Positions 1-55,619 are shown, counted from the stretch's first letter. The stretch: 55,619 bases of DNA from Christensenella sp. UBA5489 (GCA_002424095.1 DIPL01000020.1:10189-65807), one strand, 5' to 3'. Program-made: numbers and translations. Notes: generated by a model from the sequence alone, not told the origin.

Positions 1-1293
1 CTATTTAATTCTATCGCTTAATTTTCTTTCAAAAACATTTTGTCCTAGTTTCTTTGTTCTCTTTGCCCAGAAATTAGGTAATTTTAATTGTTCAAGATTA
101 ATTTCTTTTACGGAGGTGTTTTTCGCTAAATATTCGCTCGTAAATTTATTAATCAATTTTTCCTCTTTTTTACTGCATTTAGCAGAAAATTCAATCAGTT
201 TTTCAAGAGTTGCATTTTTGTTTTTTAGTTTATTGTCTCCTTCAATAAATTCACGTTCAAGTTCACGTGCCGCTTTGAGCCAATCATCAAGATTGACAAG
301 CCCGCCGTAAATTGCTCTATTAAACTTTTCTCTTTTCAGCCAATAGTCTAAACTGCTTGCTTCATCTGTAAAACAAGGTGGAATGACAAAACTTTCCAAA
401 CGGTCAAAATAAAGCGGTTTAAAAATCGACAAGCACGGAGTTGAACTGCCTGTTATCCATACCGTTATAAAATCATCTTTCACACTTGCCAACATACTGC
501 CTGTTGTATGGTCGCCTAAAAATCCTGCGTGCATACAAATACTTCGAACACTTCCTTTGTGTATACACTTTTTTTGATTTGTTGCATGCTGTCTTAAAAT
601 ATTAAAATAGTTTGATAAATCATATTCTTCAATTTCTTTTAATTTCTCACTTCCTATTTTCATTCTGTTTTTAGAACCTGAAAAGAAAGTGAAAATCGGC
701 TCAGAAAAACGCCTTGTAAAATGTGCTTTTATTGATGAATCTGAAACATTTTCATCAAGCGAAAGTCTGTTGGAAATATTCGCACAATTCTCTGCTTTTT
801 TAACCGCATAATCTCTTCCTGCTGTTTCCAAAATATATGCTTCGTTTTTATCTGAAATTAAATATGAGTTATCATAATAAAATTCGTGGTCAAAGCCACA
901 ATTTCCGCCCTGCCCAAATTCTTTTAATAAACTTATAATTTCATCAACGGCAATGCGAGCGGTTTTACTACGTTCAAGGGCAAGTCTAACAAAATCCATT
1001 CCAATAAGTGATTGAATTTTTTTAGTTTTTGTTTTTGTAAAAACGGCTTCGTTGCCAACGCACACGCCGAATTCATTAACGCCCATTTCAGCACCCCAAG
1101 TCCACGAAGGTTTGACAAGTAACACGGCATAATGTTTCTTTTTGTCGGGAATTTTAATATACGTACATTCAACTTCACCACGTGCCTTTTCCGCAGGAAA
1201 AAAGACGCAAAGATTTGGTTCGTTTGCCGCTCTATCGCTGTTTTTCAAAAAAATTGAAAAGCCATCTTTTTTTTGCCATAGTGTATCACACAT
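1..1293 (-). CDS. Ntn (Cys2) hydrolase, peptidase C69 / secernin-like dipeptidase family
   Basis: 430-aa ORF starting MCDT (Cys right after Met, as in N-terminal-nucleophile hydrolases). NEFGVCVGNEA and GGNCGFD blocks resemble C69 dipeptidases. SD GAGAGG lies 6 nt before the ATG. The TAG stop is at nt 1-3, so the CDS is complete. Confidence 0.6.
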   Translation of the reverse strand: MCDTLWQKKDGFSIFLKNSDRAANEPNLCVFFPAEKARGEVECTYIKIPDKKKHYAVLLVKPSWTWGAEMGVNEFGVCVGNEAVFTKTKTKKIQSLIGMDFVRLALERSKTARIAVDEIISLLKEFGQGGNCGFDHEFYYDNSYLISDKNEAYILETAGRDYAVKKAENCANISNRLSLDENVSDSSIKAHFTRRFSEPIFTFFSGSKNRMKIGSEKLKEIEEYDLSNYFNILRQHATNQKKCIHKGSVRSICMHAGFLGDHTTGSMLASVKDDFITVWITGSSTPCLSIFKPLYFDRLESFVIPPCFTDEASSLDYWLKREKFNRAIYGGLVNLDDWLKAARELEREFIEGDNKLKNKNATLEKLIEFSAKCSKKEEKLINKFTSEYLAKNTSVKEINLEQLKLPNFWAKRTKKLGQNVFERKLSDRIK

Positions 1294-1457
1294 AAAAAAC
1301 CTCTCAAAAATGATATTTTTTAAATAAAAATTACCTACAAATTTTCTATGTTTGTTTCATTCTTATTAAGAATATATCATATTTCAAGAAGTAATCAAAA
1401 TAATTTTCTAATTATTAAAATCTTTACAAAATTTTTATTAATTAAAATATTTCAAAA

Positions 1458-1850
1458 TTATAAAATATTGTCTAACGCAATGCCCATAACTTGTCTATAA
1501 CTATCGGTAAAATATAAGATTTGTGCTAAACTTGCCTTAAAATCTGTTGTGTCATTTTCCACAATATATATTTTCATTTTTGTAATTTCAACACCAATTT
1601 CTTCTATATCTTTATAATTGACCAAAAAACAGAAGTTTAATTCATAACTATCCCATTCTTTTTCCATATCTTCAACAAGTTCATAAATTTCCGTTGTGTT
1701 AATATCTTCCTTGCCCTCGACAACGTCTATGATATTATAAACTTTTTCTTCCATCGTGGAAAGATAAGCCTCGACCATAACTTGCTCCCAAACGCAAACA
1801 CCTGCCAAAAGTACTATAATTATAAGGATGTAAACAAGTCTATTATTCAT
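1458..1850 (-). CDS. DUF4363-like small membrane-anchored protein
   Basis: 130 aa with an N-terminal TM helix. The helical body ending ...LDNIL matches my memory of clostridial DUF4363 proteins that sit next to DUF421 genes. Its ATG overlaps the upstream stop (TAATG). Confidence 0.55.
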   Translation of the reverse strand: MNNRLVYILIIIVLLAGVCVWEQVMVEAYLSTMEEKVYNIIDVVEGKEDINTTEIYELVEDMEKEWDSYELNFCFLVNYKDIEEIGVEITKMKIYIVENDTTDFKASLAQILYFTDSYRQVMGIALDNIL

Positions 1851-2569
1851 TATGTTAAATTTTCTCCTTTATAATTTATATCAAAAACTTTATAAGGTTG
1901 ATTTTTGGCTTGAATATAAATGTTTCCTGTTTTATTTATTGATAAAATCAAAATATCTTTTATGTTTTCAATATCCGCTTTTTTCATTATCTCTTCAATG
2001 TCTGATATCGAAAGTTCAGCCTTTTCAAGATTTTCTTTCATCACTTTTCCGCCGGCAATCAGCGAAATAGAAACTTGACTTTCTTCAACGTCAAGATTTA
2101 AAGAACGATTTTCAACAGGAGAAAAAGCAGATTTAGGCAAAATACTTATTGAACCGTTCGTTTCCATAATAGCATATTGAATTTCTTGCAAATCAAAATA
2201 GCCAAGTGCTCGCATTGCTTCAAAAAGGTCATCCATTGTTACATCGAGTTTTTGAAGTGCCTTGAAGTCAACGCCGTTCGGATTTACTATAATAACTGGT
2301 TTTCCGCTGATAAACTGGCTCACTTTGGTACTTTTCATTGAAATTATAGTTAAAAAATAATGCACCACGACAAGTGTCAAAAGTGGCACTACGCCGTGCA
2401 TTATAGGAACAGCCGCTTCGGTCATCGGAATTGTGGCAAGGTCGGCAATAATTAATGTTAAAACAAGTTCAAATGGTTGCATTTGTCCAATTTGTCTTTT
2501 TCCCATTAACCGAAAAACCAACAGCACAAGTAAATATATAACCGTCGCTCTTATTATTAGTGTTAACAT
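1850..2569 (-). CDS. YetF/DUF421 family membrane protein
   Basis: 239 aa. The N-terminal block RATVIYLLVLLVFRLMGKRQIGQMQPFELVLTLIIADLA is typical of YetF/YdfS-type DUF421 proteins, followed by a soluble C-terminal domain. Confidence 0.75.
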   Translation of the reverse strand: MLTLIIRATVIYLLVLLVFRLMGKRQIGQMQPFELVLTLIIADLATIPMTEAAVPIMHGVVPLLTLVVVHYFLTIISMKSTKVSQFISGKPVIIVNPNGVDFKALQKLDVTMDDLFEAMRALGYFDLQEIQYAIMETNGSISILPKSAFSPVENRSLNLDVEESQVSISLIAGGKVMKENLEKAELSISDIEEIMKKADIENIKDILILSINKTGNIYIQAKNQPYKVFDINYKGENLT

Positions 2570-2612
2570 AATTATATTATGTTTTATTTATTGAAAATTA
2601 TTATATTTTTAT

Positions 2613-3554
2613 TTACACTCTTATTCTTAAAAATTTTAATATTGTTTCCTTATATTCTTTTTCGTATGCAGGTAAACACTCTGCGTGTCCGGCCTTTGAA
2701 AAAGATTTTTTATGTCGTAAATGCTTTGGTGTTGCAGAATATAATTTATTTATCATTTCATAAGGCACAACTCGGTCATCTTTGCCGTGTATAAACAAAA
2801 TCGGAACTTTACATTTTGGAAGTTGTTTAATGCTGTCGGCTTCTTTTAATGAATAACCGCATCTCAGTTTTGCATAATCATTAAACAACATCATTGTCAA
2901 CCAAAAAGGAATCGGCACAATATTACTTATAAAAAATTTAAACTCATCGTATACATTTGTATATCCACAATCAGAAATTAAGTGTGTTACATTTTTGGGA
3001 AGTTTTTCGCCTGATAGCATACAAACCGTTGCTCCACCCATTGAAAGACCAAATATAATAATTTCACAGTCATCACCAAACTTCTGTATAACTTTATCAA
3101 TAATTTTAAGAATATCCAATCTATCAAGCCAACCCATACCAACATAATCACCTTCGCTCTCGCCGTGTCCTAAATTTTGAGTTACAACTAAATTATAGCC
3201 AAACTCTAAAAACATTTCAGCATATTTATTCATTTCAACGTATCTTGCGAAATAGCCGTGAATTACAATTGCAACTTTTTTCGAATCATTCACTTTTAAA
3301 AATAAGGGATATAGTTTTGCGTTGTTATGACCAATTACACAAACTTTTTTAAAATCATATTTTTTCCACCAATCGTAGTCCATTTTATAAAGTTTTGCAG
3401 CAATTGCATCTATTTCATAATTGACAACTTTTTCGGCAATTGAACGTCTTTTTAAACAAAGACGATAGCAAATCTCGCCTATTGTTAAATATAAAAAAAG
3501 CATTACAAAAATTACTATGGCAATTATTAAAATCAAAATTTCCACAAAGCCCAT
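2613..3554 (-). CDS. alpha/beta hydrolase with N-terminal membrane anchor
   Basis: 313 aa. It has an N-terminal TM helix, the nucleophile elbow GLSMGG, a HGKDDRVVP acid loop and a late GHAE His. SD GGAG lies 6 nt before the ATG. Confidence 0.75.
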   Translation of the reverse strand: MGFVEILILIIAIVIFVMLFLYLTIGEICYRLCLKRRSIAEKVVNYEIDAIAAKLYKMDYDWWKKYDFKKVCVIGHNNAKLYPLFLKVNDSKKVAIVIHGYFARYVEMNKYAEMFLEFGYNLVVTQNLGHGESEGDYVGMGWLDRLDILKIIDKVIQKFGDDCEIIIFGLSMGGATVCMLSGEKLPKNVTHLISDCGYTNVYDEFKFFISNIVPIPFWLTMMLFNDYAKLRCGYSLKEADSIKQLPKCKVPILFIHGKDDRVVPYEMINKLYSATPKHLRHKKSFSKAGHAECLPAYEKEYKETILKFLRIRV

Positions 3555-3566
3555 TCAATTCTCCAT

Positions 3567-4286
3567 TTATCCTATTTCTTCTTTTTTCTCTTCTTTTCTT
3601 TTTTTTCGGGATTTTTTTCCGCCGATGTTTTTTAATTTATCCATAAGATTTATTTTATTTTCTTTTCCGATTAACAATCTAAATATATTTTGCCTGTGCA
3701 TAAACCAAGCCAAAAAGAATAAGACAAATAATAATATTTTAAGTATAAGCGTTTCTGTCGTTGTGTAAGGTGATGCATTAATTCTATATGCTTCAAATAA
3801 AGTTAATGATGTTATGAGAATAAAAGAACCTATTGCTCCGTAATCAAACAGCAATAAATAAAAGAAAACGCCGACAAGGACAATTAATGTTATGAGCGGA
3901 TGAGCGACTAAAAAAATTCCAAGCATACAGGCAATTCCTTTGCCACCTTTAAAGTTATATAGAACTGGAAAATTGTGTCCGAGAACAGCCGCAAGACCAG
4001 CCGAATACAAAGCAATATAAGCAAGTGCTTCGCCGCCTGTTCCGCCAAAGATGAAGAAACCCGCAGCGGAGGGAATTGCTCCTTTCAGAGCGTCCAAAAC
4101 AAGTGTTAAAAAGCCCATTTTAAAGCCAAACGTACGTAGCATATTTGTCATTCCAGGATTTCCGCTTCCCTGTTTTGTTATATCAATGTTTTTTTTCGAA
4201 GCGAGAATACGTGAAGGACTGAAATTTCCAATAAAATATGATGCAATAATTAATATTATAAATATAATTATTTGAAAAATACTCAT
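3567..4286 (-). CDS. plsY: glycerol-3-phosphate acyltransferase PlsY (with basic C-terminal extension)
   Basis: GSGNPGMTNMLRTFG and HNFPVLYNFKGGKG signature blocks. SD AGGAG precedes the start. There are about 35 extra K/R/E-rich residues at the C-terminus. Confidence 0.9.
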   Translation of the reverse strand: MSIFQIIIFIILIIASYFIGNFSPSRILASKKNIDITKQGSGNPGMTNMLRTFGFKMGFLTLVLDALKGAIPSAAGFFIFGGTGGEALAYIALYSAGLAAVLGHNFPVLYNFKGGKGIACMLGIFLVAHPLITLIVLVGVFFYLLLFDYGAIGSFILITSLTLFEAYRINASPYTTTETLILKILLFVLFFLAWFMHRQNIFRLLIGKENKINLMDKLKNIGGKKSRKKRKEEKKEEIG

Positions 4287-4337
4287 AAAATCTCCTAAAA
4301 ATTTTATAACAAAATCTTATAATTGATATTATACTTA

Positions 4338-5687
4338 TCATTCTGATTTTGGTTCGCTACGTTTATAGCCACCAGCAACGCCAGTTTGCTTTATAATAAA
4401 TTTTATAGGTGTTCCTGAAAAATCTGCGGCTCTTCGGAAATAGTTTTCAAGATAACGCAAATATGAAAAATGTATAAGTTCTTCATCGTTTACAAATAAT
4501 GCAAACGTTGGCGGATATACGCTGACTTGCGTTATATATTTGACTTTTAAGCGACGATTTTTTCGCATTGGCGGTTCATTTTCCAAAATTGCACTTGCTA
4601 AAAGATTATTCAATACTCCTGTTTTTATTCTTCTTCCAGCATTTTTTAAAACTTTATCAACTTCAACCATTATTTCACCGAAGCGCTTTCCTGTTTTCGC
4701 CGAAATATATAAAGATTTAAAGTAATTCATAAATTTTAATTTTTCACTTAATATTTTATTAAACTGATTTATTGTCTTATCGTCTTTTTCTATGATGTCC
4801 CATTTATTCATTATAATCAGCGACGGTTTTCCTTCTTCATGCACAAGTCCGGCAATTCGAACATCTTGCTCCGTAGCACCTTCTTCGGCATCAAAAACAA
4901 CCAGCACAACATCGGCACGGCGAATGGCTTCAATTGCACGCAAGGCGGAATAATGTTCGATTCCTTGATTTTCATAAGCACTTTTTTTTCTCAAACCTGC
5001 CGTATCAACAATTGTATAATCTTTTTTGTTATACTTGAACTTGCTGTCAATGGCATCACGTGTTGTTCCTGCAATATCACTCACCATAACACGTTCTTCG
5101 CCTAAAATACGGTTCACAATCGAACTTTTGCCAACGTTCGGACGACCAACCACAGCAATTTTAATCGAATTGTCTTCAACAATTTCTTCACTTTTCGGCA
5201 AAAATTTCACAATCTCATCTAAAACATCTCCTAAGCCTTTCGCTTGCTTAACAGAAATAGGATGTGGCTCTCCAAGTCCGAGTTCATAAAAATCATAAGT
5301 TTTTTCGACTTCAAAATTATCAAGTTTATTGACTGCCAAAACAATATTTTTTTTACTTATTCTCAATAAATCTGCAATTTCCTTATCGCTGTTACTTATC
5401 CCGTCTTTTCCGTCAACTAAAAAGACAATAACATCTGCAAGTTCAATGGCAATTTCGGCTTGTCTGAAAATGTTTTTTTGAAAACCATCTTCGCTTTTAG
5501 CATCTAACCCACCCGTATCGACAAGTGTAAAAGCATAGCCACACCATTCAGCATCGCCGTAAATTCTATCACGTGTAACTCCGGGAGTTGCGTCAATAAT
5601 ACTTATTCTTTTACCAACTATATAGTTAAAAAACGAACTTTTTCCGACATTTGGTCTTCCTATTATTGCAACAAGTGGTTTTCTCAA
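4338..5687 (-). CDS. der: ribosome-biogenesis GTPase Der (EngA)
   Basis: Two tandem GTPase domains (GRPNVGKSS twice, DTGG/DTAG, NKxD) plus a KH-like C-terminal domain. I place the start at TTG 5687 (LRKPLVAIIGRPNVGKSS), preceded by AAAGGAG with a 7-nt spacer. The ORF-track start at 5759 falls inside the putative -35 box. Confidence 0.93.
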   Translation of the reverse strand: MRKPLVAIIGRPNVGKSSFFNYIVGKRISIIDATPGVTRDRIYGDAEWCGYAFTLVDTGGLDAKSEDGFQKNIFRQAEIAIELADVIVFLVDGKDGISNSDKEIADLLRISKKNIVLAVNKLDNFEVEKTYDFYELGLGEPHPISVKQAKGLGDVLDEIVKFLPKSEEIVEDNSIKIAVVGRPNVGKSSIVNRILGEERVMVSDIAGTTRDAIDSKFKYNKKDYTIVDTAGLRKKSAYENQGIEHYSALRAIEAIRRADVVLVVFDAEEGATEQDVRIAGLVHEEGKPSLIIMNKWDIIEKDDKTINQFNKILSEKLKFMNYFKSLYISAKTGKRFGEIMVEVDKVLKNAGRRIKTGVLNNLLASAILENEPPMRKNRRLKVKYITQVSVYPPTFALFVNDEELIHFSYLRYLENYFRRAADFSGTPIKFIIKQTGVAGGYKRSEPKSE

Positions 5688-5730
5688 TTTTTTCTCCTTT
5701 CTGTCTGTTTTTTCAAACACTATTAAAAAT

Positions 5731-5759
5731 ATAATATCATAACCGCATTTTAAAATCAA
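5731..5759 (-). promoter_or_regulatory. sigma-A-like promoter for der-plsY operon
   Basis: On the minus strand: TTGATT, 17 nt, TATTAT. It lies about 40 nt upstream of the TTG start. Confidence 0.4.
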
Positions 5760-5797
5760 GAATTTTGTCTCTTTAAAAAATCAAATCCACGAGAAAC

Positions 5798-5826
5798 TTG
5801 ACATAATAAAATATAGATAGTAAAAT
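5798..5826 (+). promoter_or_regulatory. sigma-A-like promoter upstream of protease / mreB-like genes
   Basis: TTGACA, 17 nt, TAAAAT on the plus strand, about 170 nt upstream of ATG 5998. Confidence 0.4.
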
Positions 5827-5997
5827 ATTAAGAAAGTATATATTTTTGAAAAATTGAGCAAAAATATATATAATGATTGACAATTAAACATATTTTACGC
5901 ATTACATAAATATTATTATATTTTTCATTTAATATTAAAAAAATCTTTAAAATCTTTAAGAATTCAGTAATAACTTTATAAGTTTAAAAAGGAAATT

Positions 5998-7092
5998 ATG
6001 AAAACAAGAAATTTTATTGCCGTTTTTGCAGTTTTTATGATTGCTATAATGCTTGGTGGTTGCAATGCTCCAATTAACGTGAACACTTCCACTGACCGTG
6101 CCGATATGGTTGAACAATATCTCGAAGCATCCGTTACGGTTATTGCAAAAGGCTCTTATAATTCAACAGGCAGTGGTATTGCAATTCACTCGGGCGGATA
6201 TATTGCCACGAACTATCACGTGGTTGACGATGTTATAGAAAATCCTGAAACCGGAACAGTTAGCATAGAAAAAATTGTCGATGGACAATTTAAGTCATAT
6301 GATGCAACGATTTTATGGTATAATGAAGATTTTGATTTAGCAGTAATTCGCAGTTCTTACAGAAATATTCCATATGTAAAAATGGAAGATAGATGGATTG
6401 ATTCCGCAAATCCTCTTAGATATACCGAAGAAGTTTGGGCTTTGGGCACACCTATTCACCGAAGTTTATATGGAACATATTCACAAGGATATATATCTTG
6501 CGCAAAACCTAATTTGCCTCGAATTTCACAAGAATCAGGAAGTGGAAGAATATATGAACATTTAATTCAACATACGGCGGCAATAAGCAGTGGTTCAAGC
6601 GGTGGCGGTCTTTTTGATGCCGAAGGAAATTTATTGGGCTTAAATTCATTGTCAGTTGTTTCAGGTTCAGGCACAGCAAACGACCTTTATTTTGCAACGC
6701 CAATTTATCCTCTTATTAACATAATTTCGGAAATTGCTGAATTGCACGAAGATGGAGACCCCGACACAAACTATCGCTTTCCGAGTATTAATGCTGAATT
6801 CGTAGACAGAGAGACTGATGATTATGAGTCATTTACTAAATTGGGCGTTCTGATTGAAAGCGTTGACCTCTTTGGAGTATCATTTAATAAACTCCTTGAA
6901 GATGATATAATAGTAGGAATTCGAGGAGTTGACATCGACTCTAAATATTATGAAGTTAATTTAAGGAACGATTTTCTCTATGCTCTTTCAAATTTTCAGC
7001 AAGGTGAAGCTGTAAAAATAACTGTTTTAAGAAAAGATATTGAAGAAGTTGTTACTATTTGCTTAGGTATAGATGAAGCATTTTGGGTATAG
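5998..7092 (+). CDS. lipoprotein trypsin-like serine protease (S1C, HtrA/DegP-like) with PDZ-like C-terminus
   Basis: Signal peptide ending in the lipobox-like MLGGC. Catalytic triad contexts are TNYHVV (His), DLAVI (Asp) and GSSGGGLF (Ser). Confidence 0.8.
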   Translation: MKTRNFIAVFAVFMIAIMLGGCNAPINVNTSTDRADMVEQYLEASVTVIAKGSYNSTGSGIAIHSGGYIATNYHVVDDVIENPETGTVSIEKIVDGQFKSYDATILWYNEDFDLAVIRSSYRNIPYVKMEDRWIDSANPLRYTEEVWALGTPIHRSLYGTYSQGYISCAKPNLPRISQESGSGRIYEHLIQHTAAISSGSSGGGLFDAEGNLLGLNSLSVVSGSGTANDLYFATPIYPLINIISEIAELHEDGDPDTNYRFPSINAEFVDRETDDYESFTKLGVLIESVDLFGVSFNKLLEDDIIVGIRGVDIDSKYYEVNLRNDFLYALSNFQQGEAVKITVLRKDIEEVVTICLGIDEAFWV

Positions 7093-7115
7093 AGAAAAAA
7101 TAAACAATAAAAAAA

Positions 7116-7141
7116 ACAAAAACAATAAACAAAAACAATAA
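7116..7141 (+). repeat. perfect 13-bp tandem duplication ACAAAAACAATAA x2 in an A/C-rich spacer
   Basis: Read directly: copies at 7116-7128 and 7129-7141, with a partial copy upstream. The whole 61-nt spacer is almost free of G. Confidence 0.8.
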
Positions 7142-7153
7142 CAAAGGAAAAAT

Positions 7154-8167
7154 ATGAAGATTAATATCGGCGTTGACTTCGGCGGCAGTTTTGTTTCAAT
7201 ATGTAAAAAAGGCGAAGGAATTGTCTTTAAAGAACCGTCGCTTATTTCTGTTAAAGGTGGAAATTCAAACTATGAAATTACCGCCGTTGGAAATGAAGCG
7301 AAAAAAAATCAAAATCAAATTCTTGAAGATATTTTGGTTTTCGCTCCGCTTTCGGAAGGAATTATCAAAAGCATCGACTATGCCGTATATTATTTGAATT
7401 ATGCTTTATCTAAAACTTTTAAAAACGTTCCCTTTCGTAAATTTTCAATTCTTATGGCGGTTCCGTGCGGAATTTCTCCCGAGGAAGAAGAAAAATATAA
7501 TTTAATATGCAAGAAAACTGGCATAAGAAAATCTAAAATGGTAAAGGGCGTTTTTTGTTCTTATTCGGCACAAGATATATTTTTGGCGGACGGAATTTTA
7601 TGCCCGAAAAATCAATCAAATGTTTCAGCCCATAAAAATGTAGGTCCCAAAATGATAATTGATGTCGGCGGAGCAAAAACAGATGTTGCTGTTATCGACA
7701 ACGGCACACTTCTTATTGGCACAACACTTGGAATTGGTGGCAATGCAATTGATAATTCAATAATTAATGAAGTTGAGAAAAAGTATAAAATAGGAATTGA
7801 TGAATCAATTGCAGAAACGATAAAAAACAATATCGGAAGTCTTTATCAAAATGATACATTGACAATTGAGATTGTTGGGCTAGACATCGAAAGTCAAAGT
7901 CCACGCAATTGCATTATATATTCAAAAGATATTCGAACTTGTCTATTGCCATATTTTATGGAAATTGCAAAAGTTGTAAAAGCAACGTTGGCAGAACTTC
8001 CACAATCCATCGCTGAAAAAATTATCCGCAATAGGGCACTTTTAACCGGCGGAGTTATGGGTATAAGCGGTGTTGAAAGATTTTTATCAAAAGAAGTCGG
8101 CATAAAATGCGAAATTAGCGAAAATAATGAAAACAGTGTGATTTTAGGTTTATTAAAAAATCTTTAA
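7154..8167 (+). CDS. divergent MreB/Mbl-family actin-like protein
   Basis: Collinear with MreB: IGVDFGGS (phosphate-1), EPSLISV, APLSEGII, IIDVGGAKTDVAVI (phosphate-2), GGNAID, LLTGGVMGISGV. The nucleotide-binding motifs are degenerate relative to canonical MreB. Confidence 0.7.
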   Translation: MKINIGVDFGGSFVSICKKGEGIVFKEPSLISVKGGNSNYEITAVGNEAKKNQNQILEDILVFAPLSEGIIKSIDYAVYYLNYALSKTFKNVPFRKFSILMAVPCGISPEEEEKYNLICKKTGIRKSKMVKGVFCSYSAQDIFLADGILCPKNQSNVSAHKNVGPKMIIDVGGAKTDVAVIDNGTLLIGTTLGIGGNAIDNSIINEVEKKYKIGIDESIAETIKNNIGSLYQNDTLTIEIVGLDIESQSPRNCIIYSKDIRTCLLPYFMEIAKVVKATLAELPQSIAEKIIRNRALLTGGVMGISGVERFLSKEVGIKCEISENNENSVILGLLKNL

Positions 8168-8300
8168 TTGCTATTTTATATCAATTAATTTAATTTAGAC
8201 TTTGAAAATCTTTGATTTTTAAATTTATTTTTGATTTGATTTTTCGTTTACAAAAAATAAAATACTTAAAAATAATTTATTTAGGGATTGTGTCTAAAAA

Positions 8301-8329
8301 CATACTGCTGGATAAGTATGCTTTGTTTT
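8301..8329 (+). terminator. weak intrinsic terminator after mreB-like gene
   Basis: CATACT-gctggata-AGTATG hairpin followed by CTTTGTTTT. Confidence 0.35.
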
Positions 8330-8440
8330 ACAATTTTTTATATTTTAATATCGTAAATATTTTTAAAAAACAAAAAATGACAATTTGTTCTTTTTGAATT
8401 TGTTATGTTTTATAATAAAATTTTTACGGAGAAAAAATTA

Positions 8441-9232
8441 ATGGCAAGAAAAATTGTTATAACCAGTGGAAAAGGCGGAGTCGGCAAAACAACAGTTTGC
8501 GCAAATCTCGGCGTTAAACTTGCAAATATGGGGTTTAGAGTTGTTATGCTGGATGCCGATATTGGACTTAATAATTTAGATGTCGTAATGGGTATTGAAA
8601 GCAAAATTGTCTTTGATATTTCCGATGTTGTATCCGCAAAATGTCGCTTTAAACAAGCACTTATTCAAGATGATAGATATCCAACTTTATACATAATGCC
8701 GTCTGCGCAAATAGATTGCAAAAACTCGATTTCAGGTCCTCAATTTAAAAATGTTGTAGATATGCTTTCGCCTTCCTTTGATTATATCTTAATAGACTGC
8801 CCAGCGGGAATTGAATGTGGGTTTCACAGAGCAGTTTTTTGTGCGAATGAAGCATTAATTATCGTTACGCCACACATTTCAAGCGTACGTGATGCCGACA
8901 AAGTTCTCTCCATTTTATCAAGTTATAATTTGCATAGTAAGGCACTTATTGTAAACCGTGTGCGTGGAGATATGCTTTTAAGCGGTGAAATAATTTCAGT
9001 TGAAAAGATAATTTCTTTGCTTAGAATTCCAATAATGGGAGTGATTCCAGAAGACGATGCAATTTCAACATTATCATCTCTTGGTGCATTTGCATATGGC
9101 ACAAGCGGAGCAAAAGCATTTTCAATTCTTTCCGAAAACATACATAACGGTTCTAAAAAAATTTATGATTGCACTTATAAATACCGTGGAATTGTTGGAC
9201 TTATACGGCGAAATATAAAAAAGCGTGTTTAA
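8441..9232 (+). CDS. minD: septum site-determining ATPase MinD
   Basis: Deviant Walker A SGKGGVGKTT, DCPAG, and a C-terminal amphipathic helix GLIRRNIKKRV. The start is moved to MARKIVIT (ATG 8441), with GGAG 9 nt upstream. Confidence 0.9.
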   Translation: MARKIVITSGKGGVGKTTVCANLGVKLANMGFRVVMLDADIGLNNLDVVMGIESKIVFDISDVVSAKCRFKQALIQDDRYPTLYIMPSAQIDCKNSISGPQFKNVVDMLSPSFDYILIDCPAGIECGFHRAVFCANEALIIVTPHISSVRDADKVLSILSSYNLHSKALIVNRVRGDMLLSGEIISVEKIISLLRIPIMGVIPEDDAISTLSSLGAFAYGTSGAKAFSILSENIHNGSKKIYDCTYKYRGIVGLIRRNIKKRV

Positions 9233-9268
9233 AAACTACGCTTTTAATTTATTTAAAAGGAGATTAAA

Positions 9269-9517
9269 ATGGGAATAAACGTTTCAGAAATAGGAGAAAG
9301 AAGACTCGAACAAGTTTTAGTTAAAGATAAAAAAGAAAGCCCGAAAAGAATTTGTGATTTATTAAAAAGTGATTTGAATTTTTTGTTTGAAAATTATATG
9401 GATGTTTCAAAACTTGATATGAACTTTGATGTTATAAACGGCATTTATCAAATTGATATTAAAGTTCAGGCACGAAGGCTTAAAGGTTTTGGAAGTTTAC
9501 CTTATTGGGGTGCTTGA
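9269..9517 (+). CDS. minE: MinE-like topological specificity factor lacking the usual N-terminal membrane-targeting helix
   Basis: Sits directly after minD with a strong SD (AAGGAG). ERRLEQVLVKDKK..SP....LLKSDL.....ENYMDV aligns with the clostridial MinE block (KDRLKLVLVHDR..SPE....IKGDI....SNYMEI as I recall it). Confidence 0.6.
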   Translation: MGINVSEIGERRLEQVLVKDKKESPKRICDLLKSDLNFLFENYMDVSKLDMNFDVINGIYQIDIKVQARRLKGFGSLPYWGA

Positions 9518-9563
9518 TTAATTAAATTTTAATAAAATTTGAAAATTTTCTATGATTTTTTAA

Positions 9564-10892
9564 CTACTTTTTTGTCGGCTTTGCACTTTTTATGGCTTTG
9601 ACTTTTTCATTTTTATCAAAGGTTTTAGTACTTTTACTGCCACTTTTGTTAGCGGTTTTGGTGCTGGCTTTACCGCTGGTTTTATTTTCTGTTTTATTTA
9701 TGACCTTGTCCTTGGTGCTACTGCCTTTTTTATCATCTGTCTTTGTTTTTTTAATAGCAATTTTCTTATCAAGTCCTTTTATATAACAGCGTCTGCGTTT
9801 ATGTTGTATGTGGTCATAGTTGTCCCAAATGTTCTGTATTTTAACATTATCTTCCAGCATTAAATTTGTTTCGCAATATTCCAATTTTTCTTCTATCATA
9901 GTTTTCATAATTTCGTTAATTACAACTGCTGGCAATCCTTTGTTCAAATATTTTTGGTTGACGCCAATAAGTCCAAAATCTGCACGCTTACCGAATTTTA
10001 TTGCTCGCAATAATCTAAAAATTCCAAATGGAAAAATTCTACCCTTAGATTTTCTTATAGCATCAGATAAAGATGGAATAACAAATCCAAATGCAATTAC
10101 CTTATCGTTTTCATCTAAAATTGTAACAATATATTTTAATTTAAGAAATGATTCAAACTGACAAATAATTTGGTTTCGTAATTCATCTGTGAAAGGAATA
10201 GTTCCATATAGTGGTCCGTAAGCTTCATCAATAATATTGAAAATTCCTTCTTTATATTTATTTATATATTTTTTCTTGCTTTTTTCTTTCGCAATTTTTA
10301 AATTATAACGTTTAAGCACTGAAAAGGACAAACGTTGAACTCTTGCATCCATTTCTTTTGGCGGAAATAAGCGATATTCAAACCAGTCAACTTCTTTTGA
10401 ATAACCACATTTTTCAATCAAGCGAGGATAATATTCAAAGTTATATTGCTCTTCAAATGTTGCGAGATAATCAAAGCCCTCAATTAAAAGCCCTTCACGG
10501 TCAAGGTCGTTAAAACCGAGAGGTCCGTGAACCACATTCATTCCTTTTTCTTTTGCCCAATTTTCAACCGCATTGAAAAGAGTCGTGGCAACTTCTTGGT
10601 CATCTATGCAGTCAAATCTTGTAAATCTAATTCTTTTTTCTTTTGTTTTTTGATTATAGGCTTTTTGCAATATACCCGCAATTCGCCCAACAGGTTTAGG
10701 ATTATCATCTTTGTAAGCCAAATAATAAACTGCATCGCAATCTTTATAGTAAACATTATTTTTATCGAAAAGTTTCATTTCATCCATTCTCAAAGGATGT
10801 ACATAGTATTCGCAAGATTTATATAATTTCGTAGGAAAATCCACAAACTGATTTTGTTGAGATTTTGTTTTTACTTCTTTAATTGTTATCAT
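9564..10892 (-). CDS. GNAT-fold (acyl-CoA N-acyltransferase-like) protein with K/T/S-rich basic tail
   Basis: The N-terminus MITIKEV..FVDFPTKLY....YYVHPLRMDE resembles an uncharacterised N-acetyltransferase family. The last ~70 aa are low-complexity K/S/T. Confidence 0.45.
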   Translation of the reverse strand: MITIKEVKTKSQQNQFVDFPTKLYKSCEYYVHPLRMDEMKLFDKNNVYYKDCDAVYYLAYKDDNPKPVGRIAGILQKAYNQKTKEKRIRFTRFDCIDDQEVATTLFNAVENWAKEKGMNVVHGPLGFNDLDREGLLIEGFDYLATFEEQYNFEYYPRLIEKCGYSKEVDWFEYRLFPPKEMDARVQRLSFSVLKRYNLKIAKEKSKKKYINKYKEGIFNIIDEAYGPLYGTIPFTDELRNQIICQFESFLKLKYIVTILDENDKVIAFGFVIPSLSDAIRKSKGRIFPFGIFRLLRAIKFGKRADFGLIGVNQKYLNKGLPAVVINEIMKTMIEEKLEYCETNLMLEDNVKIQNIWDNYDHIQHKRRRCYIKGLDKKIAIKKTKTDDKKGSSTKDKVINKTENKTSGKASTKTANKSGSKSTKTFDKNEKVKAIKSAKPTKK

Positions 10893-11119
10893 AATAATTA
10901 ATTATACATTTAAAAAAACTAAAAATCAACAAATTAATACATTTTGTTACATTTAATAAATAATTATTTAATAAACTGATATTTTTAAAAAATCAATTAA
11001 AAAAATCTCTATTAATGCTTTATGAAATTTATTTTAAGCATTGCGAATTTAGATAGTATTTTTTTTAATCTTGCTTGATTTTGCCATAATTCAACAAAAT
11101 CATTAATATAATTAATTTT

Positions 11120-12658
11120 GTGAAGTCAATTTTTAAGGCAGTGGCTTTAATCACTTTTTTTACAGTAATAACAAGATTACTGGGATTTTTTTTCCGTGTC
11201 TTTTTATCAAGAGAAATCGGCGCCGAAGCACTTGGAATTTATCAAGTTTCGCTTTCCGTTTTTACGGTGCTTATAACGCTCGTTGCCAGTGGACTTCCGC
11301 TTGTAATCTCTAAAATTTCAGCAAGGTTACAATCAAGTGGAGATGCAAAAAAAGAAAGTTCAATGGTTACGACAGCGCTAATAATTTCACTTATTACCTC
11401 CATAATTGCTTGTCTTATAGTTCTTATTTTTAATAAAGTTTTGGGGGCAATTTTTACAGATGAAAGATGCATTATTCTTTTAATTCTACTTTTGCCGGGT
11501 GTTATTTGTTCCGCCGTATATTCAACATTCAGAGGGGCATTATGGGGACATTCAAACTATTTCGGACTTTGTATATCCGAACTTTTCGAACAAGTTGTAA
11601 GAATCGTAATATGCGTCATAATGCTCGGAGGTGCAATAACTTTAATGGACGGAGCAATGACTGCCGCCACATCTTTGACAATTGCTTGTTTCTGTTCTTG
11701 CATTTTCGTCGTAATTTTATATTTTGCCTATGGCGGTCGCCTTGCACGTCCTAAGGGATTTGCAAAAGAATTAATTAAAACATCAACGCCGATTACAAGT
11801 GTAAGACTTGCATCAAGTTTAATTCAGCCACTTATTGCAATAATAATTCCTTTGCGACTCGTTGCCGCTGGAATGTCCGGACCAGAAGCAATGGCTCTTT
11901 ATGGAATTGCAATAGGTATGACACTTCCATTTCTTTTTATTCCCTCAGCATTAATAGGTTCTCTTGGTATTGCACTTGTGCCAGACCTTTCCGCTGCTGT
12001 AACTCAACAGGATACAAATCACGTTAAAAACAGAGCAACTTCTTCAATTATTATTACTCTTTTTATTTCCTGTTTCTTTGTTCCTTTATATATGGGGGCA
12101 GGCGAAAATATTGGTTTATTCTTTTATGATAACATAGCAAGCGGGCGATTGCTTGTTTATTCTGCGTGGCTTATGATTCCTATTGGGCTTACAAACATAA
12201 CCTCATCAATATTAAATGCACTTGGTTGTGAAATGAAATCAATGAAAAATTATATTTTCGGTTCAATTTTAATGTTGATTGCAATGTGGGTTTTACCACA
12301 GTTTATTGGTGTAAGTGCCGCTATTGTCGCAATGGGGCTTTGTTTAACTTTATCAAGTTTTTTGAATTTAAGAATGATTAATAAAGTTTCGGGTAGTAAA
12401 ATTATCATAAGAAATCAACTTATTAAAATTCTTCTTATTTCAATTCCTGTTGCAAGTTTAGTAAGTTTTTTAACAAATCTTTTAAATCACTTTGTACCGC
12501 TTTTCTTCAATCTTGCAACTTCGTGCAGTCTTGGAGCATTTTTCTTCCTTGCATTATGTCATATGTTCAATATAATGGACATTAAAATTTGGATTCTTAA
12601 TATCTTGAAAAAGAAAAAACCGTCAAGAAGATTATCAAAGCAAAAGCTTAGGGTATAG
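11120..12658 (+). CDS. MOP-superfamily flippase (SpoVB / MurJ-like polysaccharide or lipid II flippase)
   Basis: 512 aa with about 14 predicted TM helices. The N-terminus FFRVFLSREIGAEALGIYQ is typical of SpoVB/MurJ-type proteins. GTG start. Confidence 0.75.
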   Translation: MKSIFKAVALITFFTVITRLLGFFFRVFLSREIGAEALGIYQVSLSVFTVLITLVASGLPLVISKISARLQSSGDAKKESSMVTTALIISLITSIIACLIVLIFNKVLGAIFTDERCIILLILLLPGVICSAVYSTFRGALWGHSNYFGLCISELFEQVVRIVICVIMLGGAITLMDGAMTAATSLTIACFCSCIFVVILYFAYGGRLARPKGFAKELIKTSTPITSVRLASSLIQPLIAIIIPLRLVAAGMSGPEAMALYGIAIGMTLPFLFIPSALIGSLGIALVPDLSAAVTQQDTNHVKNRATSSIIITLFISCFFVPLYMGAGENIGLFFYDNIASGRLLVYSAWLMIPIGLTNITSSILNALGCEMKSMKNYIFGSILMLIAMWVLPQFIGVSAAIVAMGLCLTLSSFLNLRMINKVSGSKIIIRNQLIKILLISIPVASLVSFLTNLLNHFVPLFFNLATSCSLGAFFFLALCHMFNIMDIKIWILNILKKKKPSRRLSKQKLRV

Positions 12659-12763
12659 AATGACAAAATGCGGAGAAAGAGTTTATCAAACAAATTCAAC
12701 AATTAATTTTGCGGGATTGAGAAATTGCAAAAGAAAACGACTCGTCGACTTTTCCTTCAATAT

Positions 12764-12793
12764 AAAAAAACCGATATAAGTATCGGGTTTTTA
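12764..12793. terminator. bidirectional intrinsic terminator between convergent flippase and yloV
   Basis: CCGATA-taag-TATCGG hairpin flanked by an A-run on the left and a T-run on the right. Confidence 0.5.
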
Positions 12794-12895
12794 TTAACAT
12801 TTTATTAAATTTTCGGAAATATTCTAAATTTAAAATATAATCGTGTTAGTTGCAGAAAATTAAAAGCAGCATTGCATAAAATAATTTTAAAAGTT

Positions 12896-14530
12896 TTATT
12901 CCATTGAAATAATATAATAATAAACTGGTTGACCGCCATCTATCATTGTGATTTCGCAACTTGGATATTTCGCTGACAATTTTTCTTGTAAGGCAAGAGC
13001 CTCTTCCTCTCGCACATCTTCTCCATAGAAAAGTGTTATATTACAAATATCATCAGTAATGAGTTTTTCAATGAGTTTTTCAGTTGTTGGAGAAACAAGT
13101 TTTCCTTTTGAAATTATTGCCTTGTCATCCAAACCTATGATTTCACCGACCGACAAATCAAAACCATCTATATGTGTACTGCGAATTGCATATGTTACAG
13201 ATGCAGTTTTTATGTTTTTATATGACTGTTTCATCGCACTTATATTGTCTTTAATCGTTTCCTCAGGATTGAATGAAAGAACAGCTGAAATTCCTTCGGA
13301 AATATTCTTTGTTGGAATTACGTGCAAAGTTTTCGTTACAAGTGCTTTTGCCTGTTCAGCTGCCAAAATAATATTTTTATTATTCGGGAAAATTATTACA
13401 TTTTTTGCAGGAACATTTTCAATTGCTTTTGCAATATCATCCGCACTCGGATTCATTGTTTGTCCACCTTCAATGATTTCATCGACCGACAAGTCTTTAA
13501 AAATGCTAGAAATTCCCTTTCCCGGTGCCACAGCAACCATACCAATTTCTTTTAAATCTTGTGTTTTTTGAACCTTTCTTTTAAGTTCTCGATTTTGTTC
13601 ACGCATATTATCAATTTTTAAACTGTTGATTTCGCCAAGTTCAAGCGCATAACCGAGAGCCAAATTCGGTGTATTCGTGTGAACGTGAACTTTAACAAGC
13701 GACAAATCGCCAACGCAAATGACACTATCGCCAAGTTTCATAAGCTTTTCACGCAATTTTTCAATGTCGGCATCGGTTGTTTTCTTATTCATATGAATTA
13801 TGACATATTCAGTGCAATATCCGAATTCAATTTCGCCAAGATTATGAATATCTGGCAATACATCGTCGACGGTTTCGGCTGCGGCGACTTTTTCTTCAAA
13901 ATTAAATTCCATATCTTCGTCAATTAAACCTTGATAAAAACCTGTGAAAATAACAAGAAGTCCTTTTCCGCCCGCATCGACAACACCCGCTTTTTTAAGA
14001 ACAGGCAACATATCTGGTGTTTGTTTTAAAATTTCATCACCTTTTTCCAACAGAAGTGGAAAAAAAGTTTCAAAATCCGAAGTCTTTTTTGCAATTTCTT
14101 CCGCCATATCTGACATAACTCGAATCACTGTAAGCATTGTGCCTTCTTTTGGCTTTGTTACTGCTTTATATGCGACTTTCGAACCTTCTTTCAATGCTTT
14201 TGCAAATTGTTTTGTTGTGATTTCTTTATATTCTCTTATAACCGAACAAAATCCCTTGAAAATTTGAGATGTAATAACACCTGAATTCCCTCTTGCTCCA
14301 CGCAAAGCACCTTTCGAAAAAGCATCAGCAAGACAAGAAAATTCGTTGTCTAAACATTTGGCAACTTCTGCCGTTGCCGCCTTTAAAGTCAAAAACATAT
14401 TTGTTCCCGTATCGCCATCAGGCACAGGAAAAACATTGAGTGTATCAACAAGTTTTTTATTTTGTTCTAGCAGACTGGTTCCGCACGCTATCATTCTTCG
14501 GAAACTTGCCCCGCTTATAAGTTTTTGCAT
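12896..14530 (-). CDS. yloV: DAK2-domain protein YloV
   Basis: 544 aa with the DhaL-type motif DGDTGTNM. SD AGGAG precedes the start. It directly follows an Asp23-family gene, as in the Bacillus yloU-yloV pair. Confidence 0.9.
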   Translation of the reverse strand: MQKLISGASFRRMIACGTSLLEQNKKLVDTLNVFPVPDGDTGTNMFLTLKAATAEVAKCLDNEFSCLADAFSKGALRGARGNSGVITSQIFKGFCSVIREYKEITTKQFAKALKEGSKVAYKAVTKPKEGTMLTVIRVMSDMAEEIAKKTSDFETFFPLLLEKGDEILKQTPDMLPVLKKAGVVDAGGKGLLVIFTGFYQGLIDEDMEFNFEEKVAAAETVDDVLPDIHNLGEIEFGYCTEYVIIHMNKKTTDADIEKLREKLMKLGDSVICVGDLSLVKVHVHTNTPNLALGYALELGEINSLKIDNMREQNRELKRKVQKTQDLKEIGMVAVAPGKGISSIFKDLSVDEIIEGGQTMNPSADDIAKAIENVPAKNVIIFPNNKNIILAAEQAKALVTKTLHVIPTKNISEGISAVLSFNPEETIKDNISAMKQSYKNIKTASVTYAIRSTHIDGFDLSVGEIIGLDDKAIISKGKLVSPTTEKLIEKLITDDICNITLFYGEDVREEEALALQEKLSAKYPSCEITMIDGGQPVYYYIISME

Positions 14531-14553
14531 ATTTTACTCCTAAACCAAAGCGC

Positions 14554-14904
14554 CTAGACCTGAACGCCAACCACATGGACATTCACATTTTCAACAATCA
14601 TTCCTGTAAAATTTTCTACCTTGTATTTAACTGATTTTTTAAGGCTTTCGGCAACTGCGGAAAGAGAAACTCCATACTTTAAAATACAATAAATATCGAT
14701 AATTATTCGATTATCGACATTGGAAATGTGAACACCTTTCGAATAAGGCTGTTGTTTGATAAAGTCAATTAGGTTATCTTTAATATTTTTAGAAACCAAG
14801 TCAACAACGCCATAACATTCCAAAGCAGCGAAACCCGCAACGACAGCAATTGCGCCGTTGCTTATAGTAATTTTGCCATAATAGTTATTTGTATCTACCG
14901 TCAA
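14554..14904 (-). CDS. yloU: Asp23/Gls24-family protein (YloU-like)
   Basis: 116 aa. GKITISNGAIAVVAGFAALECYGVV is the typical Asp23 N-terminus. TTG start at 14904. Confidence 0.85.
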   Translation of the reverse strand: MTVDTNNYYGKITISNGAIAVVAGFAALECYGVVDLVSKNIKDNLIDFIKQQPYSKGVHISNVDNRIIIDIYCILKYGVSLSAVAESLKKSVKYKVENFTGMIVENVNVHVVGVQV

Positions 14905-15100
14905 TTTTGGGTTCCTTTATTTATTTTGGCGTTTGTTTATTGATTTTGTTTTTAATAATTTTTTATAATTAAAATATTAATTTACAAAATGAAATTAACA
15001 ATTATATAATACACTAAATAATTATATTTATCAAGAAAAAATCAGTAATATTTTATATTAAAAATTTTTGTTTTAGGTTTTAAAAAGTTATTAAAGACAC

Positions 15101-15129
15101 TTGCAAAAGTCAATTAAATATGTTAAACT
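15101..15129 (+). promoter_or_regulatory. sigma-A-like promoter for rpmB
   Basis: TTGCAA, 17 nt, TAAACT, about 65 nt upstream of the rpmB ATG. Confidence 0.4.
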
Positions 15130-15193
15130 AACATACAATTTTAAAAATATATTATTTTCTATATAATTATAAGGAAAATTTAAGGAGAAAGAA

Positions 15194-15373
15194 ATGAGCA
15201 GAGTTTGCGATATTTGCCGAAAACAAAAAATGAGCGGAAGTAAAGTTAGCCATTCGAATAGAAAACATAATCGTTCATTTGATATTAATTTGCAAAACGT
15301 TACAGTTGAAGATAACGGTCAAAAAAGAAAAATCAAAGCATGCACGAAATGTATTAAATCAATTAAGGCATAA
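15194..15373 (+). CDS. rpmB: 50S ribosomal protein L28
   Basis: Not in the ORF track (59 aa). My translation is MSRVCDICRKQKMSGSKVSHSNRKHNRSFDINLQNVTVEDNGQKRKIKACTKCIKSIKA. SD AAGGAG lies 6 nt upstream. Orientation is opposite to yloU-yloV, as in Bacillus. Confidence 0.9.
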   Translation: MSRVCDICRKQKMSGSKVSHSNRKHNRSFDINLQNVTVEDNGQKRKIKACTKCIKSIKA

Positions 15374-15400
15374 TTTTAATTTATTTATAAAATTTCAATG

Positions 15401-15430
15401 TCTTTGCTTAAATGCAAAGATATTTTTTTA
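15401..15430 (+). terminator. intrinsic terminator of rpmB
   Basis: TCTTTGC-ttaaat-GCAAAGA hairpin followed by TATTTTTTT. Confidence 0.65.
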
Positions 15431-15510
15431 TTTTTAATAGAAAAAGAAAATAAATTATAATTATTTATAATTTATTTTTATTGAATTTTTATGTAAATAT
15501 TTAAAGAATA

Positions 15511-15591
15511 TTAATTAATAACTTTTTTCCTTAAAAAAATTTTTATTAACTTAGATAATATTTTAGGCGCTTTAAAACAAATTATTTTCAT
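15511..15591 (-). CDS. spoVM: stage V sporulation protein M-like 26-aa amphipathic peptide
   Basis: Not in the ORF track. Translation is MKIICFKAPKILSKLIKIFLRKKVIN, with SD AGGAG 5 nt upstream. It has the same length as B. subtilis SpoVM (MKFYTIKLPKFLGGIVRAMLGSFRKD) and shares M1 K2 K7 P9 K10 L12 L20. It also sits next to rpmB, as spoVM does in B. subtilis. Confidence 0.65.
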   Translation of the reverse strand: MKIICFKAPKILSKLIKIFLRKKVIN

Positions 15592-15652
15592 AAGTTCTCC
15601 TATATAAGTCTATTCCAAAATTAAAATTTTTGTTAATTTTTAAATTTAATTT

Positions 15653-16633
15653 TTATTCAATCATGCTACTTATTTTTATATTTCTACCGTTTAAAAAATT
15701 CTTTGCCGACATTCTCGCACTGTTTGGAAACTGTAATTCCAAAATTTCGATATACCCATCAGCGGTTTTTATTATAAGTCCTTGACTGTTTGACGCAACA
15801 ACAATTTCTCCCGCTTTTTTCTCTGTATTCATTAAATTAATTTCTTTCTCTGTTGTTAGTTGCTGAGATATATTTTTGCTCTCATTCCCATTGATTTCCT
15901 GTGCTTTGAAAACTTTATATTTTGTTCCATCTAATTCAAAAAAAGCCGCAGGTGACGGACTGTATGCCCTTATTTTGTTTATTAAATCAGCAGTATTATT
16001 GTTAAAATCAAGTTTTGAACTTTGCTTTGTTATAATAGATGTAAAGGTTGCTTCGCTATGACTTTGAGGTGTGAAAACTGACTTGTTTTGCTCAATTAAA
16101 TCAAGGCATTCGACAAGCACTTTACCACCGAGTTTGGCAAGTTTTTCAAACAAAGTTTGAGAATTGTCATCAGGAGAAATTGCAATTTTATTTTGCAGTA
16201 ACACATCACCAGCATCGACGTCGTTCGCCATTTTTATGATAGAAATACCAGTTTCGGTTTCACCGTTAAGAATAGCAGATTGAACCGGCGATGGACCACG
16301 ATATTTCGGCAATAACGAAGGATGCAGATTTATTGGTAATGCAATATCTAAAATTTCTTTTTTTAAAATTTGTCCAAAAGCAACTAAAACTAAAACATCA
16401 GGCTTTAATTTTTTTAAAATATTGACGCCGTCCTCGTTGATATTTTCAAATTGAAAAACTGGCAACTTTTTTTCCAGTGCCAACATTTTCACAGGCGACA
16501 TTTGTATTTTTTTTCCACGTCCAGCGGGTTTGTCGGGTTTGGTTACAACCGCCACCACTTTATGATGAGAGCGTAAAATTTCATCCAAACAAACTTTTGC
16601 AATTTCGGGAGTTCCTAAAAAAACAATTTTCAT
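15653..16633 (-). CDS. fmt: methionyl-tRNA formyltransferase
   Basis: IVFLGTPEIA, HPSLLPKYRGPSP and a C-terminal formyltransferase domain. I prefer ATG 16633 (AAAGGTG upstream); the ORF-track start at 16639 is a GTG. Confidence 0.9.
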   Translation of the reverse strand: MKIVFLGTPEIAKVCLDEILRSHHKVVAVVTKPDKPAGRGKKIQMSPVKMLALEKKLPVFQFENINEDGVNILKKLKPDVLVLVAFGQILKKEILDIALPINLHPSLLPKYRGPSPVQSAILNGETETGISIIKMANDVDAGDVLLQNKIAISPDDNSQTLFEKLAKLGGKVLVECLDLIEQNKSVFTPQSHSEATFTSIITKQSSKLDFNNNTADLINKIRAYSPSPAAFFELDGTKYKVFKAQEINGNESKNISQQLTTEKEINLMNTEKKAGEIVVASNSQGLIIKTADGYIEILELQFPNSARMSAKNFLNGRNIKISSMIE

Positions 16634-16677
16634 TTTCACCTTTATTTTATTTGGTTTTAAAGAATAAAAATACTCAA

Positions 16678-17154
16678 TTATTTTTTATTTTCTTTTAATT
16701 CTTTTTCCATTATGTCAATATATAAAATTCCGTCCAAGTGGTCAAGTTCATGGCAAAGACAACGTGCTAAAAATTTTTCGCCTTTAATTATAAATTTATT
16801 CCCATAGCGGTCGAATGCTTGAACCGTAACTTCCAGCGGGCGTTTTACCAAACCACGCTTTCCTGGAACGCTCAAACAGGCTTCTTCGCACGTTTCTTCT
16901 TCCTTACTTTTTGAAATTATTGTAGGGTTAACAAGTTCCAAAAACATATTATTCAAATTGATGATAACAACTCTTTTTAAAATTCCAACTTGTGGAGCAG
17001 CAAGACCAACGCCATTATCTGTTCGTTCAAGTGTTTGTGCCATATCATCTAGCAAAATTCCTAGCGATTCATCATCTTGCACAAACTCTTTAACAATTTT
17101 AGATTTTTTTCTTAATACTTCGTTTTCCACTGTCGTGATTTCTCTATATGCCAT
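16678..17154 (-). CDS. def: peptide deformylase
   Basis: All three motifs are present: GLAAPQVG, EACLSVPG, HELDHLDG. Confidence 0.95.
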   Translation of the reverse strand: MAYREITTVENEVLRKKSKIVKEFVQDDESLGILLDDMAQTLERTDNGVGLAAPQVGILKRVVIINLNNMFLELVNPTIISKSKEEETCEEACLSVPGKRGLVKRPLEVTVQAFDRYGNKFIIKGEKFLARCLCHELDHLDGILYIDIMEKELKENKK

Positions 17155-17211
17155 TTTACTTTTCTCTTTTAATTTCTATTTAAGTATTATCTAAAAAACA
17201 ATAAAACTCTT

Positions 17212-19509
17212 TTAAGATAAATTAGACGGGTCGATTTCAACAAAAACACTTGCCTTTGAATTTTTAAACAAATTTACTGCTTCATAAATGTCTTTTATTA
17301 TATCGTGTTCACGTATTTTTGTCAAGCGCATCAAAATTTGATAGCGGTATTTATTCTTTATTCTCATATGCGGACTTTTCATTGGTTCACAATAGTAAAA
17401 ATCTCCGAAAAATTTTTCTGTTATAGGCTTAATCTTTTTAAATAAATTTTGCGTAACTTGCCTTACCAACTCTTCTTTTTCGTGTGTAATTAAAATGCGA
17501 ACTATTGTTGAAAACGGCGGAAAGTTCGAAACTTGCCGTATATTTATTTCTTTATCATAAAATCCTTTATAATTATAATTCGCTGCAAATTTATATACAT
17601 AATGTGCAGGGCTGAAAGTTTGTAAAACAATTTCTCCGCCACCATCTCTCCTGCCTGCCCTGCCGCTTACCTGCGTTATAAGTTGAAAAGTCTTTTCTGT
17701 ACCCTGATAGTCGGTTTGATAAAGTCCAATATCGGCATCAATAATTCCAACCAGCGAAACGGCATCAAAATCGTGCCCTTTGGCAATCATTTGCGTTCCA
17801 ACTAAAACAGCAGGCCTATGCTTTGAAAAGTCGGTTAAAATCTTCTGATGTGCGTTTTTATTTCTTGTCGTGTCGTTATCCATTCGAAAAACTTTAACAT
17901 CAGGAAAAAGTCGCTTGAATTCATCAACAATTTTTTGCGTGCCAACTGCACCTTGCCTTATATGACCGCTTTTACATTCTGGGCATACTGTAAGTGCTTT
18001 ATAACGCTTGCCGCAATAGTGACATTTCAATTTATCTTCCGCCTTGTGATATACAAGTGATATATCACAATCAGTGCATTTAGCAACATATCCGCATCCA
18101 CGGCATCTCATAAAAGATGTAAAGCCTCTGCGGTTTAAAAACAAAAGTGCTTGCTGTTTCTTTTTTATACATTCGTTCAAATCATTTACAAGTTGCACGG
18201 AAAAAAAACTTCCATTACCTGCACGAAGTTCGCTCATCATATCGACAATTTGAATTTCTGGCATTTCTTTTTTATTCGTTCTTACAGGCATTTCCAAAAG
18301 AGTAATTTTGCCCTGAGTGGCGGAATAATATGATTTAAGACTCGGTGTTGCACTGCCAAGAACAAGTGGACAATTATTAAACCGCATACGAAAACAAGCA
18401 ATTTCGTGCGTTTTATAACGCGGATTGCTTTCACTGTTATAAGAAGTTTCGTGCTCTTCATCAATTACAATTATGCCAATATTTTTAAGCGGAGCAAAAA
18501 TTGCAGAACGTGCGCCGATAACGACAGATGCTTCTCCAAACAAAATCCTACGCCATTCATCAAACCGCTCGCCAGAAGAAAGTCCGCTGTGAAGAACCGC
18601 AACGTTTGCTCCAAGCCGAGATTTGAAAGTGCCAAGCATTTGCGGTGTTAGTGAAATTTCAGGAACGAGCATAATTGCTGTTTTGCCGAGTTTTAAAACT
18701 TTTTCAATCAAACTTAAATAAACTTCGGTTTTGCCACTACCCGTAACACCGTGCAATAAAAAAGTCTTATTTTCAGTTTTATCAAAATTATTAGTTATAT
18801 TTTCACAATCTTTTTCAAAACCTTTGATTTCAGAATTATGTAAATTTTTACTTTCAGAATTTTTATTAATATATTTTTCAATTGTTTCAATTGCTCGCCT
18901 TTGTTCAGGAGTATGTTCAATTTCTAATTCAAGTCTTGTCATTTCCAATGGCGTTCGCTGTATTTCAATTTCCTGTATTAAAATCACTTTGTCTTTTTTA
19001 AATTTATTCACCGCACCCGTAGTAAAATTTTGATTTAGCATTGTTTGATTTTCGCACTTATTTTCTTTTAAATATGCAAGAAGTTGGTGCTGTCGAAAAC
19101 TGTTTTTTCTTAAAGTGAGTTCGTATTGCAATAAATCAATTTTTTCATTTAAAGTGCAAAGAGTTTTTTTTAATGGCTTAATTTTATCTGTTCGAAGTTC
19201 GGACGGAATAAAAAGACGCAGTGCATCGACATATTTAATATTATATCTTTTAACCATAAAATGCATAAGAGATAACATTTCAGGTAAAATAAGCGGCGAA
19301 TCATCAATTTGCCCTATGACACTTTTCAACTTATCATCAGAGAGATGAGAAGTTTCTTTAATATCAATAACAAAACCTTCCAGAATTCTTTTTCCGAAAG
19401 GAACAATGACTCGAATGCCCTTTTTCAGCGAAATTTTATCGGGAATTTTATAGTCATAAATTTTATCGATATTGCTGTTTAAAACATCAACAATAATTTC
19501 TGCAATCAT
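17212..19509 (-). CDS. priA: primosomal replication-restart helicase PriA
   Basis: Walker A GVTGSGKTEVY, DEEH box, a four-pair Cys zinc-finger region (CRGCGY..CTDCD..CHYCG..CPECK) and a C-terminal domain. Confidence 0.95.
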   Translation of the reverse strand: MIAEIIVDVLNSNIDKIYDYKIPDKISLKKGIRVIVPFGKRILEGFVIDIKETSHLSDDKLKSVIGQIDDSPLILPEMLSLMHFMVKRYNIKYVDALRLFIPSELRTDKIKPLKKTLCTLNEKIDLLQYELTLRKNSFRQHQLLAYLKENKCENQTMLNQNFTTGAVNKFKKDKVILIQEIEIQRTPLEMTRLELEIEHTPEQRRAIETIEKYINKNSESKNLHNSEIKGFEKDCENITNNFDKTENKTFLLHGVTGSGKTEVYLSLIEKVLKLGKTAIMLVPEISLTPQMLGTFKSRLGANVAVLHSGLSSGERFDEWRRILFGEASVVIGARSAIFAPLKNIGIIVIDEEHETSYNSESNPRYKTHEIACFRMRFNNCPLVLGSATPSLKSYYSATQGKITLLEMPVRTNKKEMPEIQIVDMMSELRAGNGSFFSVQLVNDLNECIKKKQQALLFLNRRGFTSFMRCRGCGYVAKCTDCDISLVYHKAEDKLKCHYCGKRYKALTVCPECKSGHIRQGAVGTQKIVDEFKRLFPDVKVFRMDNDTTRNKNAHQKILTDFSKHRPAVLVGTQMIAKGHDFDAVSLVGIIDADIGLYQTDYQGTEKTFQLITQVSGRAGRRDGGGEIVLQTFSPAHYVYKFAANYNYKGFYDKEINIRQVSNFPPFSTIVRILITHEKEELVRQVTQNLFKKIKPITEKFFGDFYYCEPMKSPHMRIKNKYRYQILMRLTKIREHDIIKDIYEAVNLFKNSKASVFVEIDPSNLS

Positions 19510-19514
19510 TTTCT

Positions 19515-19712
19515 TTAAATTAATTTATTTGGAACAACATCTCCGTTATAAACTTCTTCCGCGGCAATGCTGATTTCTTTTTTCTCGCTCGTTTCAAGTT
19601 CAGCAGGAATTGTCAATGCCAAATGTTTTGCCCTTTTTGCAACAAGGCAACAAAGCAGATAAACGTTGCCATTAACCTTTTTTAATAATTTTTCAATAGG
19701 CGGCTCAATCAT
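19515..19712 (-). CDS. rpoZ: RNA polymerase omega subunit
   Basis: 65 aa. The block PPIEKLLKKVNGNVYLLCCLVAKRAKHL is omega-like. SD AGAGG precedes the start. It lies 5 nt upstream of priA. Confidence 0.85.
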   Translation of the reverse strand: MIEPPIEKLLKKVNGNVYLLCCLVAKRAKHLALTIPAELETSEKKEISIAAEEVYNGDVVPNKLI

Positions 19713-19778
19713 AAAAACCTCTTTTCGTTTATAAATAAGTATAATCCAATATAACTTATTTATATTACTTTATATTTA

Positions 19779-19807
19779 ATTATAAACACAAAAAAACATA
19801 TTGTCAA
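19779..19807 (-). promoter_or_regulatory. consensus sigma-A promoter for rpoZ-priA-def-fmt
   Basis: On the minus strand: TTGACA, exactly 17 nt, TATAAT. It lies about 65 nt upstream of the rpoZ ATG. Confidence 0.55.
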
Positions 19808-19837
19808 GTTTAAAGCAATTTTGAAAATTTAATATTA

Positions 19838-19943
19838 AAAGAAGTCGTATTGCAATAATCAAGTTATTCATTAGAATACAAAAATTTTCAAAGACTTAAA
19901 TTTATCTGTTCGGTAATCAATGTATTTAATATTATATCTCAAC
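19838..19943 (-). pseudogene. decayed fragment copy of priA (codons ~88-130)
   Basis: Three collinear, same-strand matches to priA 19121-19248: tcgtattgcaataa (19845-19858 vs 19121-19134); cttaaNtttatctgttcg, 18 nt with 1 mismatch (19895-19912 vs 19177-19194); tatttaatattatatct (19923-19939 vs 19232-19248). Translation gives RYNIKYID..RTDKFKSL..LLQYD with in-frame stops and a 27-nt deletion. Confidence 0.6.
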
Positions 19944-19950
19944 TATTATA

Positions 19951-20478
19951 TTAAATTAATATATACAAAATTATAAGAAAAAGAATAATCGTTAAAATAA
20001 CCAAAACAATTCTAGAAAACTTTTTTCTTCGTGCTTTCCACCATGCGTCTTTCGGCGTACTTGTGGTTCTATCTTTATCATCTATTAGAACATTCAAAAC
20101 ATTTTTTTTATTTTGTTTTATTTCTTCAACTTTCCTTTGACATTCATAAGCTTTTTCTAGTAATTCCTTAGTCGTTAAATTGTTCGTGACTGAAAGTTTC
20201 GCAAAGTTATATCCACCAACATTTTCAACCGTAAAAACATTTTCTTCATTAAATAAATCATTGTCCTTTATGCTGTTTTTATTAATACCGATTTCCGCTT
20301 TACAATTTCTGCATTTTAGATATTGAATATTACTAAAAATAACATCATTTTCAAATTTCCAACTTATCATTGCCCCGCAAAATGGGCAATACTTTAAATC
20401 GCTTTTGCCCTTCATAAATTTTAAACCATTTTTCTTGGATTTAAAAAATTTTTTGCTTTTCATTATTGCCTTTTTCAT
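19951..20478 (-). CDS. tail-anchored zinc-ribbon protein (hypothetical)
   Basis: 175 aa with a basic N-terminus, the pairs CPFC...CRNC (zinc-ribbon spacing), a helical middle part and a C-terminal TM helix IVLVILTIILFLIILYILI. No clear SD. Confidence 0.5.
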   Translation of the reverse strand: MKKAIMKSKKFFKSKKNGLKFMKGKSDLKYCPFCGAMISWKFENDVIFSNIQYLKCRNCKAEIGINKNSIKDNDLFNEENVFTVENVGGYNFAKLSVTNNLTTKELLEKAYECQRKVEEIKQNKKNVLNVLIDDKDRTTSTPKDAWWKARRKKFSRIVLVILTIILFLIILYILI

Positions 20479-20495
20479 TGCTTAAATTTCATAAT

Positions 20496-20524
20496 ATTAT
20501 ATCAAAGCATTTTAATTTAATCAA
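20496..20524 (-). promoter_or_regulatory. possible extended -10 promoter for zinc-ribbon ORF
   Basis: On the minus strand: TTGATT, 17 nt, TATAAT, with TGA immediately upstream of the -10. The ATG is only 17 nt downstream. Confidence 0.3.
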
Positions 20525-20565
20525 TTATTTTAATAATTATTTTAGATATGATTGTATGATTTTTA

Positions 20566-20597
20566 AAACTAAAAAAAGCATTTTTAATGCTTTTTAG
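20566..20597 (-). terminator. intrinsic terminator ending the actin-like operon
   Basis: Perfect 10-bp stem AAAAAGCATT / AATGCTTTTT (20573-20582 and 20586-20595) followed by a T-run on the minus strand. It lies 17 nt after the stop of the P/Q-rich gene. Confidence 0.65.
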
Positions 20598-20613
20598 AAG
20601 AAAAAAGATAAGT

Positions 20614-21312
20614 CTATTCTTTTTCTTGTAATAATTGTAGTAAATAATCTCTACCAGCCGCCTTATCCCCTTCTGAGCCACTACTTGCACCTGGCAAGAC
20701 ATCATCAAAACTTGGTTTTGGACTCGTCTGAGATGTGGAATTTTTTATATCGGGAGCAGGTTGTGGCGCAGTTGGGGCAGGTTGAGGTTGCTGCGGTTGC
20801 TGCGGCACCTGTGGTTGTGGTGGTTGTTCTTGTGGCGCTTGTGGCGCTGGTGGTGGTGTTATTGGGTCAGTTGGTATAAATTGAGGTTGTGGAGCAGGAG
20901 CATACTGTGGCTGCGGTGCAAATTGCGGTGCTGGTATGAACTGAGGTGTCGGCATACTTGGTGGCATTTGCATCGAGCTATACATTCGATTATAAAAATA
21001 TGGATTATTGAAAGTCGAAGCAGTTGGCATTTTAGGAACATATTGTGCATATTGTTGCAAATTTATTCCATGCTCAAATAGCCTTTGAGAACCTTGCGAA
21101 ACGACAATTTCTTCCAGTTCTAGTAATTTATTAGCAATTATATTTGTAAACATATCATTGCTACGGTCTAAACTTACTACATTTAAAGCACTTTGCAATA
21201 AGTTTACAATTGATAAAATGCTGTTTACTGTTTCTTTATTAGTCCCGTAGGACATTAGCGATCTGTCGGCTTCAATATTTCTTAAAATATCTTCAAATTC
21301 TCTTAATAGCAT
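20614..21312 (-). CDS. P/Q-rich protein: helical N-domain, ~95-aa Pro/Gln linker, short C-terminal helix (hypothetical)
   Basis: 232 aa. Residues ~94-188 are almost only P/Q/A/F/T. The C-terminus is GRDYLLQLLQEKE. SD AAGGAA precedes the start. It is co-directional with and 89 nt downstream of the actin-like gene. Confidence 0.6.
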   Translation of the reverse strand: MLLREFEDILRNIEADRSLMSYGTNKETVNSILSIVNLLQSALNVVSLDRSNDMFTNIIANKLLELEEIVVSQGSQRLFEHGINLQQYAQYVPKMPTASTFNNPYFYNRMYSSMQMPPSMPTPQFIPAPQFAPQPQYAPAPQPQFIPTDPITPPPAPQAPQEQPPQPQVPQQPQQPQPAPTAPQPAPDIKNSTSQTSPKPSFDDVLPGASSGSEGDKAAGRDYLLQLLQEKE

Positions 21313-21401
21313 AAAAGTTCCTTATTGTATAAATTATAATTTATCAGTTAAATTATAAACTAAAAATTCACAATTCAAAGATATAAAAAACGTTAAATGC
21401 A

Positions 21402-22445
21402 TTAGAACTGCCCTAAGAGATAAAATCCTCGAACGTTTGCCATAACTGCATTTTCCTGAATTATTAAACGAGGATCGTTAAATAATTCTTTTAAGTATTT
21501 TTCATATTGAAGAGAGCCGCCACCAGTTAAAATGATGCGATAGAATTTATTAAATTCAAGTCCTAATCCCATAGTTGACTCATGTACTCGTTTTGCTTGA
21601 ATTGCTTTATGTTTTTCAACGAATTTTGACAAGTCATATTTGCCGAACGGAGTTTCAACAACCTCAGATTCAAGTAATGCTAAATCTAATTCGTGCGGAT
21701 TTAATGTATAGATGCTTGCTTCGGGATATTTGTTATTAACATCTTCTTGCAAATCTGAAATATAATCCGAAACACCGATGTCAAACCCGAACGTACCTCT
21801 AACACGAAATGATTCCAAAACAGCCAAATCTAATGAACCCCATCCAATATCAACAACAAGTGCACGTTGTGCCAAATATTTTTGATTTAATTCTTTGGTT
21901 GTAGAGTCATAAACAAAATTATAAAGCGTGCCGAGTGGTTGTGGAACGACAATAACTTCGACAATTTCAAAGGTAATTGTATCAACCTGATCCCACTTAA
22001 CAGATTTTAAAGTATGTTCTCCAATAAGATTTGCCTTTATTGCTTCTTTAATTGCCTCATTTTTAGCCAAAGAGCTAGGAAGACCTGTTACTAGTCTGAT
22101 TTTTTCTTTCGTGTTTGGTTCAAGAATGGACGTTATACCGATAAGTGCTTCAATTTTAAAAGCATTTGAATCGTATCTTCCTTTTGCACGGCTACCACTA
22201 CCCATTGCGGCAATGTCGCCAACCTCGTATACTTCCTTATTATATACATACATTTGATAGTCGGTTTTAAAGGAATATACTAAACCAGCATCATTGATTT
22301 CTTTTATCGTATTACGATATTTTAAATTCTTTTCATTGTCTGTCCAAACTTTAATTGTGGAATTGGCAACGTCAATACCCACTACCTTTGTATAGTTTTT
22401 TCCTTCATACGGCGACTTTTCACTGGTCTTTTTTTCTTTTTTCAC
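21402..22445 (-). CDS. ParM/StbA (Alp) family actin-like ATPase
   Basis: Collinear with plasmid R1 ParM. VVGIDVANSTIKVW matches FIDDGSTNIKLQW. IRLVTGLPSS matches the LPLTEYY region. VVPQPLGTLY matches VMPESIPAGY. ALVVDIGWGSLDLAVL matches LLIIDLGGTTLDISQV. IILTGGGS matches VMVIGGGA. MANVRGFYLLGQ matches LVNGMYLIG. GTG start with GGGAGGG 7 nt upstream. Confidence 0.85.
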   Translation of the reverse strand: MKKEKKTSEKSPYEGKNYTKVVGIDVANSTIKVWTDNEKNLKYRNTIKEINDAGLVYSFKTDYQMYVYNKEVYEVGDIAAMGSGSRAKGRYDSNAFKIEALIGITSILEPNTKEKIRLVTGLPSSLAKNEAIKEAIKANLIGEHTLKSVKWDQVDTITFEIVEVIVVPQPLGTLYNFVYDSTTKELNQKYLAQRALVVDIGWGSLDLAVLESFRVRGTFGFDIGVSDYISDLQEDVNNKYPEASIYTLNPHELDLALLESEVVETPFGKYDLSKFVEKHKAIQAKRVHESTMGLGLEFNKFYRIILTGGGSLQYEKYLKELFNDPRLIIQENAVMANVRGFYLLGQF

Positions 22446-22473
22446 TATTTTTCCCTCCCAAAAATATTAAAGA

Positions 22474-22941
22474 TTATAATTTACTTAAAACATAGCCAAA
22501 ACTATATTGTTTTGTTTTTTGACTATTTATATTTAAGGCAATTCCATATTCATTTGTTTTATTATAAGATTTAAACATAGATATCAATCCGACTTTCTTG
22601 AAGTTAGCAACATCAAAAACAAAAACATCGAGGACTTTGTCATTTTTATAGCATACAACCGCTACGTAACTATTGGGCTTTTCCACGTCAATCAAGTTTT
22701 TAGGAAATTTTACTATATTTGTCGAAGTGTCGTGTCCTATAATAAGAAATTCTCCTATAGTTCTACCTTTACTATCCGAAGTTCTTAGTGTAAAATTACC
22801 TTTTAAACTGTCAAAAATCGAATAATTTGTTTGAGAGCATAAGTATTTAAAATCTTTTTCAGCCTGCTGATTTATCGCACTATCTAAAAATCCGTCATCA
22901 ACAAACCCTTCTTTTAACTTTCTAATATCTTCTAGTTGCAT
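22474..22941 (-). CDS. hypothetical cytoplasmic protein (155 aa, ORFan)
   Basis: SD AAGGAGGG. It starts 12 nt after the previous stop, and the actin-like gene starts 28 nt after its own stop. I recognise no family motif. Confidence 0.55.
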   Translation of the reverse strand: MQLEDIRKLKEGFVDDGFLDSAINQQAEKDFKYLCSQTNYSIFDSLKGNFTLRTSDSKGRTIGEFLIIGHDTSTNIVKFPKNLIDVEKPNSYVAVVCYKNDKVLDVFVFDVANFKKVGLISMFKSYNKTNEYGIALNINSQKTKQYSFGYVLSKL

Positions 22942-22953
22942 ACTCCCTCCTTA

Positions 22954-23460
22954 TTATTTTTTACTATTGCTTGATTTTGTTTTTGCTTTTTTCGTTTCAG
23001 GTTTTTCTTTGTTATTATTCTTATCTCCTATTTGACCTTTGTCGCCTTCATTGCTTGAATATTGCGACATAATTTTTTTAAGGTCAAATTCCCCGTCAGT
23101 GTCTTCTTCCTCAGGTTCTTCATAAGTTTTAGATTTAAAATTACGTGAATTTATTCTTTCATTCTTTGATTGATTTACAGCAGTTGTAAATTTTTTTTCA
23201 AAATCCTCCATTTCTTCCTCCGAAATTTTACTTTTTTCCTGCTTTTGTTTTTCAAAAATTTTAGATGCTAAATTCTGGCTCTTTTCTTTTTCATTTGACT
23301 TTTTTTCATTTTGCTCTTTTATATCTGTAATCTTTTTATTAATTTTGTCTTTAAAAACAAAAAAATATAAAAGCACTGCGGCCGCAATTAAAACAACGAT
23401 TATAATTAAAATCGTAAATAATACTGGATTATTAAGCAAGCTATCCATAAGACACCTCAA
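22954..23460 (-). CDS. bitopic membrane protein with long K/E-rich charged tail (hypothetical)
   Basis: 168 aa with one N-terminal TM helix (VLFTILIIIVVLIAAAVLLYFFVF). Positive residues follow the helix, so the tail is predicted to be cytoplasmic. SD GAGGTG. Confidence 0.55.
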   Translation of the reverse strand: MRCLMDSLLNNPVLFTILIIIVVLIAAAVLLYFFVFKDKINKKITDIKEQNEKKSNEKEKSQNLASKIFEKQKQEKSKISEEEMEDFEKKFTTAVNQSKNERINSRNFKSKTYEEPEEEDTDGEFDLKKIMSQYSSNEGDKGQIGDKNNNKEKPETKKAKTKSSNSKK

Positions 23461-23489
23461 CCAAATATATTTTTTTACTATTCTTGTGA

Positions 23490-23518
23490 ATTATACACTA
23501 ATTTGAAAAGATTGTAAA
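23490..23518 (-). promoter_or_regulatory. sigma-A-like promoter for the 168aa-155aa-actin-PQ unit
   Basis: On the minus strand: TTTACA, 17 nt, TATAAT, about 30 nt upstream of ATG 23460. Confidence 0.45.
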
Positions 23519-23552
23519 GTAAATAAATTAATATTTCATAAAAAATTGTAAA
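23506..23552 (-). repeat. two 13-nt direct repeats TTTACAAT(T/C)TTTT, 34 nt apart, one overlapping the -35 box
   Basis: Read directly: copies at 23506-23518 and 23540-23552 (plus-strand coordinates), matching at 12 of 13 positions. Confidence 0.6.
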
Positions 23553-23588
23553 TCGAGTTTTTATTAATTTCCCTTAAAACAACAATAT

Positions 23589-24221
23589 TTAACCTCTTTC
23601 TGATTCATTTTTACCCACCAACTTTTTTATCTCAGGTTTGCCGTTTTCTATTTTATATGTATATTTAATTTCATCGTCATCACTGAATTCAAAAAATGTT
23701 TCCAGAAATTTTCCGTCATAACTATACATTGTCAATACGTGCATTGTTTTATCTCCGTGAGTATCGTCATAACTTACTATAATTTTTTCATCGTTTACAA
23801 AATGAATCTCATTGAGTTTTGTAAAATTAATTATAATTTCATTTACTTTTTCTTTTTCTGTTAAACTAGCAAAAGATATTTGAGAAACTACACTTTTACT
23901 ACTGCTCTCGCCAATAACTAAAAAAACATTTTCTTTTAATCTCTTTAATTTAATATTAAGTTTTGCCGATATATCTGAAAGTTGCCATGCTTTACATAAT
24001 TTGTCGTTAAATAAAACAATTTTATAATAATTCTCATTAAAACGTTTTATTTTGTTAACAAGCACAGAAATATCGTCATAGGAATATAATGTGGACTTGT
24101 ACGTTGTTTTTTCGGTTATCTCTTTGATATAAGAGCCGCCTTTAAACTTGTGTACATCATCTTCCACAGTTGTCTTTTCCGTCATTTTAATTTCAGTGTC
24201 TTCGACAAAAAAATTTGCCAC
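23589..24221 (-). CDS. hypothetical cytoplasmic protein (210 aa, ORFan)
   Basis: GTG start with AAGGA 6 nt upstream, 21 nt after the stop of the 1631-aa gene. No TM helix or signal peptide and no recognised motif. An alternative ATG lies at 24185. Confidence 0.5.
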   Translation of the reverse strand: MANFFVEDTEIKMTEKTTVEDDVHKFKGGSYIKEITEKTTYKSTLYSYDDISVLVNKIKRFNENYYKIVLFNDKLCKAWQLSDISAKLNIKLKRLKENVFLVIGESSSKSVVSQISFASLTEKEKVNEIIINFTKLNEIHFVNDEKIIVSYDDTHGDKTMHVLTMYSYDGKFLETFFEFSDDDEIKYTYKIENGKPEIKKLVGKNESERG

Positions 24222-24242
24222 ATCTTATCCTTTTATTTTTAG

Positions 24243-27200
24243 TTATTTTTTTGATTTTTTTCTACGTTTCATTTCGGCTTTAACATCTTCATCTGTAACT
24301 TGACCAACATCCTTGCCTTCACGCAAATCTTTCATAAATGAACTGGTATCCATTTTATAACGATTTAATTCCATACTTTGAAGTTCGGCTTTTATAACCT
24401 TTCTTTTTCTATTATTTAAGACTGAGAAAATAATTAGCAACGCAAGAAGTCCTGGAACAATTATGCTAACTAATATTATTGCAGTAAGTATAGTTCCATT
24501 AAGTTGAGTTTCAACCATACTGATTAAATTATTGCCATATTCTTCAAACCAGCTTTCCGTGATTGTCAATGTTATTGAATTATCTCTAACAACGGCATAA
24601 TCAGAATTTTTAAGTTCTTCAATACTGACATTGTTAATTGTCCAGTTTTTGACAACTTGACCGCTTGCAGGTGTGAACATAATAACAACTTCATCTCCCA
24701 CTTTAAAACTTTCGGCGCTAATATCCATTTCGCCACCACCTTTTACTTCGGGTGTGAAATCAATATCATAAATAATATCAGCAAATTCTAAAAGTAGAGT
24801 TCTATCATTTTTCAAGGTTATATTTGCAATGTTTGGATTTAATAAATCCTTTTCCGAACTGCTTAGTGTTTTGAAAGGTATGAAATCAAAATGTGTGTTT
24901 TCAGAAACTTCGATTTGAAGTTTTGTTCCTATATCAAAATTGTTTATTGCTGGATTTGAAAGTTCATCATATTCGCCAGTTTCCGAATTATAAATCTTGA
25001 TTATAAAACTTCCCATATCTTGTTGTTCATCGGGAATTATCACATTTAATTCATATTGTTTTACATAATATGCAATTAATATAATTTGATTGTTTATTGT
25101 TCTATAAGTTTCCAAAAAGTTCGTGTCAACTGTTTGCTCTGCGGCTATTTTTTCGTTTTCGCCATTTTTAAATATAAATTTTTCAAACCTATAACTTTCG
25201 GGAGCGACTAGATTTTCAATGCTTATAATGTCATTAAGTTTTGCTCTATCTGCTTCAATGTCATTAATTAATAATTTTATATCTGCACCAGTCAGTGCAT
25301 CTTCATTATTTATGTCAATTGTTTTTAGAACAATTTCATAAATATCTTCATTAAAAGTAGCCGTTACGTCGACGAGAGAGTTCAAAACAATGTTTAAGTT
25401 CTTTTCATCGGATTCATTGATAACGCCGCACTCAGAGCCGTTAAAGTCTGCAAAAAGATAGTAAGTGTTAGGTTTTGCAGTAATATTTATAACCGTGCCT
25501 TTTTCGAAATACATATTCTCTATTTCACTATAAGAAACAGGAGCAGACCCGTCTGTCTTAACAACGTTGATATCAAGCGAACCGCCAGCACCGCTGGAAA
25601 TATTCACCATATAATCAATTGCATATTCTGCAATTAAAATAACTTTTTCACCGTCGATATATTTGTTCAAAAAGTTCTCATCAATCACATTATTATTTTC
25701 AAATATATATTGGTTTTCGCCATTCATTCCATAATTAAATTCTTCTAATTGATTTGTTATATGGTTATACATTTTCCACGAAACAAATCTATAACGTGAA
25801 TTGCCTTCTAAATTTTCAACACTCGGTGCAAAAAAGAAAATGTCCGCTTTTTCATTTAAAAGTAATGGACCGTTATTCGGTCCTTCACTTATTTCAGGAA
25901 GATTCCCTGGTTTAGAGCCATCTTTTAATTGAACAATGAGTTCAACGATATACTCAATTTTTTCAAAGACAACTTCGATATTTATTTCTATGTCAGTTGC
26001 TGTTTGTGGAAAATCTGATAGATTAACAAAGTCTAAATTTAACATTGCAATATTATTTGTCGCAAGTAAATCAGGACAATAAGGAACAAAAGGGAAAAAA
26101 GTTTCTCCATCTTTATAAGAATATGTTACCTTAAATTCTGTTGTTTTATAGTGGTCAATCGGCAAGCCTTCCAAGATAATCTCAATGCCATCTTGTAATG
26201 TTATTTGCCCCGAATAACTTACATCTCTGTCTGCAATTTTAATCTTGCCTAAACTTGCATCATTTGTACTTGCAGAAACGGCAATATCAGTCGTTTTTTT
26301 GGCGGCTCTGATTTTAAGTTCGCCGAAAATCCAATATGTTCCACTTATTTCAGTTTCAGGGTCAACAAAAGTTACATATTCATCAATGAATTCTTGATCA
26401 ATAGGATAATCAAGCAAACTTAATGTTTTTGATTTTCCTACTAACGGAACCCACTTGCCTGCATTTTCATCTATTTGTTTCCACACTTGCCAGCCTACAA
26501 AATCTCCTTCGCCAGTAACCGTTAATTCAAAATGATTATTATAAATGCTTTCAATTGTAAAACCACCCGCAAAACCGTCTTTTTCATATGTTGCTTCATA
26601 TTCATAAGCCAAACTACCAACTCCGGCAGGTTCAATTAGTAGTTTATAATATTTTGTTGTTTCAAAGTTTGCATATAAAGTAATGTCGGAATTTTGCAAA
26701 ACAACGGGTGTTCCAATTGGATAAAATTCATAATTTTCATCTTGTGAATTTAAACTTGTCGACCAGCCTATGAAAGTTTTGCCTGCTTTATATTCTATTA
26801 TATTTAAAGATTCCTTATAAGTCGCTCTATAAATATTCTCAGTGCCATCGACATTTAAAGTAACTGTAATTCCGAAAGTTTTTAAATATGGTGCACCATT
26901 GTTGCCTGTTCCGTTTTCATCGGGCATTAGCCACGCACCTGTTTCGCTAAAATCATAACCTACACTTTCATATGTCGCTTGCGTTTGAAGTTCTTGTTTA
27001 CTTAATATTCTAGAAATATCAGCACCCTCTTCGCCTTCTTCTTTATCAATAATTATAAGATAGCCCGATGTACCACTGTCAAGAGCATGACTAATACTCC
27101 CGAATAAGTTTAAATTATTTGATGGGTCAAACTCACCTTCATTAGTTAAAACAATTTCATCTTCATCATTTATACTAAAAGCTTTTATAAGTTCAACAAT

Positions 27201-29138
27201 CTGTGTTCTGTTCGCTTTTGTTGCATAATTAATTCTGCTTATAATTCCACCAGCATTATTTGTGCCTTGATACGCCTCGCCAGCATTAATACATTCATTA
27301 ATTTCAATCTCTCTTATGCGATGGTTTTCTTCATCAGCTCCGTCATTGCTTGTGTTAAATGTAAGATAGCCTATTAAACCACCGTTATAACTTGCCCCCA
27401 TTACAGAGCCAGTGTTATAACATCTTAAAAGAGAGGAATCTACATAAAATGTCGGATGAATATATAATTGTGCATAACTAACCAAACCGCCAGCATAACT
27501 ACTGCTTCCAATAATATCTCCTATATTAAAACTTTCTTCAATTTGAAATGAACCTCTTATATCTCCCAATAAACCGCCAACATTGCTCCCTTCAATATTC
27601 CCTAAATTATATGAGTTTGTAATGCTTACATTGCCAATATTTGTTGTTGTATTATAAGGCATACACGCAACCAAACCTGCGACATAACTATTTAATACCG
27701 CAGTTATGTCGCCTGAATTATAAGAATTTAAAATTTCAAGGTTTCCATAATAATGATATGCGACTAAACCTGCCGAGTAACTGCTACCATCGTTTGCTAA
27801 ATTCGATTTATTGTAAACTCTGTCTAGTGTCGCATTCCCATATAGAAAAGTTATAATACCTGACATATAACTTCCAGAACTCAATTCTCCCGCATTATAG
27901 CAGTTTTCCATTATCAATTTAAAACTTTGAGTTGTCGAATAATTAACACTGGTTATAAGACCGCCGACATAATTAGTTGCAATAAGTTGTCCGATGTTGT
28001 ATGAATTCTTTATGCTTACATCATCTCGGATATTACCATCGCCTACATAGCCAACTAAACCTGCCGCATTTATGCCTTCAACAATCCCTTCATTATAACA
28101 ATTTTCAATATCAACGCCATAATAAGCCCTACCAACCAATCCAGCGCAATAACTCGCAGCAACAACATTTCCTTCAATACTTCCCGAGTTATAAGAATCT
28201 ACTAATTTCACATAATTCGCATATGCAACAATTCCCGCAAGGTAATTTTGAGCATATATAGTTCCATTGTTTACAGCATTTAAAATTGTAATGTTCTGAT
28301 TATCTCTATAAGGCTGTTCACCCCCAACTGTTGTGCTTAATTCAATATGCGCTACAATTCCTGCCGCATAAGAGCCAGTGTTATTTATTGACGCATTATT
28401 TACAACATTACTGATTTCAACGGTGTTATCTAATGGGATAAGTCTAGAAACAAAACCTGCAACATAACTCGAACCTGTATTCATTGTTTCAATATATCCA
28501 TTAACTGTTACGTTGTCGATTTTAAGACCGCCATAAACATGACCTACAATTGCGGCATAATAAGCGCCTGAGCCTTGTATGTAAACATTGTCAAACGTTA
28601 AGTTTCTGAATTCATTTTGCTTTATTATTGGATGACTCGGATTACTACGAGCATAAGCAATCAAGCCTTGATAACTTCCCGACGCTTCCAAAATTGTTAA
28701 GTTTTTAATAGCGAATCCTTTACCGTCAATGATTCCCATAAAACTACGCTCATTTAAATTTTCAGTACCCATAGGAAGCCAATTTTTTCCAGCCAAATCA
28801 ATGTCATTGCCAAGTTCATAAAATTTTAAAGTTTCACTGCCCCTATTATTATTTCTGGTTAAATATGAAATAAATGCCAAATCATACGGCGTTTTAATTA
28901 TAAGAGCAGTTTCTCTCGTTGTACCGCCTCTGCCTGTGTTATAGTCTTTATAAGCCAAATCATAGTTGCGGAAATTATTTTCGTCGAAACCATCAAGCCA
29001 TTCCCCTTCCACACTTGGCGCTCCCTCACAAAATGCAGTATATTTGGAATTTATCTGCCCAAAAGCACTTGCCGTAATGGCAACGATTACCAAAAAAATT
29101 ATTGCTAAAATACAATATCTTTTCTTTGCAATGTACAT
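24243..29138 (-). CDS. giant surface protein: signal peptide, GLUG-type repeat array, Listeria-Bacteroides/InlB B-repeats, C-terminal TM anchor plus cytoplasmic tail
   Basis: 1631 aa with a signal peptide (..AITASA/FGQ). I count about 14 (Y/N)xxG(L/I)(V/I)xx units by eye (e.g. YCAGLVGRAYYGVDIENCYNEG). One clear Flg_new-type repeat is present (KTFIGWSTS...DITLYANF), followed by several divergent B-repeat-like modules (FVGWQVW, FVSWKMY). TM helix at aa ~1550-1574, then NNRKRK and a 51-aa tail. No LPXTG. Confidence 0.9.
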   Translation of the reverse strand: MYIAKKRYCILAIIFLVIVAITASAFGQINSKYTAFCEGAPSVEGEWLDGFDENNFRNYDLAYKDYNTGRGGTTRETALIIKTPYDLAFISYLTRNNNRGSETLKFYELGNDIDLAGKNWLPMGTENLNERSFMGIIDGKGFAIKNLTILEASGSYQGLIAYARSNPSHPIIKQNEFRNLTFDNVYIQGSGAYYAAIVGHVYGGLKIDNVTVNGYIETMNTGSSYVAGFVSRLIPLDNTVEISNVVNNASINNTGSYAAGIVAHIELSTTVGGEQPYRDNQNITILNAVNNGTIYAQNYLAGIVAYANYVKLVDSYNSGSIEGNVVAASYCAGLVGRAYYGVDIENCYNEGIVEGINAAGLVGYVGDGNIRDDVSIKNSYNIGQLIATNYVGGLITSVNYSTTQSFKLIMENCYNAGELSSGSYMSGIITFLYGNATLDRVYNKSNLANDGSSYSAGLVAYHYYGNLEILNSYNSGDITAVLNSYVAGLVACMPYNTTTNIGNVSITNSYNLGNIEGSNVGGLLGDIRGSFQIEESFNIGDIIGSSSYAGGLVSYAQLYIHPTFYVDSSLLRCYNTGSVMGASYNGGLIGYLTFNTSNDGADEENHRIREIEINECINAGEAYQGTNNAGGIISRINYATKANRTQIVELIKAFSINDEDEIVLTNEGEFDPSNNLNLFGSISHALDSGTSGYLIIIDKEEGEEGADISRILSKQELQTQATYESVGYDFSETGAWLMPDENGTGNNGAPYLKTFGITVTLNVDGTENIYRATYKESLNIIEYKAGKTFIGWSTSLNSQDENYEFYPIGTPVVLQNSDITLYANFETTKYYKLLIEPAGVGSLAYEYEATYEKDGFAGGFTIESIYNNHFELTVTGEGDFVGWQVWKQIDENAGKWVPLVGKSKTLSLLDYPIDQEFIDEYVTFVDPETEISGTYWIFGELKIRAAKKTTDIAVSASTNDASLGKIKIADRDVSYSGQITLQDGIEIILEGLPIDHYKTTEFKVTYSYKDGETFFPFVPYCPDLLATNNIAMLNLDFVNLSDFPQTATDIEINIEVVFEKIEYIVELIVQLKDGSKPGNLPEISEGPNNGPLLLNEKADIFFFAPSVENLEGNSRYRFVSWKMYNHITNQLEEFNYGMNGENQYIFENNNVIDENFLNKYIDGEKVILIAEYAIDYMVNISSGAGGSLDINVVKTDGSAPVSYSEIENMYFEKGTVINITAKPNTYYLFADFNGSECGVINESDEKNLNIVLNSLVDVTATFNEDIYEIVLKTIDINNEDALTGADIKLLINDIEADRAKLNDIISIENLVAPESYRFEKFIFKNGENEKIAAEQTVDTNFLETYRTINNQIILIAYYVKQYELNVIIPDEQQDMGSFIIKIYNSETGEYDELSNPAINNFDIGTKLQIEVSENTHFDFIPFKTLSSSEKDLLNPNIANITLKNDRTLLLEFADIIYDIDFTPEVKGGGEMDISAESFKVGDEVVIMFTPASGQVVKNWTINNVSIEELKNSDYAVVRDNSITLTITESWFEEYGNNLISMVETQLNGTILTAIILVSIIVPGLLALLIIFSVLNNRKRKVIKAELQSMELNRYKMDTSSFMKDLREGKDVGQVTDEDVKAEMKRRKKSKK

Positions 29139-29215
29139 AATCTACCTTCCTTCTTTTAACTGAATTGTTTAATATGCTTTTAATGTTTTATTTCCAATAG
29201 TTTCTATTTATTGTT

Positions 29216-32200
29216 TCATTTGTCTTTATCATCATTTTTTAAGTCAGATAAGAATTTTCCACGGTCTAAACCTAACTGCATTGTTGCACTTCTTTCTTTT
29301 GCCGCCATATACTGGGCTTTCTTTCTATTGTTTAAAATTATAAACAGTAAAATTCCTGCAAGGAGAATAGGAATTGTAATTCCGCCTGCTAAAAGAATTG
29401 TAAAATAAGTTGAATTCATCATTGTTTTAATTTCACTATTAAAATCAAGTCCGTAAGTATCAAGCCAGTTTTCATCAATTGTTATAACCAACGTATTATT
29501 GCTATATTTAACATTTTCTATTGCTTTTGCATCGTGCTCTATGCCGTTTTTATCAATTATCATCCACGATTTAATTTCATAACCACTGCTTACATTAAAT
29601 GAAACAGTCAATTTATCGCCGACACCGACTTTATCGCTACTGAACGTAATTTCGCCTTTTGCATTGCTTGTATCTGCTTTTTCTTCAATTTCAAAAACTT
29701 TTGAAACGAAGTTTAAAACTATATATCTGTTTGTTGTCAATGATAATTCAAGTGATTTATCAGCAGGAGTTAAAACATCGCCAAGTTCCATATCTACACC
29801 TGAAAAATCGACAAATTCGTAATATAATTCATTCGTAACTTCTGCTTCAATAATTAAAACTGTTCCGTACGCAAAATCTGTTTCGTCCGCTTCCACTTGG
29901 ACTTTTTGCTCGTCTACAACTTTAAATAATTTAAAAATTCCTTTTGAAGCATCAGAACTTTCAATATTTAAAGTATAAAGTTCAAAATATTTCGCAACAA
30001 CAATAATTTCATTATTTTCATTTGCGTATGTTTGAAGAAAATCTTTTGTAATATTTATATCAATTATAACGTTATTATCTGTTATATTAAATTTTTCCAA
30101 AGTTATTGGAATTAAAACTCCATCGACATTGAAATACCAACTACCGAAAACATAGCAGCCGTCCGCAATATCTTTATCTGCTTCAATTAAACCAATTGAA
30201 TAAATAACTGAGCCTTCAACAATTTTATTATTATTAACAGATGCAGAAACGTCGATATTGTTTTTTTCTAGAATATTACTTTCAACTAAATCTTGATTAT
30301 TGTTATCTATTATTTTTGAAATGATTGTATAATAGAAAGATTCAAATTCAACTGTTATAGAAGCATCACCATTTATACGAAAATCAGCAATATTATTTTC
30401 TATATTGACCGCATCAATGCCTGTAAATTCCACAAACCTTGAATTCGAATTCGGTGTGGCAATTATAATTATATTTGAATTTTCATCAATATAAGCTTGA
30501 TTATTTTTATCAATGGTTATGGCTTCGGTTTCGCCATTTTCTTCGCGGATATAAGCCTCAAAAGTGCCCTCTCCGTCGCCATTAGGATCAACCACAATTT
30601 CAAAAATATATCTTTCAACAAAAACTGCAAAAATCTCAATTTCCCCGTTTGTAATGAATTTATTTAAAAATTCTTCGGTGAATTTAGAACCTTCGGTATA
30701 GAAATATCTTTCATAAACTCCGACATTATTTAAAATTAAGAAATTTATAAATCGATAATTAAAGTTATCTGCAATACCAAAATTTATTAAATCTTCGCCT
30801 ATCTTAATTGTTGGCAAATTATCATCGCCCGTAACTAAGTCTGCCGTTTCAGTGGAAATCGCTGTTATTAAATCGTTTTTTACTTGATTAACCGTTATTG
30901 TATATTCAATTTCTTGGAAATTCAATTCAATGTTGTAACGCCCCGCCGTTAATATTGTGAAAGTACGTTCATCACCTGTTCCAGAAACAGTCAACATTGT
31001 GCTATAATCTGGAATTATTTCGCCTTTATTATCCCTTATTACAAAGTCCGTAAATTCATAATGATTTATAGGATTTATTTTTAATGTGAATGAATTTTCG
31101 CCAACGGCTGTTCCATAATCGGAAAGTAGCGTTCCAACTCTATATGATACGTCATCAACTTCAATTATTGCACGGTTTGAATATCCGCTTGCAAAGTCAA
31201 TTGAGATAAATGCTTTTGTTCCGATTGAAATAGGTCGAAATTTTATTGATTTTCTGCCTTCATCATCAACAAATGCCCACCTGTCGACGAAAGCATCATC
31301 TAAAATTCCACCAGTGCCAAGAAGAACAAGATTTTGCGGAGTTTCAACATAATAAACAAATTCTGATAAATTTGGGTCAAAAATTTCCCAATTTTGGAAA
31401 ATATCTCCTTCATTTGGACTTGCATACGCAATGACATCGGTCATACTTCTTTCAATATAGTGATCCGAAATAACGGTTTCTTCTGTGTTTTTTAAAACAC
31501 CAGTTCCAACTTCTATAAAGATTTTTTCAGGAGTCCAGATAGCATAGAGATGAAATGTATTACTAGAAGGTTCAATTGTTTCGTCGTAATAATACCTTTC
31601 TCCACTCCCATCAGTGTTTAAACTCCAATATGCAAAATCATAATATTTTCTTGTTGGCTTAGTAATCAATTTTTCAGTTATTAAAATTTGATTCCCGACT
31701 AAACTATTCACAGTTCCGAACTCATCATCTCCGCCATCATTATTATGAAATCGAATCTCACAAGGATACATATTTGTTAAAAAAGGTTTGCCTTCGTTAA
31801 AACTCTCAAAAATTGCCCAATAAGTTTTTTCACCTGTTTCAACGTCTTCGCCGTTAAAACTCCAATCGACATAAGTGTTTTCAGTTGCAAAATCTGCATC
31901 TGTGAATGTAGTTGAAGTGTTCCCTACAAAAGTTCCAGTCAAATTGCCATGAGTTGCTCCGCACTGTGCATAATCTCCATATCCATCAGGAGAGCCGTCT
32001 TTATCAACGGCATATAAACATTTGTCAATTGTAACAGTTAATGACATATCGTTAATAGAACCGTATAGCCCAATATATCCAACAAAACCTCCATATCTAT
32101 CAAAACTTAATGAGCCACTCTCAAATGTTTCCGTAAATTTTGCTATGTTATAACAAAATTGAATTTCAAGTGGCAATTCTGTCCCTCTTAAAGTTGAGTG

Positions 32201-35200
32201 GAGGTTGAAATATACTTCGCCAATAAATCCACCAATTCTTGTATTGCTGTCATAAACACTGCCGACAAAATTTCCTTCAAATGAAACATTTTTGATTTTA
32301 TATTCTAAATTATCGGAAACGTTTGAATACATTTCAATTCGACTTGCAATGCCACCAATGCGCTCGTTTCCGCAAATATCACCAGTTATCACTATATTAG
32401 ACAATTCAAGCCCGCCTCGATTATAACCAATGACACCTCCGACATAAGATGCCCTTTCATTATAGTTGAGAGTGCTTGAAACATTTGCATCGACAAAGCA
32501 TTCTGAAATCACTGTTGTTCCGTTGCTCGCTGTACGACCATAAGCATTATAAACCGCACCAACAATTCCGCCGACATAGTCTGCTTTTACTGCAATGTTT
32601 GAAACCTTGCATTTTATAATCTCAAAATTAACAGAATTATTTCCATATGCAACCAAACTACCTGCATAGTTTATATAACTTAATGCTCGTGGCGTGTTTT
32701 CCAAATTAATCTCAAAGGTATTCTCACATTCATTTAAAATTACATTTCTCGCAATACCAATTAAACCACCTAAATAGTACCATTCACTATACTCTGTACC
32801 ATCTGTGCTTGAATCCGAAAGTTGTCCGGTATTTTTTGAGTCTGTCAACTCAACAGTATCTCCGCTTTGATAGACTAAACCAGCAAGTCCACCAATTATT
32901 CTAGTTCCATTTCCCACTGGATTAATTAAATACGCATTGCAGGTTATTTTTCCGTTATTTACAACATCAGTACCATTTAGAATGCCAATCATACCAGCAA
33001 TGCCTGCTGCAAATTTACCTGTTACAGCACCATCGTTTGTTACTGAATTTAAAGTCAATGTTCCACTAGTATTACTTGCTCCTAAAATTCCACCAGCATA
33101 TCCATAATTATAATAAATAGTTCCTTCTATATCTTCTATTCCTGAATTACTTAAAATTTCTCCTGAATTTGTAACATTTGTTAAAATCACGTTCGCCAAA
33201 ACCCTAGCATAATTACAACCGATGATTCCACCCACAAATTGCCCTGTAATATTTCCTGTGTTTTGTGAATCTGAAATTTTCACTTGTGCTCCGGCAGAGT
33301 TGATATGACCAACAAGTCCGCCTGTTGCATAGTTATAATTTCCTGCATTTCGTGAAATGACCGTACTGGTTACATTTCCAGAATTTTGCGAATTTTTAAT
33401 ATTTAAAATTCCAGTGTTCATTAAGCCAATAAAACCGCCTGTATAATAAGACGTTGAATTGACTATGCCCGTATTTTCGGTTTCTTCTATATTAACAGTT
33501 TGTCTGCTTTGTCCGATTAAACCACCAACCGAACTTGTTCCTGAAACACTGGCATTATTTACGCAGTAGGTAGTAATGTCTCCAATTAAAGGTAAAATAT
33601 TTACAACCGAAGCCGTGTTTGCGTAGCCAATTAAACCACCGACATTGCTTACACCACTAACCGTTTTAGTATCCGAAGTTAGAACTCCTTTAAGAGTTAC
33701 AGAATAAGCACTTCCAATTATGCCACCGACATTATTTCCGATTCCTTCGACATTACCTAATTGCACTACATTTGAATAAACACCTCTTGCTGTCCCCACA
33801 ATGCCACCGACATAACTCTTTCCTTTGACATTTCCATTGTTTGTGAAATTTGAAATATTTGATTCAATTCTTAACATATTGCCCGACAAACCGCCGACAT
33901 TATTGCCATATGTAGAAATTTCTCCATTGTTAACTGAATCAACAACCGTTGTCAAGGCATTATTATATCCAAAAACCCCACCGACATATCTAGTTATTAT
34001 ATTTTCTTCACTATTTAAATAGCCAGTTGGAATTTGATATAAAACTTCTTCATCTTCTGTAAGTTCATTCGTTGTTTGATTATCAAATATTAAATTGGTA
34101 TTATTTATAAAATTGTCAATTGTATATGTGCTTGTTCCATAGGCATTGCCAACCGCTCCACCAACTATACTTCCCAGCAAAATTCCTTGATTTAAAGAAT
34201 TTATGATTTCAATTTTACTACCTGCCCCGGCGGACATTCCAATCACACCGCCCGTGCCTCTTATATCATTATATAAATATAATGGCGAACCTACAATTTT
34301 GCCATAATTTTCAAAATTCGTTACGATAATTTCACCGCCATTTGTATAGCCAATTGCACCGCCTGCTGATGCCCCGATGATTTCTGCTGTTAAAGTATTC
34401 TCCGAATTCGTTATTTCAGAATCTCTCCCCGTCCAAACACCAACCAAACCACCAACTCCGTTATATCCCGTTATATTTAAGGTGCCTTGAACCTTTCCGC
34501 TATTAGAACAATTATCAATCACGGTTTGATTGTCAACATATCCAATAAGACCGCCAATATTATATGTTTCAGATATTATTTCGGCACTGTTTGATGAATC
34601 CTGAGCATTTATTTTACTGCCTCTACCAACTAATCCTCCGAGTTCATTTCTACCTTCGACTTTTCCAGAATTCGTTACATTAATAAGTGTTGCATCGTAT
34701 GCACGACCAATAACTCCGCCTGCTCTATAACTTCCAACTTTAACATTGCCACTGTTCTCCGAGTCTATAACACTCAATTTTAAATTTATCATTGTCGAGT
34801 TTCCAATAAGACCACCGGCTACTGAATGTGTGCAGTCAATCGTACCATTGTTTGTTAAATTTTTAAAGGTTAACTCCCCTTCGCCTTGAACAACTGCTAC
34901 GATTCCGCCTGCGTAGATATCTCCTGAATTGTCTCTTTTTGCAATTATTGTTCCATTATTTGTTGCGTTTTCAATTATCGTATTACTGTTTCTTGCCACA
35001 ACACCAGCAACATAAGCCTTGCCGCGAATTTCCGTATTTGCGCTTACCGCTATATTCGTTATTTTGTTTATATCAAAATTTTCTGTTGTGTTTGCGAATG
35101 CAACAAACCCAGCAACATAGCTGCTTCCCTCCGCAGGAGTTGTCTGATTAAATGTTCCAACATAGCCGTCAACCGAAACATTATCAATTTTGACATTATA

Positions 35201-35821
35201 TGATTGCCCTGCAAAAAGTGCTGAATAATCTCTTAATCGTGCATCGACAATTCCATTTTCAATTGTGATATTTTTAAACTCTCCGCCTTCAATACCACCA
35301 AATAAACCGAAATAATTAGATGAATCTTCATAAATATAAAGATTTGATATTTTGTAATTATTGTCAGTATAAGTGCCAAATTCGTCGTAAATGCCGCCAT
35401 CATAGTTTCCTTTAAAGCGCCACTCATAAGTCGAAGCATTTGACGTTAATCCAATTGGCTTCCACATTTTACCATATAAATCAATATCTGCTGTTTGTTT
35501 GAAATATTTTCCTTCAAAATTATCTCTCTCTGTTGTTGTCGGCATTCTCGTTTTATATGAAACAAATGCCAAATCCTCGGCATTTGCAATTAAATAAGGG
35601 CTTTCGGAAGTGCCTTCGCCAGAGAGCGAATGCTCCGCAAGTCCTAAATCGTCATCAATCCATGTTTCAGTCGTTACTGGCGGGGGTGTAAATTCTGCTT
35701 TAAAAACGACTGCTTCATCTGTGCTTTTTAAGAACATAAAAAAATACATCCCGCACAAAAAAGTTACAAAAATAAACAATGATAATACGAGATTTTTGAA
35801 ATTTATTTTTGATGATATCAT
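29216..35821 (-). CDS. giant surface protein, paralogue of the 1631-aa protein (GLUG-type repeats, B-repeats, C-terminal TM anchor plus tail)
   Basis: 2201 aa with an N-terminal hydrophobic signal or anchor. I count about 30 xGG(L/I/V)(I/V)G units by eye between aa ~170 and ~1260. Flg_new repeat at aa ~1354-1431 (YDFAYWSLNTDGSGERYYYD...FHLYAIWTP). The C-terminal half is beta-rich. TM helix at aa ~2139-2163, then NNRKK and a 33-aa tail. SD GGAG 7 nt upstream. Confidence 0.9.
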   Translation of the reverse strand: MISSKINFKNLVLSLFIFVTFLCGMYFFMFLKSTDEAVVFKAEFTPPPVTTETWIDDDLGLAEHSLSGEGTSESPYLIANAEDLAFVSYKTRMPTTTERDNFEGKYFKQTADIDLYGKMWKPIGLTSNASTYEWRFKGNYDGGIYDEFGTYTDNNYKISNLYIYEDSSNYFGLFGGIEGGEFKNITIENGIVDARLRDYSALFAGQSYNVKIDNVSVDGYVGTFNQTTPAEGSSYVAGFVAFANTTENFDINKITNIAVSANTEIRGKAYVAGVVARNSNTIIENATNNGTIIAKRDNSGDIYAGGIVAVVQGEGELTFKNLTNNGTIDCTHSVAGGLIGNSTMINLKLSVIDSENSGNVKVGSYRAGGVIGRAYDATLINVTNSGKVEGRNELGGLVGRGSKINAQDSSNSAEIISETYNIGGLIGYVDNQTVIDNCSNSGKVQGTLNITGYNGVGGLVGVWTGRDSEITNSENTLTAEIIGASAGGAIGYTNGGEIIVTNFENYGKIVGSPLYLYNDIRGTGGVIGMSAGAGSKIEIINSLNQGILLGSIVGGAVGNAYGTSTYTIDNFINNTNLIFDNQTTNELTEDEEVLYQIPTGYLNSEENIITRYVGGVFGYNNALTTVVDSVNNGEISTYGNNVGGLSGNMLRIESNISNFTNNGNVKGKSYVGGIVGTARGVYSNVVQLGNVEGIGNNVGGIIGSAYSVTLKGVLTSDTKTVSGVSNVGGLIGYANTASVVNILPLIGDITTYCVNNASVSGTSSVGGLIGQSRQTVNIEETENTGIVNSTSYYTGGFIGLMNTGILNIKNSQNSGNVTSTVISRNAGNYNYATGGLVGHINSAGAQVKISDSQNTGNITGQFVGGIIGCNYARVLANVILTNVTNSGEILSNSGIEDIEGTIYYNYGYAGGILGASNTSGTLTLNSVTNDGAVTGKFAAGIAGMIGILNGTDVVNNGKITCNAYLINPVGNGTRIIGGLAGLVYQSGDTVELTDSKNTGQLSDSSTDGTEYSEWYYLGGLIGIARNVILNECENTFEINLENTPRALSYINYAGSLVAYGNNSVNFEIIKCKVSNIAVKADYVGGIVGAVYNAYGRTASNGTTVISECFVDANVSSTLNYNERASYVGGVIGYNRGGLELSNIVITGDICGNERIGGIASRIEMYSNVSDNLEYKIKNVSFEGNFVGSVYDSNTRIGGFIGEVYFNLHSTLRGTELPLEIQFCYNIAKFTETFESGSLSFDRYGGFVGYIGLYGSINDMSLTVTIDKCLYAVDKDGSPDGYGDYAQCGATHGNLTGTFVGNTSTTFTDADFATENTYVDWSFNGEDVETGEKTYWAIFESFNEGKPFLTNMYPCEIRFHNNDGGDDEFGTVNSLVGNQILITEKLITKPTRKYYDFAYWSLNTDGSGERYYYDETIEPSSNTFHLYAIWTPEKIFIEVGTGVLKNTEETVISDHYIERSMTDVIAYASPNEGDIFQNWEIFDPNLSEFVYYVETPQNLVLLGTGGILDDAFVDRWAFVDDEGRKSIKFRPISIGTKAFISIDFASGYSNRAIIEVDDVSYRVGTLLSDYGTAVGENSFTLKINPINHYEFTDFVIRDNKGEIIPDYSTMLTVSGTGDERTFTILTAGRYNIELNFQEIEYTITVNQVKNDLITAISTETADLVTGDDNLPTIKIGEDLINFGIADNFNYRFINFLILNNVGVYERYFYTEGSKFTEEFLNKFITNGEIEIFAVFVERYIFEIVVDPNGDGEGTFEAYIREENGETEAITIDKNNQAYIDENSNIIIIATPNSNSRFVEFTGIDAVNIENNIADFRINGDASITVEFESFYYTIISKIIDNNNQDLVESNILEKNNIDVSASVNNNKIVEGSVIYSIGLIEADKDIADGCYVFGSWYFNVDGVLIPITLEKFNITDNNVIIDINITKDFLQTYANENNEIIVVAKYFELYTLNIESSDASKGIFKLFKVVDEQKVQVEADETDFAYGTVLIIEAEVTNELYYEFVDFSGVDMELGDVLTPADKSLELSLTTNRYIVLNFVSKVFEIEEKADTSNAKGEITFSSDKVGVGDKLTVSFNVSSGYEIKSWMIIDKNGIEHDAKAIENVKYSNNTLVITIDENWLDTYGLDFNSEIKTMMNSTYFTILLAGGITIPILLAGILLFIILNNRKKAQYMAAKERSATMQLGLDRGKFLSDLKNDDKDK

Positions 35822-35883
35822 ATTTTCACTCCAAAATTATTAATTCTTACAAAATCCTACAAAATAATCTATAATATGATACA

Positions 35884-35912
35884 ATATTATCAATTATCGA
35901 TAAGAATGTCAA
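35884..35912 (-). promoter_or_regulatory. sigma-A-like promoter for the giant-protein operon
   Basis: On the minus strand: TTGACA, exactly 17 nt, TAATAT, about 60 nt upstream of ATG 35821. Confidence 0.55.
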
Positions 35913-36089
35913 ACGGATTTTTTACTTTAATTTTTATATTTTTTTCAACTTTAATATATATAAGTTGCATAAATTTTTAATGTTTATTCATTTTGGATTT
36001 ACTTTTCCTTAAATTACGAAAAACAATTATTTAAATCCGTATAAAAAATTCGTTACAGAAACAATTAGAACTATAAAGTTTTATAGAAG

Positions 36090-36118
36090 TTGACAATTTT
36101 TGTTTATGACTTTATAAT
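36090..36118 (+). promoter_or_regulatory. consensus sigma-A promoter for proS
   Basis: TTGACA, exactly 17 nt, TATAAT. AGGAG at 36135-36139 and ATG at 36145, so the leader is only about 20 nt. Confidence 0.6.
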
Positions 36119-36144
36119 AATTTTATTGTAGAATAGGAGTTGAA

Positions 36145-37578
36145 ATGGACGAAAATAAGTCATTTGTTAAGGAAATTGCTGATATTAAAACAAATTTCCC
36201 GCAGTGGTATACCGATATTGTTTTAAAAACTGAAATGGTTGATTATGGCCCCGTTAAAGGAACGATGATTATTCGACCTTACGGTTATGAAATTTGGGAA
36301 AATATCCAATTTGAATTGAATAAAAGAATTAAAAATACGGGACATAAAAATGCTTATTTTCCGCTTTTTATTCCATATAATTTTATTGCCAAAGAAGCAG
36401 AGCATGTTGAAGGGTTTGCACCAGAAGTTGCTATGGTTACGCACGCAGGTGGCGAAAAACTTGCCGAGCCAATTGTTGTAAGGCCAACTTCTGAGACATT
36501 ATTCGGAACAATGTATTCAAAATGGATTAAAAGTTGGAGAGATTTACCGCTCCTTCTCAACCAGTGGGCAAATGTTGTACGTTGGGAAAAAACAACTAGA
36601 CCTTTTTTAAGGACAACCGAATTTTTATGGCAGGAAGGCCACACTGCACACGCAACAAAACAAGAGGCGGAAGAAGAAACAATTAAAATGCTCCACGTAT
36701 ATGAAGAATTTATGAAAAATGTTTTGGCTTTACCTGTTCTAGTCGGCAAAAAAAGTGAAAAAGAAAAGTTTGCAGGTGCTGAAACGACATATTCCGTTGA
36801 ATCTATAACATTGGATGGAAAGTGTTTGCAATCTGGCACTTCTCATTATTTAGGGCAAAAATTTGCGAAAGCATTTGATATTAAATTTTTAGACAAAGAT
36901 GGCGAACATAAATTTGTCTATACAACGAGTTGGGGCGTGTCAACAAGACTGATAGGTGCTATGATTATGGCTCACGGAGATGTTCGTGGAATTGCCTTGC
37001 CACCAAAAGTTGCACCAATTCAAGTTGTCATTATTCCTATATCAAAAAAAGATGAAGTTAAGGAAAAGGCGGAGAATATTTTTAATTCTCTAAAAGATAA
37101 AAATATTCGTTGCGAACTAGATGAACGAAACCAAAGTCCCGGCTGGAAGTTTAATGAATGGGAAATGAAAGGCGTTCCACTCAGGATTGAAATCGGTCCA
37201 AGAGATATTGAAAAAAATTGCGTTCAAATTCAGCGTCGAGATACTTTAACAAAAGAAGAAGTTAAATTTGAAAATATTGATGAATATGTTTTGAATAAGT
37301 TGGATGAAATTCAAGTTGCAATGTATGAAAAAGCATTGAAACATTTACAGTCTAGAATTAAAGAAGTTCATAGTTTCGACGAATTAAAAGAAGCAGTAAA
37401 TAACGGATTTATCGCAAAATCAATGTGGTGTGGAAGTCGTGAAAGTGAAGAAAAAGTTAAGGAATTAACAACCGCCACAAGCAGAGTTATGCCGTTTGAC
37501 CAAACGCCATTTGATGATAAATGCGTAGTAACGGGCGAAAAAGCAAAGTTTGTTGTATATTTTGCAAAAGCATATTAA
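36145..37578 (+). CDS. proS: proline--tRNA ligase (archaeal/eukaryote-like short class IIa type)
   Basis: 477 aa. FPQWYTDI, GxMIIRPYGYEIWE, FRTTEFLWQEGHTAH and SWGVSTRLIG blocks, plus a C-terminal zinc-binding-like domain ending in Y. Confidence 0.95.
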   Translation: MDENKSFVKEIADIKTNFPQWYTDIVLKTEMVDYGPVKGTMIIRPYGYEIWENIQFELNKRIKNTGHKNAYFPLFIPYNFIAKEAEHVEGFAPEVAMVTHAGGEKLAEPIVVRPTSETLFGTMYSKWIKSWRDLPLLLNQWANVVRWEKTTRPFLRTTEFLWQEGHTAHATKQEAEEETIKMLHVYEEFMKNVLALPVLVGKKSEKEKFAGAETTYSVESITLDGKCLQSGTSHYLGQKFAKAFDIKFLDKDGEHKFVYTTSWGVSTRLIGAMIMAHGDVRGIALPPKVAPIQVVIIPISKKDEVKEKAENIFNSLKDKNIRCELDERNQSPGWKFNEWEMKGVPLRIEIGPRDIEKNCVQIQRRDTLTKEEVKFENIDEYVLNKLDEIQVAMYEKALKHLQSRIKEVHSFDELKEAVNNGFIAKSMWCGSRESEEKVKELTTATSRVMPFDQTPFDDKCVVTGEKAKFVVYFAKAY

Positions 37579-37656
37579 ATTTATACCGTTTAAAATCTTT
37601 GTTAAAATTCTCTTGCTGAATTTCAAAAAAGAGATATGGAAAAATTAATGTAATGC

Positions 37657-37685
37657 TTGTTTTAAATAAATTATTGTGATAAAAT
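37657..37685 (+). promoter_or_regulatory. possible extended -10 promoter placing the TSS at the lepB ATG (leaderless candidate)
   Basis: TTGTTT, 17 nt (ending TGA), TAAAAT, then 7 nt to ATG 37693. There is no SD before this ATG. Confidence 0.3.
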
Positions 37686-37692
37686 ATTTTTT

Positions 37693-38418
37693 ATGCGAAA
37701 GTATATATATAGAATTAAAGACTTTTTTGTTGATTTTATATACCATAATAGCCTTTATACCGTTCAAACAAATATAAAGGTTTTTTTTAAGCATTTTATG
37801 AACGGACTTTATATTGCATTATGTATTTTGCTTTTTATGCTTGCTTTTTTTATTGCTACACATAATTTTTATCCAATTGTCGGAGCATCTATGTTACCTA
37901 CACTTCAAGAGGAAGGACAAGGTTGTTTTATTGATATGGGCTCAGATGTTGAACACGGAGACATTGTCGCCGCTTTTGCAAAGTCACATACAAGAGTTGT
38001 TAAAAGAGTTATTGCAAAAGACGGAGACTTGGTTGGCTATTATCACAATCCCGAAACAGGCTACTATGAAACTGCATTGATTTATAAAGGTTCAAACGAA
38101 GTAACAATTTTAAAAGAAGACTATATTTTTGCAAAAAATGATAATGCCATATCGCACTATAACTTAATAACGTGGAATTTGGATTCAAAAGAGTTTGAAT
38201 TTCGTGGATATGAAGGGCAAGCAATTCAATTTTTGATTGTTCCAGAAAACCATTATTATATTCTTGGAGATAATCGTGGAAACAGTAGCGACAGTTCGTG
38301 GTATGGCACAATAAACCGAAGTTTGATTGTTGGAAAGGTTGATATGGTTGTTGATTTAGATAGTTTTTATTTAGCAGAAATTATTTCTTATTGTTTAGGT
38401 TGGAGGGAAATATTATGA
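37693..38418 (+). CDS. lepB: signal peptidase I (S26)
   Basis: GASMLPTL (catalytic Ser box), VKRVIA (Lys box) and GDNRGNSSDSS (box E). An alternative start is MNGLY at 37798. The stop overlaps the ychF start (ATGA). Confidence 0.85.
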   Translation: MRKYIYRIKDFFVDFIYHNSLYTVQTNIKVFFKHFMNGLYIALCILLFMLAFFIATHNFYPIVGASMLPTLQEEGQGCFIDMGSDVEHGDIVAAFAKSHTRVVKRVIAKDGDLVGYYHNPETGYYETALIYKGSNEVTILKEDYIFAKNDNAISHYNLITWNLDSKEFEFRGYEGQAIQFLIVPENHYYILGDNRGNSSDSSWYGTINRSLIVGKVDMVVDLDSFYLAEIISYCLGWREIL

Positions 38419-39518
38419 AAATCGGAGTTGTCGGACTTCCAAATGTCGGGAAAAGCACGCTTTTCAATGCTTTGTCGCAAGCAGGTGCTGAAAGCGAAAA
38501 TTATCCGTTCTGCACAATTGAGCCAAATATCGGAGTTGTAGATATAAAAGATGAACGACTTGATGTTCTTGCCAAACTTTTCAACAGTAAAAAAAATATT
38601 CCTGCGTGCATTGAATTTGTGGATATAGCAGGACTTGTCGAAGGAGCAAGCAAGGGAGCAGGACTTGGAAACAAATTTTTAAGCCATATTCGAGAAGTTG
38701 ATGCAATTGTTCACGTTGTACGCTGTTTTGATAACGAAAAAATCATAAGTGTATATGGCAGTGTAAATCCGAAAAGAGATATTGAGGTCATCAATCTCGA
38801 ACTAATACTTGCTGATTTAGAAACGGTTGAAAAGCGACTTGAAAAAAGTCAAAAATCGTCAAAGCAAGGTGGCGAATTTGCACAACGTGAAACTGAAATT
38901 TTAAAAATGCTATATACCGCACTTGAAAAAGGTCAACCTGTGCGAATACTTTTACAAAAAGCAAAATTTAGTGCGGAAGATGAAAATTTTATAAAATCAC
39001 TTTTTCTTTTAAGTGCTAAACCTGTTATTTATGCTGCAAATATAGACGAAAATGACATTGGCAAAGAAGATAATGAATATGTAAAAATGGTTAAAGAAAT
39101 TGCAGAAAAAGAAAATTCAAAAACAATTTCTCTATGTGCAAAAATTGAAGAAGAACTTATAAACTTAAATCCAGAAGAACGAGAAATGTTTAAGGCAGAA
39201 CTCGGAATTAACGAAAGCGGACTCGACCAACTTGCCAAAGCGGGATTTTCAATTTTGGGACTTATGACTTTCTTAACAGCAGGTGAAAAAGAAGTACGTG
39301 CATGGACCATCGAAAAAAATTCGAAAGCACCACAGGCGGCGGGCAAAATTCATACCGACTTTGAACGTGGATTTATTAAGGCGGAAATTGTGAATTATAA
39401 TGACTTAATTTCTTGCGGAAGTTGGAACGTTGCAAAAGAAAAAGGCAAAGTTCGAATTGAAGGAAAAGATTATATTATGCAAGATGGAGACGTCGTCATT
39501 TTTAAATTTAATATTTAA
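38415..39518 (+). CDS. ychF: ribosome-binding ATPase YchF
   Basis: MKIGVVGLPNVGKSTLFNAL, DIAGLV, and a TGS-like C-terminus with KIHTDFERGFIKAE. GGAGGG lies 7 nt upstream of ATG 38415. The ORF-track start at 38391 lies inside lepB. Confidence 0.95.
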   Translation: MKIGVVGLPNVGKSTLFNALSQAGAESENYPFCTIEPNIGVVDIKDERLDVLAKLFNSKKNIPACIEFVDIAGLVEGASKGAGLGNKFLSHIREVDAIVHVVRCFDNEKIISVYGSVNPKRDIEVINLELILADLETVEKRLEKSQKSSKQGGEFAQRETEILKMLYTALEKGQPVRILLQKAKFSAEDENFIKSLFLLSAKPVIYAANIDENDIGKEDNEYVKMVKEIAEKENSKTISLCAKIEEELINLNPEEREMFKAELGINESGLDQLAKAGFSILGLMTFLTAGEKEVRAWTIEKNSKAPQAAGKIHTDFERGFIKAEIVNYNDLISCGSWNVAKEKGKVRIEGKDYIMQDGDVVIFKFNI

Positions 39519-39593
39519 TATTTAAAATTTAAATTCTAAATTATTTTTAAATTATATTTATTTTAATTAATTGAGAAAGTTAGATAATAAAAA

Positions 39594-41231
39594 TTAGTCT
39601 GAATTTTCAATCAACGAATTCGACATTTCAAGCGAAGGTTGTAAATTTAATAAATCTAAAACGGTTGATGCTATATTGGCAAGTCCGCCGTTTTTTTTCA
39701 ATTTATAGAGAATTTTGGAGTTTTCGGATTTTTTAAATTTTTGCGTTTGGTTTTGATTTTTAGATTTTTCTTGCGTTTCCGCCACTAAAATAAACGGCAC
39801 AGGATTTGTTGTATGCGTTGTATGTGGCTTTCCATTTTTATCAATAAGCATTTCCGCATTTCCGTGGTCGGCTGTTATGATACAAGAACCACCAACAGAA
39901 ACACACGCCATCGCTATTTCATATGCGCATTTATCAACACAAGTTATCGCTTTTTTTGTGGCTTCAATATTTGCCGTATGCCCTAACATATCTGGATTAG
40001 ACAAGTTGACTAAAATAAAATCATATTTGTTTTTTAAAATTATTTCTTTTGTTTTTTCGGTAATTTCAAAGGCTCGCATTTGCGGATTTTTAGTAAAATC
40101 AGAATCGGCAAGTGTTGGAATTAAACAACGCTCTTCATCATTGAACGGCTCTTCCCTGCCACCATTGAAAAAAAATGTAACGTGAGCATATTTTGTTGTT
40201 TCTGCAATATGGAATTGTTTTTTACCATTTTTTGAAATAACTTCTGCCAAAGTGTTTTTTATATTTTTATTTGAATATGCGACTTTGACATTTTTTAAGT
40301 TGTTAGAATATTCCGACATTGAAACGAAAAAAACATTTTTAAATTTTTTAGTTTCAAAATATGGAAAATCAGGATTTGAAAATGCATCAGCAAGTTGTCG
40401 TGCACGGTCGGAACGGAAATTAAAAAAAATCACCGCATCGCCTTCATTTATAACTTTCGGACTTCCAATAATAGTCGGCTCAATAAATTCATCAAAAAAT
40501 CCACGACTATAAGACTCACGAAAGACATCATCGGCAAAATTGCTTTTTGGGGTTTTGCTTTCCTTATTTTCATCGACAAAATTATCTTTATGTGGATTTC
40601 CGTTGTTTTGCGTTTCAGTGCGTCCAAAAACCAACATATCATAATATTTTTTTGTATTTCCATATCGCTCTTCACGGTCCATTGCATAAAACCGCCCGCA
40701 AATATCTACAATTTCAGCACTTGTGCCCTTACAAAATTCTTGAATATTTCGAATATAAGAACGTCCACTGTCAATGGGTGTATCTCGCCCGTCAGTTATT
40801 GCGTGAATGTAAACTTTTTCGAGATTGTGTTTTTGCGTAAGTTTTATAAGTGCTTTCAAGTGATTTATATGAGAATGCACTCCGCCATCAGATAAAAGCC
40901 CAATTAAATGAATAGCACCATTATTTCCTTTTGCAAAATTCATTGCATTATTAAATTCTTTATTTTCAAAAAACTCTCCGCTTTTTATTTCAGCATTGAT
41001 TTTTTCTAAATCTTGTAATAAAATTCGACCGCTTCCAATTGTTAAATGTCCGACTTCGCTATTTCCCATTTGATTTTCAGAAAGTCCAACCGCTTTTCCC
41101 GAAGCATTTAAGAGCATATGTGGATATGATTTTTTAAGCGAATCTAAAAACGGAGTGCCTGCAAGTTTGATTGCATTGCCGTATCGCTCATTTCTATGTC
41201 CGAAGCCATCTAAAATAACAAGAGTTACCAT
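39594..41231 (-). CDS. gpmI: 2,3-bisphosphoglycerate-independent phosphoglycerate mutase
   Basis: LVILDGFG, GNSEVGHLTIG, HLIGLLSDGGVHSH, ITDGRDT, ADHGNAE. I place the start at MVTLVILDGFG (ATG 41231). The ORF-track start (TTG 41288) would add a hydrophobic 19-aa extension. Confidence 0.9.
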   Translation of the reverse strand: MVTLVILDGFGHRNERYGNAIKLAGTPFLDSLKKSYPHMLLNASGKAVGLSENQMGNSEVGHLTIGSGRILLQDLEKINAEIKSGEFFENKEFNNAMNFAKGNNGAIHLIGLLSDGGVHSHINHLKALIKLTQKHNLEKVYIHAITDGRDTPIDSGRSYIRNIQEFCKGTSAEIVDICGRFYAMDREERYGNTKKYYDMLVFGRTETQNNGNPHKDNFVDENKESKTPKSNFADDVFRESYSRGFFDEFIEPTIIGSPKVINEGDAVIFFNFRSDRARQLADAFSNPDFPYFETKKFKNVFFVSMSEYSNNLKNVKVAYSNKNIKNTLAEVISKNGKKQFHIAETTKYAHVTFFFNGGREEPFNDEERCLIPTLADSDFTKNPQMRAFEITEKTKEIILKNKYDFILVNLSNPDMLGHTANIEATKKAITCVDKCAYEIAMACVSVGGSCIITADHGNAEMLIDKNGKPHTTHTTNPVPFILVAETQEKSKNQNQTQKFKKSENSKILYKLKKNGGLANIASTVLDLLNLQPSLEMSNSLIENSD

Positions 41232-41402
41232 AATAAAATTATAATTGCAAAAGCAAATAAAAGCAAATAAAACTAAATTTATTTTCAAATTAAGCCTTTA
41301 AACTAAATTTTTGGCAAAACAAAGTTCAAAAACATTTTTTTCGACATTTATTTTGCTGTGCTTTTCATCTTTTTGTAATAAAATCAAAAAGAGGTAAGAT
41401 TT

Positions 41403-43703
41403 ATGCGAAGAAATTTGAGTCAGCATAGAAAAAACATTCTTGAAATCACTAAATATTTTTGCTTTTTTCTAGCATTTTATATTATGACAAAAGCAGGAAT
41501 TTATCAAACTTTTTATCCCTTTGCTTTTGGTCTTTTTTTTGCACTCATCTGGTGTAATCAAAAAGTTCAGTATTTGTCGCCATTATACATACTTGCGTGT
41601 CTGCTTTCTGATTCGTCGGTTTTAAATATAATAAATGTTTTATTTACAGTTTCAATTGTGCTTATGTTATGTTTTATTCATATAAAACTTAAAAAGCCAA
41701 TAAAAATTCCTTTGTTTTGTTTTTATGCCGTGCTTTCACAAGTCGCTTATGTATTCCTACAAATATATTATAACGGAATTATTTTAGAGCCTTTATTGAC
41801 CGTTATTCTTGGAGTTGTTTTTATGCTTGCGTGCAAGCAAATTTTTCAAGTTGTTCTTGTGCGTGGACTTGTATATCGTCTTAATTTAACTGAAATTATA
41901 AGTGCCCTTGCTGTTCTTTGTGCACTTTCTTGCGGACTTTATACTTTTAATATATATGGATTTGAAATTATTAAACTTTTCGCTATGGTTGCAATTTTGC
42001 TTTCAGTTTATGTTTTTAATGTTTCAGGTTGTTTGCTTGTCGGTAGTGTAATCGGACTTGGTGGCTTGTTTTCGGCAGGTGATACATCTTTAATTGCTCC
42101 ACTGATTATTTGGGCACTTGTCGTTTGTGCATTTAAGGCAAATAACCGCTTTTTGCCCGTGTTTTCATTGCTTTTAGTTGAAGCTGTGCTTGGATTTTTT
42201 ATAAATGTTTACTATACCTATACTTATATTTCATTTTTATCAGTCGCCGTTGGTGCTCTTATTTTCCTTTGTATCCCATCTCAAATTTTGGGTAAACTTT
42301 CAGATTTCTTTAATGTCGGAGAACGCAATCTTGCGATGAGAAATGTTGTGAACCATAGTCGTGAAAGTCTTTGTCGTCGCCTTTATGATTTAAGCGAAGT
42401 CTTTGGAGAAATGGATTATGTTTTTCGCTCAATGATAAAGGGCGGAATGACAAAAGAAGAAGTGCGGAATTTTCTAATAGGCGAAGTTAAAGAAAAAGTT
42501 TGTGCAGATTGTGCGGAAAAAAATATGTGTCATAGAATGTGCCTAAGCGAAACCAGTAATGTTTTTGAAAATTTAATTTCAGCAGCACTTGAACGTGGAA
42601 AAACATCGCTTTTAGATGTTCCGCCATTTCTAACAACACGTTGTTCACGTGTTAGTAATCTTGTTGGAATAATCAATCAACTTTGCTCGCAATATCGACA
42701 ATATGCAGGGGTTATGAATAATCTTGATGCAAGCAGAGTGCTGATTGCAGAACAACTTTTTGGTGTTTCTCAAATTATGAAAAATCTTGCGAGCGAAGTC
42801 AAACGGAATGTATCGCTTGACAAAACACGAGAAACTTCAATTATAAACGAACTTTCATATAACAATATAATTTGTTCAGATGCAGTTATATACGAACAAA
42901 ACGCTGATGTTGTAAGTGCAAATTTAATTGTTAGAAAAGAAGACAGTTTGAAATCAAAAATTCCTTCAATTGTCAGTAAAATATGTAAAAATAAAATGAT
43001 GATTGTCGGAGATGAGCCATCAAGTAAATCAGGTTGGAATACAATCAACTTGCAAACTGCACCAAAATATGATGTCGCTTTTGGCACAGCCAGTTGTCCA
43101 AAAGACGGTTCTAAAATAAGTGGCGATTGCTACTCCGTTATACGTATTGAACACGACAAATTTTTACTTGCACTTTGTGATGGAATGGGTAGTGGCGAAA
43201 AAGCAGAAAAAACCAGCAGTCTTGCAATTGGACTTGTCGAAAATTTTTATAAGGCAGGGTTTGATAATGATATAATTTTATCTAGCATAAACAAACTTCT
43301 CAGTTTAAATAAAGAAGAAATTTTTTCAGCACTTGATGTTTGCGTTGTTAATATAAGACAAGGCACAGCAGATTTTATTAAAATGGGTGCGCCAAACAGT
43401 TATATAAAACATATAAGCACAATTGAACCTATCATCGGCGGAGCGTTACCACTTGGCATTGTGCAAGATACGCAACCTGTTATAATTAAGCAAGTTTTAA
43501 GTGCCGGAGATATGGTTTTTCTTTTCACTGATGGCATTTCGGAAAGTTTCGAAAAAGAAGAAGATTTAGAAAACTATATCAACAATTTAACAGGATTAAA
43601 TCCTCAAATTTTAGCAGAACAATTAATCGAAAAAGCAATTGAAAATGACAGTGGTGCAAGAGATGATATGACAGTTATTGTCGCCAAAATCTTTAATTTA
43701 TAA
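41403..43703 (+). CDS. spoIIE: stage II sporulation protein E (membrane PP2C phosphatase)
   Basis: 766 aa with about 10 N-terminal TM helices, a central regulatory region and a C-terminal PP2C domain (SGDCYS, CDGMGSGEKA, TDGISE, DDMTVIVAKI). SD GAGGT. Confidence 0.9.
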   Translation: MRRNLSQHRKNILEITKYFCFFLAFYIMTKAGIYQTFYPFAFGLFFALIWCNQKVQYLSPLYILACLLSDSSVLNIINVLFTVSIVLMLCFIHIKLKKPIKIPLFCFYAVLSQVAYVFLQIYYNGIILEPLLTVILGVVFMLACKQIFQVVLVRGLVYRLNLTEIISALAVLCALSCGLYTFNIYGFEIIKLFAMVAILLSVYVFNVSGCLLVGSVIGLGGLFSAGDTSLIAPLIIWALVVCAFKANNRFLPVFSLLLVEAVLGFFINVYYTYTYISFLSVAVGALIFLCIPSQILGKLSDFFNVGERNLAMRNVVNHSRESLCRRLYDLSEVFGEMDYVFRSMIKGGMTKEEVRNFLIGEVKEKVCADCAEKNMCHRMCLSETSNVFENLISAALERGKTSLLDVPPFLTTRCSRVSNLVGIINQLCSQYRQYAGVMNNLDASRVLIAEQLFGVSQIMKNLASEVKRNVSLDKTRETSIINELSYNNIICSDAVIYEQNADVVSANLIVRKEDSLKSKIPSIVSKICKNKMMIVGDEPSSKSGWNTINLQTAPKYDVAFGTASCPKDGSKISGDCYSVIRIEHDKFLLALCDGMGSGEKAEKTSSLAIGLVENFYKAGFDNDIILSSINKLLSLNKEEIFSALDVCVVNIRQGTADFIKMGAPNSYIKHISTIEPIIGGALPLGIVQDTQPVIIKQVLSAGDMVFLFTDGISESFEKEEDLENYINNLTGLNPQILAEQLIEKAIENDSGARDDMTVIVAKIFNL

Positions 43704-43945
43704 TTTGTTAATTTAATTTTAATTTATTTATTTATTAATATTCACTTAATTATTAATTATTTTATTATTTTATTATTATTATTTTATTATTATTGTTTTA
43801 TTATTATTGTTTTATTAATTTAATTGATTTTTAATTATTTTTATTATTCAATTGTTTAATTTATTTATATTTAATTATTTTTATTATTCAATTGTTTAAT
43901 TTATTTTATTTAATTATTTAATTTCTTTTTTTACTTTTAACTTGA
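43704..43945. repeat. near-pure A/T tract (T-rich on plus strand) with nested tandem repeats
   Basis: 36-nt unit ttaattatttttattattcaattgtttaatttattt occurs at 43831-43866 and 43871-43906 (period 40). attattattgtttt x2 lies near 43788-43815. There is almost no G or C across about 240 bp. Confidence 0.75.
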
Positions 43946-45130
43946 TTACACAATTTCTCTTTTAGGTGGTATTTTGACACAAAAGCAAACAACTATAATC
44001 GCAAGTTGAAAATTTGCATATATTATCCAATAAGAATAATTCGAAAAGTTCAAGTCAATTGATTGATTGAAATAGTCTAAATTTCCGTTTTCGCTAACGT
44101 GAAAAATCACACTGCCAAGTTCATCAGTTCTTAAAATTTTTTGAGATTCAACACCACTTGCTACAAGTCTTTCCAAAACGTGTTGCGATGGCAAATTATA
44201 ACTGTTATTTTCGCCAACAGAAATGACTGCGAATTCAGCGGAAACGTTGCTTAAAAAATTTTCTATTGATGATGAATTACTGCCGTGATGAGCGACATCC
44301 AAAACATTAGCATTTAATTCATTTATCGAAACTGAAAGAGCCTCGTTTTCGCCCTTTTCAGTTGCATCTCCTGTAAATAAAAACTTAACTTCTTCACCTA
44401 AATTAGAATATGTAAACATAATAATCGGAGAATAACTGTTTGATTCGCTATATGATTGTTCAAGCGGAGTTATAAATTCAAATATATAATTCTCGCCTTC
44501 AATTTTTTCACCTGCGAAATTATACATAACTCCACAATTCTCATTGCCTACCGCATCAACAAATTCATTAAATAATACTGAATCTTTAATTTGTTTTTCA
44601 TCGTCGATTTCTAGTACTTCTGCTTCATCTGGCGTGAAAATCTTTGGACGATAGCAATTTTTTATTTCATAATTTGCAAAAAGTCTTTCACTATTGCCAA
44701 TATGATCGCTGTCAGTATGTGAAAGAATAAAATAGTCAAAAGTATTTTCGCTAAAATTTTGTTCCGCAAAGAAATATTGCTCTAAATATCCGAAAAATTT
44801 CTGATCTTCGCTTTTTTGTCCACAATCAATTAAAAATGTTTTATTATCATCTGTCCTAATTGCAACTGCCTTACCTTGTCCGACATCAATAAAATGAACA
44901 TAAACACCATTTTCATAAGTTACGGTCGGCGAAAAATTTATAAACTCTTCAATTTGGCTTTTAAAAAAATAAGTACCTGCCAAACAAATTGATAAAACAA
45001 GCGCAACCAAAACTCTTAATTTTAAATTATATTTTTTAAATCGGTCTTTGTGCTGTCTTTGTTTTGCCGTAGCATATAGTTTCTTAAACTTTTGAGAATA
45101 TCTTGAATTTGTTTTAATATCTTTTTTCAT
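43946..45130 (-). CDS. membrane-anchored MBL-fold hydrolase, ComEC C-terminal-domain-like
   Basis: N- and C-terminal TM helices. ILSHTDSDHIGN (H.D.DH motif), GDATEKGE and VAHHGS match the lactamase_B domain of ComEC/Rec2. The channel domain is absent. Confidence 0.7.
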   Translation of the reverse strand: MKKDIKTNSRYSQKFKKLYATAKQRQHKDRFKKYNLKLRVLVALVLSICLAGTYFFKSQIEEFINFSPTVTYENGVYVHFIDVGQGKAVAIRTDDNKTFLIDCGQKSEDQKFFGYLEQYFFAEQNFSENTFDYFILSHTDSDHIGNSERLFANYEIKNCYRPKIFTPDEAEVLEIDDEKQIKDSVLFNEFVDAVGNENCGVMYNFAGEKIEGENYIFEFITPLEQSYSESNSYSPIIMFTYSNLGEEVKFLFTGDATEKGENEALSVSINELNANVLDVAHHGSNSSSIENFLSNVSAEFAVISVGENNSYNLPSQHVLERLVASGVESQKILRTDELGSVIFHVSENGNLDYFNQSIDLNFSNYSYWIIYANFQLAIIVVCFCVKIPPKREIV

Positions 45131-45148
45131 CGTAAAACTTTTTTCTTT

Positions 45149-45997
45149 TTAATAAAATACAGGTTTATCTAATTGGTTTTTAAACTTAATTTTCTTTCCT
45201 TTTGATTTTGGTCTGCTTTTGAAAATTTTTATTATATCATCAATTTTATTAAGAGTTTCTCGATAGCCTTCTTCAATCATATCTAAAAATCCATCAGTGC
45301 TTGTTGCTTTAAAACGCTTCGTTTCAGGTTTAAGTAATACATCACTATACATATAACCTTTTGCAACGTTACTTTCCATTAAAATTCGAATTGAGCAGGA
45401 AATAACATCTAAAAGTTTTGTGCTTTCAGTGCCATAAACTCTCGACTTATTAACATCAATTCCGACAACATAGTCGCAATCAAAAAGTTTCGGAATATCA
45501 GCAGGTAAAGTATTTCGAAGTCCACCATCGCATAAGTGCATTTGATTAAATTCAACAGGATAAAAAACTCCTGGCACACAACAACTTCCTGCAACTGCTT
45601 TCGCTAAATTTCCTCTTGTTATGCAAATTTCATTTGTGGATTTAATATCAACCGCAACTGCTGAAAATGGAATTTTTAATTCTTCAATATTAATATCACC
45701 TAATTGTTCAATTATGATATTTTCAATTCCATCAGTTTTAGATGGAACAAAAACCAGTTTGCTTGTTCGAATATTTTTAAGGTCTAAAAAACGAGCAACT
45801 TTAAAAAAGTCGTCATAAGTGAAACCTGCACAATAAAGAGCGCCAATCAAACTTCCAACACTTGTTCCGCAAACATAATCAAATTTAAGCCCGAATTCTT
45901 CGAAAGCCTTAATTGCTCCTAAGTGTGCAAAACCACGTGCCCCGCCGCCGCCAAGTGCCAATCCAATTTTCGCTTTCCTGTTTGAGAACAAGCCCAT
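45149..45997 (-). CDS. patatin-like phospholipase
   Basis: GGGGARGFAHLG oxyanion loop, GTSVGS nucleophile elbow and the DGG Asp motif. SD AGGAG. Confidence 0.9.
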   Translation of the reverse strand: MGLFSNRKAKIGLALGGGGARGFAHLGAIKAFEEFGLKFDYVCGTSVGSLIGALYCAGFTYDDFFKVARFLDLKNIRTSKLVFVPSKTDGIENIIIEQLGDINIEELKIPFSAVAVDIKSTNEICITRGNLAKAVAGSCCVPGVFYPVEFNQMHLCDGGLRNTLPADIPKLFDCDYVVGIDVNKSRVYGTESTKLLDVISCSIRILMESNVAKGYMYSDVLLKPETKRFKATSTDGFLDMIEEGYRETLNKIDDIIKIFKSRPKSKGKKIKFKNQLDKPVFY

Positions 45998-46076
45998 TCG
46001 CCACTCCTTATTTAGATTTCTTTTCTTTATTTATTAATAATATGTATTATAATACATTTTCAAAAAAGATGCTATT

Positions 46077-46120
46077 AAAAAATAAACTTTATTACTTCAA
46101 TAATAAAGTTTATTTTTTAT
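46077..46120 (-). terminator. intrinsic (bidirectional-looking) terminator after the 262-aa membrane protein gene
   Basis: Perfect 14-bp stem AATAAACTTTATTA / TAATAAAGTTTATT with a 6-nt loop, flanked by an A-run and a T-run. Confidence 0.6.
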
Positions 46121-46154
46121 TTGATTTTATATTTTTTATTTTGAAAAATTCGTA

Positions 46155-46943
46155 TTATTTTTCTTCTTCGTATTCTCCGTCATTTTCGAAAATTTCAGAA
46201 TTCTCTCTTTTTTCGTCCAATTTATTTTGAGTGGCTTTTGGTTTGCCAAACATTATGCTTTTAGTTGACTGCTTCGCTGTCTGCACTTGTTTTGAAGTTA
46301 TGTCATCTGGACGTACCGTGAAAAATCCTTCCAAAAAAAATAAGATAATGCCAAAGAGAAGTGCCACTAAAAATGATATAAGCAAACTCAGTAAAATGTC
46401 TCCGAAAGCAAATATGCCCGCTTGTGATGCAATATTAAAAATGAAAATTGCCGCAAACATTGCACCTAAAAGCGATATAAAACTTTTAAACGTAAAGTCT
46501 TTAACAAAGTTTGTTTTCGTATCAATTAAAAAGCCAACTGTTATTGCCACTAGAAAAGCACCGAGAACTATTAACATAGGTGCTAAGGCAAAATTAAATG
46601 CAAATGTGAAATTGTTAAAACTGTAACTATAGTAAAGCATTGCAGTCAACCCTAATGCAACCATGAAACAACCGCTTATCACAATCAGTTTTAAAACTTC
46701 TTTAAATGCGTATTTTTTATAAAAAATGTAAAATATAAAAATCGCCGTAAATAAATGTATTAAAGCGACAGGTACTGCAACCCCGAAAACATTCGCCGAA
46801 CCAATTGAATAAGCAATCGTTAAACTCAAAGCAAATTGCAACATAGCAAAACAATAAATTCCTATTTTACCAAAGAATTTTGCACTAAGCCATAGTAGTA
46901 GCCCGCTTGAAACTGCGGAAAACAGTAATATACTCCAATTCAT
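46155..46943 (-). CDS. polytopic integral membrane protein with acidic C-terminal tail (hypothetical)
   Basis: 262 aa with about 7 hydrophobic helices. SD GGGGA. No family motif recognised. Confidence 0.55.
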   Translation of the reverse strand: MNWSILLFSAVSSGLLLWLSAKFFGKIGIYCFAMLQFALSLTIAYSIGSANVFGVAVPVALIHLFTAIFIFYIFYKKYAFKEVLKLIVISGCFMVALGLTAMLYYSYSFNNFTFAFNFALAPMLIVLGAFLVAITVGFLIDTKTNFVKDFTFKSFISLLGAMFAAIFIFNIASQAGIFAFGDILLSLLISFLVALLFGIILFFLEGFFTVRPDDITSKQVQTAKQSTKSIMFGKPKATQNKLDEKRENSEIFENDGEYEEEK

Positions 46944-47173
46944 TAAATTTTCCCCTTTATTTTTTGATTTTAGGTATTTTATGTGATGTGCTTATATATG
47001 AAAAGCAGGTCATAAATGTTATAAAATTATAAATTTTTTAAAATTATAGTACAAACTTGTTGAATTTACAAGGGTTTTTCACAAACAAATTATTACCTAT
47101 TTATCTTTAATCTCTTATTATTTCCTTATTATAGGAAAATAAAACATTTCTTTAAAGAAATTTCAGTTTGAGT

Positions 47174-48328
47174 TCAATTGTTTTCTAAATCAGGCAAATA
47201 AATTTGAAGAATATCAATTTCATCGCTCTGCGGTTTTAATGTTATTATTTGTCCGCCCATTAATTCTTCACCTTCGAAAAATTGAAGATAGGCATTATAA
47301 TCAAGTGTTGGACAAAAAGATAAGAGGACATCTTGATATAAAATCCCAAAAGTATTTCTATGGTCATGTCCGCAAAAAATTGCAAAAGTGCTTCGCATTT
47401 CTTTGACTGCTTCAAAAAATTTACACTGTGGATTTATCGTTGAAATGCTTTCAGTGCATACTCCATATAAAATTTTCTCGCTATCATTGTCAATTGCAAG
47501 TTGATATTCATATAAAGGAATATGCATAAAAACAACTGATGGAATGGCTTCACCGTATGCAATACCTGCTTCATTATTTAAAGAATAAATACTTTCTTTG
47601 TACCAATCAATTTGGTCTTGTTGAATATCTCGCTCGCTCGAATCTATGAAGAAAAGTGCTTGACTGAGAGTTCCATTATTATTTAATAATTTAATTATAT
47701 AATTTCCTTCGCCAGAAATATCTTTTCCGCCCTTATATAACGAATACTTTAACTTTGGATTTGAAAAATAATCGGAAAGTTCCTTTTTATTTAATTTTGA
47801 CAAACTTTCAGCATCGTGATTTCCAAAAACAAAAGCGTATGGAATTGTCATTTTTTCAAATATTGATAAAAATGCACGTGACTGAGTTTCGTTATCTGTG
47901 CAGTATGAGCGGTATATGAACGGAAATACCATATCGCCTGTTATCACAATTAAATCAGGTCTCGCATTATCTACAACCTTGACAAGTGATTGAACTGTTT
48001 GAATATCTCTGCTCTTTGTAAAATAGGAACAACTTAAATGCAAGTCGGAAAGTTGCAAAATGACAAAATCAGCATTAGTTTCGTCATTTGTTATTGTCGT
48101 AATACCCTTTGCATCTTTGCCTATTTCAAGGTTTCTATGCGGAATTGGTTGTATATTATCAATAACTGAAAAGACAGAGGTGCTTCCTGAAATTACAAAG
48201 GGCGTAAAAAAAGCAAAGATAATACAAATTGCTAAAATAGGAATTATAATGGCTTTTGCCGCTGTTGATTTAAACACATTAAATTTTTCGTTTTTTTGCA
48301 ACACATTTGTATTACTCATAGTGTTCAT
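47174..48328 (-). CDS. membrane-anchored calcineurin-like metallophosphoesterase
   Basis: N-terminal TM helix. LSDLHL, TGDMV, GNHD, MHIPL and GHDH motifs are present in the canonical order. Confidence 0.8.
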   Translation of the reverse strand: MNTMSNTNVLQKNEKFNVFKSTAAKAIIIPILAICIIFAFFTPFVISGSTSVFSVIDNIQPIPHRNLEIGKDAKGITTITNDETNADFVILQLSDLHLSCSYFTKSRDIQTVQSLVKVVDNARPDLIVITGDMVFPFIYRSYCTDNETQSRAFLSIFEKMTIPYAFVFGNHDAESLSKLNKKELSDYFSNPKLKYSLYKGGKDISGEGNYIIKLLNNNGTLSQALFFIDSSERDIQQDQIDWYKESIYSLNNEAGIAYGEAIPSVVFMHIPLYEYQLAIDNDSEKILYGVCTESISTINPQCKFFEAVKEMRSTFAIFCGHDHRNTFGILYQDVLLSFCPTLDYNAYLQFFEGEELMGGQIITLKPQSDEIDILQIYLPDLENN

Positions 48329-48466
48329 ATTTTTATCCTTTAAAAATTCTTGTTTTTATTTTATAATAATAACATATTTCACTGAAAAAATATATAAAAT
48401 TTAATGTTTTATTAAAAAATTTTCAACGCAAGTTGACATTAGATTATATAAATGTTAATATTTTTT

Positions 48467-49171
48467 ATGAAAATTTACGCAATAAGCGACTTGCATTTGT
48501 CTTTCGCCGTTAATAAACCTATGGATATCTTCGGTGAAATTTGGGACGATTATTTAACAAAAATTACAACAGACTGGAATACGAAAGTTTGTGATGATGA
48601 TATTGTTTTAATTGCGGGAGATATAAGTTGGGCAATGCGTGCAAAAGAAGTATCTCCTGATTTAGACTTTATTTCAAAATTAAACGGAAAGAAAATTATG
48701 ATTCGTGGAAATCACGATTATTGGTGGACAACAATTTCTGCCGTAAGACGAATTCTTCCAAAAAACATTTACGCCATTCAAAACGATGCTTTAAAATTCG
48801 GTGATTATATTTTTTGCGGAACACGTGGTTGGACAGTCTCCGAAACAGGAGTTTTTGAAACCGAGCATGACCACAAAATTTTCAATAGCGAAATTGTGCG
48901 TCTTGAACTAACTCTTTCAGCAGCAAAAAAACTTCAAAAAAATAATGAAAAGATAATATGTATGATACATTTTCCTCCAATGAACAGCAAAAAAGAACCT
49001 AGCGAATTCACAAATTTAATTGAAAAATACGGCGTTATCAAAGTTGTTTACGGGCATCTGCATAAAAATAAGAAAAGTTTTTCATCGCCGTTATATTATA
49101 TTCAAAATGGCGTGGAATATTATTTAACTTCTTGCGATATGTTGAACTTCGAACTTGTTTCAATAGTTTAA
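48467..49171 (+). CDS. cytoplasmic metallophosphoesterase
   Basis: MKIYAISDLHL, AGDISW, RGNHDYWW, MIHFPP and YGHLH motifs. I prefer ATG 48467 over the track start at 48452; neither has an SD. Confidence 0.8.
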   Translation: MKIYAISDLHLSFAVNKPMDIFGEIWDDYLTKITTDWNTKVCDDDIVLIAGDISWAMRAKEVSPDLDFISKLNGKKIMIRGNHDYWWTTISAVRRILPKNIYAIQNDALKFGDYIFCGTRGWTVSETGVFETEHDHKIFNSEIVRLELTLSAAKKLQKNNEKIICMIHFPPMNSKKEPSEFTNLIEKYGVIKVVYGHLHKNKKSFSSPLYYIQNGVEYYLTSCDMLNFELVSIV

Positions 49172-49391
49172 AATTACCTTGATTTAAAAAAATACCTAAG
49201 ATTTTTGGGAGATTTTGCATTATTCACTAAATTTTGCATAATGATAATATTAGTCTTAAATCAGTATTTAAAGTAGTTTTATATAAAAAAACATAAAAAT
49301 CTTTTAAATAAGATTTACATTGTGGCACTTAATAATTAAATTATTTATATTGCAAATATTTCGCAATTTAAGTTTGGGGAAATAAAAAAAT

Positions 49392-52052
49392 ATGAAAGAA
49401 AGTAAAAAATCAAATCTTAGTGACTATTTTACCATAAGTGCCGCTGAAAGTTTGAAAAGGTTTGAAACTAGTAGAAAAGGAATTGATGAACTTGAAGCCG
49501 CAAGCAGGCTTAAATCCTATGGAAAAAACAAACTAGATAATCAAAAAAAACGAAGTAAACTTGTTATGCTTTTGGCACAGTTTACTGATATTATGATTAT
49601 AATTTTGCTGCTCGCTGCGGGTGTTTCAATTGTCTTTTCAATAATTGAAAAATCAGGAAGCGAACTTACTGACGGACTTATAATACTCGGTATTGTTCTG
49701 ATTAATGCGTGGATTGGCTTTGCTCAGGAAAATAAAGCAGAACAAGCAATGGAAGCACTCAAAACTATGACTCAGCCCGAAACCAAAATTATTCGCAACG
49801 GCGAACTTAAAAGAATTCCAAGTGCTGATATTGTTCCGGGAGATATTATTGTTTTGGAAGCGGGCGATATTATTTCTGCCGACTGTCGCCTTGTTGAATC
49901 AATTATGTTACGTTGCGATGAAGCATCTTTGACAGGCGAAAGTATTCCCGTTTCCAAAGATGCAAAAATGATTTTAAATCAAAACACAATTCTCGCTGAA
50001 CGAAAAAATATGGTGTATAGCGGAACAGTTGTATCCACTGGAAAAGGTCTTGCCGTTGTTACTGCAACGGGGAAAAATACAGAAATCGGAAAAATTGCAA
50101 AGATGTTGGAAACGACTAAAAAGGATGAAACTCCGCTACAAAAAGGTATCCAACAAATTGGGAAAATCATAACCATTATAATTCTCGTAATTTGCGCGAT
50201 AACTTTTGTCATTGAAATTATAGCAAGTCCGCAGTCGCCAATGGATGCATTTTTAACTTCGGTTGCAATTGCTGTTGCGGCAATTCCTGAAAGTTTGCCC
50301 GCCGTTATTACAATTATAATGAGTCTTGGTGTTGCTCGTCTTGCAAAGAGAAAGGCAATTATTAAAAGATTACATGCTGTTGAAACACTTGGCAGTTGCG
50401 ACGTTATATGTTCTGACAAAACTGGCACACTAACTCAAAATATTATGACTATTCAAGCACTTTATTATAACGATGAATTAGACTTGAAAGCGAAGAAAAA
50501 TATTGCAATTGATGAATTTGTTTTGCTTAATAAGGCAATGTGCCTTTGTAATGATAGTATGAAAAATAAGGGCAAGTTCGTCGGCGACCCAACTGAAACC
50601 GCACTCAGCGATTATGCGTTTAAGTGCGGGTTAGATAAAACGACATTAGATACTCAATATGAAAGAATTGGAGAAATTCCATTTGATTCGATTCGAAAAC
50701 TTATGACAACCGTTCATATATACGACAAAAATTATTTTGTTTATACAAAAGGTGCCGTTGATGAAGTTTTGAAAAAATGCTCATATGTTCAAATAAACGG
50801 AAAGCAAGTTAAAATGACCGATGCTATTAAAAGAAAAATTGCTATTGCAAATAAATCTATGGGTGATGGTGCCTTGCGTGTTCTCGGCTTTGCCTATAAA
50901 CAAATTCCTTCATTTGAAACAGATATTCCGCTTGAAAGCGAACTTATATTTATTGGTTTAGCAGGAATGATTGACCCACCACGAAAAGAAGCAAAATATG
51001 CAGTGAGTAAATGTAAAGTCGCAGGAATTCGCACTATTATGATAACTGGCGACCATAAACATACTGCTGTTGCCGTTGCAAAAGAAATAGGTATTATTGA
51101 AGATGAAAATGAAGTTATGACAGGTGCAGAAATTGATAAATTAAATGATGCAGATTTCCAAAAAGTTGTCAAAACAGTTTCAGTTTTTGCACGTGTAAGT
51201 CCTGAAAATAAAGTTCGAATTGTCGAAGCATTAAAGCAATGTGGAAAAATTGTTGCAATGACCGGAGATGGTGTAAACGATGCGCCGAGTATTAAAAAAG
51301 CAAACATTGGTGTCGGAATGGGAATCACAGGAACTGATGTTACAAAAGAAGTTGCTGACCTTATTGTAACAGATGACAACTTTGCAACAATTGTTGTAGC
51401 GGTTGAAGAAGGCAGAAAAATTTATACAAACATTCAAAAAACTGTGCAATTTTTATTTTCCGCAAACCTTGCAGAAATCACATCAATTTTTCTTGCAACT
51501 CTGCTTTTCCCACAAACAATCTTTCTTTTGCCCGTACAAATTTTATTTGTAAATTTGATTTCAGATTCTTTTCCTGCTATTGCTCTCGGTCTTGAACCAG
51601 CAGAAAAAGATATTATGAAAGCAAAGCCACGAAGTTCTAAAACAAATTTATTTTCCAACGGTGTTGGAAAAATGATTGTAATAATGGGACTTTGCCAAAG
51701 TGCCGTTGTCCTTGCGTGCTTTTTAATCGGAAAGTTTAATTTTGGAAGTGATGAAATTGCAATGTCTATGGCATTTTACTCATTAAATATTGTGCAACTG
51801 TTTTATCTTATGTCCGTTCGTACCAAAGACAGTGCATTTAAAAACCACTTATTTAATAATAAATGGGCGGTGGCGGCGATTTTATCCTCATTCGGAATCA
51901 TTCTGTTAATCGCTCTTACACCTTTACACACCTTTTTACGATTAGTTAGTTTAGATTTAATTCACTGGATTATCATTTTTGCATTATCAATTTCAATTTT
52001 CTTTGTAAGCGAAGTTGTTAAAAGAATTATTCACAAAAAATATCCAGAATAA
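49392..52052 (+). CDS. P-type Ca2+-transporting ATPase (P2A, YloB/SERCA-like)
   Basis: TGES, ICSDKTGTLT, MITGDH, TGDGVNDAP, the M4 motif IPESLP and 10 predicted TM helices. Confidence 0.93.
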   Translation: MKESKKSNLSDYFTISAAESLKRFETSRKGIDELEAASRLKSYGKNKLDNQKKRSKLVMLLAQFTDIMIIILLLAAGVSIVFSIIEKSGSELTDGLIILGIVLINAWIGFAQENKAEQAMEALKTMTQPETKIIRNGELKRIPSADIVPGDIIVLEAGDIISADCRLVESIMLRCDEASLTGESIPVSKDAKMILNQNTILAERKNMVYSGTVVSTGKGLAVVTATGKNTEIGKIAKMLETTKKDETPLQKGIQQIGKIITIIILVICAITFVIEIIASPQSPMDAFLTSVAIAVAAIPESLPAVITIIMSLGVARLAKRKAIIKRLHAVETLGSCDVICSDKTGTLTQNIMTIQALYYNDELDLKAKKNIAIDEFVLLNKAMCLCNDSMKNKGKFVGDPTETALSDYAFKCGLDKTTLDTQYERIGEIPFDSIRKLMTTVHIYDKNYFVYTKGAVDEVLKKCSYVQINGKQVKMTDAIKRKIAIANKSMGDGALRVLGFAYKQIPSFETDIPLESELIFIGLAGMIDPPRKEAKYAVSKCKVAGIRTIMITGDHKHTAVAVAKEIGIIEDENEVMTGAEIDKLNDADFQKVVKTVSVFARVSPENKVRIVEALKQCGKIVAMTGDGVNDAPSIKKANIGVGMGITGTDVTKEVADLIVTDDNFATIVVAVEEGRKIYTNIQKTVQFLFSANLAEITSIFLATLLFPQTIFLLPVQILFVNLISDSFPAIALGLEPAEKDIMKAKPRSSKTNLFSNGVGKMIVIMGLCQSAVVLACFLIGKFNFGSDEIAMSMAFYSLNIVQLFYLMSVRTKDSAFKNHLFNNKWAVAAILSSFGIILLIALTPLHTFLRLVSLDLIHWIIIFALSISIFFVSEVVKRIIHKKYPE

Positions 52053-52060
52053 GAAAAGAT

Positions 52061-53557
52061 TTAAACAATATGAACTTGTCGTGTGCCATCTACGAGATAT
52101 CTCAATTGATAGCCGTAATCATTAAACTCGACAATTTCACGTACTCCCGAATAAGCAACAAATTCTTTACTGAGTTTCCATCTGTTTGTTTCTGTATTAA
52201 AAATTAAGACTTTTCTATAAGTCATATTATTAAAATGATAATATATATAAATTGTTTGATAATCTTCTTGTATATATGCGTTTGGCTGTGAGCCAAATCC
52301 AATCTCTATAAAATAATCTCCATCATCTTGTTCTATATAAAATATTTTTCCGCTATTATGCAGAAGCAAATATCCGATTTCTTTATAATCAGACCTATAC
52401 CCTATACGCAAATCTTTGACAGGTGTGCAAGTAATAAATTCATTCGGAAAAGGCACAGCGTTCAATGTTGGAATATCATCCACAGTAAGTTGTTCTGGTC
52501 CTATGAAAAGTTGTTGGTTTAATGTCGTTCCACAAATGCAATAAGTTGCATCTCGCCAATGATATCCGCTCGAAGCATCATAGACATTATCAAACAATAG
52601 TGTATATTGCCCACTATTTTTTTGCGTTTTGTAAAGAGCATTATTGTCTCCACCAATGCTTAATTGCTCTATTGTTGTTGAATAATAGCCAAGCCTAACT
52701 TTTCTAGCAAGAAAACTGCGCATTATATTGATATTTAAATATGGCTCAGTTCCTGGAACTGTGATAATTTTCTCCCCATACTCGACATTTGCGCCAAACT
52801 GGTCTTCATATTGCACAAACCGTCCAGTATTGCTTATTTGACCTGTATATAAGCAATGTGTTTTATTCCCTCCAAAAAAAGTATTGACTGCATAATAAAT
52901 ATCACGATTTAAACATAAAAAATTTTGTCCGTTTTCGGTTATTATTTCCATATAGTCTAAAACACAATCCCAGAGAATGTTATTAGTAAACTGTACTTTA
53001 AATACATTTGAAACTTGTTTTGCAAAAAAATCAAAACTTATTTCAAGATTATAATCTTTATCGGTTATAAAACTTAAATTCAATTGTGTTTGTTCGCCGT
53101 TTATATAAAAATCTAAACTTGTAGAAGTCAAAAACGAAGGAATTCCCGATATATAAAGTCTGATAAAACCTGTCAACTGCGTTGCCGGAGAAACACGTGT
53201 GAACAGTGTGCCAAATGGTCCGTTATTTGCTTTCGAACCAATGCAAACTTTTACACTACCGCCAATATAATATAGCGGTTCAAAGGCAAATGCCCTAAGT
53301 CCTGTGCGGTATTGCAATTCATCAATTGATGAGCCATAATCAGAAATTTTTAAACTCATTAAATCTTGTGTTAAATTTGATATTGATATGCTGTGTTCGC
53401 CAATTAGTGATGAATGACTGCTTAATGTGCTAGAATGATTATTTAATGTTTCCGTAAGTGTTTCAACCTGTTCTTTCAATTCATTATCTTTCATTGCATT
53501 TTCATTAAATTTTATTCGCTTTTCGATTTCTTTATATTTACTTTGTAATTTATCCAT
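52061..53557 (-). CDS. hypothetical protein: ~80-aa N-terminal coiled coil plus large beta-rich domain (fibre-like, ORFan)
   Basis: GAGG lies 7 nt upstream of ATG 53557, whereas the track start at 53572 is a TTG that overlaps this SD. No signal peptide or TM helix. It has its own promoter and follows a terminator. Confidence 0.6.
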   Translation of the reverse strand: MDKLQSKYKEIEKRIKFNENAMKDNELKEQVETLTETLNNHSSTLSSHSSLIGEHSISISNLTQDLMSLKISDYGSSIDELQYRTGLRAFAFEPLYYIGGSVKVCIGSKANNGPFGTLFTRVSPATQLTGFIRLYISGIPSFLTSTSLDFYINGEQTQLNLSFITDKDYNLEISFDFFAKQVSNVFKVQFTNNILWDCVLDYMEIITENGQNFLCLNRDIYYAVNTFFGGNKTHCLYTGQISNTGRFVQYEDQFGANVEYGEKIITVPGTEPYLNINIMRSFLARKVRLGYYSTTIEQLSIGGDNNALYKTQKNSGQYTLLFDNVYDASSGYHWRDATYCICGTTLNQQLFIGPEQLTVDDIPTLNAVPFPNEFITCTPVKDLRIGYRSDYKEIGYLLLHNSGKIFYIEQDDGDYFIEIGFGSQPNAYIQEDYQTIYIYYHFNNMTYRKVLIFNTETNRWKLSKEFVAYSGVREIVEFNDYGYQLRYLVDGTRQVHIV

Positions 53558-53585
53558 TTCTATACCTCGCAAAATGTAATAATAT

Positions 53586-53614
53586 ATTTTAAATATGAAT
53601 TTTTATAAATACAA
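53586..53614 (-). promoter_or_regulatory. sigma-A-like promoter of the 498-aa ORFan
   Basis: On the minus strand: TTGTAT, 17 nt, TAAAAT, about 30 nt upstream of the ATG. Confidence 0.4.
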
Positions 53615-53644
53615 GAAAACAGGACATAATTTTGAGAATTAATT

Positions 53645-53674
53645 AAAAAAATCCGATTTTAATAATCGGATTTT
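53645..53674 (-). terminator. intrinsic terminator after the ABC permease gene
   Basis: TCCGATT-ttaat-AATCGGA stem extended by A/T pairs, followed by a T-run on the minus strand. It lies 26 nt after stop 53700. Confidence 0.7.
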
Positions 53675-53699
53675 AAATTTAAGTTTTTTCACTTTCAAA

Positions 53700-55619
53700 C
53701 TATTCAGTTCTTAAAGCAATGACAGGGTCTTTTTTTGATGCTGAATGAGATGGAATTAAACCTGAAATAAATGTTAATAATGTACTGAGCAAAATCAACA
53801 CAACAGCACTAATAATAGGTAAAGTGGCAATACCTACAATTCCCGTATATTCTGTAATTAATATATTTGCTGGAACACATAAAATTAGTGTAATTAAAAT
53901 TCCAAATATACCAGCCATAAAACCTATAATCAAACTTTCTGCCGTAAAAACACGCCTTACATCTCGTTTGCTTGCGCCTATACTTCGCAAAATTCCAATT
54001 TCTTTTGTTCGTTCAAGAACGGAAATGCTTATAATAATTCCAATCATAATTGATGATACAACCAGCGAAACAGCGACAAAGGCAATTAAAACAATTGCAG
54101 TCGAATCTATAATCATACTTATTGAACTCATCAACACATCAACATAGTCGGTATAAGTGATTTGCTTGCTTTCATCCACACTTTCGTTATATTCTGCAAT
54201 GAGATTTTCGATTTCTTTCTTTGAATCAAAATCAGCACAATAAATACTTATGCTCGACGGAGTTGCAACATCGATTTTTGATTTACTTAAATTTTTATCA
54301 TCAATTGAAGTGTTTTGTTTGTCAATCATAAATTCTGTTAATGCTTTACTGTATCCAATCGGACTGTTAATTGAAGTTGCTGAAACGTTTGGCTTTGGTT
54401 TCAAAATTGCCCTTATTGTGATTTCAAATGCTTCATCTTCAAACAAATTCGCTAAATGCGAATCGTATTGCTCTTGCGTTATATCATTTCCTTCCAATGC
54501 TTTTCTTATATCCACATATGCGCCACCTTCACCGATAGGTAGATAATAGTCAGTATCAAGCAAAAACTTATATTTCATTCCAAGAATTTCATTATATTCA
54601 AAAGATGACGGCTCAATTACATAATTTTTAGAATCAACCAATCCGGCAGCAATTTCTTCAATTGTCGGCGAAGTTTTTATTCCCAAAGCATAGAGCGAAT
54701 AATCAGTTAAATTGCCGCTTTCATCCAAAACTAAAACACAATCGTTAGTTCCCATTTGGTTTAAAAGTTTTTCGCAATCATTTTCTAAACCATCAGAATA
54801 ATTCGACGCAACAACATCATATTGAGAACTTATAAACTCATTATTATCAATCATTTCAGCCCAAAGATTAAGGTCAGAATTTTCAAGACTTTTTAAAGCC
54901 ATTTGAATATCCATTCCCATACTAAAATCCGTTCCACCGGAACTTCCCATTGAGTATAAACTGGCAAGATAATCATCTATTTTTTGCTTTTTTGCTTCAT
55001 CCGTGATATTTGCTTTTAAATCATTTATTTCATTCTCTGTTAATTCACGATTCGGATTTTCCAGAGTTTCTCTATATTCTTCTTCTAAATCTTTAAAAAC
55101 TTCTCTTTCCGCATATGTATCAAGCCAAAATTCAATACCACGATAAAACAATGAATTCGGATTTAATTGTTCATTTGCTTCTGAAAATATGGTTTTATTT
55201 ATGTTATAGGTATATTGAATTGCCGTGGTTAAATCTTTGATTTCTTCACTTTCATCAAGAAATTCTTTAAAAGAAGTTAAATCGTTGCTTGTCGATTTTG
55301 CCAAAATTGCTTTAAACAAATTCACAAGAGTATCGTTACTTGAAACGGCACCATCAACCTGCTCGCCATTTCCATCTCCCTGATTTAAAAAGGCGTCGAA
55401 AACTGATGAATAGTCCGTTGAGTTCGCTTGAATTGTTATAGGATAGGTTGAAAGAGTGTCTGTTTGAATGCTGTTGACATAGCCTTGGAAGCCATTTGAA
55501 AGTGCTAAAATTAAAGCAATTCCAATAATTCCAATACTCCCAGCAAACGAAACTAAAAACGTACGTGCTTTTTTAGTAAGCAAATTTTTAAAACTGAGAG
55601 ATAACGCCGTAAAAATTGA
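53700..55619 (-). CDS. MacB/FtsX-family ABC transporter permease with very large extracytoplasmic domain (5' end outside window)
   Basis: The C-terminal FtsX four-helix block (ERTKEIGILRSIGASK.. to ..DPVIALRTE). The frame stays open upstream of the track start (TTG 55583) to the window edge and reads SIFTALSLSFKNLLTKKARTF, the usual FtsX N-terminus. The CDS is therefore partial. Confidence 0.85.
   Translation of the reverse strand, partial: SIFTALSLSFKNLLTKKARTFLVSFAGSIGIIGIALILALSNGFQGYVNSIQTDTLSTYPITIQANSTDYSSVFDAFLNQGDGNGEQVDGAVSSNDTLVNLFKAILAKSTSNDLTSFKEFLDESEEIKDLTTAIQYTYNINKTIFSEANEQLNPNSLFYRGIEFWLDTYAEREVFKDLEEEYRETLENPNRELTENEINDLKANITDEAKKQKIDDYLASLYSMGSSGGTDFSMGMDIQMALKSLENSDLNLWAEMIDNNEFISSQYDVVASNYSDGLENDCEKLLNQMGTNDCVLVLDESGNLTDYSLYALGIKTSPTIEEIAAGLVDSKNYVIEPSSFEYNEILGMKYKFLLDTDYYLPIGEGGAYVDIRKALEGNDITQEQYDSHLANLFEDEAFEITIRAILKPKPNVSATSINSPIGYSKALTEFMIDKQNTSIDDKNLSKSKIDVATPSSISIYCADFDSKKEIENLIAEYNESVDESKQITYTDYVDVLMSSISMIIDSTAIVLIAFVAVSLVVSSIMIGIIISISVLERTKEIGILRSIGASKRDVRRVFTAESLIIGFMAGIFGILITLILCVPANILITEYTGIVGIATLPIISAVVLILLSTLLTFISGLIPSHSASKKDPVIALRTE

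Follow-up and report, generated by a model that had tools for sequence, protein, structure and literature searches.

A candidate cytoskeletal module of the chromosome with a new Alp/ParM-type ATPase at its center and a probable link to giant surface proteins

The actin-like proteins of bacteria are known to act on DNA (ParM, AlfA, and Alp7A), on magnetosomes (MamK), and on cell wall synthesis and cell shape (MreB and CorM/FcmB). The genes for ParR, AlfB, and Alp7R are found directly downstream of those for their respective ATPases. Chromosomal cytoskeletons that are derived from ParM and have a function other than on DNA have been described as CorMR (bioRxiv 10.1101/2025.06.27.661541) and FcmBC (PMC12645912). 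Polymerizing ParM-like proteins, Dh-cParM1 and Cb-cParM, are encoded on the chromosomes of Firmicutes and are suspected of having roles beyond plasmid segregation (PMC12270681). In this report, we describe an actin-like gene cassette from Christensenella sp. UBA5489, contained in a stretch of 55,619 nucleotides (GCA_002424095.1, DIPL01000020.1:10189-65807) that was analyzed at its full length and is called the window. Judging from gene neighborhood, conservation, and predicted architecture, there is probably a link between the module and giant surface proteins.

All nine of the open reading frames that a first-pass annotation of this DNA had located on the minus strand were found where it had placed them, and each of the features described below is on that strand. 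The block lies, as had been proposed, between two sets of housekeeping genes: rpoZ (about 19515-19712), priA, def, and fmt on one flank, and proS, lepB, and ychF, together with iPGM and SpoIIE, on the other. From the coordinates of the reading frames, the two genes for giant proteins, G2201 and G1631, are separated by 77 nt, and the second of them is separated from o210 by 21 nt. Two promoters and a terminator had also been called. A scan found both promoter-like sites, at 35884-35912 (TTGACA-17-TAATAT with an extended TG), 5' of the G2201 gene, and at 23490-23518 (TTTACA-17-TATAAT, 11 of 12 matches), but these are consensus matches only, of a kind that is common in this 31% G+C DNA (119 found vs 82 expected). 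The second site is inside the 128 nt that separate o210 from KE168, and the corresponding gap measures 80-180 nt in the relatives. At the end of the cassette (20566-20597), an A+T hairpin with a U run after it resembles an intrinsic terminator, but it is weak (-8.1 kcal/mol, z = -1.8), and its small number of G-C pairs caused the terminator scan to miss it. No tRNA or Rfam matches were found in the window. The reading frame Zn175 (19951-20478), which had been counted as a member of the module, has no homologue in any of the related loci compared and was ruled out as a part of it.

The gene at 21402-22445 encodes ALP347, an actin-fold ATPase of 347 amino acids from the Alp/ParM superfamily. Its sequence was found to cover the whole 148-position model of Pfam family ALP_N (PF17989) with a score of 62.3 bits (gathering threshold 26.3, E = 7.7e-17); the matches to MreB-like_C and ParM_N in Pfam are weak and sub-threshold. 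The protein had been assigned to ParM/StbA, and the superfamily part of this assignment stands, but StbA (PF06406) was not matched in the Pfam profile search. The PHROG 691 family, named "partition protein", was matched at 3e-41. The scores against the NCBIfam models for ParM (PRK13917), PRTRC_D, and FcmB (NF052678) are 78, 84, and 31.8 bits, with cut-offs of 417, 215, and 300, respectively, and by this measure ALP347 does not reach the cut-off for any curated ParM, PRTRC-D, or FcmB model. The top sequence matches in the PDB are the CorM chain 9rmi (9e-4, 160 residues only) and Alp12 (4e-3). The phosphate-1, phosphate-2, and adenosine motifs (GIDVANST..K, VVDIGWG..D, and TGGG) are invariant across 15-37 family members. 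We found 144 homologues of ALP347 with identities of 55-80%, on contigs of up to 685 kb, and these agree with the housekeeping flanks in confirming the chromosomal location claimed for the gene. The closest plasmid relative is 36% identical, identity to the phage relatives does not exceed 27%, and no relatives are contained in IMG/VR; on these grounds a prophage or plasmid origin was rejected. The family is apparently inherited vertically on the chromosome, and its sequence places ALP347 in a new chromosomal subfamily of the Alp/ParM actin-like ATPases.

PQ232 (232 amino acids, 20614-21312) is encoded immediately 3' of ALP in almost every related locus; in L032 the PQ gene is on the opposite strand. 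The N-domain of the protein (residues 1-90) is acidic and made of three helices; it is followed by a disordered linker rich in P and Q and then by a C-terminal amphipathic helix, GRDYLLQLLQEKE (20617-20655, GRDYLLxLL), the GRD(Y/F)(L/I)xxLL motif of which is invariant among the orthologues compared. In the AF2 model, which is confident only for the N-domain and the C-terminal helix, the N-domain is all-alpha, with three helices and no N-terminal strand. The alignment used for this model was shallow because the homologue profile search gave only 8 fragments. The pI of the N-domain is 4.4-6.2 in 26 loci. No Pfam family and no meaningful PDB sequence match were found for PQ232, a Foldseek search with the model returned generic helical bundles only (E > 1), and the C-terminus matched no Pfam family at E ≤ 10 and no known actin-binding motif. 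From the gene order and the C-terminal motif, and by analogy with the partners of other actin-like ATPases, PQ232 is a plausible filament adaptor that is predicted to be of neither the RHH nor the DNA-binding type. The 89-nt spacer between the ALP and PQ genes contains a perfect 10-bp inverted repeat (TTATAATTTA-N5-TAAATTATAA, 21334-21358), which may be an RNA hairpin or an operator that tunes the ratio of filament to adaptor. Unrelated hairpins are found in the corresponding spacers of L001, L024, L027, and L028.

The protein o210 (210 amino acids, 23589-24221) had been described as an ORFan that trails the giants, but it is instead the most constant neighbor of the actin gene, which it adjoins in nearly all of the related loci. 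It is predicted to be a cytoplasmic, all-beta protein, in which a disordered N-terminus containing FVEDTEIK, a conserved peptide, precedes a beta domain of 14 strands (AF2 pLDDT of about 90 for residues 42-203). Foldseek found nothing significant in the PDB, and no function was given to o210 because the beta-propeller matches are weak and partial (best E = 0.02, TM 0.2-0.4). A PDB sequence search gave no meaningful match, and the family amounts to only 51 clusters in 1.84 billion proteins. The conserved neighborhood and the predicted fold point to o210 as a core partner of ALP347 and a putative beta-rich scaffold.

Over about 40 related loci, the invariant core was found to be o210, ALP, and PQ232. 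In the clade of the window and in the deeper branches, this triad is accompanied by KE168, o155, and the giant pair. The 17 loci of a nested sister clade have the triad only: neither the giants nor KE168 nor o155 occurs within 10 kb of it. These loci are flanked by glmM-glmS-dut and mostly by gerABC. The neighbor-joining tree of the ALP proteins has the giant-associated loci at its base and the triad-only clade nested among them. The core partners of the filament are o210 and PQ232 and not the giants, as had been supposed, and the 17 triad-only loci imply that the filament must be able to perform its basic function where giants are absent. A link to sporulation was also considered and rejected, given that gerABC, SpoIVA, and SpoIIR near some of the loci are scattered neighbors in spore-formers, without conservation from one clade to another.

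The position of the cassette next to the giants, first noted in the window, does recur. Homologues of the giant pair adjoin the cassette in 9 of the 11 five-gene-type lineages with enough sequence context, either upstream (the window, L001, L022, and L029) or downstream (L025-L028 and L031), and in L002 the pair is 6 kb away. The proposed co-occurrence of the cassette proteins with the giants is upheld in these lineages, but it fails in the 17 triad-only loci, in L024, which has a five-gene cassette and no tail-type giant within 10 kb, and in L044, where a pair of tail-bearing giants occurs with no cassette in the vicinity. The linked lineages keep the order of the giants, the G2201 type followed by the G1631 type (the G2201 homologue comes first in L001, L022, and L025-L029), and the cassette and the giants are on one strand throughout, with short gaps. 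The housekeeping flanks differ among these lineages, and the ALP identity among giant-linked loci falls to 61-65%. The independent events are fewer than the loci because several of the adjacency cases come from related lineages. The carriers are uncultured gut Clostridia, with records labeled Clostridia, Christensenellales, or Christensenellaceae.

G2201 (2201 amino acids, 29216-35821) and G1631 (1631 amino acids, 24243-29138) are giant type-I surface proteins, each of which begins with a signal sequence and ends with a transmembrane helix and a short basic tail. The two are paralogous, as had been claimed (32% identity over 565 amino acids, E = 1e-31), and the GLUG/B-repeat family calls are correct: Pfam finds Glug (27 bits, cut-off 20.5) and Flg_new_2 (30 bits, cut-off 23.6) in G2201 and Flg_new_2 (40 bits, same cut-off) in G1631. 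In G2201, the signal sequence is followed by a GLUG-repeat region, InlB-type B-repeats, the transmembrane helix (about 29333-29413), and a cytoplasmic tail of 38 amino acids (29219-29332). The transmembrane helix of G1631 is at about 24417-24497, and its cytoplasmic tail has 57 amino acids (24246-24416). Both tails had been described as conserved. This was found for the G1631 type: between lineages, its tail has 45-70% identity, about twice that of the membrane-proximal ectodomain (22-38%). It was not found for the G2201 type, the tail and ectodomain of which are conserved to a similar degree (18-36% and 25-29%, respectively). The G1631 tail carries the motif F(I/M)xDL(K/R)xGKxVGQVTxEDVK..MK, with an invariant DL.GK.VGQ core. 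It resembles the WH2-type pattern LLxxIxxGxxLKxV, but a WH2 actin-binding motif found no support in Pfam, where searches with four of the tails gave no family at E ≤ 10. When 241 million metagenome records were searched with an alignment of 6 tail sequences, only 13 loci were found, and the cassette is present in five of the six tail-bearing loci with usable context on both sides. The host genomes are rich in other kinds of giant surface protein, and unrelated giants (LRR_5/Big_3 and Big_2/fn3) are located near the cassette in L022, L024, L030, and L032.

KE168 (168 amino acids, 22954-23460), a single-pass membrane protein by its sequence and homologues, has a conserved LLNNP motif, a transmembrane helix at about 23353-23424, and a long, K/E-rich, disordered cytoplasmic tail with two short conserved motifs, LAxNVFxE and one that is GFDVMxQFG-like. 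The true start is likely the ATG at 23448. Homologues of KE168 are present in all five-gene-type loci, and no specific family was matched in Pfam or NCBIfam. The weak KE168 matches found with PADLOC were its only ones and are due to the transmembrane segment; a role in anti-phage defense was rejected. The small soluble protein o155 (155 amino acids, 22474-22941) accompanies KE168, with tblastn matches in the loci of the window's type and in L029, L031, L004, and L018, and has no match in Pfam, PDB, PADLOC, or NCBIfam. In the loci compared, KE168 and o155 follow the giants in their occurrence. By sequence, o210, o155, the KE168 type, and the PQ232 type constitute four protein families without known relatives.

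We give an even chance to the reading in which the region from 20566 to 35912 is a chromosomal cytoskeletal module around the new Alp/ParM-type ATPase, with a filament that acts on the giants and not on DNA. ALP347 would form ATP-dependent filaments beneath the membrane. The invariant C-terminal helix of PQ232 would dock on the filament, by analogy with ParR on ParM, and the N-domain would bind a partner. KE168 would be the membrane tether of the assembly, via the short motifs in its disordered tail, and the tails of the giants would be the handles on the cargo side, connected through o210 and/or o155. The filament would then position, cluster, or move the giants or their membrane patch, with no segregation of DNA. 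In the giant-less sister clade, the same core would presumably act on another cargo or have a general cytoskeletal role. The surroundings of the triad show nothing that resembles DNA cargo, and the distance to the nearest plasmid relative (36%), the 144 chromosomal homologues, and the acidic all-alpha N-domain of PQ232 are consistent with this reading. Against it, the movement of a membrane-anchored giant must contend with the Gram-positive wall, and the G2201-type tail is no better conserved than the ectodomain.

It is possible, although somewhat unlikely, that the triad is a housekeeping filament for shape, division, or sporulation, like CorMR or FcmBC, and that the giants, KE168, and o155 are co-transcribed or historical neighbors with no physical link to it. 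The triad does stand alone beside glmM-glmS-dut and mostly gerABC in 17 loci, the cassette and the giants are found apart in L024 and L044, and CorMR and FcmBC are precedents, CorM being the top PDB match. However, the giants have remained adjacent to the cassette despite a shift from upstream to downstream and the loss of flanking synteny, a conserved cytoplasmic tail needs a cytoplasmic partner, and KE168 and o155 co-vary with the giants. In addition, ALP347 is not an FcmB equivalog (32 bits vs a cut-off of 300).

We regard it as quite improbable that there is no system at all, the adjacency being due to shared ancestry or to chance among many giant adhesin genes and the small reading frames being functionally unrelated. 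Many of the loci are phylogenetically close, and unrelated giants are also near the cassette in the four loci named above, but tail-type giants are rare (13 metagenome loci), the order from G2201 type to G1631 type is conserved on a single strand with short gaps, and the linkage extends to loci with 61-65% ALP identity and different flanks.

No RHH adaptor was found in the window with Pfam and other profile searches, and no integrase, phage, replication, mobility, or conjugation genes were found there. No repeat family of at least three copies was present in the non-coding DNA of the window and 7 related loci, and a centromere array was rejected, as the direct and inverted repeats in these sequences are chance pairs or coding repeats. 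The absence of an RHH ParR, a centromere array, and integrase, phage, and conjugation genes noted in the first-pass annotation was reproduced in this way; in keeping with its reading, the actin-like homologues include no close plasmid or phage relatives and have no centromere repeats beside them in the 7 loci. The marks of a ParMRC system, namely, a ParM-equivalog score, an adaptor of recognizable DNA-binding type, an iterated centromere, and carriage on a plasmid or prophage, are all missing. A domesticated, type II ParMRC-like partition system that segregates the chromosome, or else an episome that escaped detection, and in which PQ232 or o210 is an adaptor that binds the centromere in an unorthodox way, is the least probable reading of all: it could draw on the ALP_N/ParM superfamily, the PHROG "partition protein" match, an adaptor-sized gene directly 3' of the ATPase, as for ParR, AlfB, and Alp7R, and the ParMR cassettes encoded in Firmicutes genomes (PMC12270681), but it is opposed by an acidic, all-alpha PQ N-domain with no RHH or HTH, an all-beta o210, and the missing repeats, mobility and replication genes, and close plasmid or phage relatives, with a score far under the ParM equivalog cut-off.

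If the filament does act on the giants, giant membrane-anchored surface proteins would be a new class of cargo for bacterial actin-like filaments, and the module would be the first bacterial candidate for an inside-out link between cytoskeleton and adhesin. A more specific version, in which the filament is mechanically joined to the tails of the giants via PQ232, KE168, and o210/o155 and polymerization or treadmilling clusters, polarizes, or translocates the adhesins, is doubtful and rather unlikely. Were it true, it would mean adhesion-site organization or a new surface motility in Gram-positive gut Clostridia. The carriers are abundant uncultured gut Clostridia of humans, ruminants, and termites, and the giant adhesins probably mediate attachment to the host or to particles. 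The short putative interaction motifs make the hypothesis testable with peptides and purified ALP.

The ParMRC systems of type II plasmid partition (ParM/ParR/parC of R1 and, in Firmicutes, Alp7A/Alp7R, AlfA/AlfB, and Alp12) share with this locus an ATPase of the ALP_N superfamily and a small partner gene immediately 3', the conserved end helix of which could insert in a filament subunit as the ParR C-terminus does. Here, however, the ATPase is chromosomal, apparently vertically inherited, and at most 36% identical to plasmid homologues, the N-domain of the partner is acidic and all-alpha rather than RHH, centromere repeats are lacking, and there are additional conserved proteins (o210, KE168, and o155) with membrane proteins as the cargo candidates. 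The chromosomal cParMs differ in having recognizable ParR-like genes, and parC in the case of Cb-cParCMR, with no reported link to surface proteins (PMC12270681). The couplings of adhesin and cytoskeleton in the apicomplexan glideosome, the Agl-Glt/MreB focal adhesions of Myxococcus, and Mycoplasma mobile Gli349/Gli521 also tie giant or transmembrane adhesins, through their cytoplasmic parts, to a filament or motor on the inside, but no component is homologous, the likeness is one of architecture only, there is no evidence for a motor or motility here, and the analogy with gliding Mollicutes is pure speculation. CorMR and FcmBC, which control cell shape in filamentous cyanobacteria, are from another phylum, are only remotely similar (32 bits vs 300), and have no counterpart of o210, KE168, o155, or the giants; yet they too are chromosomal filaments derived from ParM, the CorM partner consists, like PQ232, of helices separated by a disordered region, and the ATPases have in common an N-terminal basic extension, with CorM as the best PDB match (E = 9e-4). 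MamK-MamJ and McaA/McaB, which position magnetosomes, offer a likeness of arrangement: there, an actin-like filament places a membrane-bound cargo by way of largely disordered adaptors, acidic or repetitive in sequence, and of partners anchored in the membrane. No sequence relationship was found, giants of the plasma membrane would here take the place of the organelle as cargo, and the host is a Gram-positive gut anaerobe.

The nine minus-strand ORFs proposed in the first-pass annotation were all found at exactly the assigned positions, between nucleotides 19951 and 35821 of the window, and both promoter-like sites assigned to them, as well as the hairpin resembling a terminator, exist, with support only at the level of consensus matching. 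Their neighbors are rpoZ-priA-def-fmt in one direction and proS-lepB-ychF-iPGM-SpoIIE in the other, and the locus therefore resides on the chromosome of a spore-forming, Clostridia-type organism. The G+C content of the window is low (~31%), and tRNA and Rfam scans of it identified no element. The rpoZ gene for the omega subunit of RNA polymerase (65 aa, ~19515-19712, minus strand) is found just upstream of priA and is shorter than the cutoff of the ORF list; it is preceded on the same strand by a perfect TTGACA-17-TATAAT promoter-like site (19807-19779). A 442-aa ORF in the housekeeping block (9564-10892, minus strand) has a K/S/T-rich C-terminus and no Pfam match.

The 347-aa actin-fold ATPase, ALP347, belongs to the ALP_N superfamily. 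Its Pfam match to ALP_N is above threshold, those to MreB-like_C and ParM_N are weak, and it matches PHROG 691 (partition protein). The score is far under the curated cutoffs of the ParM, PRTRC-D, and FcmB equivalogs, and the best PDB sequence matches are to CorM (E = 9e-4) and Alp12 (E = 4e-3) only. The 144 homologs are 55-80% identical to ALP347. Many are on contigs of 50-685 kb, and the MAGs, from gut, rumen, termite, and fermenter, are labeled Clostridia, Christensenellales, or Christensenellaceae. The homologs do not occur mainly on plasmids or prophages. The best match in PLSDB is 36% identical, on a Mycoplasmatota plasmid with conjugation genes alongside, and all others are at most 28%; the best matches in phage genomes are at most 27% identical, and a search of IMG/VR with ALP-family-specific patterns gave no match. 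ALP347 represents a new, chromosomal subfamily of the Alp-type actins. Across the family, the motifs for phosphate 1, phosphate 2, and adenosine do not vary, which is the sequence pattern that would be expected of an active ATPase.

This family has two constant partners that had not been described before, the 210-aa protein o210 and the 232-aa P/Q-rich protein PQ232. In a survey of ~40 loci, homologs of o210, ALP347, and PQ232 were practically always found together and co-directional; the exceptions are an inverted PQ gene in locus L032 and a missing o210 in L030. Only this triad is present in 17 loci (type a), where ALP is 61-68% identical to that of the window and the typical order is glmM-glmS-dut, o210-ALP-PQ, gerA-gerB-gerC, with intergenic gaps of 8-26 nt. 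In type (b), the five-gene cassette o210-KE168-o155-ALP-PQ includes homologs of a 168-aa K/E-rich membrane protein (KE168) and a 155-aa small protein (o155); it was found in the window, L001, L002, L004, L018, L022, L024-L029, and L031.

In the AF2 model of o210, residues 42-203 form an all-beta domain of 14 strands, predicted with confidence (pLDDT ~90), and the disordered N-terminus contains a conserved short strand, FVEDTEIK. Foldseek found nothing for this model beyond weak, partial propeller-like matches, and an exhaustive profile search recovered only 51 clusters among 1.84 billion proteins. The domain is N-terminal in all 51, and in some it is extended by disordered sequence, acidic or rich in K/E, in which Pfam recognizes no domain. 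In the long forms (L029, 7441-8613; L031, 7552-8730; homologs P0162 and P0184), the C-terminal extensions are 150-300 aa of acidic or K/E-rich disordered sequence, with an amphipathic helix at the end of some of them (LSRLKEMLSEE, LNKFLRRLRTEKE). These helices resemble the C-terminus of PQ (DYLLQLLQEKE) and the tail ends of one type of giant surface protein, G2201 (FLSDLKNDD, LKKLREDMD); the three may constitute a shared docking motif.

In the AF2 model of PQ232, a three-helix N-domain (pLDDT ~85) is connected to a C-terminal helix by ~120 disordered residues; fold and family searches gave no match. The N-domain is acidic in 26 of 26 orthologs and the final GRD(Y/F)(L/I)xxLL motif does not vary; the linker, by contrast, ranges from P/Q/M-rich to E/K-rich. 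A 106-aa W/R/L-rich ORF on the plus strand (20761-21081) was rejected as an artifact, the antisense reading of this linker. Most relatives have 8-26 nt between ALP and PQ, but this spacer measures 60-90 nt in the window, L001, L024, L027, and L028. Each of the longer spacers contains a hairpin, unrelated in sequence to the others (perfect 10-bp inverted repeat at 21334-21358 in the window; L001 spacer, 11023-11098), that may be an attenuator or RNA-stability element setting the filament-to-adaptor ratio.

In KE168, a conserved LLNNP motif and a TM helix are accompanied by a long disordered tail, which is charged and contains two conserved short motifs (LAxNVFxE and a GFDVMxQFG-like one). No search made with o155 gave a match. 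The 175-aa ORF Zn175 (19951-20478, minus strand), which had been grouped with the module, encodes a Lar-like CxxC...CxxC zinc ribbon (Lar_restr_allev, 1.6e-5; TIGR03655, 4e-5; both below cutoff) and a C-terminal TM anchor, and has a promoter-like site of its own (20524-20496, minus strand). None of the ~40 related loci has a homolog of it; Zn175 is therefore specific to this lineage and must be placed outside the module.

In the window lineage the core has a conserved extension, consisting of a membrane tether, one small soluble protein, and two type-I giants, G2201 and G1631 (2201 and 1631 aa). Of the type-(b) lineages, 11 have sufficient flanking sequence on either side, and in 9 of these the cassette is directly adjoined by homologs of the giants, in the order G2201, G1631. 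The giants are upstream of the cassette in the window, L001, L022, and L029 (938 and 789 aa in L029) and right downstream of PQ in L025-L028 (~1250-1340 aa each); a single 2490-aa giant is downstream in L031. In L002 the giant homologs are 6 kb upstream, and in L024 none of this type was found within 10 kb. The housekeeping flanks vary by lineage (proS/rpoZ, Fe-ADH/rplJ, Fe-ADH/PFL-AE, DUF1295-enolase, ABC transporter/dut), and thus the giants and cassette travel together as the surrounding synteny decays. In a neighbor-joining tree of ALP, rooted on the plasmid homolog and carrying no support values, the earliest branches are giant-associated loci (L030, L029, L031/L032) and the clade with only the triad is nested, which suggests that association with the giants was present in the ancestor and later disappeared from one clade.

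Several of these loci have further features. An Fe-ADH-family gene is directly upstream of o210 in six lineages (L002, 7098-8249; L024, 7214-8317; L025, 7491-8528; L026-L028, ~7226-8474), overlapping it by 4 nt in L025 and adjoining it with no intervening nucleotide in L027; none of the six has the giants immediately upstream of o210. The gene could be an ancestral neighbor or be co-transcribed with o210. L030 (1-12402) has the most divergent ALP homolog (55% identity) and a reduced set, consisting of a SARP/BTAD-like 255-aa protein, a KE-like TM protein, ALP, and a 432-aa Q-rich PQ homolog; the two LRR_5/Big_3 giants upstream have no C-terminal TM anchor, so the same position holds different, tail-less giants. 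In L032 (759-13113) a KwaA-like membrane protein is encoded next to the ALP homolog (58% identity), PQ is on the opposite strand and followed by o210, and Eco57I-like and Barstar genes further downstream resemble a defense island. Upstream is a 2735-aa giant in opposite orientation with a tail of only 9 aa.

The giants had been described as bitopic GLUG/B-repeat paralogs, and this description is correct. Pfam identifies Glug and Flg_new(_2) repeats, the two proteins are paralogs, and both are type-I, with a signal sequence, a huge ectodomain, and, at the C-terminal end, a single TM helix followed by a 38- or 57-aa tail. One giant of the pair has a strongly constrained cytoplasmic tail. The G1631-type tails keep the motif ..AEL....F...(S/G)F(I/M)xDL(K/R)xGKxVGQVT(D/K)EDVK..MK.. 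across lineages and are 45-70% identical to that of the window, versus 22-38% for the adjacent 500 aa of ectodomain. The G2201-type tail, which ends in a short amphipathic hLxxLxxD helix, is no more conserved than its own ectodomain (18-36% versus 25-29%). In a reciprocal test, the tail pattern GK[NDS]VGQVT[DK] was searched against 241 million metagenome records and 13 loci were confirmed. The cassette is present in five, from the same species groups as the loci found earlier. L044 (2650-10213) has a complete pair with both tail types (1266 and 1253 aa), flanked by a dnaB-like gene on one side and the infA-rpsM-rpsK-rpsD-rpoA-rplQ cluster on the other, and the sequence within reach contains no ALP cassette; the remaining loci end at a contig edge on the side where the cassette could lie. 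Giants with this tail are thus a rare kind, linked to the cassette in most but not all cases, and the L044 pair indicates that they can be unlinked or exist as extra copies.

The interaction of ParR with ParM is established. By analogy, and from its position, build, and invariant C-terminal helix, PQ232 would be the filament adaptor. The folded soluble parts, namely ALP, the beta domain of o210, o155, and the N-domain of PQ, would serve as docking sites for the tails of the giants and the KE168 motifs, and the filament would thereby organize the giants in the membrane. The proposed link between the giants and the actin has gained comparative support; where the module begins and ends, and which proteins are its core partners, must be revised. 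The main rival is a general cytoskeletal role, as in CorMR (bioRxiv 10.1101/2025.06.27.661541) and FcmBC (PMC12645912), because the triad-only clade shows that core filament activity is independent of the giants; such a role may also be an ancestral or parallel function. DNA partition is an unlikely function. None of o210, PQ232, KE168, and o155 resembles an RHH or HTH protein, and no iterated repeats were found in the noncoding DNA of the window and seven relatives, in agreement with the reported lack of an RHH-type ParR and a centromere array. Chance adjacency of giants and cassette is unlikely because the pair keeps its order, common strand, and short gaps, stays adjacent after rearrangement, and carries a rare tail motif.

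Genome-encoded ParMs have been described (PMC12270681). A literature search that covered these together with CorMR and FcmBC found no actin-like protein linked to giant surface proteins, and coupling of a cytoskeleton to adhesins is a plausible and categorically new reading. The module differs from ParMRC in adaptor type, centromere, and replicon, and does not belong to it. It is also not a member of FcmB/CorM at the sequence level, although it is alike in concept, with a chromosomal ParM-derived cytoskeleton and a partner made of helices split by a disordered region. We rate the module among the filament-adaptor-cargo positioning systems, where the closest functional analogy is MamK/MamJ, with its filament, disordered adaptors, and membrane cargo.
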